Shown here: positions 1-64,000 of the stretch, one piece after another
Layout: every line of letters begins with the position of its first letter
Position numbering within the stretch: the stretch's first letter is position 1
NCBI RefSeq assembly: GCF_964194025.1
Contig: NC_134477.1
Coordinates: 22,816,001 to 22,880,000, forward strand
Direction: 5' to 3'
DNA length: 64,000 nt
DNA from: Convolutriloba macropyga
Taxonomy: Eukaryota
Notes under the pieces: generated by a model
What the model was told of the DNA's origin: nothing
Seen by the model: the letters and a program-made list of their open reading frames with translations, nothing else
The model's database searches: none
Program-made: the position numbers and the translations under genes

Positions 1-1076
1 AGACTTGATTTAACAAATATACCAACTTCAACAGAAATTGATGATAACCCCGGAAACGAAAATCCATATACCGTACGGCGAGAGCGCCCGGAAAGACGAG
101 AACTCTTAAGAGCACGACGTCGATCCTCGCTATCATTCCAAACACAAGATTCAACACTCGTTTCATATGGTTCAACAGATATAGAATCTAACATAATCAG
201 ACCTATAGAAGTAGGAAACTCAGAACCACCAAGTAGAACAGGAACACCCACGTTACACAACTTTAGTTTAAGTTCACCAAGTGATCACTCAGGTAATAGT
301 ACAATCCCAACAACCAAACCATCTGAGATGAGAGCAAACCCCTTCCTACCGCCTACATTCTAACAAAGACAAGATTTCAACTTTGTTCAAGAACATTTTC
401 GAGCACAGCCATTACACTCACCCAATAGTTCTCTTTGGTCAGCAACATCACCACAACCTGCAAGTAGTAATAAAACACCACCAATATCAAACCAAACATC
501 ATCATCGAATACGCCGTTAAGCGTACCACAAGTTGAACCCAAAAACTCCTTACAACCACCAAGAAACACAGCTTTATCCCCATCATCCTTTATACCAGAA
601 ATAAGATTACCATCCAGCCATCCCGGTAGAACAAGATCAACACCAATACTTAACCCAAATCCACCTACTAAAAAGGACTAATGAACATACATATCTTTTC
701 CCACTAGATCATAAAACTTGTAACCCACCTCCACCATTATACGGAACCACTAATCTTGGTGATACACTTACTAATTGGTCACGGAGTAGACTAATAAACA
801 CATTAAATCTTACGCACCGACAACGTAACGCAGCACTTAACGTTTTATTAACACCATCTCTCGAACATAAATTTAACACAACAATTAAATACGATAAATG
901 TCTTTAATCATCCGTTCCACGCAACTACACCATCAATAGTAACAACCACACTTCCAGCACCGTTCATCTGCATTGACTTTATATACAAGTTTGACAGATA
1001 TACAAAACAAACATTAGGATTTGCAACATTCTACGATCCACACACTGTTCTGTCATACACATGTCGATTCAACTAA
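1..1076 (+). pseudogene. ORF4 C-terminal part in copy A
   Basis: Homologous to 17301-18380; same peptides (NPYTVRR, MRANPFLPP, FATFYDPHTVLSYTCRFN*) with stops and frameshifts. Confidence 0.55.
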
Positions 1077-4000
1077 AAGCTATTAATTTCATTTTATTAT
1101 TAATAATAATATACATAAATATGAAAGTAGAAACAAAAATACAATTAGAACAAAGACTAAAAACTGATGCTAGACAACGCATTAAAGACCGTATAAATGA
1201 AAGAATTGAAATAAAAACCAAACATTTCCAAAATAAAAACAAAACAAGAAATGAAATAGGTATCAGTAATTTACACACAACTAATCAACAAAAATACAAT
1301 AACCTTCAACACCATGTATTTAATAATAATAATAAAATAGAAGAACTCGACGACTTTAAAAACAGTTCAGACTACGAAGCCATGTGGGAAAAAGCCATAG
1401 ATAAATGGACACGAAATTGGAACTTCTACAGAGAACGATTGACCGATATTATATTAGAGAAATTTGGCATGGACAATAAAAGAAAAAAAACATAACCGAC
1501 TAACGTCGGGCGGATTGCTCTCAAACGACCGGCGAGCGGTTGGCTTGGTCAGTAGCTAGCCACGGGGGGGTGCACCGGAGGCTGATGGGGGCAGCACTGG
1601 GTGGGGGGGGGCAAAAGCGCGGTGGGGGGGGTGGTGGAGCCAATAGTGGGGGTGGGGGGTCAACAAAGGGGGGGGTGTCAACCTCTAAGAACCGCCCCTC
1701 ACACCATAAGTATAAGTATAAGTCTCCAAGACAGTTTGAGCTGAAACAGACCTGAAAGGCTCTAAGAGCACATAATGCCCGCTGGGCGCTACCTGTTTAT
1801 CCCGTTTTTGAGGACGAAAAGTCAAAAGCGTCAGACGAAAAATTGGTTAAGCGAAAAATCGCATAAAAAAAGACCGACAGGACTTTGTAGAACTAAAAAG
1901 CCAGAATGTTAATGGCTCTGCAACAGGACCACAAGAAATCTTCAATGAACACTACGATTGTGATGCAGAAGAATTTTTTAATGTTAAGTATTACGAATTA
2001 AACAAAATCAGCGCATGCAAATTCAAACCACTAGACTTAGGTTTGACAAAGACTGAAGTACAACTATTATCGAAAGCACAAGCAGTAGAAATAAAAACTT
2101 ACGCTGTGGCAGGAACAATTAAAGAACGCGTAGAATGGTGCTCACAACACACCGACTACATCCGAGCTAACAGACCAAGTTACTATGTCTCAGATGCACA
2201 AAGAACTAAAATAATAGATGCAGATGAAGTTCGTAACGAACTCGCTAGAATTAACCTCCTCAAAAACACAAGATACAAACCAACACGATATAACATTTCA
2301 TTCAATTACATAGCTAACCCATCACTTCAGAAACAGATCGAAGAAAAGCAAGGTAGAATACAATTTGACCTTGATACTCCTATGGTACCACCATACGGAC
2401 GAATAGTTTATGACTATACAAACCTAATGTGGATACCAAACGCAATTAAGAATGCACAATCAAACTGCATGAAAGGACCAAGAAAACAAAACAGAATAGA
2501 CATACTAGACTGGACATTAGAAATACGAGAAGTATCATTAATACTAAACTTAGACAACGAAGAAATGTCATATATGGGAACAAAATTACCGTGCGACCTC
2601 CGAAAAAGAGAATGTTTACCGACACCTTTCACAAAAGCAACAATAGTTTGGGAACCACAAACACATTGTCAATTATTTGAACTCATTAGATTTGATGCAT
2701 TTATGATAAAATACCAGGAGAGATATTGGATAGAAACAAATGCCGAATGGACAACAGTTCAAAAACTTGATAAAACACAGAAAATAGAAAAGAACAAAGC
2801 AGACACTATTGCCACCAGATTTGAAATCTACTCATTAGTAGAACGCGAATGCGGTTCGCTTCAACCAATACACAAAACAGAAAACGACGACATTTACATA
2901 ATCTACCAATACGGATTCGATATGCATACAGGACAAAAAGTAACAAGGAAAAAAGACAAATTTGAAAGAGAAAAATTTATACGGATTAACTCAAAACAAA
3001 TAACATCACAAACCACACGATTTGAAGACGAGGAAAACAAACAATACTAATATGGTTTTGTAAACCAAAACTCACACATGAACATAAAAATGGACCTTTA
3101 CATGAGTAACATATACTCGAGAATAAGTCTACAAGCAATGAAATTTTATTCGAAAATTTGTGATTAAACTAGAAACATTCGACAATAAACACTGACACAA
3201 GTACAAAAGAGCACACCACTCTTAGGATACATCCTAACTGGAGATAGATCAATCTTTGTTAATCAAGAAGGAGTAAATGTAATGAAAATGTACAAACGCG
3301 CGAAAAAATCATCACCCTTATATGTATCACAAACCCGCGAATGTTATGATAAAATGTCAATACTGTATAATAACAGAGTACAATATGTACATCAGCTAAC
3401 AAGACAAACATACTTATGGGCAAAGAAAGTCCAATGTTCACACAGCAACTTCGACCAACTGATCTCAATAGACACTGAAGGAACAGCAAGATATAGAGTA
3501 ACACCATATCCTGTAAAAGTAGAGACAGTATTGAACACTATATCACCAGAAGAAATAGTACTTGATAACATGTTCAGTAAATCAAGTTTAATAGAGAGTG
3601 GTATATACAGTGAAGAACAAATAATTCAAGAACGAAAACGAGATCTATTACACGAATACATGTGAGATCGCGAAAAACCATTACAAGAAGCAACCTCAGC
3701 AAACGCACAAAAATTGCTTGAACTTGAATAATTAGGACTATTACAAACTTACAAAAACTACGAACAATCACTAAAATGGTTAAGAGACCTGAACATAAAT
3801 GGATATAACTTCCAAATCAACCAAACCATTATTGACTGGAACAAAATCTTTTACGGAGCATGGCTTAAATAACAAATATTAACAATCTTTGGTTGGCCAC
3901 GGTACGTCTTAGAAAAAAAGGCAATAATCTACGCAATGATAAGCATGATACTATTTATCACAAATTTAATTATAAAATTCTACAACGCTTTTGCAATACA

Positions 4001-4847
4001 TAACGCAATTGGCAAACAAGCCAGTATAACAAAAATACTTCTTACAGGAAAATTCGGAATCTTTTCTCAAACATTAACACAACTAGTAGCTCAAATACAA
4101 GAAAAAGAAGAAAATAGCCACGACAGCGATGAAAACTATACACATTACGGAAATCAACCCAGAAAGAAGCATTCGTTTCGAAGACATTCCACAGACATAA
4201 CACATACAACAGATTATGCTGATAATGATAAACCTGAAGAAGTTTATGTGGATACAAACTACAAACATTATAACACAACAATTCGTAGAACAAAAAACGG
4301 ACTACAGTTAAGAACAACAAACTCATCTTCAAAGAAACAAAAACCACCATTACCAGAACGAAAATATAAACAAGAACCATTAAGAGTAGAACCACTGAAA
4401 ACAATATCAGAAAACAAACTACAAACACTGCCACCACAACTCATTACTCCACCTCCTGCATATCAATGCTCGGGAAATAATATATCATTCCCAACTACGC
4501 CTCTCAGTCAAAATACACCCCTTCCTAGTGCGCCTAACATACAACAACAACAAACTACATAATTTCAGAGACATCCATATGAACAACCACACAATATGAA
4601 CCAGTCAATATCGTATGAAATACCACAAACATCAAATGAATCTACAAATAAACAACATCTGACACCAACAGTAAAACTAATGGATATACAAAATCCACCT
4701 CCAATAGACTTTGACCAATTAAAAATAACGGCTAACAAAATGCATAACCGCAGCCATAGTTTAGACATATTAAAAAATGACGACAAACAACATACGAATG
4801 AAGTAACACATTTTAAAAACCATTCGACGGATACATACGAGGTTTAA
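1061..4847 (+). pseudogene. env: env-like class III (chuvirus/gB-like) fusion glycoprotein, copy A (premature stops, SINE-like insertion)
   Basis: N-terminal hydrophobic segment. Motifs YDC-x20-C, VQLL, WCSQH, LPCDLRKREC..TIVWEPQTHC, ECG..HKTE..IYI, CYDKMxILYNN..TR..KVQC and SGIYSEE. TM segment AIIYAMISMILFITNLII at about 3920-3975, then a long tail. Confidence 0.78.
1501..1872 (+). mobile_element. G-rich short interspersed repeat (SINE-like) inserted in env of copy A
   Basis: Absent from copy B. Homologous to 41302-41500 and about 40570-41066. A-rich 3' end; possible ACCGAC direct repeats at 1495-1500 and 1873-1878. Confidence 0.7.
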
Positions 4848-5334
4848 CAACAACCCCGTAGTACAAGAACAAATAACATTGTTCCATTTACTATGTAATA
4901 CACCTTTTTTCGATATTATAATGAATTTTTCCTACCCCTCCCTTTATAACTCCTCCTTTCACTTTATAATTTCAGTTTCATACCTACCAACCTATTTCAT
5001 CGATTTCTTTTTTTCATTTTCTTCATTCTTCACCTTCATACTTCACTAATACATGTAGATTTCACATAACTCTTATAACAATAACATATACATGTATGCT
5101 TAGTAATAATATGTAAAAACACACTAACCGTTGAATAACGTTCAATCGACATCCATTCATACTGATATAACAATACTTTCTTGGTAATAATAGTAACTGG
5201 GAATTCTGATGGGAAATAGTCATAACGACATCACATAACAATAACATAACATATAACAACCATAAAAACAAATGTAAGAATAATAACATAGGTAATGATC
5301 AAGAATATGTACTCAACAGTTACAATTTCAGCAA

Positions 5335-6756
5335 ATGGCTTCCAGAATGGACTACGAAATCGAATCACCTTACAAGACAGACTCTCCACTAAGCTCTGAT
5401 GTGGAAGAATGAGAGCTCAGCCCTGGTTCTGGACGATCAAGCCCAGGGACAATACGTAACAACGCATCCGACTGCAGTACACAAACGGATGACCGTTTTG
5501 ATCGCCCACAGGACAAAGTAACAACCATGAGAATCGAAATGGAAAATGCAACATTGGAACAAGAGACACAGACAAACCAACGTACACCACAAGAGATAGC
5601 AAACCTCATATCGGAAAAACTTCATAAAGCCCGACAGTCGGATACCCGATGAAATCTAGATTCTTTTCGTAACAAAACAAATGAACAAGCTACAAGCACT
5701 AATACACATAGCTACTAGAACAATAGGCCGAATAACAAAACTCAGATTGAAACATGTGTATCTCCACCCTTACCAAACTATCCACCACCAGTACGACCAC
5801 CCCCACCTGATGATTACACAACAGAAAACAATAGTATACAAAACAGTGTTCAACAACGCTGGATTGTAAGTAATCCGCATCACATTAGACCGAACAACCT
5901 CCGGTTTCCTTACGCAGTTACACCGAGAAGTAACAATAGGAAATCTTTTTTCCACCATTCTACAAATGACCAACCCCACAACAACTGTTATGGAAACAAT
6001 TTGGTTTCAAGAAAAAGACCCAAGAACCCTCAGCAATCCACACAGTAGTAATTATAATACTTTATTATCTTACCGTAACTGGTCTGAAATGCCGTTCGAT
6101 TCTCGAGATTATAACTTTGTTAAAACACCACAGCATAATTTAAAAGATCGCGTCTCGGAGTACTTCCCGCCTCTACCATCCGAGAATAATAACACTGTAA
6201 AACGTAGCACTAAGAATATGGGGAGAGATAAACTCCATCAGACAACATACCCCATCTTAAAACAATTCTATAGTCTAACAGAACGCTTTATGTATGATTA
6301 GGACTACGAGTTTAAGGTACCAGTAATTTGTACATTTGACTACCTTGTCGCAAAGGCATCCCAAGACCTTTCGGCTTACAGCGTGTTCGAACATCAAATT
6401 TTTCAATTAAGCGTCAACTTCCTACATCCAACACCGAAGGATGTTCAAAACAACAATTATCGGTTACACGAAACAAAGTTGATTCATAACTTGATATATT
6501 ATACGTTCCCACGAGATAAAAAGATTAACACTACTAAGAGTTAAATTCTTATTAACGACCAATTAACATCACCGTATTCCTTAAACTACGGATATAAACT
6601 AAAATGGGACTATACTATCGGGACTTTACGTAATTTTGACCCTATTAAAAATTATTACATTTTTCAACCCAAGGAAGCACCGGAACGACCACTAATTGTA
6701 CCAATCGAAGCGCTTGAACCGTGTGAAGAATATCACACTTACCACTTAGAAGGCAG
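5335..6756 (+). pseudogene. ORF6 of copy A, 5' part (first duplicate)
   Basis: MASRMDYEIESP start at 5335; truncated by B's LTR at 6757. Confidence 0.7.
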
Positions 6757-7154
6757 TAAGACGTGTTCTGAGCTTACCTTCTTATAGGCTACTTCTGGAA
6801 CTGTCTTATGGTTGTCTCAAGAATATAGGATACTCTTAAGGCTTACCTGACTAACTAAAGTTCAAGATCGCTAGTCTGTTACTCTTTTATCTGAGCTTCA
6901 GTAGACAGTGCACGGGCCCCAATGCTAAAGTCTAACGTATATCTCATAACTAAACAAGAGCGGAGTAGAGAGAAAGAAATATACTTTATTATTATATCAG
7001 GTCTGTGACTAGTACCGACTAACGGGATAAGTGAAAAAGGGGTAAAGGGAAAACATTCAAGGAAAAGTATTTTCCCTTTTTCAACCAATCAGGGTTGAGT
7101 ATTTCAGTCTTTATTTTATTTAAATAAATAAAGTCCTCAAGTCTTTTGTTGGAA
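6757..7154 (-). repeat. Duplicated copy of B's 3' LTR (part of the 3.76-kb tandem duplication)
   Basis: Same sequence and same GCAG junction as 10521-10918, offset 3764 bp. Confidence 0.9.
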
Positions 7155-9098
7155 AGGTTCGCCTGATATTTCTTAAAGGTTCGCCTGATACGACACATTG
7201 ATATTCAACCTTCCAAATAATTCCTTTGGTAATTATAATTCCTTTGGTAATTATAACTCCTTTGGGAATTATATCATATTAGTTGTTAATAGATGTACTG
7301 TTGTTAGTTGTTACTATAGAAGGATGCATGTTTATACATGCGATAGTTTCTTGTTTTTATTTACATGTTTAAGAATGATGTTATAATTGTGATTGTTATG
7401 TTTTACGATACATGAGAGATCGCGAAAAACCATTACAAGAAGCAACATCAGCAAACGCACAAAAATTGCTAGAACTTGAACAACTAGGACTACTACAAAC
7501 TTACAAAAACTACGAACAATCACTCAAATGGTTAAAAGACCTGAACATAAAGGGATATAACTTCCAAATCAACCAAACCATTATTGACTGGAACAAAATC
7601 TTTTACGGAGCATGGCTTAAATAACAAATATTAACAATCTTTGGTTGGCCACGGTACGTCTTAGAAAAAAAGGCAAAAAGGCAATAATCTACGCAATGAT
7701 AAGCATGATACTATTTATCACAAATTTAATTATAAAATTCTACAACGCTTTTGCAATACATAACGCAATTGGCAAACAAGCCAGTATAACAAAAAATACT
7801 TCTTACAGGAAAATTCGGAATCTTTTCTCAAACATTAACACAACTAGTAGCTCAAATACAAGAAAAAGAAGAAAATAGCCACGACAGCGATGAAAATTAT
7901 ACACATTACGGAAATCAACCCAGAAAGAAGCATTCGTTTCGAAGACATTCCACAGACATAACACATACAACAGATTATGCTGATAATGATAAACCTGAAG
8001 AAGTTTATGTGGATAGAAACTACAAACATTATAACACAACAATTCGTAGAACAAAAAACGGACTACAGTTAAGAACAACAAACTCATCTTCAAAGAAACA
8101 AAAACCACCATTACCAGAACGAAAATATAAACAAGAACCATTAAGAGTAGAACCACTGAAAACAATATCAGAAAACAAACTACAAACACTGCCACCACAA
8201 CTCATTACTCCACCTGCTGCATATCAATGCTCGGGAAATAATATATCATTCCCAACTACGCCTCTCAGTCACAATACACCCCTTCCTAGTGCGCCTAACA
8301 TACAACAACAACAACAAACTACATAATTTCAGTGACATCCATATGAACAACCACACAATATGAACCAGTCAATATCGTATGAAATACCACAAACATCAAA
8401 TGAATCTACAAATAAACAACATCTGACACCAACAGTAAAACTAATGGATATACAAAATCCACCTCCAATAGATTTTGACCAATTAAAAATAACGGCTAAC
8501 AAAATGCATAACCGCAGCCATAGTTTAGACATATTAAAAAACGACGACAAACAACATACGAATGAAGTAACACATTTTAAAAACCATTCGACGGATACTT
8601 ACGAGGTTTAACAACAACCCCGTAGTACAAGAACAAATAACATTGTTCAATTTACTATGTAATACACCTTTTTTCGATATTATAATGAATTTTTCCTACC
8701 CCTCCCTTTATAACTCCTCCTTTCACTTTATAATTTCAGTTTCATACCTACCAACCTATTTCATCGATTTCTTTTTTTCATTTTCTTCATTCTTCACCTT
8801 CATACTTCACTAATACATGTAGATTTCACATAACTCTTATAACAATAACATATACATGTATGCTTAGTAATAATATGTAAAAACACACTAACCGTTGAAT
8901 AACGTTCAATCGACATCCATTCATACTGATATAACAATACTTTCTTGGTAATAATAGTAACTGGGAATTCTGATGGGAAATAGTCATAACGACATCACAT
9001 AACAATAACATAACATATAACAACCATAAAAACAAATGTAAGAATAATAACATAGGTAATAATCAAGAATATGTACTCAACAGTTACAATTTTAGCAA

Positions 9099-10520
9099 AT
9101 GGCTTCCAGAATGGACTACGAAATCGAATCACCTTACAAGACAGACTCTCCACTAAGCTCTGATGTGGAAGAAGGAGAGCTCAGCCCTGGTTCTGGACGA
9201 TCAAGCCCAGGGACAATACGTGACAACGCATCCGACTGCAGTACACAAACGGATGACCGTTTTGATCGCCCACAGGACAGAGTAACAACCATGAGAATCG
9301 AAATGGAAAATGCAACATTGGAACAAGAGACACAGACAAACCAACGTACACCACAAGAGATAGCAAACCTCATATCGGAAAAACTTCATAAAGCCCGACA
9401 GTCGGATACCCGATGAAATCTAGATTCTTTTCGTAACAAAACAATTGAACAAGCTACAAGCACTAATACACATAGCTACTAGAACAATAGGCCGAATAAC
9501 AAAACTCAGAATGAAACATGTGTATCTCCACCCTTACCAAACTATCCACCACCAGTACGACCACCCCCACCTGATGATTACACAACAGAAAACAATAGTA
9601 TACAAAACAGTGTTCAACAACGCTGGATTGTAAGTAATCCACATCACATTAGACCGAACAACCTCCGGTTTCCTTACGCAGTTACACCGAGAAGTAACAA
9701 TAGGAAATCTTTTTTCCACCATTCTACAAATGACCAACCCCACAACAACTGTTATGGAAACAATTTGGTTTCAAGAAAAAGACCCAAGTACCCTCAGCAA
9801 TACACACAGTAGTAATTATAATACTTTATTATCTTACCGTAACTGGTCTGAAATGCCGTTCGATTCTCGAGATTATAACTTTGTTAAAACACCACTGCAT
9901 AATTTAAAAGATCGCGTCTCGGAGTACTTCCCGCCTCTACCATCCGAGAATAATAACACTGTAAAACGTAGCAGTAAGAATATGGGGAGAGATAAACTCC
10001 ATCAGACAACATACCCCATCTTAAAACAATTCTATAGTCTAACAGAACGCTTTATGTATGATTAGGACTACGAGTTTAAGGTACCAGTAATTTGTACATT
10101 TGACTACCTTGTCGCAAAGGCATCCCAAGACCTTTCGGCTTACAGCGTGTTCGAACATCAAATTTTTCAATTAAGCGTCAACTTCCTACATCCAACACCG
10201 AAGGATGTTCAAAACAACAATTATCGGTTACACGAAACAAAGTTGATTCATAACTTGATATATTATACGTTCCCACGAGATAAAAAGATTAACACTACTA
10301 AGAGTTACATTCTTATTAACGACCAATTAACATCACCGTATTCCTTAAACTACGGATATAAACTAAAATGGGACTATACTATCGGGACTTTACGTAATTT
10401 TGACCCCATTAAGAATTATTACATTTTTCAACCCAAGGAAGCACCGGAACGACCACTAATAGTAGCAATCGAAGCACTTGAACCGTGTGAAGAATATCAC
10501 ACTTACCACTTAGAAGGCAG
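9099..10520 (+). pseudogene. ORF6 of copy A, 5' part (second duplicate)
   Basis: ORFs 9099-9416, 9730-10065 and 10147-10551; truncated by B's LTR at 10521. Confidence 0.7.
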
Positions 10521-10918
10521 TAAGACGTGTTCTGAGCTTACCTTCTTATAGGCTACTTCTGGAACTGTCTTATGGTTGTCTCAAGAATATAGGATACTCT
10601 TAAGGCTTACCTGACTAACTAAAGTTCTAGATCGCTAGTCTGTTACTCTTTTATCTGAGCTTCAGTAGACAGTGCACGGGCCCCAATGCTAAAGTCTAAC
10701 GTATATCTCATAACTAAACAAGAGCGGAGTAGAGAGAAAGAAATATACTTTATTATTATATCAGGTCTATGACTAGTACCGACTAACGGGATAAGTGAAA
10801 AAGGGGTAAAGGGAAGACATGCAAGGAAAAGTATTTTCCCTTTTTCAACCAATCAGGGTTGAGTATTTCAGTCTTTATTTTATTTAAATAAATAAAGTCC
10901 TCAAGTCTTTTGTTGGAA
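10521..10918 (-). repeat. 3' LTR of copy B, missing its first ~16 nt
   Basis: Matches 31369-31774, then breaks at an internal deletion junction (about 10919). Confidence 0.9.
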
Positions 10919-12024
10919 AGGTTCGCCTGATACTTCTTAAAGGTTCGCCTGATACGACACATTGATATTCAACCTTCCAAATATTTCCTTTGGTAATTAT
11001 AATTCCTTTGGTAATTATAACTCCTTTGGGAATTATATCATATTAGTTGTTAATAGATGTACTGTTGTTAGTTGTTACTATAGAAGGATGCATGTTTATA
11101 CATGCGATAGTTTCTTATTTTTATTTACATGTTTAAGAATGATGTTATAATTGTGATTGTTATGTTTTACGATAATCAGTTTATTAAGTGATAAACTGAG
11201 TTATGGATGTGTCAAAATTTTGTTATTCGAATTTTTCGAATTTGTAATATACCTATGTATCGGTTTGTTAGAAACTTACCATTTTGTGATTTAGTTTTAT
11301 CGGATTTGGTTATAAAATACACTTCATACATGTTGTTATTGTGAATACCAATCTTTGAGCTAATGTTATAGAGTAATGTTATTACTGAAAATGGTAGAAT
11401 TGTCATGTCATGACTCAATCTATTGAATAACTATGTACACGTTATGTGTTGAATTTATTGTGCATGTCTGTTACATATAACCTATAGTGTGTTATTATAC
11501 ACTGTGTTGTGCATATTACGTTTGTTACGCTTGTTTATATCTCTTCCTCTTGTTCATACTACAAAATACAAGTTATTTTTTGGTCTTTTCTTTATTTACA
11601 AAAGTGCATATATCTAACTATGGAAAATCTTTGCATATGTACATGTATAGTTCTATCAGCTAAGAATAGGGTAGATAAATACTTAGAAAAGTGAAAAATT
11701 GAGTTCTATCTAAAGTTTATTCTACATCAAGTGCTATACCAGTTGCTATATCTATCAGTAATTATAAGTGATATAAACTGGTGTACAATTGTAGAGGATG
11801 GTACAAATGTAGAGGATTGTACAAAGTTAATGGATGGTTATCTAGACAAATAGATTAGAACTATACCAAATAGTTTGTTCAAACAGTTGGAGTATAATTT
11901 GGTACTGCAATAAGGGTAAAACACATGTGCAGAGAGGCATTCATAGTGGGATACTAATTGTTCAAATTTATTCAATCTACAGTGTTTGGATTTCGACATT
12001 GTTACTTGTTCTCAGTTTGTGTCG

Positions 12025-13676
12025 TTAAAATTTGTCCGTTTGTTTGGGATGATTTGTTCTGCCCCTATAATGCTTGTATTCCTTGAGAAATCGGTCATCT
12101 TTTGACAGAAAATGTGCGAGGAGATTAGTTATTTCGTCAATTGGTACGTCAGTTATCGACGCTTTAACTGTATTCCTTATCTCTTTTTCAATTTCCGTTA
12201 CTTCTCGTTCGTTATTGAATTGTACTCTATTACTAAAGGCTCTATTCGTTACGCTGCCTTCTAAGTGGTAAGTTTGATATTCTTCACACGGTTCAAGCGC
12301 TTCGATTGGTACAATTAGTGGTCGTTCCGGTGCTTCCTTGGGTTGAAAAATGTAATAATTTTTAATAGGGTCAAAATTACGTAAAGTCCCGATAGTATAG
12401 TCCCATTTTAGCTTATATCCGTAGTTTAAGAAATACGGTGAGGTTAATTGATCGTTAATATGTATGTAACTCTTAGTAGTGTTAATGTTCTTATCGCGTA
12501 GGAACGTATAGTATATCAAGTTGTGTATCAACTTTGTTTCGTGTACCCAGTAATTGTTGTTTTGTACATCCTTCGGTGTTGGATGTAAGAAGTTAAAGCT
12601 TAGTTGGAAAATTTGATGTTCGAACAAACTGTAAGCCGAAAGGTCTTGGGATGCCTTGGCGACAAGATAGTCAAAGGTACAGATTACTGGTACCTTGAAC
12701 TCGTAGTCATAATCATACATGAAACGTTCTGTTAGGCTATAGAATTGTTTTAAGATGGGGTATGTTGACTGATGTAGTTTATCTTTCCCCATATTCTTAG
12801 TACTACGTTTTACAGTGTTAGCATTCTCTGATGGTAGAGGCGGGAAGTATTCCGAGACGCGTTCTTTTAAGTTATGTAACGGTGTTATAACAAAGTTATA
12901 GTCTCGTGGATCAAACGGCATTTCGGACCAGTTGCGTTACGATAATAATGGATTATAATTACTGTTGTGTGGATTATTAAGAGTTCTCGGGTCCTTTTCT
13001 TGGAACCAGATTGTTTCCATAACAGTTGTTGTGGGGTTTGATCATTGGTAGACTGGTGGAAAAACGATTTCCTATTGTTACTTCTAGGTGTAACTGCGTA
13101 AGGAAACCGGAGGTTGTTCGGTCTAATGTGATGTGGATTACTAGCAATCCAACTTTGTTGAACACTGTTCTGTAGTCTGTTAGTTGCGGTTGTGTAATCA
13201 TCAGGTGGGGGTGGTCGTACTGGTGGTGGATATTTTGGTAAGGGAGGAGAGACATATGTTTCATCCGGAGTTTTGTTACTCGGCCTACTGTTCTCGTAAC
13301 TATGTGTATTAGTGCTTGTACCTTGTTCATTTGTTCTGTTACAAAACGAATCTAGATTTCGTCGGGTATCCGACTGTCGCTTCTTAGCAATGTGTTCTGA
13401 TATGTGGTTCGCTATCTCTTGTGGTGTACGCTGGTTAGTCTGTGTCTGTTGTTCAGATGTCGCGTTTTCCACTTCTATTCTCATGGTTGTTACTCGATCC
13501 TGTGGGTGATCAAAATTGTCATTCGTTTGTGTACTACAATCGGATGCGTTGTCGCGGATTGTCCCTAGGCTTGATCGTCTAGAGCCAGGGCTGAGCTCGC
13601 CTTCTTCCACATCATAGCTCAGTGGAGAGTCTGTTTTGTAGGGGGATTCAATTTCGTAATCCATTCTGGAAGCCAT
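12025..13676 (-). pseudogene. Accessory ORF6 downstream of env (about 550 aa, one frameshift), unknown function
   Basis: ORFs 12885-13676 and 12025-12921 join through a frameshift near 12990-13010. Disordered, Pro-rich N-terminal half and globular C-terminal half. Conserved with copy A. Confidence 0.72.
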
Positions 13677-14148
13677 TTGCTAAAATTGTTACTGTGTTTA
13701 GTACATATTCTCTATTATTACATATGTTACGATTATTATTTTTTAAATTATTTTTGTCATTAGTTGATTGTTATTTGGTGTTGTTATGACTATTTTCCAT
13801 CAGAATTTTCTTGTTACTATCATTACCAAAAAAGTATTGTTATATTAGTATGAATGGATATCGACGGAACAATACTGAACGGTTAGTGTGTTGTGACATA
13901 TCGTTACGAAACATGTATTTATATTGTTTTTGCTATATGAACTATGTGAAAACTACATGTAATTGTGAAATATGAAAATGAAGTATAAAGACGGTGAGAT
14001 AAATATGGTTAAAAGGATTTATAAACTGAAGAGAAGTGTTAGAAAAAGAGGGGTAGGGAAAATTTATCGGGAAAATTTATGAACATCTAAGGAATGTGTT
14101 GTACATTAATTGTATAATTTTAGTTGTTCGTGCACTACGTGGTTGTTG

Positions 14149-17100
14149 TTAATCCTCGTATGTATCCGCCGAATGATTTTCAAAATATGTTACTTCATTC
14201 GTATGTGGTTTGTCGTCGTTTTTTAATATGTCTAAACTATGGCTGCGGTTATGCATTTTGTTAGCCATTATTTTTAATTGGTCAAAATCTATTGGTGGTG
14301 AATTTTGTATAACCATTAGTTTTACTGTTGGTATCAGAAGTTGTTTATTTGTAGATTTATTTGACGTTTGTGGTATTTCATACGATATTGACTGGTTCAT
14401 ATTGTGTGGTTGTTCATATGGATGTCTCTGAAATGATGTAGTTTGTTGTTGTTGTTGTATGTTAGGCGCACTAGGAAGGGGTGTATTGTGATTGATAGGC
14501 GTAGTTGGGAATGATATATTATTTCCCAAGCATTGATATGCAGGAGGTGGAGTAATGAGTTGTGGTGGCAGTGTTTGTAGTTTGTTTTCTGATATTGTTT
14601 TCAGTGGTTCTACTCTTAATGGTTCTTGTTTATATTTTCGTTCTGGTAATGGCGGTTTTTGTTTCTTTGAAGATGAGTTTGTTGTTCTTATCTGTAGTCC
14701 GTTTTTTTTCTACGAATTGTTGTGTTATAATGTTTGTAATTTGTATCCACATAAATTTCTGCAGGTTTATCATTATCAGCATAATCTGTTGTATGTGTTA
14801 TGTCTGTGGAATGCTTCTTTCTGGGTTGATTTCCGTATTGTGTATAATTTTCATCGCTGTTTTTTCCTAAAGATTTCTTTCCAGTTAACACTGGGTTGGT
14901 CGATTTGGAAGTTATATCCATTTATGTACAGGTCTCTTAACCATTTGAGTGATTGTTCGTAGTTTTTGTAAGTTTGTAGTAGTCCTAGTTGTTCAAGTTC
15001 TAGCAATTTTTGTGCGTTTGCTGATGTTGCTTCTTGTAATGGTTTTTCGCGATCTCTCATGTATTCGTGTAATAAATCACGTTTTCGTTCTTGGATTAGT
15101 TGTTCTTTACTGTATATACCTTTTTCTATTAAACTTGATTTACTGAACATGTTATCAAGTACTATTTTTTCTGGTGATACAAAGTTCAATACTGTCTCTA
15201 CTTTTACAGGATATGGTGTTACTCTATATCTTGCTGTTCCTTCAGTGTCTATTGAGATCAGTTGGTCGAAGTTGCTGTGTGAACATTGGACTTTCTTTGC
15301 CCATAAGTATGTTTGTCTTGTTAGCTGATGTACATATTGTACTCTATTATTATACAGTATTGGCATTTTATCGTAACATTCGCGAGTTTGTGATACATAT
15401 AAGGGTGATGATTTTTTTTGCGCGTTTGTACATTTTCATTACCTTTACTCCTTCTTGTTTAACAAAGATTGATCTATCCCCAGTGAGGATGTATCCTAAG
15501 AGTGATGTGTTCTTTTGTACTTGTGTCAGTGTTAATTGTCAAATGTTTCTAGTTTGTTCACAAATTTTCGAGTAAAATTCTATTGCGTGTAGACTTATTC
15601 TCGAGTATATGTTAGTCATGTAAATGTCCATTTTCATGTTCATGTGTGTGTTTCGGTTTACAAAACCTTAGCAGTATTCTTTGTTTTCCTCGTTTTCTTA
15701 TCGTGTTTTTTGTGATGTTATTTGTTTTGGTTTAATCCGTATAAACTTTTCTTCTTCAAATTTTTCTTTTCTCCTCGTTACTTTTTGTCCTGTATGTATA
15801 TCGAATCCGTATTTGTATATTAAGTAAATGTCGTCGTATTCTGTTTTGTGTATTGGTTGAAGCGAACAGCATTCGCCTTCGACTAATGGGTAGATTTCAA
15901 ATCTGGTGGCAATAGTGTCTGTTTTGTTCATTTTTATTTTCTGTGTTCTATCATGTTGTTAAACTGTTGTCCGTTCGGCATTTGTTTCTATCTAATATCT
16001 GTCTTGGTATTTTACCATAAATGCATCAAGTCTAATAAGTTCAAACAATTGACAATGTGTTTGGGGTTCCCAAACTATTGTTGCTTTTGTGAAAGTTGAC
16101 GGTAGACATTCTCCTTTGCGGAGATCGCATGGTTATTTTGTTTCCATATACGATATTTCTTCAGTGTCTAAGTTTAATATGATTGATATTTCTCGTATTT
16201 CTATTGTCCAGCCTAGTATGTCTATTCTGTTTTATTTTCTTGGTTCTTTCATGCAATTTGATTGTGCATTCTTAATTGCGTTTGGTATCCACATTGGGTT
16301 TGTATAATCATAAACTATTCGTCCGTATGGTGGTACCATAGGAGTATCAAGGTCGAATTGTATTCTGCCTTGCATATATTCGATATGTTTCTGAAGTGGT
16401 GGGTTAGCTATGTAGTTAAATGAAATGTTATATCGTGTTGGTTTGTATCTTGTGTTTTTGAGGAGGTTGATTTTAGCGACTTCGTTACGAACTTCATCTG
16501 CATCTAGTATTTTTTTTCTATGTGCATCTGAGACATAGTAACTTGGTCTGTTAGCTCGGATATAATCGGTGTGTTTTGAACACCATTCTACGCGTTATTC
16601 AATTGTTCCTGCAACTGCGTATGCTTTTATTTCTACCGCTTGTGCTTTCGATAATAGCTGTACTTCAGTCTTTGTCATATCTAAATCTAGGGGTTTGAAC
16701 TTACATGTGCTTATTTTGTTTAATTCGTAAAATTTAACATTAGTTATCTCTTCTGCGTCAAAATCGTACTGTTAAATGAAAATGTCCTGTGGTCCTGTTG
16801 CGGAGCCGTTAATATTCTGTCCCGTTAGTTCTACAAAGTCTGTTTTTGTTTGTCGCTTTTGTCTTATATTGTTCATGCCAAATTTCTCTAATATACTATC
16901 TGTTAATCGTTCTCTGTAAAAATTCCAATTTCGTGTCCATTTATCGATGGCTATTTCCCACATCGCTTCGTAGTCTGAACTGTTTTTAAAGTTATCGAGT
17001 TTTTCGATTTTGCTGTTATTGAAAAGTTGTGGATTAGTGTTGATAGAATTATTATTGATTACATGGTGTTGTAGGTTATTATATTTTTGTTGATGAGTTG

Positions 17101-17316
17101 TGTGGAAATTTTAGAGTACTTTTTCATTTCTTGTTTTGTTTTTTTTTTAAAAAGTTTGATTTGTATTTCCATTTTTTCATTTATACGGTCTTTAATGCGT
17201 TGTCTAGCATCAGTTTTTAGTCTTTGTTCTAATTGTATTTTTGTTTCTACTTTCATATATAAGTATATTATTATTAATAATAATATAAAAATAATAGCTT
17301 TTAGTTGAATCGACAT
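14149..17316 (-). pseudogene. env: env-like glycoprotein, copy B (frameshifts; TM anchor deleted)
   Basis: Homologous to 1061-4847. RQKR furin-type site at 16853-16864. About 270 bp corresponding to A 3851-4122 is missing at about 14860-14878. Confidence 0.78.
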
Positions 17317-19100
17317 GTGTATGACAGAACAGTGTGTGGATTGTAGATTGTTGCAAATCCTAATGTTTGTTTTGAATATCTGTCAAACTTGTATATAAAG
17401 TCAATGCAGATGAACGGTGCTGGAAGTGTGGTTGTTACTATTGATGGTGTAGTTGCGTCGAACGGGTGATTAAAGACATTTGTCGTATTTAATTGTTGTG
17501 TTAAACTTAAATTCGAGAGCTGGTGTTGCTAAAACGTTAAGTGCTGCGTTACGTTGTCGATGTGTAAGATTTAAAGTGTTTGTTAGTCTACTTCTTGACC
17601 GATTATAAAGTGTATCACCAAGATTAGTGGGACCGATAACGGTGGAGGTGGATTCCAAGTTTTATGATCTAGTGCGAATAGATATGTATGTTCATTAGTC
17701 CTACTTTTAGTAGGTGGATTTGGGTTAAGTATTGGTGTTGATCTTGTTCTACCAGGATGGCTTGATGGTAATCTTATTTCTGGTATAAAGGATGATGGGG
17801 ATAAAGCTGTATTTCTTGGTGGCTGTAGGGAGTTTGTTAGTTCAACCTGTGGTACGCTTAGAGAGGTATTCGATGATGATGTTTGATTTGATCTTTGTGG
17901 TGTTGTGTTACTACTTGCGGATTGTGGTGATGTTGCTGACAATAGGGAACTATTAGGTGAGTGTAATCGCTGTGCTCGAAAATGTTCTTGAACAAAGTTG
18001 AAATCTTGTCTTTGTTGGAATATAGGTGGTAGAAATGGGTTTGCTCTCAATTCATATTGTGTGGTTATTTGGATTGTACTATTACCAGAATGATCGCTTG
18101 GAGAACATAAACTAAAATTATGTAATGTTGATGTTCCTGTTCTACTTGGTGGTGCTAAGTTTCCTACTTCTATAGGTCTTATTATGTAAGATTCTATATA
18201 TGTTGAACCATATGAAACGATCGTTGAATCTTGTGTTGGGACTGATAGCGAAGATCGACCTCGTGCTCTTAAGAGTTCTCTTCTTTCCAGGCGGTCTCGC
18301 CGTACGGTATATGGATTTTCGTTTCCGGGATTATCATCAATTTCTGGTGAAGTTGGTATATTTGTTAAATCTGTAACTTCGTTATGATGTGGTCTTTCTT
18401 GATGATTATTGTTACTTTGATTTTTATTAGACGACGCAATTTTTGCAGGTTAAACTTTAAGCTCCTGAGCCAGGTCCGTGTGGTGGAACTTGGATGAATG
18501 GTGGTGAGAGTATTATTAGTGGTGTTAAATCTTGTTCTGGTTGTTGTGTTTGTGCTCCTAGATTTGATATCCAAATTTCGTTATTGTCAAGTCTGAGATG
18601 TAGTTGATAAATTATAATGTTACCGTTTAATAGAGAAATTTCAGGAAATCCTATTTGAAAATAAAACTTTTGGGAATGTAGTGTGTACTATATTGATTCT
18701 TCTATATCTGGTATCTGGTATAGGATCAATTTTTATGGTTTTACAAAATATTCTATTAACATTAAACACATGCGTAAGAAGAAATAAATTATTAGTGCAA
18801 TTTTAATAAATTTAAAAATTTCCAGTTCTATTATATCAATAGTGGATTTGCATATATGAAATATATCGGAATGTACTCAATGCATTGGTTTTATTATTGT
18901 ACTGGTGGACTAGCGTAGATGACTCTACGGTTTGAAATAACTTCGTATATTGTTACTGTAGCTAGATATGTCGAAATAACTACAATACACGGTAAAAGAA
19001 AGATAGTTAAGAAAAATATTATTTTAGACAATATTAAATACGTTGCTATTAGTGCGTTAGGAAAATCGATTGTTGAAACTGTTTTTGTTGTTTTCTATAT
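17301..19100 (-). pseudogene. Accessory ORF4: hydrophobic N-terminal segments followed by an S/T/P-rich region (frameshifted)
   Basis: Manual translation gives ALIATYLILSKIIFFLTIFLLPCIVVISTYLATVTI near 18930-19055. ORF fragments 17583-18050 and 17470-17658. Homologous frame in copy A at 1-1076. Start is uncertain. Confidence 0.5.
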
Positions 19101-19314
19101 GTTTTGTTTATTTTATTATTTGTTTGTATATGAATGTTAGATATTATGGTTTTAAACTTTATCCGGTGGAAATGAGATAAAATGCTTCACTGAAGAGTGA
19201 CAGTTATTTACTAGTGTAACTGACACTTGATGGTGCCGCACTATGAAAGTACTGTAGTTCCAAAAGTGTTTATTTTATGTTATTGATATGCAACGATAAC
19301 GATGATAGGTATCA

Positions 19315-19734
19315 TTACTTATTTAATTTTTCAATTTTGTCGTCTGACAATGTTACAGCGTCTTTTTTGCAAACTATTAGAGAAACTGTGTGTAATTTGT
19401 TTATATTGACACACTTGTCTGTGTGAATTTGTTGTTTTAGTTTTTCGAATTCTGTAATTGTTTCAGTAAACGGTGCCGTGTTCTTTAGTAGTTCAAAATG
19501 TTTTTCTCCCCAAAACAGTTTTACTTCTTGTCCAGTTTCTGTTCTTCCTTCTATTAGAAGAAGACAGTTTTTAGGTGAGATTCTACAGTTTGTTAGTTTA
19601 ATACTGTCGTTGTCGAAATGTATATGACAATCTGGTGGATATTCAAGTTCAATATATTCGTCTATTTGAACAAATATTTTTATGCAAAGTTGATTTCTAT
19701 TCAATGATTTCATAAACTCTGACACCGATAGCAT
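19315..19734 (-). CDS. Accessory ORF3 of the element, 139 aa, unknown function
   Basis: Uninterrupted ORF on the element's sense strand with globular-like composition. Preceded by an acceptor-like TTCATTTCTGACAG at about 19777-19790. Confidence 0.5.
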   Translation of the reverse strand: MLSVSEFMKSLNRNQLCIKIFVQIDEYIELEYPPDCHIHFDNDSIKLTNCRISPKNCLLLIEGRTETGQEVKLFWGEKHFELLKNTAPFTETITEFEKLKQQIHTDKCVNINKLHTVSLIVCKKDAVTLSDDKIEKLNK

Positions 19735-22700
19735 AGGTGGTTGTTCATTACAATGTTTACTATAATGATGAATTAGTCTGTCAGAAATGAAATTAAAATA
19801 ATTCAGATTACCTGGTACTGTTGAATCGTTTTTGGCTGAATTTTTGTTGATAAAACAGTTGATTGAAGAAGAGATATTCTGTTAGTTTTAATTTCTCAAT
19901 GAATATTTCGAGGTTTCTCAAATTGGTTTGTCTAGATCGAGAGAGTATGAAATTTGAGAATTTCAGGATTATTTTTTGGCCGTAGAGATGAAATGAGATT
20001 ATGATTTTAGAAATGAAATGAAATGAGGTTATGTTTGTATTTGAGACTATAAATTCAGAAATAGAATGAAGTTTTGAGTAGAAGTTGGAAATTTTTTCTC
20101 ACTGAATATTTGAATTTATGTTTTTGTGTATCAGTTTAGCTGAAATTTCAGATTTTTCAAATGTAGCTGAGGTTGTGACTTGTACGACTTGTGATTTTTC
20201 ACTCAACTGTTTGTTGCCTCTATAATATTGTTGGCATTTGCATACCTTCCGTTTTCTTTTCTTGGTTCTTGAAGTTGCCAATTTTACTAATTTACTGGGT
20301 CTAATTAAACTTTTGGATTCTGAGTTTTCGAATTATAAGGATCTTTCTGAAGTCTCTTCAGTTTTGTTGTTATGATTGTTTTTCCTTTGTAATTGGTATG
20401 TTTGATGGCAGTGTAACGTACTTTTGTCATGGTATGTTAGAGATATTAATTAGTTACTTGATGGTGTTTATTGTCACTTGATAAAATTTAGCTCCAAGTA
20501 GGTTTTTGATCAATGGTATAATTGATGAAGATGGTTGAAGTGGATGGTGACGCCTTTGGTGTATGTCGTTAATGAGTTACCAAGTTGGTGTTTGGTGCAA
20601 ATGGTGCAAATGTCAAGTAGATGGTTGGTTTGCAAACTGTAACTGTTAATTAGTTGTTTGGTATCGAAGTCATGTCGAACGTGTTTGTGTGTATGATTGG
20701 AGTTGTGTTTAGATGAAGTGTTTACTTCAACTGCAAAATGATCTTTGTAGATCTATCATGATAATCACCATTTCGTTCATGGCGTTGAATATGTTAATTG
20801 GTTTGGCATTTTCTGTTTGTTGCTAATTGCGTCTTTAAGGGAACGGTAAGTCCCTGTAATTTGTATGTAAACTCTTTTTATCTGCAAATGAAAGTAGTAA
20901 TTTGTTCCTTTCTTTCCTTGTTCTGTGTTAATGAGGCCCTTGTTACCTTTTGTAATCCTTATATTTTTTCTAATGAGGATACTAATGAGGTCTTTTCCTG
21001 CTAATGATAGCGTGTTGTAAACGTCCGTTTCCTTCGTATGACGTAGGTGGATGGTGGCGTATTATTCAGGTAAAATGTCACTATGGGATTTCCATTTAGC
21101 CTAAATGTCTAATAAGCAGAAATGTCTATTTAGTTGGAATGTGTATTTAGCCGAAGGGCGTTTTACTGATGTTACGCGTTAGAGGTTGTTTGGTTAGTGT
21201 TATGAGCCAGAGGTCGTATGACCGATGAGTAATCAATGTGAACTATATGTCATGTATTTAGGTATTGAGCCGTTTAATTGCCGTTGCTCACTTGTTAGAA
21301 ATACCCTGGTTAGAGTACGCTAGATGTTACTGGATTGTAACACATTACTGGATTGTAACACGTATTGGAGTGTTACGCGTATTTGATTTTTACGCTTAAT
21401 GGATCTTTATACGTCGTTATACGTCTTTTACTCGTTCTGTTTAAATTATCTGTTCGGGAAATAGGAAGTTACTTAAATTGAGGAAGCTATTGAAAAAAGG
21501 AAGTTACTATATTTGTAACCGTTTATATTTATATGTATGTTGTTATTTCTAGCTTCCGCATTGTTACTATTGTGTGTGTCCCGTATTAATTTTTGTCCTT
21601 ATTATTTTTTATCTGTTTGTTAATTTTTACGTTGTTATTACTTGTCTTTTTAATACTTGTGGTTTTTCCTGTTGTTATTACTTGTTGCTATTACTTATCC
21701 TTTTGATTTTGATATTATAAATGTTTATGTATTATAAATGTTTTATATTAATTTCATTTTTCATGTTCCATAGTATTAGCAACTACAAAATGTCTATTCC
21801 ATTCTGCGAGTCCTCTATCGTGTTATTGCGGACATTGTTATTTGATTCTATTTGTGATTTGATTATTTTGTTATTTGATTGATTTGTTTATTGTTTAATC
21901 GTCAGCAAACTCGAAACGTCTATTCCAGTTCCAAGCCTGTGAACATCAAAAATAAAAACAGTTTGTGTTTTATTTTTATTTTTGTTTGTATTATTTGTTA
22001 GTAAAAACTATTTGTATTAGTATATCCTGTTTGGATTTTTTACTTGTTATTTTGATTGTTTGTTTGTTGTTTTATTTGTTTTATTTAACTGATGACGGTG
22101 GATTGGATGGGGATGGTTGTATTGAGAAGGTGGTTGCGGTGGTTGCGGTGACTGATGGTTAGTGATGAGAATCAGTTGTGAGATTGCCAAAGAAGAGGAG
22201 GTTTGATGATGGAAATAATGTTGAAAAAAAGAAGGTGATGGTGGAATGAGAAGAAGACGGGTAATACATTTTTGTTTTATGTTTCATTTTTTAGTTGTTT
22301 ATTTAAATGTCTCATGTGTTCATTTTGTTTCAATAGAAGGTGTTAATTTTTAGGTAAGGTAAACTGCAGTTAAATTCTATAGTATCACTGATTTAGTTCA
22401 TACACTAAATGTTGGTTGGAACAATTGTTAGTAAATACGGATTATATGGTTATGGTTTATAGAGGTTAGTGGTTAGGTGTTGGTTATTAACACTTTTTAG
22501 TTTCAATGTGTTATTATTTTCATTTGTATTTTAATATTGGTGTTTTCATTTGTTAAAATAAATATGCCTTTTTATTCTACGTTTTTACTGAAAAGTGTTC
22601 TGGTGGTATGCACACAAGGTTCGGGTTAGGAGGGTGTGCTAATTCTTTGTAGTAGGGATACTGAACATGTTTTCAAAGTAGTGAAAATACTGAATATGCC

Positions 22701-22982
22701 GAGAGTAGTAGAAACACTGACTGTGAATTGCAAAATCGTAGGATATGTAATAGATACGTAATAAAATAGAGGATACTTATGATATATTATAATAATAAAT
22801 AGAGTTCATTAGTGTAGTACGTAATAGTACAGTATATGTAATATGTGATAGAGTTCAACACTTGTAATGTGTAACCGTAATCTCGTTTGAGATTTCTAGA
22901 TCATAGGAGTGAATTGTCGTATTTGTGTTTAAGATGTAGCAATAAAGTGTATAATCGAATACTGTTAACATACATGGATTAG

Positions 22983-23208
22983 NNNNNNNNNNNNNNNNNN
23001 NNNNNNNNNNNNNNNNNNNNNNNNNNNNNNNNNNNNNNNNNNNNNNNNNNNNNNNNNNNNNNNNNNNNNNNNNNNNNNNNNNNNNNNNNNNNNNNNNNNN
23101 NNNNNNNNNNNNNNNNNNNNNNNNNNNNNNNNNNNNNNNNNNNNNNNNNNNNNNNNNNNNNNNNNNNNNNNNNNNNNNNNNNNNNNNNNNNNNNNNNNNN
23201 NNNNNNNN
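22983..23208. other. Assembly gap
   Basis: Run of N. Confidence 1.
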
Positions 23209-23281
23209 TTTATTATTATTTTAAGAGTGTTATCTTCCTCTTGCGAAGATTGTATTGATGTGTATGTTCTTTATCTGATTG

Positions 23282-24778
23282 TTATAGGCTTGGTTTAGTT
23301 GCAGTTGCTACATTGGGTTGTTTTAATGTTGGAATCTCATTTGTGAGCAAGTAGTTTTGTAATTCTATTTTGATATGTTTTTCTTTTGGATAATATGGTA
23401 CAATGTGATTTCTGTGGATTGTAATCTGTTCTTTATTGTTATCCTTTAATATGTATCTTGTTCTTCTAGGTTTATCTATGATTAGATATGGTCCTGTTTT
23501 CAGTGGTAACAGTTTTTTGGATACTCCGTCAACTTGTTGTTGAATTGTTACTAATACAAAAGTATTCTTTTCAGGTGGTTTTGCTGATCTGAAGCTGAGA
23601 TCCATTTCATCTGTTAATTTTTTCTGCTCTGTAGGATTTTTGTTATAGATTGATATGTGCCGTTCTAATGTCTTTCTTTATCAAGGAACCATTTGGCAAA
23701 TGTTCCTTTTTGTAATTTTGCAATTTTTGGATGATTAAATTTTTTTTCCAGATGAGTGTGTGCTGGCTGTGTGTTACATGCACTTTTCTCTGTTGGATTA
23801 CAATTTCTCATTTCATCTGTAGAGTTGATCCGAGTTTTTTTATTTCGTTGGTTTTCTCGGTTTTTGGTTGAAAACGACTTCATATGGGGACATGCCTAGT
23901 CGTGCATGGTATTGTGTATTGTATGCGTATGGAAAGAATTTTGCTTTCCGTGACCAATTATGATACTTTTTGTCTAGTAGTGTTCTAATGAACTGTCCAA
24001 TTATTCTGTTTGTTCCTTCTACTAGAACGTTCGTCCAGGGTGCATATGTTGAACTTGGTTTAAATTTGATTTCAAAGTAGTTACATAAATGTGTTAACTC
24101 AGTGTTAATGTGTTCCGATCCGTTATCTGATCTAATTTCTTCGGGTAGTCCGAAATTAATGAACCAATGTTCGAATAGTGCTGTAAATGCATAATGTCCA
24201 TTATTTTTTGGTGCACAAATTATCGTTACGTAGTGTGAAAATGCGTCCACTATGACAAAGATGTAGTTGTTTCCTTCAGATGTTGGGTGAATAGGTCCTT
24301 TTGTGTCAATCATTGTCATTTCATAGAAATATGTTTTTGTTGGTGCAAGCTGTTCTTGCTTACTTTTTGTTTTTGTATTAGCTAATACTTTGTTGGTTTG
24401 GCATTGTATGCAATCTGCTATCAGTATTTTTATCCAAACTGTAAGATTTGGGAAATAGTATTTATCCATTATATTTCTTTTGGTTTTTTCAAGGCCTGTG
24501 TAACCTACTAGGTCGATGCAATGGTTATTATAAAAGAAGCATAGTAAAAGTGTTAATGGTAGACAGATTCTTTGCATTGATTTTTTGTGAATGTTGATTA
24601 CAATTTTTGTGATACCGGAGTTTTCATCAATTATAATGGATTTGAATTTGCAAAAATATGCAAAAAATCCTTTGTTTCCACGTATTTCCATTGTTACTGA
24701 ATGTGGTTTATTGTTATGTTTCTTCCCCATTTTCACTTTGTGAAGTACAGGATCTAAGATTTGGGTTTCTTTGATCAA
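23282..24778 (-). pseudogene. pol: Integrase with GPY/F module (disrupted)
   Basis: Degenerate HHCC (NHCIDLVGYTGLEKT..CIQC), IDTKGP, IVDAFSHY, IRSDNGSE, VEGTNRII. KLLPLKTGPYLII in 23282-23605. Confidence 0.93.
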
Positions 24779-25089
24779 GTTTTCAGTTATTTTTGTTTTT
24801 TCGTCATAAAAATGTCTGATATTTTTACATTTTCATAATTTGTTTTTTGTTGTGGTCTTATATTATTTATCAATCTGAAATAATCATCATCATGATGTGT
24901 TGGTCCTTTTTGATTTTTCTCAATGATAAGGTCATTTTTTCTACAATCGGTGATTGCCAATTTTTTGTCTTGTGTTTATATTTTGGGATCAGATTTGTTT
25001 TTGTTTCTGTATTATACTTCTCGTATGAGATGGGTGATATTCATTTTTATCGACATTTATTTCGAAATAGTTATTATGTTTGTTAGCTA

Positions 25090-26600
25090 AAACTGGGTAA
25101 TGTGTGTCAGGGAGGGCTAGGTTTTTTCCTTCTGTCCAAATTATGTGTAATTTTGGGAATTTCATTTATATTAATTGGAATCTATAAACTCTATGATTTG
25201 ATTTGTTCTTTTGAGTAAATAGATAGATGATTGGTTTGTGATCTGTGAATAACACTATTGGGTGGTTTGAACCGGTCAGTAAAAATTCATACTCTGTTTA
25301 ATGTTGACTCTCTGATTAATGTTGATAGTCGCATTTCGATAGGTGTGAATAGTCTGGAATTTGCTGATACTAATTTCATTTTTCTTTCAGTTGGATGTTG
25401 TTGTAATATTGCTGCTCCGATGCCTGTGTTTGATGCATCTGTGATAATATAGGATAGTTTTGTAGTATCTGGCATTGTTAGTTCTAATTTGTGTGATATT
25501 GTTCTTTTCATTTGTTTAAAAATTTGTTGATGTTCTTTTGTCCATTTGAAATCGTTTTCTTTGTGTAGGAGGTTATATAATGGTTGTAATATTGGTTGCA
25601 TACCATAGACGTATTTCGCAAGGAAATTTATTGTTCCCAGGTATCTTTGTAATGCTTTCATGCTTGTTGGTGGTTCCAGTTTTTGGAAACCATCAATTCT
25701 TGAAGTTAATGGTTTTACTTTTTTGTCTCCAATGATGTGTCCGAGAAATTTAACTTTTTTCAACTTGAAGTATGTTTTATCAGGTGCTGCTTCAAGGTTT
25801 TTTTTCAATAATGTTTTATGATATTCTATTAAGGTTTCATACATTTGTGGGTATGAATTGGTTTGAATGAAAATATCGTCGACATATGTGATTACCGTCC
25901 CTTTCCTGATTAAGGGATAGAGAAAATGTGTTAATATCGATGCAAACGCTGCGGGTCCAATGGATATTCCGTAAAATAGTCGTTTGAAACGATATTGTTC
26001 GTTTCCAATCGTAAAATGTGTGTATCTTATTAATTGTTGGTCTAAAAGTGTTTGGTTATATGCGCTGTTGAGATCAGCTGTCGTAAATATTGTTCCGTTT
26101 ATTCGTGTTAGGGCCACATCAACTGGTTCAATTGGCCAGTTGCATTTAGATTCGTCAACCATGTTATTCAAGTATCGTGCATCTAATACTATTTTTAATG
26201 ATTGTCATTTCCGTAGAATAATTACTGGGTTTGTGAATGTATTCCCTGCAGATAATTGTTCTTTGTTTACAGGTGCAATTATGTTGTATTTCTTCAATAC
26301 GTCTAGTAGTTTTTGGATTCTTTCTCTGAGGTGTTTTGGTACTTTGCTTATTCTCTGTTTTTTTGAAAATTGCATCTTTTTTCATAGGTAAATTCAATTT
26401 CACTTTTGTTTTTCCAACGTCGAATTTTGTTGTTGCGTAAACTTGTTTGTATTCTAGTATGATTGTTACTATTTTTTCGAATTCCTCTTGTGTTAAATGT
26501 GAATTTTGGAAATCGATAATTTGAATGAAATCCTTTTCCGATACTGTGTATTTGTTAATATTAACTTTGCATTTAAAATTAGGTTCTCTTTCAAATGTTG
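25090..26600 (-). pseudogene. pol: Reverse transcriptase and RNase H (Ty3/Gypsy type, disrupted)
   Basis: ADLNSAYNQ, FKRLFYGISIGPAAF, TYVDDIFI, VKFLGHII. RNase H motifs IITDASNTGIGA, FTDHKP and IIWTEGKNLALPD. Confidence 0.95.
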
Positions 26601-26807
26601 CTACTTGTTCAACTGTTTCGTTGTCTTGTATACTTAATATTTCGTTAATGTCATTTTCATTTTAATATGTTAGATGATATAATGCTGAAAATAAGTCTAT
26701 CGAATTTGTTTGGTACATTTCTTCTTTATGTTGTTTGAATGTAATGTTTTGATACACTGAACCAATTAGACCTACATTAATTGTCACTTTATGTTGGTTT
26801 TTATTTA

Positions 26808-28808
26808 TTAAGAAGTGTTGAAGTTTAATTTATTAAGAAGTCTATTTATTAAGAAGTCTATGAAGTGTTCTTTTTCTATCGACACATCTTTTATGTCTGT
26901 AAATGATAAACTTTTATATTTGTTTATCGGTTCGAAATAGTACATTGAATTGTAAATTGTTTTTCCGTTTGATTTTTCCATTTGCTTGAATATTGGTATA
27001 GGAAAAGTTATGCTTTTATGTTGATCTTGTTCAAGGTATATTGGTTCTTTGTTAAAAATTGGGTATAATTGAGAGTAATAAGGATATCCCTTTGTACTGC
27101 TCATGAAGAAAGTAATGTCATTATCTATAATTGTGTTAGTATTTATAGTTAGTTCCTTTATATTTACATTTATTGTTTCTATGTATTCTTTGAAGAATGG
27201 AGTTCCAAGTATATTATGATTGCATTGTGTTACGTAAAAATGTATACTAAATTTATGTTGGGGTTTATTTCTGCTGTTTGATGTTTTGTCAGGTGTTAGA
27301 TTTAGTGTTACTGTTCCGAATGTTTCTATAGTTTTATTATTTGCTGCTGTTAGCGTCTTGTTAGCTTGTTCAAGGCGTATATCTGGGTTGTTATTTTTTA
27401 TTTCGTTCCAAATATCCTCGTTCAAAAGATTTAATGTTGCTCCAGAGTCTAATAGAAAATCAATTTCTAGTATTGGTCTATGCTTTGTAAAGTCTTGTTC
27501 AATTTTGTTACACTGGTACATCGGTAGCATCCAGGTTGGGTTAATTTCTAGTGTATTTACTACTGTGTTGCACGTGTCTTCGTTAGCATTATAGAATTTA
27601 TCTAATATTTCTTGGTCTTCACTTGATGATTGGGATGTGTTTTCGTAATCGTCAATTGCAGGTGGTTCATCGTTTTGTCTTTCTGTTTCTATGTTATTTA
27701 TTCTGTTTTTATTTTTATTGTTGTATTTATTTCCGTCTGTTCTTCGATCTTTTGAATGATATCTATCATTTTGTTCTCTTTGCGTTGAGTNNNNNNNNNN
27801 NNNNNNNNNNNNNNNNNNNNNNNNNNNNNNNNNNNNNNNNNNNNNNNNNNNNNNNNNNNNNNNNNNNNNNNNNNNNNNNNNNNNNNNNNNNNNNNNNNNN
27901 NNNNNNNNNNNNNNNNNNNNNNNNNNNNNNNNNNNNNNNNNNNNNNNNNNNNNNNNNNNNNNNNNNNNNNNNNNNNNNNNNNNNNNNNNNNNNNNNNNNN
28001 NNNNNNNNNNNNNNNNNNNNNNNNNNNNNNNNNNNNNNNNNNNNNNNNNNNNNNNNNNNNNNNNNNNNNNNNNNNNNNNNNNNNNNNNNNNNNNNNNNNN
28101 NNNNNNNNNNNNNNNNNNNNNNNNNNNNNNNNNNNNNNNNNNNNNNNNNNNNNNNNNNNNNNNNNNNNNNNNNNNNNNNNNNNNNNNNNNNNNNNNNNNN
28201 NNNNNNNNNNNNNNNNNNNNNNNNNNNNNNNNNNNNNNNNNNNNNNNNNNNNNNNNNNNNNNNNNNNNNNNNNNNNNNNNNNNNNNNNNNNNNNNNNNNN
28301 NNNNNNNNNNNNNNNNNNNNNNNNNNNNNNNNNNNNNNNNNNNNNNNNNNNNTGATCGTTGTCTGTATCTGTCACTTTTGTTTGAATCTTTCCTATAATG
28401 TCTTTGTCCATTATTGTTATTGTAATTATTATTATTATTATCATTATTCCTGTTGTACGATGAATGCTGTCTTGAGCGACTGTGGTTTGTGTATCTTGAG
28501 CTTGATCTGCTATTGTTGTATTTGTTATGATTATTGTTTCTGTTGTAACTGTTAGTTCTACTTCTGTTATAAATGTTTCTGTTATAGCTTCCGCTTCTAT
28601 TGTTATAATTATTATTCGAATTACGATGTCCTTGATAGTATCGATTGTCTCTGCTATATGAGTTATTATTTGAATTGTTTCTTGATTGTGATCTGTATGG
28701 TGTTCTGCTTCGGGAATTGTGGTATACTGCTGATGTTGATGGTAATTGTCGTCCGTTGATGTTATTCGAATCAATTCTTCTGTTTGGTAGATTCTGATTG
28801 TTCCTCAT
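26808..28808 (-). pseudogene. N/R/S-rich linker plus retropepsin-type aspartic protease (spans assembly gap)
   Basis: FLLDSGATLNLL active-site motif and HNILGTPFF downstream motif. Confidence 0.88.
27791..28351. other. Assembly gap within a low-complexity gag-pol linker
   Basis: Run of N. Confidence 1.
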
Positions 28809-28819
28809 ATGACTATAAA

Positions 28820-31265
28820 ATGATCTTCTTTTTGGTCGTCTTATGCTTTCTCTTTGTGGTCTTTAAGAGACTTTAAAGCATCTTCCTTTTGTGTGACCGT
28901 GTGAACTGCAATAGCTGCAAAAAAGTGCAAACTTTGGTCTTCATTAAAGTTTTTTCTATCGTATGTGTTATTAATTCCGTTTAGAACGCTACAGATTGTT
29001 CCTTCAAATTGTTCTAAAACATTTTGGTTAAGATCGTTTATGTTGTTACAAGCTACATTCATTTGTTTGAGATCTTCACTAATGTTAGTTGTAGTTTGGT
29101 TGACTTCATATAGTCTTTTGTGATTGTTTGTTATTGTTCTTGTTAAATCCATTTGAACTATTTTGTCAACTAGTGTTTTGAATGGCATTTCTGGTTCTCT
29201 TGGCGTTTGTTTATGATTGGCATGTTTTTTCAAGGCTGCTGTTTTTAATTCGTTATCCAAGCATCTAATGAATGTTTGATTCATTACGCTATTTCTATAA
29301 TCTTCTGTATATAATGAGTATGCTGTTTTTACAAGTGTTTCTATTCTCAGTGCGAGTGATCGTAATGATTCATTTGTGTGTTTTTGTAATTGTTGTAACA
29401 CTACTTTTGCTTGTTGTTTTGATTTCTCTGAGTCGAATATGTCTAAAAAATCTTTACAACATGTTTCCCAGTCCAATTTGGTTTCACTTGGAAGAGTGGA
29501 ATACTACTTTTGAGCTGGTCCTTGTAGTGTATGTAATATTAAAGCTGCTCTTTTTACATTTCATTTATGATGTCCTGGTTTGTTTACTGGTTCTATGCCG
29601 CTACTAAATATCATTGCTGCAACTATACTGTTTAAATATTCTTCAACAGTATATGCTGGATCTGTGCCGTCAAATGGTCGTTTTGTTGTTGGTACTAAAC
29701 CACCACTAATGTTTTGTTCTATTTGTGGCTCTTCGTGTATACTCATTGATGTTAATTGTTTATAGAAGCGTAAGGGAAGGGTCTGTTACTGTCGTTCCTC
29801 TTTCTTCTGTTGTGATTGAATTTGATCTTTTAGTATGATTTTCCTGTTGTCTATTGTTTTGAATATTAGTATTTTGTATGTTATTATTATTTGAGTTTCT
29901 GTCATTATTTGAGATTCCGTTTTCTGATCTTAGATTGTTTTGTCTATTATTGTTATCTAATGTTTTTTAAAGTTTGTCGAATACCATTTCGATTGCTTCT
30001 TCTTGTCTTCTTTCTATGTTCTCGTTAATTTGTCTAAATTTGTTTTCTATATTATTAATAAGTTTATTGGTATGATTTGTTACTTTTTCTGTTTTTTTTG
30101 TCGTTGAGATCTTGATAATTACACATTTGTTGTTCCCAGAATAGTTCATTTTGTTCACGGTTATCGTTCAATGAACCAATATATGTGTTATTCCTGTTAT
30201 AATTATATTGTGTTGGGTTCTGATATTTTCGTCTAACTTTTTGATTTAGTGATGGTGGTAGCAAGTTTCCGATTCTCGCATCTCTGTCTTCTGAATCAGA
30301 TATATCTATTTCGTCTGCTATGTTCTGTTGATTTCCAAATAAATTTGATGTTAACTGTTTATCTGGTTTTATTGTTGATTTTTGTTTTGATTGTAAATTT
30401 AAATTTATTTGGACATCTTTTGGTGTTGATGTCGATGTTAGACTTCTTGACAAGTTAAATGATGAAGAACCTGCTTGTCTTTGGTCTTCTATTTTTACAT
30501 AGGTCTCTAATCCTTCTATGAAGTTGATGCTATCTGAACATACTCTTAGTGTGCTTTCAAAGTGTTGCGAATAGTATTCACTGTCCCAAATGTTTTTAAG
30601 TTTGTCACTTAAGTTTTGGATTTGTTCTTGAAATTTTTCTCCAAACTGTATTCGTTTGCCATTAATGTGTTCAAAATTATCTAACCAGAATAGGAACAAG
30701 AACTCTGAGATAATTTTAATTTTATGTCTGATGTTGCCGTTTTTAGTTCTTGTTTTAGTTCCATGATTTTTGTTAACCAATTGTTATAATTCATTATGTC
30801 GTTTTTTAGTTTGTCGTTTACTGACTGTATTGGTTTCTTTTGATCGTTTATGTATACGGTTGTATTTCGTAGTATTTCGCACGTTGTAGATGGTATTGCT
30901 GTTGCTTTTTTTCTATCTTGAGAATCTTCGTGTCGTTTTAAGAATGTTTTGAACATATTAGGTAGTGTTGTTTCATTTTGGAAATTATAGAATGTTTTTC
31001 TATTTCCTTTATCGTCTTTTAAGGTAAATGTACATTGTTTATTAAGTTGATCTCTATCCAGTAGTATTACTGGTAGATAGTGTGCCAAGTGATTTCTATG
31101 AATGTTAATTTGTTTTATATGTTTTGTTTCGTTGAAGAGGTTATTCTTCAAATTTATTATTATTCTGTAAATAATTTCGCGGTTTTCTTGCGGGCAATCG
31201 CTAGCAATTGTAAATGGTGTTAAGAAATGGTTTGTTATCGACTGTGGTTGATGGTTGGTATCCAT
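28820..31265 (-). pseudogene. gag: gag with long N-terminal extension, capsid-like domain and CCHC zinc knuckle (frameshifted)
   Basis: ORF fragments 30681-31265, 30064-30780, 29967-30158, 29561-29746 (FDGTDPAYTVEEYL) and 28841-29476 (WETCCKDFLDIF..LQQLQKHTNESLRSL). CSYCSSHGHTKGRC (C-x2-C-x4-H-x4-C) is encoded at 28878-28919 in an adjacent frame. Confidence 0.85.
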
Positions 31266-31350
31266 CTTTTTTTTATTATTTGTGAGATAATATTTTTAAT
31301 TTAATTCCGTTATGGAGATTCGAAATTTGTTATTTTCTTTGGTTTATTTC

Positions 31351-31366
31351 GGAACTGGTCGCACCA
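31351..31366 (-). promoter_or_regulatory. Putative primer-binding site (TGGTGCGACCAGTTCC); priming tRNA not identified
   Basis: TGG-initiated tract 2 nt downstream of the 5' LTR end; absent after the 3' LTRs. Confidence 0.7.
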
Positions 31367-31368
31367 GA

Positions 31369-31790
31369 TAAGACGTGTTCTGAGCTTACCTTCTTATAGG
31401 CTACTTCTGGAAATGTCTTATGGCTGTCTCAAGAATATAGGATACTCTTAAGGCTTACCTGACTAACTAAAGTTCTAGATCTCTAGTCTGTTACTCTTCT
31501 ATCTGAGCTACAGTAGACAGTGCACGGGCCCCAATGATAAAGTCTAACGTATATCTCAAAACTAAACAAGAGCGGAGTAGAGAGGGAGAAATTTACTTTA
31601 TTTTTATATCAGGTCTGTGACTAGTACCGACTCACGGGGTAAGTGAAAAAGGATAAAGGGAAAACATATAAACATTTAAGGAAAGGTATTTTTCCTTTTT
31701 CAACCAATCAGGGTTGAGTATTTCAGTCTTTATTTTTTTTAAATAAATGAAGTCTTCAAGTCTTTTTGTTGGAAGTCAACATTGACTCCA
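31369..31790 (-). repeat. 5' LTR of copy B (422 bp, TGGAGTCAA...CACGTCTTA)
   Basis: Near-identical to 10521-10918, 6757-7154 and (inverted) 35952-36376. Bounded by the TSD on one side and the PBS on the other. Confidence 0.92.
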
Positions 31791-32023
31791 GCAGCGTAAC
31801 GAATCGAGCCTTTATTAATATCATACAATTCAATAACCAACGAAAAGTAACTGATATCGAAAAAGAGATACGGAATACAGTCAAAGCGTCGATAACCGAC
31901 GTACCAATTGACGAAATAACTAACCTCCTCGCACAATTTCTGTCGAAAGACGATCTTTTTCTTAAAGAATACAAACATTATAGGGACAGAACAAATCATC
32001 CCAAACAAACGGACAAATTGTAA
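31791..32023 (+). pseudogene. ORF6 of copy A, 3' part, resuming after the B insertion
   Basis: SVTNRAF...NHPKQTDKL* matches the C-terminus of 12025-12921. Confidence 0.85.
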
Positions 32024-32174
32024 TGACACCAACTGAGAACAAGTAACAATTCCAAAACTCTAATACTCTTGACTGAGTAAATTTGCACATTCTTATCTAA
32101 CTATGAATCTCCTTCTGCATATATGTATTTCCTTTTTGCAGTAATAATTTATACTTCAACTGTTCGAACAAATT

Positions 32175-34606
32175 ATTTGGTATAGACTATTTATAAACTA
32201 CTTATCCAAATAACCATTCCCTACATTTGTACAATCTTCTACAATTGTACCATTCTCTACAATTGTATCCCAGTTTTTATCCCCTATTACTATTGATAGT
32301 TATAACAATTGGTGTCACACTCGATGTGTAATAAATTTTAGATAGAACACTTTTTTTTTTACTTTTCTAAAAAATCTACCTATCCTACTCTTAGCTGATA
32401 GAAATATACATGAGAATATGCAAAGATTTTCCATAGTTAGATATATGCACTTTTGTAAAAAAAGAAAATACCAAAAAGTAACTCATAATTTGTTGTATGA
32501 GAATTGTTGTATGATAATTTGTTGTATTTGGTATAGACTATTTATAAACTACTTATCCAAATAACAATTCCCTTCATTTGTACAATCTTCTACATTTGTA
32601 CCATTCTCTACAATTGTATCCCAGTTTATATCCCCTATTACTATTGATAGTTATAACAATTGGTGTCACACTCGATGTGTAATAAATTTTAGATAGAACA
32701 CATTTTTTTTTACTTTTCTAAAAAATCTACCTATCCTACTCTTAGCTGATAGAAATAGACATGTACATATGCAAAGATTTTCCATAGTTAGATATATGCA
32801 CTTTTGTAAAAAAAGAAAATACCAAAAAGTAACTCATAATTTGTTGTATGAGAATTGTTGTATGATAATTTGTTGTATTTGGTATAGACTATTTATAAAC
32901 TACTTATCCAAATAACCATTCCCTACATTTGTACAATCTTCTACATTTGTACCATTCTCTACAATTGTATCCCAGTTTTTATCCCCTATTACTTTTGATA
33001 GTTATAACAATTGGTGTCACACTCGATGTGTAATAAATTTTAGATAGAACACATTTTTTTTACTTTTCTAAAAAATCTACCTATCCTACTCTTAGCTGAT
33101 AGAAATATACATGTACATATGCAAAGATTTTCCATAGTTAGATATATGCACTTTTGTAAAAAAAGAAAATACCAAAAAGTAACTCATAATTTGTTGTATG
33201 AGAATTGTTGTATGATAATTTGTTGTATTTGGTATAGACTATTTATAAACTACTTATCCAAATAACCATTCCCTACATTTGTACAATCTTCTACATTTGT
33301 ACCATTCTCTACAATTGTATCCCAGTTTATATCCCCTATTACTATTGATAGTTATAACAATTGGTGTCACACTCGATGTGTAATAAATTTTAGATAGAAC
33401 ACATTTTTTTTTACTTTTCTAAAAAAATCTACCTATCCTACTCTTAGCTGATAGAATTATACATGTACATATGCAAAGATTTTCCATAGTTAGATATATG
33501 CACTTTTGTAAAAAAAAGAAAATACCAAAAAGTAACTCATAATTTGTTGTATGAGAATTGTTGTATGATAATTTGTTGTATTTGGTATAGACTATTTATA
33601 AACTACTTATCCAAATAACCATTCCCTACATTTGTACAGTCTTCTACATTTGTACCATTCTCTACAATTGTATCCCAGTTTTTATCCCCTATTACTTTTG
33701 ATAGTTATAACAATTGGTGTCACACTCGATGTGTAATAAATTTTAGATAGAACACATTTTTTTTACTTTTCTAAAAAATCTACCTATCCTACTCTTATCT
33801 GATAGAAATATACATGTACATATGCAAAGATTTTCCATAGTTAGATATATGCACTTTTGTAAAAAAAGAAAATACCAAAAAGTAACTCATAATTTGTTGT
33901 ATGAGAATTGTTGTATGATAATTTGTTGTATTTGGTATAGACTATTTATAAACTACTTATCCAAATAACCATTCCCTACATTTGTACAATCTTCTACATT
34001 TGTACCATTCTCTACAATTGTATCCCAGTTTATATCCCCTATTACTATTGATAGTTATAACAATTGGTGTCACACTCGATGTGTAATAAATTTTAGACAG
34101 AACACATTTTTTTTACTTTTCTAAAAAATCTACCTATCCTACTCTTAGCTGATAGAAATATACATTTACATATGCAAAGATTTTCCATAGTTAGATATAT
34201 GCACTTTTGTAAAAAAAAGAATATACCAAAAAGTAATTCATAATTTGTTGTATGAGATTTGTTGTATGATAATTTGTTGTATTTGGTATAGACTATTTAT
34301 AAACTACTTATCCAAATAACCATTCCCTACATTTGTACAATTTTCTACATTTGTACCATTCTCTACAATTGCATCCCAGTTTATATCCCCTATTACTATT
34401 GATAGTTATAACAATTGGTGTCACACTCGATGTGCAATAAATTTTAGATAGAACACATTTTTTTTTACTTTTCTAAAAAATCTACCTATCCTACTCTTAG
34501 CTGATAGAAATATACATGTACATATGCAAAGATTTTCCATAGTTAGATATATTCACTTTTGTAAAAAAAGAAAATACCAAAAAGTAACTTATAATTTGTT
34601 GTATGA
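32175..34606 (+). repeat. Tandem array of about 351 bp x 7 inside copy A's 3' UTR
   Basis: TTGGTATAGACTATTTATAAAC recurs at 32177, 32528, 32879, 33229, 33582, 33932 and 34283. Single copy in B (about 11545-11870). Confidence 0.95.
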
Positions 34607-35951
34607 ACAATAGGAATGGATATAACAAAGCGTAACAAGCGAAATATACGCAACACAGTGTATAATAACACACTATAGGTTATATGTATTGTGTAACAGA
34701 CATGCAAAATAGATTCAACACATAACGTGTACATAGTTCTCCAACAGATTGAGTCATGACATGACAATTATACCATCTTCAACAGTAACATTACTATATC
34801 ACACTAGCTCAATACTTAATATTCAAAATAACAACATGTATGAAATCTTTTTTATGATCTAATCAGATAAAACTAGATAACAAAATGTTGACAATTTATA
34901 ACAACCCAAATATAAGTATATTCCAAATTCAAAATTTTCAAATCCATAAATCAGCTTATTACTTCATAGACTGATTATTATAAAACATGACAATAACAAT
35001 CAGAACATCATTATTATACATGTAAATAATAACATGAAACTATCGCATGCATAAACTGGTAGTCAGATTTACATGTATACTTATATAGTAACAACTAACA
35101 ACTGTACATCTAATAAGAACTAATATGGTATGATTCCCAGGGGAATTATTTAGAATGTCGAATATCAATGTGTCGTATCAGGCGAACATTTAAAAAATAA
35201 GCGCGCAGACAGAAAACTAACAAAATTTATCAAATGATGAAATACTCGTTATCGGGAATAAGGCAATTGGACATTTTCGCACATACCCATTACAAACTAT
35301 AAGCGAGATCTGTAACCTTTACTAAATTTACAGACACGAAAAACGCGAACAATAACAGTGAACAATAATCGTAACAACTAACAAATCCACAACCTGTAGA
35401 AGTATGACAAAACAATTCGTAAGAATTAATTGCATCAGGATAACTCCTGATTTTGGGATACATCAAAGTACTTTCGTTGACAAACTACCTAACTACTCTC
35501 GATTTTTCCACCAAATTTCATATAACATTTCGAACAAGAGATTTTATTTTTCCTTTCTAACCGGAAGGGTTACTACGTATAACAGAAAAATTACACTACC
35601 TAACATGATAAACTAATATAGAGAAAAAAATTTAAACATTGAACAGCTAACATAAACAAATCAGGTAAGTCAGGTAAGTCGCCAGACATCAGGAGCGCCT
35701 CCAACATCAACACTGGGCCTACCCGAAAGGATCTTCATCCACTGGATGTGGTACTGGAATAGATACTTTTGTGGTTGTTGATGTTCTCGCCTTGCTCTTT
35801 GGGCAACCTGTGTCTGGGAACCGACCTACTGACGAACGAACTACAAAGCAACATATTCAAAAAGAAAAGAAAATCTTTCAGAGAGAATAATGAGAAAATG
35901 ACTTATCGTATTAATCAGAAGACTTTCAAAAAACTCAAAACCCCGGAAAGA

Positions 35952-36376
35952 TGGAGTCAATGTTGACTTCCAACAAAAGACTTGAAGACTTTATTTATTT
36001 AAATAAAATAAAGACTGAAATACTCAACGTTGATTGGTTGAAAAAGGGAAAACACCTTTCCTTCAATGTTTATCTGTTTTCCCTTTATCCCTTTTCCCTA
36101 ACCCCGTTAGTCGGTACTAGTCACAGACCTGATATAATAATAAAGTATATTTCTCTCTCTCTCTCTACTCCGCTCTTGTTTAGTATTGAGATATACGTTA
36201 GACTTTAGCATTGGGGCCCATGCACTGTCTACTGAAGCTCAGATAGAAGAGTAACAGACTAGAGATCTAGAACTTTAGTTAGTCAGGTAAGCCCTAAGAG
36301 TATCCTATATTCTGGAGACAACCATAAGACAGTTCCAGAAGTAGCCTATAAAAAGGTAAGCTCACAACACGTCTTA
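35952..36376 (+). repeat. 3' LTR of copy A (425 bp)
   Basis: Reverse complement of B's LTRs. Starts TGGAGTCAATG, ends CACGTCTTA, followed by unrelated sequence (CATC...). Confidence 0.92.
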
Positions 36377-37552
36377 CATCACTTCCTCAGTCTACTTTAA
36401 AAATCGAGTGAAAAGGTAACGAAAATGTGCGAACAGATCTTTTAAAAGCGACAACGCCGCAATACAATTCAAATTTACATTAAAAAACGGAGAGCGACTA
36501 AAAAATAGCCATTGGCTGATGGTGGTATAAGAAAATGATTGATGTCCGAAATTTTTTAAACTGCAATTTATTTTGATATAACTTTGTTGTTAGACGTACT
36601 CTTGTTACACAACGAGGGGAAACGTGCATCAGTTAGTCAATACCAATAAGCCTTAGAAATGTTAAGCCCTTGAAGATCGATTAACTCAAAAATGACAAAT
36701 AATTTTTAAAAAAGGAATTTTAATAAAAATGTTGCTGAAAATCCTGATTTTAATATCTACAGGATCATTTTTGTGTCTCTAGAGGCTATCCACTAACCCA
36801 ATTCCAATCTTCAAAAAATTTCTTGGCTCAAAAAAATAGGCAATAAATTTTAGAAAAAAATTTCATATTTCAAAAAAAAAGAAATTCGTCCTTTTGAAAT
36901 ATTGAAAATCATTCTGTTTTCCACTAGCAACTATGTAACAACATAGTATCAAACACTGGAGTAGGTTATCAGGCTACTAAAGCACAAAAAACTGAATAAA
37001 AAACAAATAATTTCAAAAAACATAAAAATTGCAAATTTTGTCAAGGATTTCCAAAAATCGAAATGTTGACTGGTAGAAAACAATTTCATTAACACTAAAA
37101 ACCATAAATTCATATAATGCAACTGCTGAGACTACCGTGTGCATTCGAGACGGTTTCCGGCTTGAGGGATTTACCAAAAGCAACGGGAAAAGAGTGGAAA
37201 GAATGTAAAAAACCTTTTTACACCGTTAGTGCTAACCTTAATAAGGGTGGAAAAAGCGGAATTCATGAGTGTAATTATGAGAAAAAGAGTGGAAGATTGT
37301 TAAAAGAGCCAGTTGAGTGCCGGAAAATAGCCGCGATAGACGCTTGTGGCCTTACATCAATTGAAAAAACTAAGGAAATAAGATAAACAGATCGACCACC
37401 AGACCTTTAATTGACCACCACACTTTTGGGTTAGATTCAGACTGTCAATTTTATGACACGTATGGTCTCTATGGAAAAAGACCTGAAAGAGTTTTTTTCA
37501 AAAACTGAGATATGAAATCTAAAACTCAAGACTATTAATCAAGAATTAGGGC

Positions 37553-38060
37553 TTATAAGTTTGTCACTACTTAGATGCACACTATGGAACTTTAATAATA
37601 ATTGTTGTTTCTGCGTAAGAAACTAAGTGATAAGACAACAGATCATTTTTAAAAAGGGGCCAAAATTCTAAAATTCACTATTATTTTATGAAAACATATA
37701 GTGGCATTGTCATAATAAGTTTTAGCTGCCCCTTAATGAATTCAAGCAAAAGCAAATAGGCCAAATTAGAACACATATGTACCGTAGATGCACACTATGG
37801 ATCTTTAATAATAATTATTGTTTCTGCGTAAGAAACTAAGTGATAAGACAACAGATAATTTTTAAAAAGCGGCCAAAATTCTAAAATTCCCTAATATTTT
37901 ATGAAAACAAATAGTGGCAATGTCATTATGAGTTTTAGCTGCCCCTTAATGAATTCAAGCAAAGGCAAATAGGCCAAATTAGAACACATATGTACCGTTT
38001 TAAGTTTGGCACTACTTAGATGCACACTATTGATCTTTAATAATAATTGTTGTTTCTGCG
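37553..38060 (+). repeat. About 213-bp unit, 2.3 tandem copies, with a diverged copy at about 39057-39220
   Basis: TAGATGCACACTAT..TTTAATAATAATT at about 37572, 37786 and 38017. ACTAAGTGATAAGACAACAGAT..GTACCG recurs at 39057-39220. Confidence 0.85.
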
Positions 38061-38061
38061 C

Positions 38062-38362
38062 AATCGTAGCGGAACAGAATTAGGCTACATTAGCCTGTTC
38101 TCAGCTGCCATTTTTTTAGTATTCCCCACATATCAGACTGATCTTCTTATGAGCAGCATTGCTCTTTTTTGGCAACTATAGCCACAATTTATTTGCGTCT
38201 GAAACTTTCACGTGGTACCATCATTGCAGCCGGCATTGGTCAGGCTATGGTCAAGCTGAAGCTATGGGCTCATCCTCACACAAACAATTTCACGGAGGTA
38301 GGGGACTAAGCACTCAATCATTGGCGTGTGAACCACACACCTTACCTCTCGGCTATTACGCC
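38062..38362 (-). mobile_element. Possible tRNA-derived SINE
   Basis: Minus strand starts GGCGTAATAGCCGAGAGGTAAGG (A-box-like) with a degenerate B-box. It abruptly truncates the 213-bp repeat. Single copy in the window. Confidence 0.4.
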
Positions 38363-40569
38363 ACATCTTTTGATAAAATTTAGAGTTCCATAAGTGAGTT
38401 CAGAAGTCATTTTTTGACTGAGGCAAGTCACGCAATCGACCTAAAAGCAGAAATGACGTAATGCAGACAAATTTTAACTGCAAGGCAGTAGAAGTCACTG
38501 AAGTCATTGAAAAAGTCAGGGTAAGACGAAACAAAAACGATGATTTAGACGAAGTAAAAAATTTTAGGAGCGCAATAATAGCCGCCTGGAATTGCTGACA
38601 CGGCTATTAACAAACATATATTCAGAAAAGGCAGTAGTTATGAACTAAAATGACTTGCTTTAATTGAAGCCTTTTCCGCAACCAATGAGACCTGTCGATA
38701 ATGAGGCTGACTAAAGTAGGACGATAAAGTAGAAAGAAACACGCAAAACTCAAAAAACTCGATAACTATTAGCGAAAATAATAAGTGTCAAAGCTATAAA
38801 AAGCACTAGCTCTGAACACAAACGGTTAAATCAATAAACCTAACCACTATTAGCAGCATCAGATACCTGTCCTCAATGAGATTAAATGATAAGAAATCAA
38901 AAAGTACAATAAATACTTGGGGAACTGAAAAAGTCACTCAAAATTTTTACGAAAAAGTAGTGTCAAAGTCAAAAAAAACCACTAGCTTCTAACTCGCGCC
39001 ATAATTTAGGTTCTTTTATGCCTCATTTTCAATCAATCAGACTTGTCATTGATGGTACTAAGTGATAAGACAACAGATAATTTTAGAAAAGGGGGCAAAA
39101 ACCTAATATTCATTAATATTTTATGACGACAAAAACTGGCAAAGTCATAATAAGTTTTAGCTGCCCCTCAATGAATTCCAGCAAAGGGAAATAGGCCAAA
39201 ATAGAAAACACAGGTACCGTCTCAAAAGCACTGAAGGAGAGGAATCTCTAAAAACCGAAGTCAAATTGACGCATCTGAAAAAATCCATCTCAAAAACCGC
39301 CCAATTGATCAAACACCAAATTCTCACTCCGCTTGAAAGATATTTTGAAAAAAGTCAAGCCACAAACGTAATCAATTTTTCGTTCCCTTTACTATTTCAG
39401 TGTGACTCTATTTTGACTTCTCATTGACGTGAAAACGCCGAAGAAATAGTATAAATACATTATAAAAAAGACAGTTCACCGATACAATTCAAATTCTTTG
39501 AATTGTAAAATTAGCAAGCAAGACAAGTACTGAAATACAATCCAAAGAATTAGATGAAACACTTAGAAGTACTCTACAGGACCAGCAGATCAATTGAACA
39601 AACAATGCCAGCCAAAAGACAAACAAAATCATCTCAAAATTTGAGAAGCTAAAAAACCAAACTAAACAAAACTATAATCATCGCTAAAAATCTTGAAACT
39701 CATTATCTGAAGGCCAAATTTGACTATTCAAATATAGCCGTTAACCCACGCACAAACCATGAAGGCGTTTATCGGCCACTGATGATAGAAAAACTCCAAA
39801 GTATGATTAATAGTTCTGAAAAAAAATAATAATTGCAAAAATTAGTGAATTTTCTAAACTTCGCATTATTAACATGTTCAAAACCACTTTTTTCTCTTAA
39901 ATCAATCCAGTAACATTTCGGCAAGGCCTAAAAAGATTATACTGACCCATTCAAATCGATAAACTTAGAACATGATGAAGTTTCAGGTTAACCACTGAAT
40001 TAACACCGCCATTAACACGAAAAAAAAAACAAAGAAGATTGGCAGAAAAGGAAAGTTGCCGCATTCAGGTCTCATAAACAGCGAAAACTGACTTTTTTAC
40101 CTTTACATCAGGCCTTACTACAGTTTCAGCATATCAAGGTCCTCTTTTGCAACTGAATCCACACCGAAAAGTACAAAAGTCATGGTAAAGTTTCAAAAGA
40201 TCAAAGTCATGGAAAAAGGTGTGAAGTAATCCCCAAAAGAGAAGACCAAATTTCTTCGGCTTGTAAAAATAGGAGCGCAATAATAGTCTACTGAGAAAAT
40301 GAGGGCTGTTATTAAAACATACTATATGAAAAAATAAATTCCGATACTACAAATTTGCGGCAAATTAATCAAGCGATGAATTCAAAAGAATGAGTGGATT
40401 GATTCCACCAGCATTATTCAGTCGAAATTTAGTCGTGCCCTTCACATGACTACATGTCCGTTTTAGTAATAAATTTCAATTTCAAACAAATTGTTTCATT
40501 TGAAACGATCCTTTAGACATCTGGTGACAACTATTAGAGCATCAGATTGGCACTTTATTTGCAAAAGTT

Positions 40570-41066
40570 TATTTGCTCGCAAATAATCGACAAGCTGTTG
40601 GCTTTGGTAGTACCCAGTAGGGGGGTCAGAGATTCTAGGGTTGGGGGAGCAGGGGGTCGAGCGGGGGGTTGAGGGGTCTGGGGGGTTTGAGAGCGCTGGA
40701 CGAGAGAATGGTTCAAACAACCAGGTGGAGGAGTATCGGCGGGGGGTGTTGGGAGGGGGAAGGGGGGTTGAGGTGATTGAGTAAGGGGTGTGGGGTGAGA
40801 GTGACTGGAGGGGAGGGGGGGGGTAAAACTTTCAAGATTAAAAGCCACCCTTCACAACATGTAATTGTCTGTCGCATCAAAACAATTTGGCGAATTGCAT
40901 TCTCAGGGATGGTTAGGCGTAGGTCTCTCAGAGAACTTAATGCCCTCTGAGCGTTACCTGTCATCCCGTTTTCAGGACGAAAAGTCAAATGGGTCAGACA
41001 AAAAATCGGTCAAGTGAAAACTTGCATAAAATATAATTCATAAAACTTGCATAAAACTTGCATAAA
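40570..41066 (+). mobile_element. Diverged copy of the G-rich SINE-like repeat with (AAAACTTGCAT)n tail
   Basis: Shares TTAATGCCC..CCTGT..ATCCCGTTTT..GGACGAAAAGTCAAA..GTCAGAC with 1770-1866. Tandem tail at 41017-41066. Confidence 0.6.
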
Positions 41067-41301
41067 ACAGGACTAAAATAATCTGGCCCCTGCGTCTGGA
41101 AAGACGTGATTAATGAAAAATAAATATTAAAAAAAATTGAAAAACATTGCACGTTCTGTAAAAAAAAATGCTAAAATTGCTGATGTTAAATGGTGAAAAT
41201 CGTTTCATTACCACTAGAAACCAGGCAGTACTATTATCAAGCATTAGAGGAGTTTCCTTGACACCTACGGCTGATAAAACTCAAAAAATGACAAAAATTA
41301 A

Positions 41302-41500
41302 TGGGGTGGGGGGGTCAATAGTGGGGGTGTCTTCAACCTCTAAGAACCGCCCTTCAAACCATAAGCATAAGTCTCCAAAACAGTTTGAGCTCAAGCAGAG
41401 CTGAAACGCTCTAAGAGCACTTAATGCCCGCTGGGCGCTGCCTGTTTATCCCGTTTTTGAGGACGAAAAGTCAAATGGGTCAGACCAAAAATCGGGCAAG
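41302..41500 (+). mobile_element. Truncated copy of the G-rich SINE-like repeat
   Basis: High similarity to 1640-1850. Confidence 0.75.
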
Positions 41501-41743
41501 AGTGATTGGATTGGAAATGAAGAGAATGGCAAGTAATTTAAAGCGCTTGCAGGAAGATTAGGTGAATTAAGTTGAGGAACAATTTACTTGCATTCTCCCA
41601 CTTTATATTCAATTTATCTTTATTTTATCAAGATTTGCGGGTCGCCTTGGTTCTGAGAACATTAATTGCATTCTCTTTCCCATTCCATCAAATTGAGGAA
41701 AGTTGCCAGATTGACTGATAAGGATAGTTTTGATTTAATTGAC

Positions 41744-41891
41744 CTGAATTGGTCTTTGTAAGTGATTTTGTTGAGAGTGTTGTCATCATTGTCTTGTTCG
41801 GTGTTGATGTCCTGTTGTATATTCCTTCCCAATCTCCTAACTTCTACCATTGACACTAAGCACGATACTTTCACCCCAAGTCTCGCTTCCC
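41744..41891 (-). CDS. NCX-like exon, CBD2 G strand to end of the cytosolic loop
   Basis: GEARLGVKVSCLVSMVE...ITYKDQF resembles NCX GxPxLGE...SWREQF. TTTGTTTCAG acceptor, phase 1. The donor (GTCAAT) is weak, so the 3' boundary is less certain. Confidence 0.7.
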
Positions 41892-42304
41892 CTGAAACAA
41901 AAAAACCTACCCCACGTCAATTCCTGTATATTGCATTCCATGCTCTCACTATATACAGTTTTATTTTTTGAATTTGAGCGGGCCGTCACGATTGAAACAA
42001 ATACCAACTAAATCACCAGGCATTCGATTTAAAATTAGTCAAAGGTGGGTTGACATCCTGGATTGGCAAGCGCCACTTACGTAAACACTGGTAATCAAGA
42101 TTATTAAAGTCAAGGTTTTCTTTTATTAGCAACACTAACATATTTATTATCGAACTATTGGTGTAAATTTGGTACCAATTTTGTATATGTGGTATGAACC
42201 AACTTAAGCAACATGTTGATTAATCAAATATTTAATAAGTTACATTCCTATGTGGTATAGATCTCTATGTGCATGATCCATTTTATGCAGTTAAAGATCT
42301 CTAC

Positions 42305-42408
42305 CTTTCATATCTACTGCTCGCTCCTTCTTACTCAGCTCTTTGTCTTTATATCTCTCCTCATCAGTCGTGATTGTCACGGGGTCTGAGAGTCGTACGT
42401 GAAATAAC
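42305..42408 (-). CDS. NCX-like exon, CBD2 F strand and FG loop
   Basis: RLFHVRLSDPVTITTDEERYKDKELSKKERAVDMKG; phases 2/1 fit both neighbours. Resembles NCX FFLEIGEP...EEERRIAEMG. Confidence 0.75.
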
Positions 42409-42873
42409 CTTAAGCAAAACCACCACTTTTACCTCTTTGTATCATATCACGTAATAATAATAAAAAATTAATAAAAAATTGAACCAAACATTGTTACAAC
42501 CAGCTTGTTAGTCCCCAGATTAGGGGAAAATCAAGTTTCAATAATTAAAATTTCTCGAAAACTTTCCATCCTGAAGAGTATAACTTTTATATTTGAATCT
42601 TTTCACTGCTTCACCTTCCAAAAAGTTTTTCACTTCTCTTCGAAACTGACATGGATTTTTGTGTGGTGCATAGTTAGCTATCGAAACCGATGCAGCTAAG
42701 TTATGGCAAATAGTTGCATTAGCCCTTCATATCAAACGCCATTGAGTAAGCGCTTCATATTGAAAATCGCATCTCGAATTTCTTTTGAAAACAACGGTTA
42801 TAAGAAAACTTGATGACTAGGTCGCTGAAAACTTTGATTTATATTGCGAAATTTGAAAAGGGGTGGCCGCTGT

Positions 42874-43172
42874 ATTGGCCGACAGGGCATTTAGCCGACA
42901 ACCAAAAAACGAGAAATTTAACCGACAATTTTAAGTAAAATGCGCACTAAAACTTATTCTGAAGCTGTGATTGGCCAATTTAAAACACTTTCGTAAGCCG
43001 ACAAACGCAGTTTTTTTCATCAACTAGTGTAAGGCCCGTGGGACTTGATATGAATCTATCACAACCTAACTACTGATTTATGGACCAATGAGACTTTAAT
43101 GACCAATTATGATAAAACTGTCGGCTAAATTTCTCATTTTCTCCTTGTCGGCTAAGCGCCCTGTCGACCAAT
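42874..43172. mobile_element. MITE/foldback-like element with about 59-bp imperfect terminal inverted repeats
   Basis: 42874-42932 (ATTGGCCGACAGGGCATTTAGCCGACA...) is the reverse complement of 43114-43172. No TSD identified. Confidence 0.55.
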
Positions 43173-43220
43173 TTTCCTAGCGCCCTTGAAAAGGGGCGGT
43201 TATTGATAATGATAGCGTAC

Positions 43221-43389
43221 CTATCGCCAGAAGCAGATGTGCCTCTGTTAGACATGACTGGGATAATGATCTCATGGACTACTTCGTTATCCTCAAATCT
43301 CAACACACCATTAGTAGCTTTGAAGTCTTTACCCGCAATGGCTGTGAACTCGTCTGTCGTGTATGGCACCTCAACTACTCCCCTCGCTC
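43221..43389 (-). CDS. NCX-like exon, CBD2 (Calx-beta)
   Basis: GARGVVEVPYTTDEFTAIAGKDFKATNGVLRFEDNEVVHEIII matches NCX GARGNVIVPYKTIEGTA..EDF..GELEF. CTAAT branch point, CTCTCTTCAG acceptor, GTACGC donor, phases 1/2. Confidence 0.9.
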
Positions 43390-43607
43390 CTGAAGAGAGT
43401 TCAATCCCAATTAGTTCAGCGGTTAATTAACTTAACACTGAACTCGATTAGAAGTTTTATTAACCTTCTCTTTTTTTTCAGTCTTTTTTAGTCGACACTA
43501 AATACGCAATAACACCCGGGGCGAGGTGGTAGAAATATGACTTGACAAAACGTCGTCTGGGGGAGGTGTCATTCAGGGTCGTTAAATACACGGTCCCGGA
43601 AGAAGTT

Positions 43608-43830
43608 AATGACCCGGTAAGTCGAATCATAAATCTGGTATTTCGGAACAATGACCCGGTCTTTCTATTCATAAATCTGGTATTTCGGAACAATGACCCG
43701 GTTTTTCTATTCATAAATCTGGTATTTCGGAACAATGACCGTGTCTGTCGAATCATAATCCTACCGTTTCGAATCTTAAATCACCGTAATTCGATTCAAG
43801 CGTCCCGTACTTCGAATCATAAATCCACAT
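43608..43830 (+). repeat. 42-bp minisatellite (3 full units plus degenerate units)
   Basis: AATGACCCGG...TCATAAATCTGGTATTTCGGAAC at 43608, 43650, 43692 and 43734. Confidence 0.9.
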
Positions 43831-44258
43831 AATTCGAGTCATGCATCTCGTATTCCTGCAGGGTTTCATCGCTTGCGTTTTTCTTCGTACTTTATTTTTG
43901 CTTCCTTCAACTAGACCCCTTTCCGTTCGTGAAAACAAAATGAGTGTAGGGGGACCATATTAAAGTCTGCGTACTTGCCAAAAGATTTATATTATAACAA
44001 AAAGAACGAACGCCTTCCATACATGAATTGAACAAAAAGCCTCAGCTCGGGGGCTCCCAAGTTGACTAGACTTGTAAGGCCGTATTGCGGCACCGCGTAT
44101 GTGATCGAAAAAAGCTACTTGTTTTGTCGAGTTATTTACTACGGCTATAACTATTATTAAGTTATTAAGTATCCTCTAGTGTACCTTGGTTGTCATCGAA
44201 TTTAATTTAATGCGACTTGGATAATTATTATCACCTTGTTTCAATAATTTGGACTAAC

Positions 44259-44432
44259 CCTTGTACCTCTGAACCTTCAGCATAACTGCATGTTCATTTT
44301 CCGCCACTTCCTCTTGGTCAAACTCAAATGCAAAAATGCCTCTGTGATCGTCATCTAATATGATAACTCTAGCCTCGTCATCTCCGGACCCCAACACACA
44401 AGGTAATCCCGAGTTGTCCAGTTCGTTATTTC
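44259..44432 (-). CDS. NCX-like exon, CBD1/CBD2 junction (missed by the ORF track)
   Basis: GNNELDNSGLPCVLGSGDDEARVIILDDDHRGIFAFEFDQEEVAENEHAVMLKVQRYKG matches NCX DDDHAGIFTFE. TTTAG acceptor, GTTAGT donor, phases 1/1. Confidence 0.9.
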
Positions 44433-45659
44433 CTAAACATATTCATCATAAAACCAGATCAGGTTTTTTTTAGCGAAGATCAACTGAAAAAAACGGCTTC
44501 CATTGCGTGAGAAATGTTTGCCATATTTGCAACTTCACTCATCTGAACACAATCTTGTAAACCTAGAGGAGCTTTTCTAAATCGTAACATAGCTGGCAGA
44601 TTGCCAGCAAATAGCCGCAATAGCTTCGTAGATCTGCAGTCTCAAAAAATTTAAGAAACAGATCAAAAAAATAAAGTCTTTTTATTAAATGCTGAGATGA
44701 GCAGTAAGAAAGGGGGCAGAGAGAAGGGTTACCATTCGATACTTAGACATGTGAGGGTAGGGGGTGATCGCAGACGGGGAGGGGGTAAGAGTTTATTCTG
44801 CTTTCTTTACGTGTTAAACCCAAACATCTTCCCGGCTTAGCCACAAAACTGGATCTATGAAACACAATTCATTTCAACACGGAGAAAAATGTATAGAAAA
44901 GCCGCGCAAAACCAAGGAAAGAAGCTGGTTAAATTCAAACAGCGAAACTGAAAAAAAATTAAAGTATAAATGTCGACATAAAACTTTACAACGGCATTTT
45001 TTAAGATCACTACAAAAAAAGCTTAATTAGATGTTTTTGCGAAAAAAGTAGGAAAAAGGCGTGAAAAATTGTTTGCTCTACATACTTTTAAAAATTCTTT
45101 TTCTTTCGGTTTGACATTATCGCTACAGAAAAGTTCGGGTCCGGAAAATGGTAAATTGGTTAATTGAGAAGTGCACAGCCAACTTTAAAACCACTTTTTT
45201 GAAAAAAACTTTCAAACATAATTGTAAAATTTATTTTGTTGAACAAAACATAAAGTGGAAACAGCACTCAGTTAATTGAAATAAATATGATCATTGGTAG
45301 TTTTCGTGGTGGCTCCTCAGAATCACTACTACTGGCCTCTTCGGCCGCAAAGTTTTTGAATGGGTTAATGGCACTGAAAATCCTGTCAGAACAGGCATCA
45401 ACCAAATCGTCAATTTCGCTATCTGATTCATTTACTTCCTGGGCTGCAGCAAATCCTGGATCTTGTGGATGCAAAGAACTGGATGCAGATCTCTGTGCAG
45501 CAGTTGAGGAAGTTAATGAGACAACAAAACCAAAATGCTAATCTAGAAGGAATCTCAAACAGAGGTCTTAATTGAAACTGCTGATTCCATTGGACCACAG
45601 CGCTAACCAAGTTAATATTATTAATTTCACAGTCTACAATTTCATAATTTCCAAATGCG

Positions 45660-46400
45660 AGAGTTTAAATGGTGTGCGTTTTTACGAAACGCTTGTTGTC
45701 AAAGGCCGACAAAGGCAAACAAAGCTGTGACGTTGTTACCGGTGAACTCAACTTTATTCTCTAACATTTTTTTCGTTTTGTCTGATAGATTAACATGAAG
45801 TGGCACGTTAGATAGATCAAAAACTCAAAACAATCGAGAACTTCCTGAAACTTTTTGAATAGTTCATAGTAAAATTATGAAAAGTTAAAAAAGTGAGATG
45901 TCAGTGTCGCTGAATAGCAGACGGCAATCAAAGTTAGGTCGAATCACATGAAAAGAAAGTAGTAGGTCTGATATGATAACTTGCCAAGTCCAAAATCGAC
46001 GCGTCCACTATTGTTGGTGTATTCCAGTAGATTTTTACGATGGATCAGTAGTGCAGCTAATTTTTTCCAAATTCAAAAGGGCACTCAAATTCGAAATTTG
46101 ATAAAGCTGAAAATGTAAACCCGGCATCGCATCTGACCACCAATTTGTGTCGACGGCATTTTGACACAAAGTTTTATTCCACGCACCGTTTTTTTTAACC
46201 TTTCACAAAATTTTGTCCTAAATTTATTCTATACAAGTCGACGTTTATGAACATTTGATTCAATGTAGGGAATAAGACACCGTTGTTGTCTGAATTGTAG
46301 CACTTTAAACGTTTCTTTCACTATCAGGCCAACATCCACATAGAGCGTCAAAGGATTGTGAGCGTCAAAGCAAATTTCTCTTTGTCAAATGAACCCTGGT
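45660..46400 (-). pseudogene. Possible C-terminus of a protein-primed family B DNA polymerase (relic)
   Basis: Only one motif: LPLSAFDNKRFV at about 45683-45718, similar to LSxFDDKR of Polinton PolB. Confidence 0.3.
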
Positions 46401-48479
46401 TTCCTGGACTAACTACTTCACCTTAGAGGTAAATTATGTTTTTCTTTAAACTCGAGTTGTTAGTAACACAACCACGCTTTCTCCAGGTAATAATTGAGGA
46501 GCTAAAAAAATCACGATATTCATCCTTCGAGTAGTCCACTTCAGCAACATTGGGCGTTTTCAAAAATTCGCTCAAAACAATCTTCTGACCTCAAACAACA
46601 GACCGCAATTGGTAACCTGTCTAGTTGTTCTCCGTCAACTTTACTCCTCTTCCAACAGCTGGCTATGTGATATCCCGATACTCATTGTGTTTTCAAAGCT
46701 CAATTTCAGCTATAAAGATCTGCAGTGATGCCTCCTCAGACATTTTTCTAGGAACAAAGAGCATAAAATCCAACTTAACTCACGATGAAACTTGCCCACG
46801 CATGCTAACAATGCTCAGCCCAGTTTAAGATATCCATCGTGATAGTGCTGAAATGTGCAGCAATGTAAATTCTCCCACACTCTTTTCATTCATGTTCCAA
46901 TTCTGTTTGATTAGTTATAACTGCGCCACCTTCGAGAGTGTTACGCCAGTTTCCAAGGTTTGCCAGGGTTGTTTCTAAAACTTGGTTCTATCACATACAT
47001 ACGAGTACAACTACCTACGACTTACATATATACAATTGACCAGTAAAGTGACGCCGGTTTAGATCAATTGTGCTCTGTTTCATCTTCTAGATCACATTCT
47101 TCCTCAAAAATCCATTAATGTTTTGCTGAACCTTTGTTCAGGAAATTTCTATGAATCATATAAATTTTTTATGAAGTCATCCGGACATTTGAAGTATCTA
47201 CAGGATGATTAAATAATGATCAAACGACAAATTTTCTCTAAAATCCAGCAACTTTCTGAAGACCGAAAACTGAAAATACGGTTAACAATCTATTCGCCAA
47301 ATTCCAGTACGCTTTTTTGACAATCAGTCATTAGGAAATGGGATAATGAGTGAATTTGCGTTAAATGCAGTTAAACGGTTAGCCAATTAAACCGTTAATC
47401 AGTAAAATTTGCTAGTATTCATAAGTGTCCGCTTTTTGAGGTTTCGACAGTTGAAATTCTGCAGAAACCCTTTTTATTGAGATCCATTCGACAATTTTCA
47501 CGCCCTAAGTTTTCGCCTCAAGCTTTGTTCAATAATAAGAATCCAGCAAGATAACCATTCAATTCAATGTCATTGTTTTCTCCTGCTTCAATCGCATCAG
47601 TTTAGGACTTTTCCCAACTCCCTGAATTAAAACAGGTTAGTTGCACCAGTACAAATAAAAATCTGATCGCAAATCCGGGTGCCTCTTCTTTAAGAGCAAT
47701 ACTAAGAAACCAAGTCAAACAAACAGCGTCACAATTCCACCACAGTCAACATCTCTGGTTACGCTCAGTTTGCAAAACATCTGTGCACCCATCCATTATG
47801 GAAACTCATAATCCTTCCCTGCTGTGACCTACGTTAAAGGTCTTCTACAGGTTAAGGAGGTCACACTCATGTAGAAACCAGGTAGGCAATAATAGCTGTA
47901 AGAGTTTCGACTTAAGTCCATACATGAGGGTAACATTAAGCGTTGGGTCTGGTGTTATCAACGTAACACAACTACAAGAAACTTATTCGGTGATAAGTGT
48001 GCTACGTCCCGATTAGTAAAGTGACTCAAATCTAGCAATGATATGAGGCCAAAACGTCCATAATGTGGGCCGTCCAAAAGAGTACTTTGGAAGTGATTAA
48101 AAAAATGCCTGTTGCCGTCCGTCTTCCAATTGAATGGTTCCTAAACTGAACCAATTTCAAATTGACGTCAGCGTGTTGTAAAATTGTCATTGAAACGTTC
48201 CAAAACGGTGCTCTTTATCAAGTTGGTATGCTATGGTCAAAAGACGACCATCACGTACCATAAAACTACAACGAAGCACTCATTCAACTGAAGTCTCTGG
48301 AAAAAAATAGGTTTTGAAAGACGAATAGCCCCGACTTAAATTCCAAAAGAGCAGAATGGACGACGTTTGCAAAAGCCACAAGATTCAACTGCTGAACTAT
48401 AAAGAGCCCAGTGAACTGGTTAAACGCGAGTGTTATTGCTTCATCAATCAGTCGAATATCCCAACAAACCGAAAAAGTT

Positions 48480-50660
48480 GAGAAGAATTTTGGTTTGTGC
48501 GATAAAACTGCTTTGACCATCATTGAACAAACTACTCTTGACTGGTTCCGGTCTACCTAAGGGTCTCATTCATGTTCTTGTTCACCTTCGCCTGCACCAC
48601 TACGCCACCTCTGCTTATATAGAAGGCAGGCTGCTTAGGTTTAGAGTGCTTTCTGAGGATCAACTCTTATTCAGGCTTTTATGGCGGGAAAACGCATCTA
48701 CTGATGTGATGGTAAATCAGCACACCAGATTTTTTTTCTGGGCAAAAGATTTGCCCACTGCGCAAATTACAACCTTCAAAGAACGGCTAAGGACAAAAAC
48801 CGACAGAACGCAGAAGCATCGTAGGCTATTTAAGACAAGTTTTAATCGACAAACCAAGCAAATTTTGTCAGCAATTTAAAACAGCTGCTTGACGAACTCG
48901 ACATCAGCTTCAATGTCAATGATCTAGAGTAAACAAAAAATCGTGGATTACTGGGATGATACTTCCTCACTTGGTTCGGATCTCAAATGTGACAACAAGA
49001 AAAACAGACTTGTTTTCATCCGTGGAGCATTGTATGCGTACAAAAAAGGCCTCACTCATTATTTGTTGCTCAGTTTATTTTCAAAAGGTTTTAGTTTCAA
49101 AAGACCCAATTATCTTAGTAGCGCCCTTCATAGTTACTGCCCGACTGATGCTAAAAGATATATATAAATTTGAGTAGCCAAAACTGGGATGAGATATAAA
49201 CTATTGACGATATTTAGAGGCTCAATTGATGGGTTCAGATTTACCCATAATAAAAAAGCTTACAGTTGATAGATGATTTTTCCCTGGACAGTTTGACTCA
49301 ACCCAGTTTAATGTTTTTTGGTGACAGTTCCCAAGAAGTCTTCAGCTCTGTTGCCTTCCTGAGAGCCTTTCTGAGAGCCAAACTAAGTCTGAGTTAATTT
49401 CCGTTTGATAAAAGACAACTTATGAACAAAAAAACATTACCAGGAAAAGTCCTTTTTGAGTGTTTACTTCATTTATTGGTCCCAATGGTTTGCCGAAATC
49501 CAGTGGTCCCACTAAACGCTTAGTAGAGGCAAATTACGTTATCAAATTATCCTATTATACCTGATAGCCGCCAACCTGCTGTCAAAATGTTCCTAATAAA
49601 AGCGAATTGGCTTAATCACCACGATATCATTGAGTTCTTGCAAGCTTGCATATATCGACGCTACATAGTCCCGAAACTTTGTTCTGCGTTAAGATCTATT
49701 AACTTCAAGTTCGTACAATCCCGTAAGCATAGCAAATATGCTATCCAACCAATGATAATCCAGCCGATTAACCATTCGAACGAATCTCTCGTGGTTCTCT
49801 TCCCTTCTAAATTTCAACAACGGACTACTTCGGTCCATTTTCTGTGTCAGTCAGACGCTCAAGTAAAGAGCGCTAGGGTTTCTTTTTATCCTGCTTTACT
49901 ACACTGGTGTTAGACCATGAGGTTTTCTCATCTATGGACATTAATTAAAGCGTTAGGTGAATTGAATTCATTACTGTGCGAAAAAGAAAGTCCCGTTTCC
50001 AATGTTCAGGCTATGGCACGATCTTCAATTCTACTGAGCAGTAACTCTTTTTTTTGTATCCGGATTTGAAATCAAATTTCAATATCCATCCAAATGTCTG
50101 AAATGTGAACTTTGTGGCATTTCAATCCATCATCCGCGCCTCAACATGGTGCCTAGTGGGAGCGAATGGTGGAGAGTGTTAAACAAAACTTCTATGTTTT
50201 TCCTGGCGGCCGACATCTAACAGGCGTAGCCCTACAATTAACATTTAGCCCTGTTGAATCGAATTTAAAACAAAAATTCCACTTACTCCTGAAGGCTCTG
50301 CTCCTACGGAACTTGAGGCTATAACCTCTAATCACTTCCATCCCGGAAACAGGTAAAGATTTCATTCACTGCAAGAGAAATGTGCGTACCCAGTGTTACG
50401 CAGACTCGATTCAGAGAAGAAAAATTGAATCATCGCACTAAAAAGTCAAACCTCTCAAAGACCCTGCTTTAGTTTGGGGAACTTGTATTGATAGCTGACG
50501 ACTTGCCTCCCCGTGGATGCTTCCCTATAGGTTGCATCGAAAGCTTCCGTTATGGCAGTGATGGCCTTGCGTGTTGAGCTGACAAAAGACCACTAAATGG
50601 TACCTTGTTTTGACCAGTAGTAAAGTTAATTTCAGATTTAGAAACTGCACTTCCGGGGCC
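48480..50660 (+). mobile_element. Highly degenerate Bel/Pao LTR-retrotransposon pol relic (probably extends left to about 46500)
   Basis: LNKLLLTG..AYIE..LFRLLWRE (Pao RT), DYFGPF, WHFNPSSAPQHGA*WERMVESVK (integrase, about 50115-50185) and GELVLIADDLPPRGCFPIGCIESFRYGSDG (C-terminal domain). Confidence 0.8.
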
Positions 50661-53600
50661 TGAGCTTGTTGCGAACGTAATGTATGCAGGTAATGATTTT
50701 GCAGCGTATACTAGTAAGCGTGTAAAATGTACTGGAATTGACTAGCAAGTGAACAAGCCCCGACAGCGCGTTAGATAACGGATTGCACTCTTGAAAACAT
50801 AGTCACTTGTTCGAGCACCGGATACGAAACCTTCTTAGAAGCAAAATACGTATTCTAACACATGTGGCTGGAGCATCAATTAATATGAGGGCGTAATTAA
50901 GCCAAATTCTTACCCTTTAAACAAATATCATCTCCATAAAGTTTTACTAAAACAAGGAAACGTGTTTAATGGTTTTAAATGAAGGCAAAGGCAAGGCCAG
51001 AATACGTAAAACTTGCTCTGAATTGACCAATTTTGGCCGGCAAAAGGCTGACATGTTGCCTCTCGAGTTTTTGTCGCCGGTGTCGCTCTAATTGGTCCAT
51101 GTTAACGTTGAAATTTGAACATGTTTTGGCCTGTACCTTATTTAGACATGCTTTAAATTGAAGAAAGTTCATTTCTTCAAATTTAATGATTTAAACGTTC
51201 AATAATGATTTGCTGCCTTCCGTTTTGTTTTATTCGAGTTTGTTTACGAATACGGGGCTCGAATAGTTCGGAAAAGATTTTATTTTTGTAATCATTTGTC
51301 AAAAAGCCTTAAAATCTTTAAAAGTCAATTTTCATAAGTAGGAGTTATTCAGAATTGTTTAAATTATTTTTTGCAAATATTTAGGAAAAGCTTTTGTTTT
51401 GGCAATCATACATTTTTGAAAAAGATTTTTAAATTGCAAAATTTAAATTTTTTATGTAGGATTCAATTGGAATCACCAAACCCACAGTTCAAAATTAATT
51501 TGAAACATTTCTTTTGATAACCATATAGTGAAAAGCTTTTAACAGATAATAGTATTTTATTTTTGAAGGATTTAATCCGGATCACAAAAAGAACACTTGG
51601 AAGTTAGTTAGGAAAGGCTTTTGATTGAATAACCATAAAGTAAAAAGAGATCTTGAAATGTCAAAATCCGCTTGCTAATGTACGTTTCAATCACAACTTG
51701 CCAGCCATTGAATTTGAGAATTAAAGAACACGAACATTAAAAGACTCGAAGGCGATAAATTCAAGTTGCTGCAAGCGATGCCTTCCACGTCTACTAAAGA
51801 TACAGAATATGCAGCATATGGCTTTTAGTTTTTTATGAGTTCCAAAACTCATAATCGTTTGATGAGGGCAACCCTGAAAATATACGAATAAACGGAAAAC
51901 AAATTTTCATGAAAATATTCCAAAAAAGGCAGAATACCAGTTTGAACAAAAGTTCTCAATTTTTCAACACATTTGGGAGCTTAGTAAATTAAGCAGACAA
52001 AATATTTGTCATGTAGACTCGGAAAAGTTAATAAAAGACGTCTCAAGAAAGCTACCACAACCTAAGAAACCCATGCTCCCACAGTAACGTTTCCGCAAAG
52101 ATGCTGAAGCAATGCTTGAGAGTTCTCCAAAAAACTTCAAGCAGTTTCAAACACACTTAAAATTTGTAATTAATAAAGGAAAAATCAGAGAAACATTGAA
52201 GTTATAGTTTTTTGTCCCTACTTTGATTTTGAATTGTCTTGAAAACATGAAGAGTATATTCAACCTTTTACTCTTTGTTTGAGATTTCGCAAAATTCATA
52301 AGGTCATTTTTGAGCTACTAAACATTTCCAAAGCTTGTTCTTCATTGTCGTTTTCGTTCTTCTCATTGTAGAGATTGAGAGATGCAACAACCTGAATTTT
52401 TTCGTCTGCATTTGGAACTTTGCTACTTATAACGTCATATATGATGTCTGTGTTATTCAGGATCAACTCCATTAGATTTTTGTGGTATTCCGTTCCATCA
52501 ATAGTGAAATCTGGAAGAGTTCCATCAAAAGCGAATTCTGTTGGTCCTCTGCTTGTTGAACAAGTTCTAGAGGGCAGGTCATGTTGATGTCTTAAGTGTG
52601 TGGCAAAGCGATCAGCAGAATCAAAACCAATGTAGAATCAGAGTTAACATTGTACTTAAGGGATATGTCGATTTCCAATTGTCTTTCGAAGGTTCATAGA
52701 TCTCTTTAATTGAAATCGCATTGTTCACAGCGGTACATTGACGTTCCGGCTTCATCACGATGCAAGCTTTTTGGTGAATAATGCGGTTGGTTTGGCGTTA
52801 AAACAATTGCATGAGATACTCAGATACTCATAGCTGAATCAATTCGAAGAAAAACCAAATAGTCTAATAAAACGTCCTGATCGGTTCAATTTGCAAACAT
52901 GAGAAAGACTAATTTTCTCGGACAAAAATGCTTTCCATTTAGTAAGCTTAAGCACTTCACAAGTACGAACATATTTATTCTGCAACTATTGCAACCAAAT
53001 CAAATAATTTAGAAGAGTGATGAATTTATTAACCACGTGAGGGCGCTTGGCATGACATCAAAAATTACTTCCACAGTTTGTGCATATTCAATCATTCACC
53101 GCTGAGGCCATAGATAATGTGGTATGCAAATTGGTTTGCATGCAAGATTGTTATTCTGGCCAAAGAAGGCTACAATCATGTTTCATGCAAAGCTTAGTTT
53201 AGATGCGAATATCAACCTTTTGCCACAGCCAGATAAATTTAGGTGTTACCTCGGTGCAATGAAGTATCCCTGCATCCGGAACATAATAATTGATAATAGC
53301 GTTTTTAACTAAAAACATCGAAAAAACAAGAAAAAAATTTCTGACAATGTTCTTAAAGATTTATATAACAAATCTTATTAATGATTTCTGGAGGTTGTAG
53401 TCCTAACAATTGAGGGCCGAAAACTTTTTTGAAGGCAGGAAAAAAAAATTTTTTATAAAAAATAAATTTAAAACAAAACTGGTTTTGTTCCTATCGGATT
53501 TTCCTCTAGATCACGCTTCTTCAATACACCCAGCAGCCAAATGCTTGCAACTGGAAACAGGTGTCCACAAAAACTGAGCTTGCGGAGCTTCTGGGCGTGT

Positions 53601-56600
53601 TGTTGAAAAACTCACTGTTTTTTTTTTCAGAGAAACAACCACCTCATTTTTCTGACAAAATTGACACTTTTATCAAAACAAAATGGGTTTTCTCAAAAAT
53701 TTTATCTGAGGTTCCTCTAAATTAACTCGCTCAGCATGCAGTTAAATGTATAAGAATAATCTTACAACGTAAAATACTACATGTTTTCCAATTATCTAGC
53801 AGAATATTTTTTTAAATTTACTGTTCCCACGAACTTTTTACTTTTTTAAAAACATCTCTTTTTCTATTACATATCTGATAAACTAAATTGGTAACAAAAA
53901 AATGCAGCGTCGTGTATTACTGAATATTAGATGAATATCAGCAGTTATCTCATCAGTCTTCTTTTTGTAGGGCGCTTATTTTAAAAAGAAAAATTTCGAC
54001 TAAACAAAAATTGTCACCTGGATCTTATGTTCCTACAAAATATTCATTGATGGCTGTTTTCTAGGACACTTTGCGCCTACAAAAAGTCTTCTTTTACAAT
54101 TATCCATATTTTCGTTTTCTTCATTCCTATTTTTTAACTGTTTTTTCAAAAAATGTTTAGAAAGTAGGAGAAGTCTCCACTCCTCAAAAATTTTGTTCGG
54201 TGCTTTTTGTAGAACGTATTTGTTATGATACAACGTTCTTACAAGTTTCATCATTTGCATTCCCTGCAGCGTTTTTTACTGTTTTCCAATTTAAAACTTT
54301 ATTTCAAATTTGTTCAAATTTGCTCTAGTACAACGTAGAAGTGATAAACATTGCAGTTTACAAAATCTAAAACATTTTAAAACTTGATCACTTTTTTTTG
54401 CAGAAAAACCAAATCTCGTTTACAAAATCAAAACAAGTTAATCAATGAAGACAAGTCAACAGTTAGATATTTATGAATACAGTCTATGCTAATTATTATA
54501 AGCATTTTTGTTCCAGCATCAGAAAGATGAATTGAGAGTTTAAATATCCTTTCAGAAATTCTAATCAAACAGTTTCTCACTTGCTCTATTTGCCTTTATT
54601 TGGCGCCAATTCACTTTTGGCGTCTTTGAGTTGTCTGCTGTTGTTGCTAAGCATGAACAAGCCAATAACTCTGTTTTTCTGACTTCAATTTCTGTTGTTT
54701 CATGCAAAAAAGTGTTGGTGTTTTTGAATCTGAGCCGGAGGGTGTTCTGAGGTCAGTCGCAGATAAATTCTGCATCAATTCACTTGCTGTTGATAGTGAG
54801 CCAAAATTTCATGCATTTTTTCTAAAACAGGGGAAAAGAGAAACGGTGACACTCAGGAGTTACAGTGGCACAAAGATCAGAAGTTCAAGTTAAAAAATAT
54901 TCTGGTGCCAGTGGAGTTGAGTCGCATGAATTTGGAAAGCTCCATAAATCAGCTAGATTGGTGTTAGACCCCGAGCTGCTCCCCACTGATTTTTGAAAAA
55001 GGGCACGCAGTCACAGTCTTAATTGTTAAGTATGGTTGAGCTTCTTTTGGCAGAAATGCATTTTCGTATATCTAAACTGGAGAACAAAAAAGTGTGGTAA
55101 CGACAAAGGTGAAACGAACCCGTTTGAAATGATAAATGTTCCACCGCAATCTTCTTTCTGTCCAGCAACTTAGCAATGAAAATAAAAAAAAAAGGTATCA
55201 CACAAGTTTCAATTGTTGTACAAATCTCCTCCTTCTCAGTTGTTTGTTTTTGTATTACAAAACTACAAAACACCGCAAAATTTATGTATGGCGTTTGATA
55301 GACATTTGTTTAGTGCCAGACATGGTTTTTGTCATTCAAGATATGGAAAAACGTTGTCTCTCATGTTTGAGGAGGTTTGAGACCTGAATCGAGCCGTTTT
55401 CAAAGCATTTTTGGAATGTTATTGGGATTTCAGTTTGAAGAGTTGCCAGCGAGATGATAATTCTGATCAATTAAATGTTGAAATCTGCTCAGACAGTAAA
55501 AGTTTAACAACGATTAAGAGTTGTTGTTTCAGAACTGAAAGGAAAAATGTGGCAAAAAAATTTTTAAGACTTGTAGTTATTATGAGTAAACAATAAAATA
55601 CTTTGTACCAGGAATTTTGATTGAAAACATATGTGCTGTTGTGCTTTGTGTGTAACAAATGTTGCCACATGCCTTGCAACTGCACATGTATTATAAAATT
55701 AATCGAACGTCAGGTGTGGTTAATTAACTTTGCAAAAAAATCAATTCGGATAATTAGACCAAACAAGTGTAACCGAAGCATGCCGCGCACCCGATGTTGG
55801 GTTCTCGTTGCTTGTAATTGAAAACACGCGGTGGTTCCTTTTTACGACGCAATTACCGAGACAGTCACAGCAAATATTTGTTTTCTTCCTATTATTCAAT
55901 TTCCTGAAAAGAATTGCAGTTATAGGCTACTACCAGTGTGTAGGTGTGTGTATGTGTTTCGGTTGGCAAGTAATGACATGGAGTATTGTGATTGCTATTC
56001 TGATGTATCCTAAACAGAAAAGATGTTGAGTACAGCTACGCTCAAAACCTGAGAAATCGTTGGGACAAATGTCTTTTTGAAACCTTTTGAGAAAATTAGA
56101 AAATGAATATGAATTTGAAAAGCAGTTATCCCTGACAACAGACAAAATTGACAAACTTGCGAAAGAAATTGGCCGTATACTAAATTTGTTGCCAGAGTCA
56201 AAATCAGCGTCCTCATACTCAGCTGTTTCCGCAGTTTATTGAAAATTGTTGACGCAACGTGTGAACAACCGCCGGTTGCTTCAGAAATTTCAGTCATTTG
56301 AAAGTTTAGCGTGTGACGAAAAACCGGAGTTACATGGTTTGAAAAATAACGTTTTGGTGGATACATCAGACGTAACAGGATCTCCGGAGAATTCTAAATT
56401 TAAAAAAAGCTATACAGTGCCTTGTCTCTACACGATTTTACAGGATCCGCTTGTCAACACATATACACTCGAAGTGAATGAAGAAATTCTGAAAAATCTT
56501 GTTCAGGCGGTTGAATACAACAAAAAACTGCGCATGGACTCCCGTTTATTTGGGGAATTACTGCCAAATAACTCTAACACTGCTGCTAATTAGAAGGTCA

Positions 56601-58329
56601 ACAAAAACAAAAACACCAACATGACGTTGTTTGTACACAGTCTACAGCAAGGAAGCAGCTCTCAATTTCAACTTCTTCAAAAGTCATTGCAAAAATTTAT
56701 TATAAAAACCAAAAACCAACAGTTACTATCTGGTAGCTTTGCGGGGGAACTTTTACAGAAAGGTCAAATTAATTTGTCTGGGTCAGACTCAGGTGCTTTC
56801 TGCAGGATAATTTTACGCCAGACATGTTTTGTTTGAGTATAAAAATTTGCTTGGTGATTCTGATTTTTTGTTTTGTACGCATAGTGTTCAAAAGAAAACA
56901 AAATTTTCAAAAGAAATATTAAAACTAGCAGAATTTTAGTAGAGTTAGAGCTCGTTGAATCAAACTAACATCACTCCTTTTTACAATTTGCTTCATTATA
57001 AATTTAATGGCAATAAGAATACAAAAAACACACAAAATGGCTCTTTGTGTTTGCATTGGTTGATTTCTAAGCAATTCATACAATATTGTAAATCATGATC
57101 AACAGAGGGCAGTGTGTTGTTAATTTTTGCACATGCAGCTCGGTAATTATGTAATTGCTGTTCTTCCGACATAAAGTGCTGTTATTCCTGTATGTTACAA
57201 TAGATTCGGAGATAGATCAATTCACAATAAAGAATCTGCAACAAGCAGGTATTTCAAATCACGGCTACATTTTACAGATTTGCCGACATATACTAGATCT
57301 ATGAACAAACTATCATTTATTTTGTTAACAGCGACATTGAGCATTGGAGAGCTGAGGCGAAGTGAACGGTATTTGTTATGAGATGGTTTTGTTTCCCGAT
57401 ACGTTTGGTTTTTTTGCATTGACAACTTTCTCAATTGTTTTTTACAATTTTTCTGTAGTCCTATCAGATAGAACTTGTCGAGTTTCTTCACATTATCAAT
57501 GGTATCGCCAGTCTTTTCCACGCGTCTCTTGATCTGTCTTCTTTTTATTTTCATCAATTCTCTGCTTTTCGTTATTTTGCTTTGACTCAGATTTTCTCCC
57601 TCTTGCTGTTGCTGATGTTTTTTTGCTTTTGAGTTGATTGTTCTAATAGAGCTTTTTGCTTTTCTCTGTAAAAGTGATTCAAAATTTTTTGAGTATTTTA
57701 AACGGGTCAGCTGATATATCGATTTCACTCACAATTTTGAAATACACTGGCAAGTCAGTTTTTGTATGTCGTGGTAATTTTTTACAAATTCGTGTTACTT
57801 GTACGCCTTTAGGCTCATCGTCGTAATATAGATAAGATTGTCCTCTTCACAAACAGAAGCTTTTATTGGATTGAAAAATTTATTCAGAATAATTGCCTCT
57901 CGTTTCGCTTTCGTCAGCTAACTTGGGTTCTATTATTATTATGTAAATTGCCGAATCCTTCCGTTTATTCACGATTGACTCTGCTTCATAGTCATCAGTA
58001 AAAACGGTTCTGTTCTTTAAATGATCTATATTACTTGTTGCATCGCCTCAATTCTTTGTTCCCTTGATCCCTTGATCAATCATTCAGTATTATTGTCTGC
58101 TTGATGTACCTTTTTCTCATGTTTTTGTTCAAAATTTGAATTTTCTCTGTAGAAGTTCTAAATGAGTTGCTTCCAGCTGACACATTGGATTACCAAAAAT
58201 TTCTTCCCTGGTGGGGTTTATAGAAAGGAACTTTTCGTGGGGTGAACTCAAAATCTTCTGCTTTTATTATTTCGCCTTTAAGTAAAAATAACACGAGAAT
58301 CTCAAAGCTCGAATTTGGCTAAAGCATTT

Positions 58330-58609
58330 TTCTTCTTTGTCAGACTTTTCTCCTGTAATAAACAATTGTTGAAAATAAAATCTCTTGATTTTTAAGTTAT
58401 TGCTTCTTCATTGGAAGTTTACTGCTTCACAATTTTTTCTTAAGATATTTAAATTTATTGCTTCTACTGTTTCCCTTGATCACATTGAGCGAATATTTAC
58501 AAAGAAAGTTTAAAAAACTATTTGGTATTTCATTGATGAAATTTCCAAAAATGCTCTTGCACAGCTCGAGCTTTTGCTTTAGCTCATTACATAGCTTCTT
58601 CTCACTCAT
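58330..58609 (-). pseudogene. Small basic ORF of the kind that follows the Polinton ATPase
   Basis: FLNFLCKYSLNVIKGN..KYLKKKL pattern, directly downstream of the ATPase relic. Confidence 0.4.
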
Positions 58610-58659
58610 ATGCCAAATTAGTTGTATTGGCTTTGTTGGAAGGTAACTAAAAATGCTTG

Positions 58660-59210
58660 GATCTGGTTGTACAATAATTTAATAACAACTCAAGGAGTCT
58701 AAGGTTTTTGGATCTAAATTAATAAGTAATTGTACAAAGGCTTGTTTTGTTGCAAGCTCACAGCTTTATATAATCAAATTTTGTGTCGATTAACTGTTTT
58801 CCGCCATAGGCGATCTGTTGTATGCCTCTAGGTGATTCGAGCAAAAAGATATTGGTGGTTCTCAAATCATTACTTCATGACTAGTTTTTCTATCGAAAAA
58901 ACGTATTCTTAACATAAATCAAGGCGATATTTTTATGGCGTTTGTATGTTTTGAAATTTCTATGTCATTGAAGGTCTCTTCAGAACAATCGTCAAACACG
59001 AACACACAGTTTTCCAGCTCAGAAATGGAATCAAAACCAGAAAAGTTTTTGAAAAAATGTTCATTTTACGCTATAAAATGCTAAATTTTGTTGGCTGATG
59101 TTGATAGACGTAGTAAATAGAACTAAATTTCAGACATAAATAATTGATACTAACTTTGAAATATAAGTTTTTTCCACAACACGAGGGACCAGAAACAGCT
59201 GTAAAAACCT
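58660..59210 (-). pseudogene. Polinton/Maverick-type packaging ATPase relic
   Basis: Walker A FTAVSGPSCCGK (about 59170-59205), Walker B VFVFDDCSEE (about 58977-59006), RHKNIALIYVKN and SPRGIQQI, with frameshifts. Confidence 0.7.
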
Positions 59211-60309
59211 ATTTCTAAAAAACCTATTTTACTCAAAAAATTATAATTTGAGTAAAATCGAAAACTTCGGTACGTGGAAGTTGAGACTTACAAAACTTCC
59301 ACAAACTTGCCCTGATTTTTTTTTCATCAAAAATTAATGTCTTCAGCTCGTCCAAAATTAAAATGAATCTGCTTTTCCTCATTTGAAAGAAAAATATTTG
59401 CAGAAAAGAGTCATCACTTATGTTTTTGGTATTAGTTTTTTAAATATTTAGTATGTTTTTGGTATTAGTACAGTTTTTTAATTATTTACTTAGTTTTTTG
59501 TTATTCTCTACCATCTCTGGTCATCCAAAAGAATCCATATTTAGTATATCTGAAGTTTTTGTCAACTTTTTTGTGAGTAACGTTATATTTTGTCTACAAG
59601 CCATAACCCCTTCAGTAATAGACAAGAGAGTCTTCTTTGCTTTCACTGCCTATCAGTTCAGTTTCCTCATTGAGATTGTTGTCGTTCGCAGATACATGAA
59701 TTGTTTCTGGCCACTTGGGCATAGGAATAGCGGTTGCTTTCATTTCGTTTTCATTTTATAATTTGATTATCTTGTATTTTTGTAAATATCTAATTAATGA
59801 GATTTATTTCTGCAGCATCTCAATTTCTTTAGTATTCCAGAGTATCTGCCATTTTTGCAATTTTTTTCTCCGTGATTCTTTTTTCTTTTTCTTAATAGAG
59901 TCAATGTCAACTGATTGTCATTGGTTATGTAATTACATATTGTCAAAATTGGGGAAATTTTCACTTGAGGAAGTTAAAGAGCTGCCTTCTCCACTCGACG
60001 AATCCTTAGATGGCAGGCAGATCTAATAAAAATACAACACCGGATTTGTTTAGCCCAATTTTTCCTCTCTTGCTTTTATGATAGGTAGAAAGTGTACAGA
60101 ACCCAGGTACTGTTATCAATTGGTGATATAATAAACTCAACATAAAAGAGTTTCCAAATCTATTACCTATTTCCGAAAGAGAATTTGCTGTGTGTCCCTT
60201 GGCAAAAAAAATCCTAACGAAAACCAGAGTTCATTTGTGAGCATTATTGGCGATAGAAACCAGAACCGATAGGTGCCAGTATTCCAAAACAAACAGTGTA
60301 AAAATTTGG

Positions 60310-62015
60310 CCACCCAGCTATGAGATCTCCTGTCACTAGCGGAAAGTGAGTTGTAGAAAGCTGTTGCAAGGAAAATAATTGAGTAATTAATTGAAAAACC
60401 AAAACATTTTTATTACGAAATCAGTTTTTGTAATGAAAACCATCAAGTCTAAAATTACTATTTATTGTTGCAGGATTTCAGTAACTTGAACAACTTGTTT
60501 TTGAACGTCTTCACAAAAAAACAAAAGGTCAATACCATGACATGACACAAACACTCGTTTGTAGTTGGACAAGGTTCCACATAATATTATCCAGGGCCTT
60601 TATGACTGTTCCATGCCATAAAACCCGACGCGTTGTGGAATACTGCAAACAGTCGAACAAAATTGAACAATTTAATGTAGTTGTCTAGTGACAACTTATC
60701 AATTGCAATTAAACCTCCATACGGTGGGAGCGCCATTGTTGCCTCAAATTGGTATCAAAGTCAATGTATTGACAATAATCTAGAAACTACAGACAATTTT
60801 CACCATACTTTGGACAATTGCGCTTTATCTGCAGGTAAATATCAAGAATATTTTTTCGGTCAACGGTTGCTATCTTTTTGATCATCCCTTTCACCAATTA
60901 ATATTCTGACTAAAAAAATCATCATAATAAAAATCATAACTCCTAGAATAACCTTCCCCTCCCACTTGAGCTTGAGCCAACAAAAGTATATTCCGATAAT
61001 AAGCAAGCCACAAAAATATTTGCAGCTAGAATAAAAACTCTTCGAATGTGAAGGAACTCCCTCTCTCACAGTGCACATTAGCTCACCAATAGCGCTAAAA
61101 CTTATCTATCAACAAAAAGCCTGCAAGATTTTAAAGTGATTCTCTTTTCTCTCAAAACGTGGCATAAAAATTTCCTAACTAAAGTTGGAAACCAAAGTTT
61201 AATTAGGACACGTATTTGAACCAGTACGGAATAGTTGCCGTTTTTGGTTATCCACCTTTGAGATCTTCTGTCACTAGCGGAAGGTGAGTTGTAGTAAACT
61301 GTTGCAGGGAAAAGAGTTGTTAACGAATTATTGTTTGAAATAGAAAAGCAATAACACTTTCTTTACGAAACCAGTTTTTTGTAACGAAAACCATCAAGTC
61401 TAAAATCACTTTTTATTGTTTAAGCATTCAAAAAAATTGAACAACTTGATTTTCAGACCTCTTCACAAAGAAGCAAAATCTCAATCCATTGATCTGAACT
61501 AAATAGTTGTTTGAAACTTGACAAAGTATAGTATCCAGGGCCTTTCTGGCTGTACTGTGCTATAAAAACCGATGCGTCCTGGACTATTGCGAACAGTCAA
61601 ACTATTTGGAACGATTTATATTAATTTTCCAGTGACGACTTATCAATTGCATTTAGACCTCCATACGGTGTGAGCTTCAATGTTGCCTCATATAAGTATC
61701 AGTATCAATGTGTTGACAAGCAGCTAGAAAGCACAGAAATTATTCACCATGCTCTGGATAAATGTTCTTTATCTGCAGGTAAATATCATGAATACTCTTT
61801 CGATGGTTGCTATTGTTTTGGTCCCTTTCAACGAATCATTTTGATCAAAATCTTGCCTCCTAGGATAGCCTCCCCCTCCCCGCTTGAGTTTGTTTGAACA
61901 CAAGTATATTTCGACAATAAGCAAGCCACAAAAATACTTTTAGCGAAAAAACCACTCTTTTAAGGTGAAAGAACTCCTCTCTCACACAAAGTAGATTAGC
62001 TCTCAAATAGCGCGA
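60310..62015 (+). repeat. Old tandem duplication, about 0.8-0.94 kb (60310-61100 vs 61248-62015)
   Basis: Collinear shared blocks: GAGATCT.CTGTCACTAGCGGAA, GAAAACCATCAAGTCTAAAAT, TATCCAGGGCCTTT, TTTATCTGCAGGTAAATATCA and ATAAGCAAGCCACAAAAATA. Confidence 0.85.
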
Positions 62016-62618
62016 AGTTTTTATACCAGCAATAACCACGCAACACAAATACATGTAGCGCAATTACCACTTTCGTATCTTTCTTAACATAAAAGACCTC
62101 CCGTACATCTCTCTCTACCAAAATGATATCGAAGGATCTCCGATCCCCCACAATCCTCCTGCATATATATCTTACTACTGACTGCCACTGAAAAAAATTG
62201 TCAGCGGATAAATCGTACATAGTTGTTCGCTTAAGATGTTGACAAGTACTGAAATTATGTAAAAAATCTGTTGAAAAATGAGCAGATTAGGCGGATAATT
62301 ATTGAAGATTTTTGAATTTAAATTCATTCTCAGCGCCTGTCAGCTGGAAAAATTCTCGGCTGGAAAAATTATTATCAGCGCCTGTCAGCGCTTTTTTATT
62401 AGTTTTAAGCAAAAAATTCGACCGGGAAATTATTTTAACATAGCCCATACTTTACCTCAAACGTTAGGATTAATTATATCAAGCTTTTTGTCATAAACTT
62501 GAGAGAAAAGCAACCGATGACACGAAAACTCTCAGAACTATTATCATTGATATTATCTGATTAATTCAAATAAAAAAGTGATGATATAAATAATTTGGGG
62601 AGTACTATTCAAATGTAC

Positions 62619-62847
62619 CTCTATCGTTCGGTACAGAGGCTGTGTTGTTCTTGGATCTGCGGTGGCTCCTTCTGCTTCTACGTTGACCCGTTGCTCCCTC
62701 TTGTCCCTCTGTGCCCCCTGAACCAATGGGACTAAGAGGAGTGCGACTGTTGGTGAGGTTTAGCAGAGTCACTCCGAAGAACTCCTCGTCCTCGTAGACC
62801 TCATCATTGACCAACTCTATCTCTAGCTTCTGAATGTACTCACCTGG
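62619..62847 (-). CDS. Na+/Ca2+ exchanger (SLC8/NCX-like) exon, CBD1 (Calx-beta)
   Basis: PGEYIQKLEIELVNDEVYEDEEFFGVTLLNL resembles NCX1 PGETQKEIRVGIIDDDIFEEDENFLVHLSNV. TTTAG acceptor (alternative AG 4 nt downstream); phase-1 GT donor. Confidence 0.8.
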
Positions 62848-63172
62848 CTAAAGCAACACATCATCATAAGTCATAAACACAAACCGAATAACATCGGACA
62901 AACTGCCCTCCCCGGGTCGAGATGCGAGCGGGTGTGAGCGGAAAGTTACAGATGCGCTGAATGTTCTGAAAGTTTAGTTTTAGGCGCTGAATTTGCTGAA
63001 AAAAAAATTTCAGCACTTGTCAACGCATTTCTTACATAATTACAGAACAATTTTCAGCACATTCTTTACAAATTGGTCATAAGAATTCGCCATACATAAA
63101 ATGGGCTCTTGATGCTGCCCGGCTAGATTGATATGCCCCACCGATCTTCGCGCTCAAAGCAACTTCGGAGGT

Positions 63173-64000
63173 TATTTAGCGTAGATCTTACATATTTAGC
63201 GTTGAATTTATCGTAGATCTTACATATTTGGCGTTGAATTTAGCGTAGATCTTACATAAATTCAACGCATTCAACGCCAATCTTACATATTTTGCTTTGC
63301 ATTTAGCGTAGATCTTACATATTTTGCGTCGAATTTAGCGTGAATCTTACATATTTTGCGTTGAATTTAGCGTAGATCTTACAGAAATCCAACGCATTCA
63401 ACGCCAATCTTATATTTTTTGCGTTGAATTTAGCGAAGATCTTACATATTTGGCGTTGAATTTAGCGTAGATCGTACATAATTTTGCGTTGAATTTAGCG
63501 TAGATCTTACTTATTTTGCGTTGAATTTAGCGTAGATCTTACATTTTTAGCGCTGAATTTAGCGTAGATCTTACATATTTGGCGTTGAATTTAGCGTAGA
63601 TCTTACATAAATTCAACGCATTCAACGCCAATCTTACATATTTTGCGTTGAATTTAGCGCAGATCTTACATATTTAGCGCTGAATTTAGCGTAGATCTTA
63701 TAGAAATTCAACACACTCAACGCCAATCTTACATATTTAGCGTTAAATTTTGCGTAGATCTTACATATTTTGCGTTGAACTTAGTGTAGATCTTAAATAT
63801 TTTGCGTTCAAATAAGCGTAGATCTTACATATTTAGAGTTGAATTTAGCGTAGATCTTACATATTTAGCGTTGAAATAAGCGTAGTGCTCTCATATTTTG
63901 CGTTGAATTTAGCGTAGATCTTACATTCTTTGCATTGATTTTAGGGAAGATCTTACATTTTTAGCTTTGAATTTAGCGTAGATCTTACATAATTGGCGTT
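63173..64000 (+). repeat. 32-bp minisatellite with interspersed inverted subunits (runs off the window)
   Basis: GAATTTAGCGTAGATCTTACATATTT(A/T/G)GCGTT repeated about 20 times, with periodic AATTCAACGCATTCAACGCCA variants. Confidence 0.95.

What the first reader, a model, noticed from the sequence alone, without database searches (positions are those of the whole stretch)
1061..4847. Env-like gene resembles chuvirus/Monjiviricetes class III fusion glycoproteins rather than errantivirus F-type Env
Seen: hydrophobic N-terminus, RQKR site (copy B 16853-16864), then EHYDCDAEE..ISAC..VQLL..WCSQH, LPCDLRKREC..IVWEPQTHC, ECG..HKTE..IYI, MDLYMSN..KIC, CYDKMPILYNN..TR..VQC, SGIYSEE and a TM helix. From memory, this cysteine and motif order parallels chuvirus glycoproteins and the chuvirus/gB-like env genes captured by some Bel/Pao elements. 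Inference: a Gypsy-lineage element with an RNA-virus-related fusogen, potentially infectious when intact.
Basis: partly seen in the sequence, partly recalled or inferred. Interest (0 to 1): 0.88.

Follow-up and report, generated by a model that had tools for sequence, protein, structure and literature searches.

The report
Giant gypsy retrotransposon with gB-type envelope
This is a broken copy of the envelope gene of a 21-kb virus-like jumping gene with at least 150 copies in this animal's genome; its protein is predicted to fold like the herpesvirus fusion protein gB, a pairing already published, but here six extra conserved genes sit beside it, some likely read from unusual start codons.

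Summary
Confirmed. Window 1061-4847 is a decayed env gene of a Ty3/Gypsy LTR element, and a second copy of the family is nested inside that element. An unbroken natural relative (84% identical over the largest open piece) matches Pfam Monjiviricetes_fusion above cut-off. Its AlphaFold model hits chu-like/xinmo/qin virus glycoproteins (E 1e-23) and herpes gB (E 2e-11; Z 10.8). So it is a class III fusogen, not F-type. The ectodomain is under strong purifying selection (dN/dS about 0.06). Gypsy plus gB-type env is already published (Chary & Hayashi, eLife 2026), so the headline is not new. The nearest distant env relative with a readable context lies in another Gypsy element, which argues against recent capture from a chuvirus. 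What differs is the layout: 21 kb, one 2,560-codon gag-pol frame, a 5.3-kb pol-env gap holding five conserved ORFs, and a 550-codon ORF after env. The 1.4 kb before env is depleted of ATG in three lineages, and three ORFs begin at conserved Kozak-context ATH codons. This suggests leaky-scanning translation (inferred; no RNA data). Fusion activity and infectivity are untested.

The parts
1061..4847 (+). env gene, copy A (broken: insertion, frame change, 7 in-frame stops); class III fusogen family
1061..1123 (+). predicted signal peptide (hydrophobic N-terminus)
   Evidence: sequence; hydropathy on unbroken relative
1489..1880 (.). unrelated G-rich repeat inserted at the predicted furin-site region; related pieces at 40925-41031 and 41299-41495
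1881..3869 (+). env ectodomain (gB-like domains; 12 conserved Cys in unbroken relatives)
3873..4103 (+). membrane-proximal and transmembrane region
   Evidence: dN/dS 0.011 between subfamilies
4104..4844 (+). long (about 250 aa) Pro/Thr/Gln-rich cytoplasmic tail
7..1073 (+). 3' part of the 385-aa S/P/T-rich ORF preceding env, copy A (broken)
5335..6756 (+). ORF after env (about 550 aa in unbroken copies), 5' part, cut by the insertion of copy B
6757..7154 (-). 3' LTR of nested copy B, first of two tandem-duplicated versions
7408..11174 (+). tandem duplicate of 3656-7410 (env 3' end, post-env ORF, B's 3' LTR), about 1.1-1.2% diverged
10521..31790 (-). copy B: full-length decayed element nested in copy A in opposite orientation, 4-bp target duplication GCAG
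10521..10918 (-). copy B 3' LTR (5' end lost)
12025..13676 (-). copy B post-env ORF (broken)
14148..17316 (-). copy B env (broken; keeps RQKR at 16853-16864; TM region deleted)
17304..18449 (-). copy B 385-aa S/P/T-rich ORF without Met
18460..18733 (-). copy B about 90-aa ORF, predicted ATT start in Kozak context
18736..18885 (-). copy B 50-aa predicted membrane peptide (weak-context ATG)
18897..19073 (-). copy B 58-aa predicted membrane peptide, predicted ATH start; candidate splice acceptor near 19080
19315..19881 (-). copy B about 185-aa ORF; candidate splice donor CAG/GTAA near 19812
23282..31295 (-). copy B gag-pol (capsid, protease, RT, RNase H, integrase; broken)
31354..31366 (-). candidate primer-binding site (starts TGG, 2 nt after the LTR); tRNA not identified
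31369..31790 (-). copy B 5' LTR (422 bp, TG...TA)
31791..32020 (+). 3' remainder of copy A's post-env ORF
32174..34606 (+). 351-bp tandem array (6.9 units) in copy A's 3' untranslated region
35952..36376 (+). copy A 3' LTR, followed by target duplication CATC; its 5' LTR and gag-pol lie up to 19.3 kb before the window

Best explanation
The flagged region is a dead copy of the env gene of a 21-kb Ty3/Gypsy LTR retrotransposon family, and unbroken copies encode a type I membrane glycoprotein predicted to have the class III (herpes gB / chuvirus G) fusion fold that likely lets the element's particles enter other cells. Shown: gene order, family match, copy structure, purifying selection. Predicted: signal peptide, furin-type cleavage that removes a lineage-specific N-terminal piece of about 115 aa, internal fusion loops, long central helix, C-terminal anchor. 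Inferred: trimer formation; cell-to-cell or soma-to-germline spread; and expression from a subgenomic RNA on which ribosomes scan past weak ATH/ATG starts of several accessory ORFs before reaching env's ATG (about 50% for this last step).
For: PF24664 at 48.4 bits (cut-off 27) on an unbroken relative. AlphaFold mean pLDDT 71. Foldseek PDB: all 32 listed rows are herpes gB, best E 1.8e-11. BFVD: chu-like, xinmo- and qin-virus glycoproteins, best E 1.2e-23. VIA Z 10.8, 440 aligned, rmsd 18 A to VZV gB; lyssavirus G Z 8.6. 12 of 12 ectodomain Cys kept in all, or all but one, of 19-23 distant relatives aligned per column. dN/dS between two subfamilies: ectodomain 0.059, TM region 0.011, RT 0.026. 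About 34 of 150 scored copies have an unbroken 1131-1152-codon frame (counted by eye). LTR pairs 98.4-100% identical in 9 of 9 subfamily-1 copies examined. 4-bp target duplications in 13 of 13 insertions whose two ends I read. ATG count in the 1,400 nt before env: 3, 2 and 1 against 11.5, 9.9 and 8.8 expected in three lineages (0-1 of 500 shuffles as low), with no depletion inside env.
Against: Whole-chain TM-scores are low (0.2 to gB, 0.3-0.4 to viral models) and rmsd 15-18 A, so domain arrangement is not matched; pTM is 0.56 and the putative fusion-loop tips are low-confidence. No sequence-level hit to any solved fusogen. The copies examined were picked for an unbroken env, so they are biased to young insertions. 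dS is near saturation (1.1-3.2), so the ratios are rough. For the scanning model: several ATGs remain 1.4-2.9 kb upstream, some with a purine at -3, and a candidate splice donor and acceptor are also conserved. Function and expression are untested.
Confidence: 0.85

Rival explanations
1. Same class III env, but the accessory ORFs and env are expressed from alternatively spliced or internally promoted mRNAs, as in Tor elements or complex retroviruses, not by leaky scanning.
For: A CAG/GTAA donor just inside the 185-aa ORF is present in both subfamilies and window copy B, and an AG/TTTCA acceptor in matching phase precedes the 58-aa membrane ORF. Short conserved non-coding islands lie in the 2.8 kb after pol. 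Tor env uses splicing or an internal promoter (PMC4402516, passages).
Against: No conserved AG acceptor before the 90-aa or 385-aa ORF; the acceptor is missing in copy A and the divergent lineage. Splicing alone does not explain the loss of out-of-frame ATGs in the 385-aa ORF (2 vs 9.8 and 4 vs 8.4 under codon shuffling; 0 and 90 of 2000).
Confidence: 0.35
2. The env is a recent capture from a chuvirus or related negative-strand RNA virus (an endogenous viral element picked up by this family).
For: Best predicted-structure matches are chu-like, xinmo- and qin-virus glycoproteins; the Pfam family is named for Monjiviricetes; mosquito Pao elements did this (PMC7642597, abstract).
Against: Identity to those viral proteins is only 11-15%, against 24-31% to unnamed relatives. 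One of these sits in a gag-pol-env element with a related pol. RT and env identities fall in step: 95/87, about 87/65, 44/26%. No relative found in viral contigs.
Confidence: 0.08
3. The gB-like protein is kept for something other than particle entry, such as cell-cell fusion or blocking of related elements, or is host-domesticated.
For: No particle, expression or fusion data; the tail is unusually long; solo chuvirus-like glycoproteins were proposed as host defence in mosquitoes (PMC7642597, abstract).
Against: All 15 loci examined with flanks have env inside the element, and selection on env is of the same order as on RT and integrase.
Confidence: 0.1

Closest known systems
HSV/gB-type 'ancient errantiviruses' (Ty3/gypsy; Chary & Hayashi, eLife 2026, PMC13524379; read: abstract, sections 5 part 1, 6, 7, 8, 14, passages, parts of supplementary files 1 and 6)
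   Same: Ty3/gypsy pol, gag-pol-env order, env with signal peptide, gB-like ectodomain, conserved Cys and TM; the paper itself links this env type to Chuviridae glycoproteins.
   Different: 21 kb LTR to LTR, against about 8-14 kb for the rows with LTR coordinates in the one part of 34 of their table that I read. Six accessory ORFs. The PBS string is not in their table. Placement in their tree was not tested.
Anakin (BEL/Pao with chuvirus glycoprotein, mosquitoes; PMC7642597, abstract only)
   Same: LTR element carrying a chuvirus-like glycoprotein, amplified by retrotransposition.
   Different: This element's pol is Ty3/gypsy-like, not Bel/Pao, and its env is far from sampled chuvirus G.
Chuvirus, xinmovirus and qinvirus glycoproteins (Pfam PF24664) and herpesvirus gB
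   Same: Profile match; predicted class III fold; Cys order; central and C-terminal helices.
   Different: 9-15% identity; extra N-terminal piece ending in a furin-type site, which 0 of 12 distant relatives show in their first 250 aa; 250-aa tail.
Burro/GYPSM1 giant gypsy elements of planarians and plant Ogre (PMC6431247, passages)
   Same: LTR elements above 20 kb with extra coding capacity and high copy number.
   Different: Burro's size comes from a 4,900-aa polyprotein with env in frame between gag and pol; Ogre's from long LTRs. Here LTRs are 422 bp and the extra length is separate ORFs around env. The internal region (about 20.2 kb) is at that review's 20-kb 'giant' line.
Rice tungro bacilliform virus and badnavirus polycistronic translation (PMC5902531, passages)
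   Same: Works-like comparison only: AUU-started ORF and AUG-free upstream ORFs allow leaky scanning over about 900 nt.
   Different: Plant pararetroviruses, not LTR elements; here the mechanism is inferred from sequence alone.
Tor elements of Oikopleura (PMC4402516, passages)
   Same: Gypsy-type elements with membrane-bound, furin-cleaved Env; env RNA from splicing or an internal promoter.
   Different: No accessory ORF array in the passages read; tunicate elements near Tor4b are F-type in PMC13524379.

Membership tests
Class III fusion glycoproteins (gB / chuvirus G type) | Profile match to the family above cut-off | tested here: met
   PF24664 48.4 bits vs 27; broken window pieces 29.3, 30.1 and 23.5 bits
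Class III fusion glycoproteins (gB / chuvirus G type) | Fold similarity to gB / rhabdovirus G across the ectodomain | tested here: met
   Foldseek E 1.8e-11 to HSV gB, 1.2e-23 to chu-like G; VIA Z 10.8, 440 aligned, rmsd 18 A; predicted model, low TM-scores
Class III fusion glycoproteins (gB / chuvirus G type) | Conserved cysteine scaffold | tested here: met
   12 of 12 ectodomain Cys conserved across distant relatives; disulfide pairing not read from the model
Class III fusion glycoproteins (gB / chuvirus G type) | Long central helix and C-terminal helix | tested here: met
   45-residue and 40-residue helices in the model
Class III fusion glycoproteins (gB / chuvirus G type) | Internal hydrophobic fusion loops at the tip of domain I | tested here: inconclusive
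   Aromatic residues lie between long strands near conserved Cys226 and Cys335, but loops are low-confidence and longer than in relatives
Class III fusion glycoproteins (gB / chuvirus G type) | Homotrimer | not tested
   Three ectodomains exceed the complex tool's size limit
Class III fusion glycoproteins (gB / chuvirus G type) | Membrane fusion activity | not testable with these tools
   No experimental data
F-type (baculovirus F / errantivirus class I) Env | Hydrophobic fusion peptide directly after the furin site | tested here: not met
   A polar stretch follows the site in both subfamilies; no hydrophobic window between residues 29 and 812
F-type (baculovirus F / errantivirus class I) Env | Profile or fold match to F proteins | tested here: inconclusive
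   None listed in Pfam at E<=0.5 or among shown fold rows; not being listed is not exclusion
Ty3/Gypsy LTR retrotransposons (Metaviridae) | Domain order PR-RT-RH-IN after a retrotransposon capsid | tested here: met
   (protease match weak, E 0.035)
Ty3/Gypsy LTR retrotransposons (Metaviridae) | RT closest to Ty3/gypsy | tested here: met
   Ty3 RT E 3.4e-35, foamy 6e-22, HIV 1e-8; named relatives about 27-31% identical; long-branch clade of unnamed elements, quick tree
Ty3/Gypsy LTR retrotransposons (Metaviridae) | Direct LTRs with target-site duplication | tested here: met
   422-432-bp LTRs, TG...TA ends, 4-bp duplication in 13 of 13 read
Ty3/Gypsy LTR retrotransposons (Metaviridae) | tRNA primer-binding site | tested here: inconclusive
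   Conserved TGG-starting motif after the 5' LTR; two pattern searches found no matching tRNA gene
BEL/Pao (Anakin type) | Bel/Pao-type pol | tested here: not met
   No Bel/Pao-specific Pfam family at E<=0.5, and RT/RH profiles are gypsy-type; Bel/Pao references were not in the tree
HSV/gB-type errantiviruses of PMC13524379 | Ty3/gypsy pol with full RT and IN plus gB-type env in multiple near-identical copies | tested here: met
HSV/gB-type errantiviruses of PMC13524379 | Position within their POL tree and cysteine-bridge class | not tested

The most novel reading that the evidence does not exclude
A still-spreading 'complex retrovirus' of invertebrates: a deep Gypsy lineage of 21 kb that puts five accessory genes, two of them small membrane proteins, in front of a gB-type envelope on one subgenomic RNA and translates them by leaky scanning from AUU/AUA/AUC starts, a strategy known from plant pararetroviruses but not found in my searches for animal LTR elements.
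Probability: 0.35. Interest if true: 0.78.

Novelty: new variant of a known kind. Interest (0 to 1): 0.52.

Why it matters
The env type itself adds one more host to a published class. The layout matters more. It shows that surveys limited to 10-kb elements with env next to pol miss a larger kind. It also gives a young, high-copy family in which accessory genes of an invertebrate endogenous retrovirus, and non-AUG polycistronic translation, can be tested by RNA and ribosome data from the host alone.

Tried and rejected
No RNA holder listed by the run search (4 runs, one study, none on record as RNA), so no reads were laid; this is no evidence on expression. Sequence searches of the PDB with env found no fusogen. 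Atlas searches for env and the post-env ORF gave no usable hit. Folding the post-env ORF's C-terminal 299 aa without an alignment failed (pLDDT 35) and was not fold-searched. Pfam found nothing credible for the 185-aa, 385-aa and post-env ORFs; the 50-, 58- and 90-aa ORFs were not scanned. No tRNA gene found for the PBS with two patterns. The let-7 search to narrow the host group was uninformative. Sister pol families at 67% and 43% RT identity were not found in this genome at E<=1e-60, so whether they carry env is open. No env relative in phage records or viral contigs; a single-protein metagenome scan found none. The careful RT tree did not finish; the quick tree is quoted. F proteins were absent from the shown fold rows, which does not exclude them. 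My first reading of the window's repeats as terminal inverted repeats was rejected once natural copies showed direct LTRs and nesting. Earlier-scan look-ups were empty. Literature: searches listed no paper describing this family or non-AUG scanning in an animal LTR element; only listings were seen for most, the library lacks most subscription papers, and Repbase/Dfam could not be searched.
Full report
Observation. Copy A's env runs from ATG 1061 to 4847. It is broken by a ~390-bp unrelated repeat near the predicted cleavage site, a frame change there, and 7 in-frame stops. RQKR and CYDKMPILYNN are copy B's letters, and copy B has lost the transmembrane region. Two open pieces of copy A match Pfam PF24664 (Monjiviricetes fusion glycoprotein) at 1.6e-5 and 2.9e-7.

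Window anatomy. The window holds two decayed members of one family. Copy A starts 19.3 kb before the window with a 5' LTR and a broken gag-pol and ends at 36376, with target duplication CATC. Copy B (31790 to 10521, minus strand, duplication GCAG) is inserted in A's post-env ORF. A 3.75-kb tandem duplication (3656-7410 and 7408-11174, about 1.1-1.2% diverged) repeats the junction; it may be real or a haplotype artefact. LTR pairs differ at 19 of 406 sites in A and 21-23 of 397 in B. B must be the younger, and the difference is within sampling error.

The family. A 200-aa env query found 1,578 first-look candidates in the 1.18-Gb genome; 150 were scored, all at 88% identity or more, and about 34 of these have an unbroken frame of 1131-1152 codons (counted by eye). 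I examined 14 natural copies chosen for an unbroken env, plus one divergent copy. Of the 11 whose two ends were read, 10 are 21.0-21.4 kb and one, with an internal deletion, is 19.4 kb. LTRs are 422-432 bp, end TG...TA, and are 98.4-100% identical within each of 9 of 9 subfamily-1 copies. Four of the 14 keep gag-pol as one frame of 2,558-2,582 codons. Domain order is capsid, protease (weak match), RT, RNase H, integrase. The best solved RT is Ty3's (E 3.4e-35). Named database relatives are only about 27-31% identical, and a quick tree puts the element in a long-branched clade of unnamed elements (support 100). The host uses the invertebrate mitochondrial code with AGA as Ser and AAA as Lys (read from conserved COX1 positions recalled from memory). 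I did not determine its group further.

The env protein. An unbroken natural relative (1,132 aa; 84% identical to copy A's largest open piece) has a hydrophobic N-terminus, RQKR at 132-135, a hydrophobic anchor at about 813-876 and a 250-aa tail. It scores 48.4 bits on PF24664, cut-off 27. A 63-sequence AlphaFold model of residues 90-802 has mean pLDDT 71 and pTM 0.56. Foldseek lists only herpesvirus gB chains in its 32 shown PDB rows (best E 1.8e-11). In the viral library the top matches are chu-like, xinmo- and qin-virus glycoproteins (E 1e-23 to 1e-21, 11-15% identity). VIA-align gives Z 10.8 to VZV gB over 440 residues at rmsd 18 A, and Z 8.6 to Mokola virus G. TM-scores are low, so the domains match but their arrangement does not; this is a predicted monomer of a protein class that changes shape. 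All 12 ectodomain cysteines are kept in distant relatives. The furin-type site is followed by polar sequence, unlike F-type Env, where the fusion peptide follows the site (established knowledge; PMC13524379 section 6). A basic site is also present in the divergent lineage but in 0 of 12 distant relatives checked. Pairwise dN/dS between two subfamilies is 0.059 for the ectodomain, 0.011 for the anchor region and 0.14 for the tail, against 0.026-0.031 for RT and integrase; dS is near saturation, so values are rough.

Origin. A scan of 1.84 billion representatives gave full-length relatives at 24-31% identity, none with an informative name. Five metagenome loci were recovered; one was long enough to show pol. 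It is a 13-kb gag-pol-env element with two further ORFs after env, and its pol is 47-54% identical to members of the same RT clade. RT and ectodomain identities to subfamily 1 fall in step: 95/87% (subfamily 2), about 87/65% (divergent copy), 44/26% (this element). That favours long residence of env in this pol lineage over recent capture from a chuvirus, on one distant example. Direction of transfer is not shown.

What is unusual. Between the pol stop and env lie 5.3-5.4 kb. The last 2.5 kb hold five ORFs in tandem: about 185 aa, a 58-aa and a 50-aa hydrophobic peptide, about 90 aa, and 385 aa rich in S/P/T with a conserved C-terminus. A 550-aa ORF follows env. All six are recognisable in both subfamilies, the window copies and the divergent lineage; one of the 14 copies has lost the first four by deletion. 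dN/dS is 0.12, 0.06, undefined (pN 0.13, pS 0.77), 0.20 and 0.09 for the five; for the post-env ORF it is 0.15 in the first 200 codons and undefined beyond because dS is saturated. None of those scanned has a credible Pfam match. Three have no ATG. In each, conservation begins at an Ile codon with a purine at -3 and G at +4; such a motif shared by both subfamilies occurs at 0.2-1% of codons in gag-pol, env and the post-env ORF (the pattern was noticed before it was counted). ATG is depleted in the 1,400 nt before env in three lineages (3, 2, 1 seen; 11.5, 9.9, 8.8 expected; 0-1 of 500 shuffles), less so in the decayed window copies (6 and 5 against about 11), and not inside env. Most remaining ATGs there are in weak context and open short frames. 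This is the signature described for leaky scanning in rice tungro bacilliform virus (PMC5902531, passages). A candidate splice donor and acceptor are also partly conserved, so splicing is a live rival and both may operate. No RNA data were available to decide.

Mechanism, with status. Shown: a Gypsy element with recent, near-identical insertions and an env kept under selection. Predicted: class III fold, signal peptide, cleavage, anchor. Inferred: Env on budding particles fuses with target-cell membranes through internal loops and spreads the element between cells, as Drosophila errantiviruses do with F-type Env (established knowledge). Inferred at about even odds: a subgenomic polycistronic RNA read by leaky scanning. 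Unknown: roles of the accessory proteins; my guess is that the small membrane peptides and the S/P/T-rich protein help budding or trafficking.

Comparison and novelty. I read one of 34 parts of their element table and one of 17 parts of their genome table, so I cannot exclude a listed relative; the PBS string is absent from the element table, and Xenacoelomorpha is not named in the supplements, which would matter only if the host belongs there (untested guess). Giant gypsy elements exist (Burro, Ogre; PMC6431247) but are built differently. Verdict: new variant of a known kind; interest 0.52.

Noticed in passing
flanks of natural copies in L015-L022, L027-L030, L034-L037, L057-L059, L066-L068: 5 of 14 copies examined sit directly inside tandem arrays on both sides (4-, 7-, 13-, 180- and 182-bp units), a sixth within about 0.5 kb. 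May reflect targeting of satellite DNA; no genome baseline was computed.
   Followed up: partly
window 43073-43426 (-): Calx-beta domain match (Pfam E 1.9e-8), probably an exon of a host gene next to the nested elements.
   Followed up: no
window 1489-1880, 40925-41031, 41299-41495: G-rich repeat of about 390 bp with related pieces elsewhere in the window; probably a short non-autonomous element.
   Followed up: partly
L075:9651-12095: The distant gag-pol-env relative also carries two ORFs after env (368 and 312 aa, weak coiled-coil matches) and has no ATG in the 400 nt before env.
   Followed up: partly
protein P0244: Pol of a sister lineage (43% RT identity) has an insert between protease and RT that looks like a macrodomain (recognised from memory, not scanned).
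   Followed up: no
window 30064-31295 (-): Gag has about 560 extra residues before the capsid domain, under selection (dN/dS 0.17), with only a weak MavL-macrodomain hint (E 0.004).
   Followed up: no
L015 (2362-6706): Two long ORFs beside one copy resemble a protein-primed DNA polymerase region of a Polinton-like element (recognised from memory, not scanned).
   Followed up: no
L043 and L045: One copy is inserted inside the gag-pol of a different LTR retrotransposon family.
   Followed up: no
window 63174-64000: Satellite with 32/127-bp periods; a related array lies near one natural copy.
   Followed up: no

Follow-up and report, generated by a model that had tools for sequence, protein, structure and literature searches.

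Conserved PPAY and PSAP motifs in the predicted cytosolic Env tail of a large Ty3/gypsy element and their possible role in particle release

General features of the element and its copies

The window (the whole stretch of 64 kb that was analysed) holds several copies of one element, which by its coding content is a large Ty3/gypsy LTR element with a predicted class III (gB-type) Env. Copy B, a 21.3-kb element on the minus strand (10521–31790), is arranged as LTR, gag-PR-RT-RH-IN, a spacer of about 6 kb, env, two further ORFs and LTR. Its LTRs are direct repeats of about 420 bp that are 92% identical and end in TG...TA, not TG...CA, with a site starting with TGG after the 5′ LTR and a 4-bp target-site duplication of GCAG. 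The gag region (27759–31295, minus) is frameshifted and contains an N gap, and the pol region (23240–27758, minus), which encodes protease, RT, RNase H and integrase, is also frameshifted. The Pfam domains along copy B and on the relative P0473 follow the protease-RT-RNase H-integrase order of Ty3/gypsy. The affinity of Pol to Ty3 was judged by the best solved-structure match, and for an uninterrupted relative Pol this match was Ty3 Gag-Pol (9e-46), with foamy virus Pol at 1e-22. An identity as a foamy virus (Spumaretrovirus) or as a member of the Retroviridae was considered and rejected, as Pol is closer to Ty3 and Env is not of the retroviral type.

Copy B lies within the last ORF of copy A (within 5950–6756 / 31791–32000, plus), inserted in the reverse orientation, and the 3′ LTR of copy A lies at 35952–36376 (plus), with 91–93% identity to the LTRs of copy B. 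A third copy, A′ (7408–11174, plus), is a tandem duplicate of 3656–7410 which is 98.5% identical to copy A and includes the 3′ part of env. Since this 3.75-kb duplication takes in the 3′ LTR of copy B, it is either later than the nesting or an artefact of assembly. Every copy of env in the window is broken and unable to encode a complete Env, and these copies are dead relics. The family itself is numerous, with clusters of 382 and 531 members. Judging by the type of element, the host is presumably an invertebrate animal.

The spacer of about 6 kb that separates pol from env in copy B (17330–23240, minus) contains a Ser/Pro-rich ORF with a hydrophobic C-terminal end (17583–18449) and a second ORF of 188 codons (19315–19881), neither of which gave a significant Pfam match. 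A Pro-rich ORF without a Pfam match is located after env (12885–13679, minus; copies at about 5350–6050 and about 9100–9800, plus). It carries SPPLP[KN]YPPPVRPPPPDDY, which provides an LPxY and possible SH3/WW ligands, each of the three window copies reading LPNY or LPKY. The final ORF has 303 codons (12025–12936, minus) and gave neither a Pfam match nor a usable feature-search match; it could encode a matrix-like or accessory protein. Among the repeats of the window, a 351-bp unit is present 6.9 times at 97% identity at 32174–34606, within the 3′ UTR of copy A, and is single in copy B. There is also a 213-bp two-copy repeat at 37572–37998 and a 32-bp satellite of about 26 copies at the window end (63174–64000).

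The Env protein of copy A

The broken env gene of copy A (1061–4847, plus) encodes a likely signal peptide starting at 1061, a class III ectodomain, a TM helix and a tail. Seven in-frame stops occur between 1881 and 4844, with one of them (4560–4562) placed eight codons after the PSAP motif discussed below and six further stops upstream. The 5′ part of the gene also contains a GC-rich insertion with runs of G at about 1489–1880, which is probably a small mobile element; positions 1644–1846 within it match 41299–41495 at 85%. The same kind of hydrophobic leader as in the Env of copy A was called in the relative P0050, and 18 of 19 full-length relatives have a furin-type site ahead of the ectodomain.

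Env matches PF24664 of Pfam, and a feature search gave a score of 0.90 to PF24664 clusters, with low recognition. The Env model, which is of low confidence (mean pLDDT 53.5), matched HSV gB of the PDB in Foldseek at 1e-9. The best viral-model matches of the ectodomain (ranks 1–9) were chu-, xinmo- and qin-like glycoproteins, with E values of 7e-23 to 1e-18 at 12–13% identity. As in the errantiviruses with an HSV/gB-type env, the third ORF of this element encodes a predicted gB-like fold of class III together with a signal peptide and a TM segment.

The predicted TM helix, H1 (3921–3974, plus; Kyte-Doolittle about 2.1–2.4), corresponds to a helix at residues 666–709 of the model. After it come a stretch that is basic and amphipathic and then a second helix, H2 (4026–4103, plus; residues 716–741 of the model), which is marginally hydrophobic with hydropathy values of 0.7–1.9. 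The soluble tail (4095–4844, plus) comprises 250 residues and is predicted to be disordered, pLDDT falling below 50 from residue 732 on. A preliminary description of this DNA had counted about 290 amino acids after the TM helix; about 290 codons do extend to 4847, but the stop at 4560–4562 interrupts them.

Several islands of the tail are conserved in relatives, namely RRHS (4179–4190), YVDTNYKHYNTTIRRT (4245–4292), PPLPERK (4344–4364) and YEIP (4614–4625), all on the plus strand, together with PIDF, HTNE and a terminal TYEV. The islands at 4176–4364, 4614–4625 and 4830–4844 (FRRHS, YVDTNYKHYNTTIRRT, KPPLPERK, YEIP and terminal DTYE[VI]) are as conserved as the two late motifs described below. 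The YVDTNYKHYNTTIRRT island is a predicted hairpin. RRHS presumably resembles a basophilic kinase site and PPLPERK an SH3 ligand, and we take YEIP and the terminal TYEV/I to be tyrosine-type islands resembling sorting or docking motifs. These islands are candidates for the binding of Gag or of adaptors.

Topology of the tail

H2 was found in every relative long enough, and its position is also conserved in distant Envs, with hydropathy up to 1.9. This helix matters for topology, as two membrane crossings would leave the tail outside. A rough estimate of insertion energy had a median of +3.1 for H2 and was positive in 31/31 sequences; for H1 the median was +0.6 and the value was negative in just 8/31, which marks the estimate as crude. 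H2 probably lies along the membrane instead of crossing it, and in some relatives it might span it. The tail is nearly free of Cys (0.2 vs 1.8 per 100 residues), has about 15 lysines and contains N-x-S/T sequons at the level expected by chance (4.3 vs 3.9 per tail), and its conserved islands resemble motifs of cytosolic proteins. A cytosolic tail is, with these features, likely. The original suggestion of a cytoplasmic tail is favoured by its disorder, its low Cys content and its chance level of sequons, although the second, marginal helix H2 complicates it.

The motif pair in the window copies

Codon reading bore out the placing of PPAY at 4452–4463 and PSAP at 4524–4535 in the env frame of copy A (both plus strand), as given in the preliminary description. 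PPAY is a PPxY motif of the WW-domain/NEDD4 type and lies within the conserved island LITPPPAYQ (4440–4466). PSAP is a motif of the TSG101-UEV type, and its island is exactly four residues wide. P[ST]AP has three matches in the six frames of the 64 kb, each one in a copy of the env tail. Among the differences between 4130–4559 and contigs aligned to it, none of the 40 listed (of 79) hit the motif codons.

In the env tail of copy B (14152–14709, minus), PPAY is found at 14547–14536 and PSAP at 14475–14464. Copy A′ reads PAAY at 8213–8224 and PSAP at 8285–8296, such that PSAP is present in three of three window copies and PPxY in two of three. The window copies are 87–98% identical in DNA, and their agreement on the motifs is therefore weak evidence of selection. 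Furthermore, the segment with the TM helix and H2 is deleted upstream of the tail in copy B (the stretch matching 3852–4122 of copy A, which holds the TM helix, is gone), so that the motifs of copy B stand outside any membrane-anchored tail. The earlier observation that both motifs are retained in copy B was correct as such, but it was made on a copy deprived of its TM helix, and the third copy reads PAAY. Retention in copy B was rejected as evidence for the motifs, the copy being too close in DNA and its TM segment lost; the support for the motifs is to be sought in relatives, not in the window copies.

It had been cautioned that such short motifs may arise by chance. This applies to PPxY alone, which occurred in 9.6% of shuffles of the 250-residue soluble tail, but hardly to the pair, with both motifs occurring in 65 of 100,000 shuffles (0.065%); P[ST]AP alone occurred in 0.7%.

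Conservation of the motifs in relatives

Relatives were drawn from searches that included one with the best 150 of 374 matches listed and another with the best 120 of 184. Among the matches listed there were 409 distinct proteins, of which 251 had a match to the tail, 143 spanned the motif region and 107 contained the whole tail. Both motifs were present in 107 of the 143 proteins spanning the motif region, with PSAP only in 18, PPxY only in 15 and neither in 3. Considering distinct uninterrupted full-length Envs (n = 19), PSAP was found in 19 and PPxY in 17.

The 107 whole tails fell into eight multi-member groups and two singletons, with 56–76% identity between groups, and PPAY and PSAP were each present in 91 of these tails. 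Just 25 of the 237 4-mers of the tail, PPAY and PSAP included, were kept by at least half of the members in all eight groups. In a ranking of group-weighted retention, PSAP was 9th (0.80) and PPAY 39th (0.69) of the 237, against a median of 0.15. PSAP is the only 4-mer of residues 861–911 kept in 8/8 groups, the 4-mers overlapping it being kept in 4/8 and 3/8. The spacer between PPxY and PSAP varies, measuring 9, 11, 15, 20, 22 or 25 residues by group and 13 to 33 in single cases. In P0285, which like some other relatives is a fragment and has a tail only 35% identical, PPPY and PSAP are both retained, with a spacer of three residues.

In the comparison with the flanking tail across relatives, both motifs were far better kept than their immediate surroundings. 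Conservation above the flanks within a disordered segment, as expected of late domains, was found for the pair. The motifs are two of about eight islands, with RRHS, YKHYNTTIRRT and PPLPERK kept as well as the late motifs. As judged from these alignments, the motif pair is real, selectively conserved and under constraint, though its two motifs are not the sole constrained sites. Since the other islands are equally kept, the tail may be a general docking platform.

Distant Env proteins

A set of 17 distant Envs, hand-picked as long and of low identity among the matches listed, was aligned, one of them without a tail. In the other 16 Env-like proteins the median pairwise identity of the ectodomain is 31%, and the tails measure 26–350 residues. 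A strict P[ST]AP, PPxY or LYPxL motif was found in 8/16 of the tails (shuffle mean 0.94, maximum 6 in 5000 shuffles). P[ST]AP, as PSAP or PTAP, was found in 5/16 of these unalignable tails and in none of their ectodomains. One of the 16 is the Env of the distant gag-pol-env element L001, the tail of which carries both LYPDL and PSAP; the Gag of L001 (424 residues) contains none of these late motifs and no LPxY.

A second distant set consisted of seven Envs selected by ectodomain patterns, two of nine metagenome loci having been dropped as duplicates. Strict motifs were found in 1/7 of these tails (shuffle mean 0.40, P 0.34), namely in that of L008, which has PPNY and then PSAP in the same order as copy A. 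Besides these tail motifs, the protein L008:210-3206 has APPY and PPPY near its N-terminus. Relaxed patterns, which do not serve as tests as they were chosen after the tails had been seen, gave [LIFV]YPx[LIV] in 9/16 and xAPP-type motifs in 9/16 of the first set, and xYP in 5/7 and SAP/TAP in 3/7 of the second set. With 8/16 in the first set and 1/7 in the second, the late-motif trait appears widespread in this Env lineage yet not universal, or else degenerate in many members. The 72 pattern matches in viral contigs included no relative, and phage records gave no match.

L001 and L007 are distant pol-env elements which have extra ORFs after env, as does the element in the window. L007 also has extra ORFs between pol and env. 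The extra ORFs of L001 and L007 had no Pfam match.

The Gag protein

Gag relatives with the capsid region (n = 78), a sample of mostly partial and close sequences (most about 80–95% identical to the query), were scanned for late domains. P[ST]AP and LYPxL were found in none of the 78 and PPxY in one, in agreement with the suspicion that budding signals might be carried by the glycoprotein. The lone PPxY sits before the protease, where other Gags read LPMY. The ten Gags that start at the N-terminus and extend beyond the zinc knuckle contained no P[ST]AP, PPxY or LYPxL, and neither P[ST]AP nor PPxY was present in the gag region of copy B, whichever frame was read. Late domains are usually placed on Gag or matrix proteins; here the motifs are on Env, and Gag is without the canonical form.

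LPxY is a weak variant of the PY motif that can bind WW domains weakly. LPFY was found in 52 of the 55 Gags covering that site, with one subfamily having YPDEI. Both LPxY sites of Gag lie 24–31 residues before a folded domain (capsid or protease), a spacing that would also fit processing sites. Gly2 was found in none of 28 Gag N-termini. In the Gag proteins (29700–31295, minus, and P0412–P0489), about 500 residues, with no Gly2, precede the capsid domain, and the zinc knuckle is followed by a long Arg/Ser/Asn-rich segment.

Proposed function of the tail

The conservation of the motifs in the family and their lack in Gag suggest that Env may call in the budding machinery of the cell. It is proposed, with a probability of roughly 0.45 and by analogy to known late domains, that the tail recruits NEDD4 via PPAY and TSG101/ESCRT-I via PSAP for particle release. 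In active ancestors, Env would have been a type I membrane protein with a signal peptide, a furin site, a gB-like ectodomain, one TM helix, a second helix hugging the membrane and a long, disordered cytosolic tail. PPAY would bind the WW domains of a NEDD4-family ligase, leading to ubiquitination of the lysine-rich tail or of its neighbours, and PSAP would bind the UEV domain of TSG101 (ESCRT-I). Patches of Env may then draw ESCRT to the membrane at which Gag capsids, already assembled, get wrapped, at the cell surface or into multivesicular bodies, with Env possibly contacting Gag and supplying the scission signal that Gag lacks in canonical form. A wider reading, more doubtful than this one, is that the late-domain job has moved from Gag to the tail of the fusogen, so that a single protein would serve in fusion and also organise budding; PSAP/PTAP, PPxY and LYPxL would be interchangeable across lineages, as they are among Gag and matrix proteins.

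The main alternative, somewhat less probable than a role in release, is that the motifs are NEDD4/ESCRT docking sites for the traffic of Env only (ubiquitination, endocytosis and multivesicular-body sorting), limiting fusogen at the surface or loading Env onto exosomes, while capsids are released by other signals. The resemblance of YEIP and the terminal TYEV/I to sorting or docking motifs would suit such traffic. In E-cadherin, a P(S/T)AP motif of the tail is bound by Tsg101 and directs the protein into vesicles (PMC9511404), and ubiquitination of foamy virus Env suppresses, rather than drives, the release of subviral particles (PMC3705266). This would, however, leave Gag without a canonical late motif, in L001 also, and the presence of all three classic late-motif types in these tails would stay unexplained. 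Nor does it exclude a role in release, as sorting into a budding vesicle is part of that process, and sequence alone cannot separate the two. The tail could alternatively be a scaffold for signalling or for hijacking ligases, of which the tail of EBV LMP2A is an example. PPAY would then redirect NEDD4 ligases to host proteins with no role in release, and PSAP or the PxxPxR island would bind SH3 or other adaptors. The equally conserved RRHS and PPLPERK islands agree with this, as does HSV-1 UL56, which is reported to recruit NEDD4 ligases and thereby down-regulate a host protein (PMC11998485). It is made improbable by the restriction of the PSAP island to exactly the four residues of the TSG101 ligand and by the recurrence of PSAP/PTAP in 5/16 distant tails that cannot be aligned.

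Two further explanations place the release signal elsewhere or the tail on the other side of the membrane. Release might be driven by LPxY of Gag or of an accessory ORF, with the Env motifs as redundant helpers, and what speaks for it is the prevalence of LPFY in Gag and the LPNY/LPKY of the Pro-rich ORF that follows env. The Gag sites nevertheless show the spacing of a processing-site pattern, Gag is without Gly2 and the Gag of L001 has no LPxY, and the explanation is considered very improbable. The least probable is that H2 is a second TM segment and the tail luminal or extracellular, the motifs being due to chance or conserved for another reason. H2 is indeed an uncharged stretch of about 20 residues, its position is conserved and acidic residues come after it, and two of the conserved islands contain N-x-S/T sequons. 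Set against this are the positive insertion energy of H2 in 31/31 on that crude estimate, the chance level of sequons over the tail and its scarcity of Cys, while the rarity of the pair in shuffles (0.065%) argues against chance.

Comparison with known systems

By its gene order and the modelled fold of its Env, the element fits the errantiviruses with an HSV/gB-type env (Chary and Hayashi, eLife 2026, PMC13524379), with which it shares the Ty3/gypsy pol, the gag-pol-env order, the signal peptide, the gB-like ectodomain and many similar copies per genome. It differs from them in its length of about 21 kb, its pol-env gap of about 6 kb, which is beyond the search windows of that survey, its extra ORFs and the roughly 500 extra N-terminal residues of Gag. 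The main text of that paper makes no mention of tail, cytoplasmic, late domain, ESCRT or budding, and of the five PSAP/PPAY matches listed from its supplements, four lay in ectodomain alignments. The Tor elements of Oikopleura are likewise gypsy-type and have a furin-cleaved membrane glycoprotein as Env, a likeness taken from their description, and in Tor4b pol and env are set apart by a gap as in the window element; the paper gave no match for late domain or budding (PMC4402516). The chu-, xinmo- and qin-like glycoproteins (PF24664) are the best structural matches, for the ectodomain only, and belong to free RNA viruses with proteins of 620–750 residues. Among the matches listed for open-licence literature, there was no paper on late motifs in the Env tail of a Ty3/gypsy element. 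Both the class of element and the classes of motif have been described before, and it is their combination that appears new with respect to those matches.

The proposal bears on how the capsids of env-bearing Ty3/gypsy elements, which are classically cytosolic, acquire their envelope and leave the cell. If the proposed role in release is correct, the capture of a fusogen with an ESCRT-recruiting tail would give exit and entry in one acquisition with Gag unchanged, a simple route from retrotransposon to virus. As the motifs are short and their partners well studied, the reading is open to peptide-binding and reporter assays.

Among retroviral Gag and matrix proteins, late domains belong to the same classes, P[ST]AP, PPxY and LYPxL, the latter seen here in distant relatives; there they are on the capsid or matrix protein, whereas here they are on Env and absent from Gag (PMC8402826, PMC3705266). 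Foamy viruses provide a precedent for release that depends on Env, as their Gag is without membrane targeting and Env is needed to bud (PMC3705263, PMC3705266). The likeness extends to a Gag with no membrane-targeting signal, but the PSAP of primate foamy viruses is in Gag (PMC3705263, PMC3705266). Their Env is unrelated, and their Pol is farther from that of the element than is the Pol of Ty3. The arrangement proposed here is approached by bluetongue virus NS3, a viral membrane protein in which PPRY and PSAP of a cytosolic segment bind NEDD4 and TSG101, leading to capsid release (PMC6949946). NS3 differs in being a non-structural protein with two TM segments and N-terminal motifs, from a dsRNA virus, while here the motifs are in the C-terminal tail of a fusogen. 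By analogy of function, bluetongue virus NS3 is regarded as a working analogue of this Env tail and not as its kin.

What the first reader, a model, noticed from the sequence alone, without database searches (positions are those of the whole stretch)
10521..31790. About 22-kb Ty3/Gypsy element organised like a complex enveloped retrovirus
Seen: LTR-PBS-gag-pro-RT-RH-IN (about 8 kb), then about 12 kb carrying ORF3 (139 aa), ORF4 (membrane plus S/T/P-rich), an env-like gene of about 1100 aa and ORF6 (about 550 aa). All are on the sense strand and closed by a second LTR with an exact 4-bp TSD. Adding back the ~770 bp and ~270 bp deleted from B gives about 22 kb. Known: typical Ty3/Gypsy elements and insect errantiviruses are far shorter, with at most three ORFs, although giant gypsy elements exist in some invertebrates. 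Inference: a possibly undescribed invertebrate endogenous-retrovirus-like lineage with several accessory genes.
Basis: partly seen in the sequence, partly recalled or inferred. Interest (0 to 1): 0.93.

Follow-up and report, generated by a model that had tools for sequence, protein, structure and literature searches.

The report
Giant enveloped gypsy retroelement, dead copy
This is a decayed 21-kb copy of a very abundant Ty3/gypsy retrovirus-like element that carries a herpesvirus-gB-type envelope gene and three further conserved genes of unknown function, a larger and more gene-rich layout than the enveloped gypsy elements surveyed so far.

Summary
Window 10521-31790 (sense = minus strand) is one LTR element: two ~400-bp LTRs (~92% alike), an exact 4-bp target duplication (CTGC), a PBS-like site, a long gag, PR-RT-RH-IN closest to yeast Ty3, then 12.4 kb with a 3.5-kb non-coding spacer, ORF3, ORF4, an env of about 1,100 codons, ORF6 and a tail.

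- **Env:** it belongs to Pfam PF24664, and an open piece folds like a class III fusogen (herpesvirus gB; chu-/xinmo-like virus glycoproteins).
- **Accessory genes:** ORF3, ORF4 and ORF6 are real family genes. They are colinear in other copies from the same assembly and evolved under purifying selection (dN/dS 0.05-0.22; wrong frames 0.7-3.5). They have no detectable homologues outside the family.
- **State of this copy:** it is old and dead. Every gene except ORF3 is broken, and about 1 kb is deleted.
- **Context:** it sits inverted inside ORF6 of an older copy of the same family.

Gypsy elements with gB-type env are already known (eLife 2026). The size, the spacer, the long gag and the three orphan genes make this a new variant. 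Host unidentified. I did not test against Repbase or Dfam. I built no consensus.

The parts
10521..31790 (-). Element copy B, whole: 21,270 bp including two N runs
   Evidence: LTR pair and self-comparison. Uniform strand composition.
31369..31790 (-). B 5' LTR (422 bp), termini TG...TA
   Evidence: 92-93% identical to the LTRs at 10521-10918 and 35952-36377. Sequence read.
31349..31366 (-). PBS-like site, begins TGG two bases after the LTR; tRNA not identified
   Evidence: Read. No tRNA gene in the window.
28841..31265 (-). gag, about 800 codons, broken (at least 6 stops or frame changes). An unknown region of about 400 aa precedes the capsid-like domain (PF03732 match at 29318-29473, below cut-off).
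   Evidence: Relatives of 541-631 aa hold both the N-terminal region and PF03732.
27791..28352 (.). N run (562) inside coding sequence between gag and protease; not filled
   Evidence: Flanks colinear on L003.
23282..28808 (-). pro-pol, broken (at least 10 stops or frame changes between the two N runs). PR 27330-27467 (weak), RT 25731-26099, RNase H 25308-25544, IN zinc domain 24389-24529, IN core 24038-24310, SH3-like 23444-23542 (weak).
   Evidence: Pfam. Best solved relative is yeast Ty3 RT and Gag-Pol. Counts.
22983..23208 (.). N run (226) just downstream of integrase; not filled, continuity untested
19735..23281 (-). Non-coding spacer between integrase and ORF3
   Evidence: About 10 interruptions per kb on both strands in B and in three other copies, against about 2.3 per kb in the coding parts. 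Only patchy, colinear similarity to L004. No codon-phase signal.
19315..19734 (-). ORF3, 139 aa, open
   Evidence: 203 protein clusters, length held at 136 aa down to 63% identity. dN/dS 0.13-0.17. No Pfam or PDB match.
17470..18574 (-). ORF4, S/T/P-rich, broken (at least 3 interruptions); bounds approximate
   Evidence: Open for 398 codons in L006. dN/dS 0.15-0.22. Coding-like density in L005.
14149..17316 (-). env, broken (at least 13 stops or frame changes plus a deletion of about 270 bp). The gB-like core matches 15010-16771. The start may be 17256.
   Evidence: tblastn with family and distant glycoproteins. Counts. dN/dS 0.05.
12025..13484 (-). ORF6, about 487 codons, broken once (one frame change)
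   Evidence: Open relative P0160, 487 aa. 177 clusters. dS saturated with dN 0.14 in the C-terminal part and dN/dS 0.22 in the N-terminal part. Count.
10919..12024 (-). 3' tail with one unit of the 351-bp repeat (11554-11872). It lacks about 720-820 bp that copies A and L002 have before the LTR.
10521..10918 (-). B 3' LTR; its first ~16 bases are missing or replaced
10517..10520 (.). Target-site duplication CTGC (other copy at 31791-31794)
   Evidence: The two halves of host copy A overlap by 4 bp on B's own ORF6.
1..6756 (+). Older copy A, left part; it runs off the window. It holds the end of ORF4, env 1061-4847 (broken: at least 7 interruptions and a foreign 200-bp repeat at 1644-1846; gB-like core 1893-4172; PF24664 match 3321-3638), and ORF6 from about 5500 (broken, at least 5).
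3656..11174 (+). Tandem duplication of 3.76 kb (3656-7410 and 7408-11174, 98.5%) that spans the A/B junction. It gives an extra LTR copy at 6757-7154.
31791..36377 (+). Copy A, right part: last ~240 bp of ORF6, 351-bp satellite array 32174-34606 (6.9 units), tail, 3' LTR 35952-36377

Best explanation
Copy B is an old, inactivated insertion of a high-copy family of very large (about 22 kb) Ty3/gypsy-type endogenous retrovirus-like elements. The host genome is unidentified and probably that of an invertebrate animal. B landed in the opposite orientation inside ORF6 of an older copy (A) of the same family.

Shown:
- LTRs, a 4-bp target duplication and a PBS-like site.
- A long gag, and PR-RT-RH-IN closest to Ty3.
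- An envelope gene of Pfam family PF24664 with a class III (gB-like) fold, a transmembrane segment and a long tail.
- Three further genes (ORF3, ORF4, ORF6) that are colinear in other copies and evolved under purifying selection.

Inferred, by analogy with gypsy-type errantiviruses and retroviruses:
- The 5' LTR drove a full-length RNA that served as genome and as gag/pol message.
- Reverse transcription was tRNA-primed, and integrase made the 4-bp duplication.
- The four downstream genes were read from spliced or internally started sub-genomic RNAs. The 3.5-kb spacer would hold the signals for this.
- Env mediated membrane fusion for transfer between cells.

My guess is that ORF3, ORF4 and ORF6 acted as accessory proteins in expression, assembly or dealing with the host. 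This has no support from homology (about 0.25).
For: - Structure and target duplication.
- Pol domains and order. Best solved relatives are Ty3 RT (E 4e-25) and Ty3 Gag-Pol for IN (E 4e-13), with no tether-sized insert between RT and RH.
- Env family: an open piece of copy A scores 30.2 bits against PF24664 (cut-off 27). Distant full-length relatives score 118-136 bits.
- Env fold: AlphaFold model pLDDT 80, pTM 0.72. All top PDB matches are herpesvirus gB (probability 0.99, E 9e-5), then GP64. Top viral-library matches are xinmo-, chu- and rhabdo-like glycoproteins (E 2.5e-10).
- Env membrane anchor: transmembrane segment and tail.
- Colinearity in other copies of the same assembly: L002 from ORF3 to the 3' LTR, L003 from the 5' LTR to IN, L004-L006 from ORF3 to env.
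- Selection: dN/dS of 0.13-0.17 (ORF3), 0.15-0.22 (ORF4), 0.05 (env) and 0.22 (ORF6 N part), against 0.7-3.5 in wrong frames. For the ORF6 C part no ratio could be computed: dN is 0.14 and dS is saturated, which is the pattern of strong constraint. Third-position excess of substitutions.
- Abundance: 177-203 protein clusters each for gag, ORF3 and ORF6, with many shared contigs.
- Decay: lower bounds of 6, 10, 3, 13 and 1 interruptions in gag, pol, ORF4, env and ORF6. LTR pair 92% identical.
Against: - No RNA data, so splicing or an internal promoter is inference only.
- No signal peptide was firmly placed on env, and its start differs between subfamilies.
- Env is in pieces in four of the five copies I looked at, and no close full-length env turned up. 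The later spread of the family may not have needed env.
- No RT/IN tree was made, so placement inside Metaviridae rests on domain content and best matches.
- The loci were found through ORF3 or ORF6, which biases them towards copies that have these genes.
- The host is not identified.
Confidence: 0.85

Rival explanations
1. The family spread mostly as an intracellular retrotransposon. Env, and perhaps the other downstream genes, was already dispensable or dead during the recent bursts, so the retrovirus-like layout is a relic of an older infectious phase.
For: Env is in pieces in B, A, L002 and L006. Among 139 relatives of the env piece, no close relative is longer than 425 aa. ORF3, ORF6 and gag, by contrast, are often open.
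Against: Env has the lowest dN/dS of all the genes between subfamilies (0.05). In L005 env is open for at least 569 codons up to the end of the locus. A long gene breaks sooner than short ones under equal decay. The representative library shows one protein per 50% cluster, so open copies can be hidden.
Confidence: 0.25
2. The 12-kb downstream region is not part of the element. It would be a composite made by nested insertions, by an unrelated integrated RNA-virus glycoprotein gene, or by mis-assembly between two LTRs.
For: Nesting is frequent in this family: B in A, and again in L003. A 3.76-kb duplication and a foreign 200-bp repeat show local rearrangement. The N runs leave two joins unverified.
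Against: The same order ORF3-ORF4-env-ORF6-tail-LTR recurs in copy A and in the divergent copy L002 (70-76% identity) right up to the LTR. Strand composition is uniform from LTR to LTR. The target duplication is exact. Cluster counts for gag, ORF3 and ORF6 are similar.
Confidence: 0.03
3. ORF3, ORF4 and ORF6 are chance or decayed open frames, not genes.
For: No Pfam, PDB or other homologue outside the family. The ORF6 model is poor, pLDDT 41. ORF4 is low-complexity and open in only one of five copies.
Against: dN/dS is 0.13-0.22 in the annotated frame against 0.7-3.5 in the other frames; for the ORF6 C part dS is saturated while dN is only 0.14. ORF3 length is fixed at 136 aa across about 100 clusters down to 63% identity. 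ORF6 is open at 483-490 aa in several diverged copies. A 398-codon open frame occurs in DNA that is 67% A+T.
Confidence: 0.04

Closest known systems
Env-carrying Ty3/gypsy elements of metazoans with HSV/gB-type ENV ('ancient errantiviruses', Chary & Hayashi, eLife 2026, PMC13524379)
   Same: Ty3/gypsy pol, gag-pol-env order on one strand between LTRs, a class III gB-like envelope protein related to Chuviridae-type glycoproteins, and many copies per genome.
   Different: Those elements were collected with a 10-kb size cap and at most 1-3 kb between pol and env. Here pol and env are about 6 kb apart, separated by a 3.5-kb non-coding spacer and two genes. A further gene follows env, gag is about 800 codons, and the whole is about 22 kb. 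Placement in their pol tree and their RNase H 'bridge' feature were not tested.
Glycoproteins of Monjiviricetes (chu-, xinmo-, rhabdo-like viruses), Pfam PF24664
   Same: Sequence family membership, and the best fold matches in the viral library.
   Different: About 22-29% identity to the nearest full-length relatives. Here the gene sits in a retroelement. It has an extra charged N-terminal stretch and a tail of about 270 aa, giving about 1,100 codons against about 750.
Anakin and other mosquito BEL/Pao elements with chuvirus-like env (Dezordi et al. 2020, PMC7642597)
   Same: An LTR retroelement that holds the same kind of glycoprotein gene.
   Different: The backbone here is Ty3/gypsy (RT_RNaseH_2, Integrase_H2C2, best match Ty3). 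No BEL/Pao domain was found.
Burro / GYPSM1 giant gypsy elements of planarians (PMC6431247)
   Same: A giant gypsy-like LTR element of an invertebrate with env homology and extra coding capacity.
   Different: Burro encodes one polyprotein of about 5,000 aa, with an F-type env in frame between gag and pol and recognisable host-like domains. Here there are separate genes after pol, a gB-type env and orphan proteins.
Bdelloid rotifer LTR elements with captured extra ORFs (Rodriguez et al. 2017, PMC5408684); foamy-like fish ERVs up to 17 kb with accessory ORFs (cited in PMC6431247)
   Same: Extra ORFs downstream of pol, besides or instead of env. This is the precedent for 'complex' layouts.
   Different: The rotifer ORFs are recognisable enzymes (GDSL lipase, DEDDy exonuclease, dUTPase). 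Here three ORFs without any known domain co-occur with env in one element.

Membership tests
Ty3/gypsy (Metaviridae) LTR retroelements | Two LTRs in direct orientation flanked by a 4-6 bp target duplication | tested here: met
   LTR pair about 92% identical. CTGC on both sides.
Ty3/gypsy (Metaviridae) LTR retroelements | Pol domain order PR-RT-RH-IN (integrase after RT) | tested here: met
   Pfam matches in that order on the sense strand. The PR match is weak (E 0.04).
Ty3/gypsy (Metaviridae) LTR retroelements | RT/RH/IN closer to Ty3/gypsy than to other retroelement groups; no tether between RT and RH | tested here: inconclusive
   The best solved relatives are yeast Ty3 for both RT-RH and IN, colinear without a large insert. 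I made no phylogeny with reference sets.
Ty3/gypsy (Metaviridae) LTR retroelements | PBS next to the 5' LTR and polypurine tract before the 3' LTR; TG...CA termini | tested here: inconclusive
   A TGG-initiated site lies 2 nt after the LTR, but the tRNA is not identified. The tract region is deleted in B. Copy A has only a short purine run. The termini are TG...TA.
Env-carrying gypsy elements ('errantiviruses' in the wide sense of PMC13524379) | gag, pol and an env of F-type or gB-type on one strand within the LTRs | tested here: met
   Pol and env are about 6 kb apart. There are six genes and about 22 kb.
Genus Errantivirus in the narrow sense (insect gypsy, ZAM, Idefix) | Baculovirus-F-type env | tested here: not met
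   The fold and the Pfam family are class III / PF24664, not F-type.
PF24664 Monjiviricetes fusion glycoprotein / class III fusogens | Profile match above the curated cut-off | tested here: met
   30.2 bits against a cut-off of 27 for one open piece of copy A. Relatives found with another piece score 118-136 bits.
PF24664 Monjiviricetes fusion glycoprotein / class III fusogens | gB/G/GP64-like fold of the ectodomain; membrane anchor | tested here: met
   Model pLDDT 80. PDB hits are all gB, then GP64. TM-scores are low (0.3) because only part of a multi-domain protein was modelled. A hydrophobic anchor is seen.
PF24664 Monjiviricetes fusion glycoprotein / class III fusogens | Fusion activity | not testable with these tools
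   Sequence only. Both copies in the window are broken.
BEL/Pao (Belpaoviridae) | BEL/Pao-type protease and integrase-associated domains | tested here: not met
   No such Pfam match. Gypsy-type RT_RNaseH_2 and Integrase_H2C2 were found instead.
Burro-type giant gypsy elements | Single giant polyprotein with env in frame between gag and pol | tested here: not met
   Env lies about 6 kb after pol as a separate gene.
Complex retroviruses (Retroviridae) | Retroviral RT lineage with tether domain; accessory genes expressed by splicing | tested here: not met
   The RT-RH piece aligns to Ty3 without a tether-sized insert. Splicing is untested. The likeness is one of layout only.

The most novel reading that the evidence does not exclude
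This is an invertebrate branch of Metaviridae that evolved, independently of vertebrate retroviruses, a 'complex retrovirus' genome. Three lineage-specific accessory proteins (ORF3, ORF4, ORF6) and a long internal control region regulate sub-genomic expression, particle formation or host defence. A class III fusogen taken from a negative-strand RNA virus provides transfer between cells.
Probability: 0.3. Interest if true: 0.75.

Novelty: new variant of a known kind. Interest (0 to 1): 0.55.

Why it matters
- Enveloped gypsy elements are now seen as ancient and widespread. The large survey that showed this could not have found elements above 10 kb or with env far from pol.
- This family shows that such screens miss a gene-rich class: six genes, three of them orphans kept by selection, at about 22 kb and in hundreds of copies.
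- It gives a natural case for asking how retroelements gain accessory genes, and how much cargo an LTR element can carry.
- It adds a further host-integrated record of chu-/xinmo-like glycoproteins.
- The self-nesting, and the satellite array born from the element's tail, also bear on how such families shape a genome.

Tried and rejected
- **ORF6 structure:** AlphaFold on the ORF6 C-terminal part with 33 relatives gave pLDDT 41, so I ran no fold search on it.
- **PDB by sequence:** profile searches for ORF6 and env, and the single-sequence search with the full-length relative P0113, gave nothing useful. ORF3 gave only a chance-level hit.
- **Pfam:** nothing at loose thresholds for ORF3, ORF4, ORF6, the gag N-part or their relatives.
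- **RNA features:** Rfam and tRNA scans of the window were empty.
- **PBS-to-tRNA assignment:** not possible. The eLife supplement with PBS tables is not held.
- **Host identity:** the sample accession is in no paper. The window outside the elements has no clear host gene, only a sub-threshold Calx-beta-like ORF.
- **L003:** I fetched it for ORF6 context. It turned out to be another nested pair, so it was no help for ORF6 but was useful for gag-pol.
- **Codon-phase test between L002 and L004:** uninformative, because the two are about 90% identical.
not conserved in L004, so I do not count it.
- **Rejected readings:** a composite or mis-assembly, chance ORFs, and BEL/Pao or Burro membership (see rivals and tests).
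Full report
**Gaps first.** The window has two N runs, 22983-23208 and 27791-28352. I did not fill them or read their letters from other copies.
- GC and AT skew have the same sign on both sides of each run.
- For the 562-N run, the two edges align colinearly and on one strand to another copy of the family (L003), where they lie about 50 bp apart. The stated length is therefore doubtful, or B holds extra sequence there.
- Open frames run into this gap from both sides, so it cuts coding sequence between gag and protease. Frame continuity cannot be known.
- The long ORFs that the ORF listing shows across the runs are artefacts.
- The 226-N run lies just after the end of integrase. No copy at hand spans it, and I did not fetch one.

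**Anatomy of copy B.**
- Repeats at 31369-31790 and 10521-10918 are about 92% identical. CTGC lies directly outside both.
- All sizeable ORFs lie on the minus strand, which is also the A-rich strand from LTR to LTR.
- Two bases after the 5' LTR comes a TGG-initiated PBS-like site.
- The Pfam order on the sense strand is: gag capsid-like domain (below cut-off), a weak aspartic protease match, RVT_1, RT_RNaseH_2, Integrase_H2C2, rve, and a weak Tf2-type SH3.
- For both the RT-RH piece and the IN piece, the best solved relative is yeast Ty3 (E 4e-25 and 4e-13). There is no tether-sized insert between RT and RH.
- Relatives of 541-631 aa carry both the region that starts about 100 nt after the LTR and PF03732. 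The first 400 codons are therefore an N-terminal part of a long Gag, not a separate gene.

**Nested context.**
- A self-comparison shows that B sits inverted inside an older copy A of the same family. A comprises 1-6756 and 31791-36377 on the plus strand, with its 3' LTR at 35952-36377.
- A's two halves overlap by exactly 4 bp on B's own ORF6, which independently confirms the target duplication.
- After the insertion, a 3.76-kb stretch spanning the A/B junction was duplicated in tandem (98.5% identity). This explains a third LTR copy at 6757-7154.
- Relative to A, and to L002, B lacks about 270 bp in env. It also lacks about 720-820 bp just before the 3' LTR, reaching about 16 nt into it.

**Env.**
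- One open piece of A's env matches PF24664 (Monjiviricetes fusion glycoprotein) above the cut-off.
- A 335-aa open piece found 139 relatives. Most are fragments at 50-90% identity from large contigs. A few are full-length proteins of 746-769 aa at about 22-29% identity, and these match PF24664 at 1e-34 to 1e-39.
- Those distant proteins sit on 4-13 kb contigs that look like RNA-virus genomes, so I did not fetch them.
- An AlphaFold model of the 335-aa piece (pLDDT 80, pTM 0.72) matches only herpesvirus gB at the top of the PDB list, followed by GP64. In the viral library it matches glycoproteins of xinmo-, chu-, qin- and rhabdo-like viruses.
- The gene runs 17316-14149 in B and 1061-4847 in A.
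- Its parts, in order: a charged N-terminal stretch, a basic motif, the gB-like core, a hydrophobic anchor, and a tail of about 270 aa with a PPxY-like motif kept in A and L002.

**Accessory genes.**
- ORF3 has 203 protein clusters, with its length held at 136 aa down to 63% identity.
- ORF6 has 177 clusters. Open relatives are 483-490 aa and cover both of B's pieces.
- ORF4 is open for 398 codons in L006 and is S/T/P-rich.
- All loci come from the same ENA assembly as the window (ERZ25071359).
- L002 is 70-76% identical to B and colinear with it from ORF3 to the 3' LTR.
- Between B and L002-type copies, dN/dS is 0.13-0.17 (ORF3), 0.15-0.22 (ORF4), 0.05 (env) and 0.22 (ORF6 N part). For the ORF6 C part dS is saturated with dN 0.14. 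The wrong frames give 0.7-3.5. Substitutions pile up in one codon phase in all genes, but not in the LTR or the spacer.
- None of the three has a Pfam or PDB match. The ORF6 model failed.

**Spacer.** The 3.5 kb between integrase and ORF3 has about 10 interruptions per kb on both strands in four copies, against about 2.3 per kb in the decayed coding parts. Similarity there is only patchy but colinear.

**State of the copies.** These are lower bounds on stops plus frame changes.
- B: gag 6, pol 10, ORF3 0, ORF4 3, env 13 plus one deletion, ORF6 1.
- A: env 7 plus one foreign insertion. ORF6 5 plus the insertion of B.

I list no places for these breaks.

**Comparison with what is known.**
- Gypsy elements with gB-type, Chuviridae-like env are described across metazoans (PMC13524379). 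That screen capped elements at 10 kb and pol-env gaps at 1-3 kb.
- ORF capture around env, and giant LTR elements (Burro, Ogre, foamy-like ERVs), are also known.
- This family is therefore a new variant of a known kind. It is not a member of the narrow genus Errantivirus, nor of BEL/Pao, nor of Burro.

**Left out.**
- No query crossed a frameshift.
- I tested no splice model.

Noticed in passing
window 32174-34606; compare 11554-11872 and L002 8850-8941: A 351-bp satellite array (6.9 units, 97% matches) lies inside copy A's tail. B has a single unit and L002 part of one, so the array grew out of an internal sequence of the element.
   Followed up: partly
window 3656-7410 and 7408-11174: A 3.76-kb tandem duplication (98.5%) spans the A/B junction and carries an extra LTR copy (6757-7154). 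Whether it is a real duplication or an assembly artefact is undecided.
   Followed up: partly
window 1644-1846 and 41299-41495: A dispersed repeat of about 200 bp (85% identity). One copy is inserted in copy A's env.
   Followed up: no
L003 1-7000 (minus) against 7001-10862 (plus): A second, independent self-nesting of the family. One copy is inserted in opposite orientation just upstream of another copy's ORF6. This may mean a preference for the family's own sequence, or just dense TE nests.
   Followed up: partly
window 3936-4847 (copy A env tail); L002 5668-6567: The env tail keeps a PPxY-like motif and proline-rich stretches in two subfamilies. A basic KRQKR-type motif precedes the gB-like core. 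These look like a late-domain motif and a protease-site motif; neither was tested.
   Followed up: no
L002 1683-1988, L004 3879-4184, L005 3879-4184; window about 18641-18769: A 101-aa ORF after ORF3 is kept in one subfamily (82% aa identity between L002 and L004) but cut short in B. It may be the start of ORF4 or a separate small gene.
   Followed up: partly
window 43073-43369 (-): An ORF with a Calx-beta-like match (E 2e-5, below the Pfam cut-off). It is possibly an exon of a host gene, and it is the only hint of host coding sequence in the window.
   Followed up: no
window 37572-37997 and 39007-39219; 60305-62016; 63142-63867: Other repeats outside the elements: a 213-bp tandem pair with a third copy, a diverged duplication of about 800 bp, and an array with 32-bp periodicity.
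   Followed up: no
proteins P0113, P0119, P0124, P0136, P0138: The nearest full-length glycoproteins (746-1102 aa, about 22-29% identity) sit on 4-13 kb contigs, as RNA-virus genomes would. I did not fetch them, so their nature is unverified.
   Followed up: no

What the first reader, a model, noticed from the sequence alone, without database searches (positions are those of the whole stretch)
12025..13676. Unknown ORF downstream of env appears to have been under purifying selection
Seen: many A-vs-B differences are synonymous (in 31791-32023 vs 12025-12256: CGA/AGA, ATC/ATT, CGG/AGG, GTC/GTT, ACC/ACT, AAC/AAT, TCG/TCA, GAC/GAT). The protein has a disordered Pro-rich N-half and a compact ~300-aa C-half. 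WDYTIGTLRNFDPIKNYYIFQP..LIVPIEALEP looks like a small SH3/Tudor-type barrel (speculative). Inference: a functional accessory protein, for example matrix-like, anti-silencing or chromatin-reading.
Basis: partly seen in the sequence, partly recalled or inferred. Interest (0 to 1): 0.72.

Follow-up and report, generated by a model that had tools for sequence, protein, structure and literature searches.

The report
Retroelement gene mimicking ARS2-binding motif
A large virus-like jumping gene in an animal genome carries, behind its envelope gene, an old extra gene kept by selection, whose protein has a small barrel domain and a short tag matching the one host proteins use to grip the RNA-sorting factor ARS2, so it likely helps the element's long RNA escape nuclear destruction, which is untested.

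Summary
Observation confirmed. The ORF (here Z, about 550 aa) is the last gene of a ~21-kb Ty3/gypsy element with a gB-type env. Copy A has one frameshift and sits inside the same gene of copy B. dN/dS between A and B is 0.09-0.14 in the C-half and only in this frame. Among 29 old copies, private changes run N/S 2.45 and shared changes 0.48. Z lies 3' of env in 11 of 11 elements examined, including a lineage with 52-56% RT identity, where its core (43-45%) is better kept than env (30%). It has no Pfam, PDB or host-gene match. AlphaFold supports an SH3/Tudor/KOW-type barrel, but without a conserved methyl-lysine cage. New here: (1) a conserved splice acceptor just before the ATG and a conserved donor in the LTR, predicting a spliced message; (2) a conserved N-terminal EEGEL matching the ARS2-binding motif, present in the near clade and absent from distant lineages. 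Best reading (about 0.42): a Rev/CERV-like regulator of genomic RNA fate. Binding and expression are untested. The scan noted other gene-rich env gypsy elements in this genome, but not this gene.

The parts
12025..13676 (-). ORF Z, copy A (about 550 aa; one frameshift near 13,050 splits it into frames 12885-13676 and 12025-12936)
   Evidence: unbroken natural copies
13593..13607 (-). EEGEL, matches the ARS2-binding motif [ED][ED]GE[ILV]
13203..13247 (-). conserved proline-rich motif in the disordered N-half
12424..12609 (-). N-part of the core conserved in all lineages (F.L.F.FL.P..D, K..H...Y..F, N.K.TSP)
12280..12423 (-). SH3/Tudor/KOW-type five-stranded barrel
12064..12279 (-). C-terminal helical bundle (approximate limits)
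   Evidence: block pLDDT 76-87; barely tested in the fold searches
13680..13685 (-). predicted 3' splice acceptor TTTTAG, 3 nt before the ATG
31452..31462 (-). predicted major 5' splice donor in the U5 part of the 5' LTR of element A
31369..31790 (-). 5' LTR of element A; 4-bp target duplication GCAG at 31791-31794 and 10517-10520
10521..10918 (-). 3' LTR of element A (5.8% diverged from the 5' LTR); duplicated at 6757-7154
23200..31295 (-). broken gag-pol of A (gag, protease, RT, RNase H, integrase order = Ty3/gypsy); approximate limits
14149..17316 (-). broken env of A, class III / gB-type (Pfam Monjiviricetes_fusion); approximate limits
17304..19881 (-). further accessory frames before env: X (19315-19881), a small beta-rich frame (about 18460-18690) and Y (17304-18449)
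5335..6756 (+). ORF Z copy B1, cut by the insertion of A
9099..10520 (+). ORF Z copy B2 (tandem duplicate of B1)
31791..32023 (+). [not shown]
35952..36377 (+). 3' LTR of element B

Best explanation
[not shown]
For: Selection. Position 3' of env in 11 of 11 elements whose context was read; this slot holds regulators in complex retroviruses (recalled). TTT[CT]AG within 39 nt of the ATG in 41 of 50 anchored loci (63 tried), against 2 hits in 12,750 nt of the adjoining intergenic DNA, with unconserved phase, so the upstream exon would be non-coding; the same acceptor sits at the start of the frame in 4 of 5 distinct far-lineage loci. A donor AG/GTAAG lies about 85-95 nt before the LTR end in 8 of 8 LTRs from both near and far lineages (two LTRs were cut short or long). 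The motif matches the published search pattern [ED][ED]GE[ILV] in a disordered region (PMC9402713, passages). It is found in 114 of 118 full-length near homologues, in 46 of 57 near-clade loci and in 10 of 10 intact young copies, including a lineage with about 51% identity in the C-half. Chance: 3 of 20,000 shuffles. The host has ARS2 with the invariant zinc-finger lysines. Conserved basic residues K385, K413, R436, K442 and R455 at 62-84%. Precedent: CERV (PMC10309623, abstract and section 15). Ars2 represses transposons in the fly germline (PMC12123415, abstract).
Confidence: 0.42

Rival explanations
1. [not shown]
For: The fold neighbours are mainly PHF1/PHF19 Tudor and Spt5/NusG KOW domains. 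It fits the same spliced 3' slot. Tandem repeats lie directly downstream in B (351-bp units). Other elements of this genome are noted with chromatin-type cargo (earlier findings, unchecked).
Against: Of four cage-equivalent columns only Y430 is mostly aromatic (66%); W428, Q448 and L457 are 3-6% aromatic (equivalence judged from the model's strand order and a recalled Tudor cage layout). The 351-bp repeat array was not seen in element A.
Confidence: 0.25
2. [not shown]
For: Same motif evidence. Z divergence does not track RT among near sublineages: A vs C5 copy has RT 85% and Z core 90%; C9 vs C5 copy has RT 92% and Z core 80%. This suggests module exchange.
Against: Strong purifying rather than diversifying selection. 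There is a single motif copy, whereas host adaptors often carry two or three (PMC9402713 passage).
Confidence: 0.15
3. [not shown]
For: Always next to env (11 of 11). Conserved proline-rich motif resembling late-domain or SH3/WW ligands. Core retained over deep divergence.
Against: No myristoylation Gly2, signal peptide or membrane segment. No listed match to a viral matrix fold among the BFVD or PDB rows shown. A nuclear-type motif sits at the N-terminus.
Confidence: 0.13
4. [not shown]
For: SH3/Tudor barrels are common in host proteins.
Against: Frame-specific omega of 0.09-0.14. Saturated dS with dN about 0.1 between sublineages. No Pfam family. None of the 115 hits among 1.84 billion representatives has the long, unique look of a host gene, and the 10 looked up are unnamed. 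Co-divergence with RT and env.
Confidence: 0.03

Closest known systems
HSV/gB-type 'ancient errantiviruses' (Chary and Hayashi, PMC13524379; abstract, section 5 part 1, section 14 and term passages seen)
   Same: Ty3/gypsy gag-pol followed by a class III (gB-like) env; multi-copy, young LTR pairs
   Different: About 21 kb, with roughly 5 kb and at least three extra frames between pol and env and a conserved gene after env. The paper's text has 0 hits for 'accessory', 'downstream of env' and 'fourth ORF', and its filter allowed 1 kb between pol and env and 10 kb in all outside insects (with a 3-5 kb downstream extension for some phyla). Its supplements were not seen.
CERV of C. elegans Cer1 (PMC10309623; abstract and section 15 seen) and HIV Rev / HTLV Rex / MMTV Rem (recalled)
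   Same: Element-encoded, separately spliced, novel-fold protein; predicted role in the fate of unspliced genomic RNA
   Different: No sequence or fold link was tested or seen. CERV has G-like and Cys-loop M domains; Z has an SH3-type barrel and an ARS2-type motif. Function is shown for CERV and only inferred for Z.
ARS2-binding EDGEI motif proteins: Red1, ZFC3H1, FLASH, ZC3H18, ZC3H4, NCBP3 (ELM LIG_ARS2_EDGEI_1; PMC9402713 and PMC10767929, passages seen)
   Same: [ED][ED]GE[ILV] in a disordered N-terminal region
   Different: Those are host factors; here the motif is in a retroelement protein, as a single copy, and binding is untested.
3' accessory genes of complex retroviruses (foamy tas/bet, nef, tax/rex; recalled) and extra ORFs of LTR elements (review PMC6431247, passages seen)
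   Same: Slot between env and the 3' LTR
   Different: No homology detected; the protein family has no Pfam or PDB entry.
Tudor (PHF1/PHF19), KOW (Spt5/NusG) and chromo barrels
   Same: Five-stranded SH3-type barrel, rmsd 1.4-2.9 A over about 50-57 residues
   Different: Identity 5-18%; no conserved aromatic cage; embedded in a larger core unique to this family.

Membership tests
Ty3/gypsy errantivirus, gB-type env | gag, protease, RT, RNase H, integrase in gypsy order between LTRs, with primer site and target duplication | tested here: met
Ty3/gypsy errantivirus, gB-type env | env with class III fusion homology downstream of pol | tested here: met
   PF24664, E 2e-14 and 9e-14, above cut-off, in two lineages
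Ty3/gypsy errantivirus, gB-type env | placement in the published POL tree | not tested
   reference sequences not at hand
ARS2-binding (EDGEI) motif protein | match to [ED][ED]GE[ILV] in a disordered region, conserved | tested here: met
   near clade only, 0 of 5 far-lineage loci
ARS2-binding (EDGEI) motif protein | physical binding to the ARS2 zinc-finger leg | not tested
Rev/CERV-type RNA export regulator | made from a spliced subgenomic mRNA | tested here: inconclusive
   conserved donor and acceptor; no junction read seen because no RNA run was listed
Rev/CERV-type RNA export regulator | nuclear, binds genomic RNA, needed for its export | not testable with these tools
   needs experiment
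Methyl-lysine-reading Tudor domain | SH3-type five-stranded barrel | tested here: met
Methyl-lysine-reading Tudor domain | conserved aromatic cage | tested here: not met
   1 of 4 equivalent columns mostly aromatic; equivalence rests on strand order and a recalled cage layout
Viral matrix protein | membrane-targeting signal (Gly2 myristoylation or hydrophobic segment) | tested here: not met
Viral matrix protein | matrix-type fold | tested here: inconclusive
   none among the rows listed; residues 187-385 and the helical tail were poorly tested

The most novel reading that the evidence does not exclude
This clade of invertebrate gypsy elements has independently become a 'complex retrovirus': a fully spliced 3' gene encodes a new-family regulator that mimics the host's ARS2-recruitment motif to take over cap-proximal RNA sorting and save its 21-kb genome from premature termination and exosome decay. 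It would be the first mobile-element mimic of that motif that my searches could find.
Probability: 0.33. Interest if true: 0.82.

Novelty: new variant of a known kind. Interest (0 to 1): 0.6.

Why it matters
How very long, intron-bearing retroelement RNAs with a strong splice donor near the cap avoid CBC-ARS2-directed termination and decay is an open question. Outside vertebrate retroviruses, CERV is the one such regulator I read about. A selected, undescribed protein family with an ARS2-type motif gives a cheap direct test (peptide binding, junction reads) and shows that gB-type errantiviruses can carry complex-retrovirus-like gene sets that size filters would tend to miss.

Full report
Setting. 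The window holds two nested copies of one LTR retroelement family. Element A runs on the minus strand from its 5' LTR (31790-31369) through gag-pol, a spacer with several small frames, env and the ORF in question (Z) to its 3' LTR (10918-10521). It has inserted, with a 4-bp target duplication, into the Z gene of element B on the plus strand. Domain order and Pfam hits make it Ty3/gypsy with a class III, gB-type envelope. The LTR pairs differ by 5.8% (A) and 4.7% (B), and both copies are broken. A young copy elsewhere spans about 21.1 kb with LTRs 99.8% identical. The genome is 1.18 Gb; a search with the C-half scored 130 of 1,741 candidates, and about 50 of the 130 rows (hand count) show an open frame of 556 codons with no stop inside the match.

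Observation. Confirmed. Omega is 0.14 and 0.09 for the two C-half stretches and 0.32-0.34 for the N-half (slightly inflated, since about 40 codons lie past A's frameshift). It is 1.1-1.8 in the other sense frames of the C-half and 0.5-1.3 in non-coding controls; env in the same pair gives 0.34-0.37 and 0.66 in its tail. Among 29 old copies (L001-L030 without the truncated L027), changes private to one copy are 406 nonsynonymous to 166 synonymous and shared changes are 98 to 203 (Fisher P 8e-28). In 10 young copies both classes are mostly synonymous (7/44 and 9/39). Between sublineages dS is saturated while dN is 0.08-0.16. That some selection acted on an ORF in a replicating element is expected; what matters is how old it is and what it does.

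Age and range. Z lies directly 3' of env in 11 of 11 elements whose surroundings I read. In a far lineage RT is 52-56% identical, integrase 49-53%, the env ectodomain 30-31% and the Z core 43-45% over 109 residues, and Z there is again under purifying selection (omega 0.05-0.10 or saturated). A search of 1.84 billion representatives gave 115 hits. Several distant ones (P0160/P0163, P0168, P0180) have only 30-41% identity to anything scored in this genome, so they come from other assemblies, and their context is unknown. The 10 looked up carry no names. Nothing points to a captured host gene.

The motif. The first conserved island contains EEGEL (EDGEL or EEGEI in other sublineages). The published ARS2-binding pattern is [ED][ED]GE[ILV] in disordered regions; it binds the zinc-finger leg of ARS2 and links capped RNA to PAXT, NEXT, ZC3H4 or export factors in a mutually exclusive way (PMC9402713 and PMC10767929, passages). 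It is kept in 114 of 118 full-length near homologues (of 120 listed, 248 found), in 46 of 57 near-clade loci, and in the most diverged near lineage, whose N-half otherwise barely aligns; shuffles give it 3 times in 20,000. The host encodes ARS2 with the invariant lysines of that finger. Against: the far lineage and the distant homologues lack it, the copies are not independent, and binding was not modelled.

Mechanism. Most likely (0.42) the spliced message makes Z early; Z enters the nucleus, binds the element's RNA through its basic core, and occupies ARS2 on the cap, displacing decay and termination adaptors or handing the RNA to export, as CERV does for Cer1 by other means (PMC10309623, abstract and section 15). 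Fly Ars2 represses transposons (PMC12123415, abstract), which gives a motive. Rivals: transcription or chromatin factor (0.25), ARS2 decoy in trans (0.15), structural protein (0.13), captured or neutral (0.03).

Novelty. The element type is known (PMC13524379; abstract, section 5 part 1, section 14 and passages seen; supplements not seen), and extra ORFs after env are known in general (PMC6431247, passages). The protein family has no Pfam, PHROG or PDB entry, and eight literature searches showed no description of it or of a mobile-element EDGEI mimic. Earlier scan notes describe other gene-rich env gypsy elements in this genome (unchecked; they prompted the spacer scan), but look-ups by sequence, place and words found nothing on this gene. 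Verdict: new variant of a known kind, interest 0.6.

Noticed in passing
window 17304-18449 (-); L085:1321-2484, L089:1819-2982, L073:1618-2970: ORF Y, just before env: 388-451 codons with no methionine in any of the 5 frames checked, omega 0.15-0.28, and a 120-aa C-terminal domain 34-41% identical in the far lineage; likely reached by splicing or a non-AUG start.
   Followed up: partly
window 19315-19881, about 18900-19080 and 18460-18690 (-): Three more small conserved frames between pol and Y (X about 180 aa with an internal donor-like site, a hydrophobic frame of about 60-85 aa, a beta-rich frame of about 90-115 aa); no Pfam for X; the beta-rich one could be the real matrix-like candidate.
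   Followed up: partly
L061:436-2343 and relatives: Far-lineage Z keeps SSSGEL (5 of 5 distinct loci) and SWADEVE (4 of 5) in its disordered half, and its frame has no ATG for about 40 codons after the acceptor.
   Followed up: partly
window 3656-7410 / 7408-11174: 3.76-kb tandem duplication at 98.5% identity covering B env-Z and the 3' LTR of A; real or an assembly artefact not tested.
   Followed up: no
window 32106-34600 (+): Seven 351-bp tandem units in the 3' untranslated region of B; A has one unit.
   Followed up: no
window 31369-31790: The LTR ends read TG...TA rather than TG...CA, with a 4-bp target duplication.
   Followed up: no
near sublineages: Identity ranks for Z, Y and RT disagree between sublineages, suggesting recombination of the 3' gene block.
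   Followed up: no
P0160 family: A distant Z family (599 aa; the best 120 of 593 hits are 98-100% identical) that is not in this genome (best match here 30-39%), so likely a young repeat in another assembly.
   Followed up: partly
L057:3-5323 (-), upstream of the window: Another pol-like element appears inserted in the pol-env spacer of B.
   Followed up: no
window 63130-63992: Satellite of 32-bp units.
   Followed up: no
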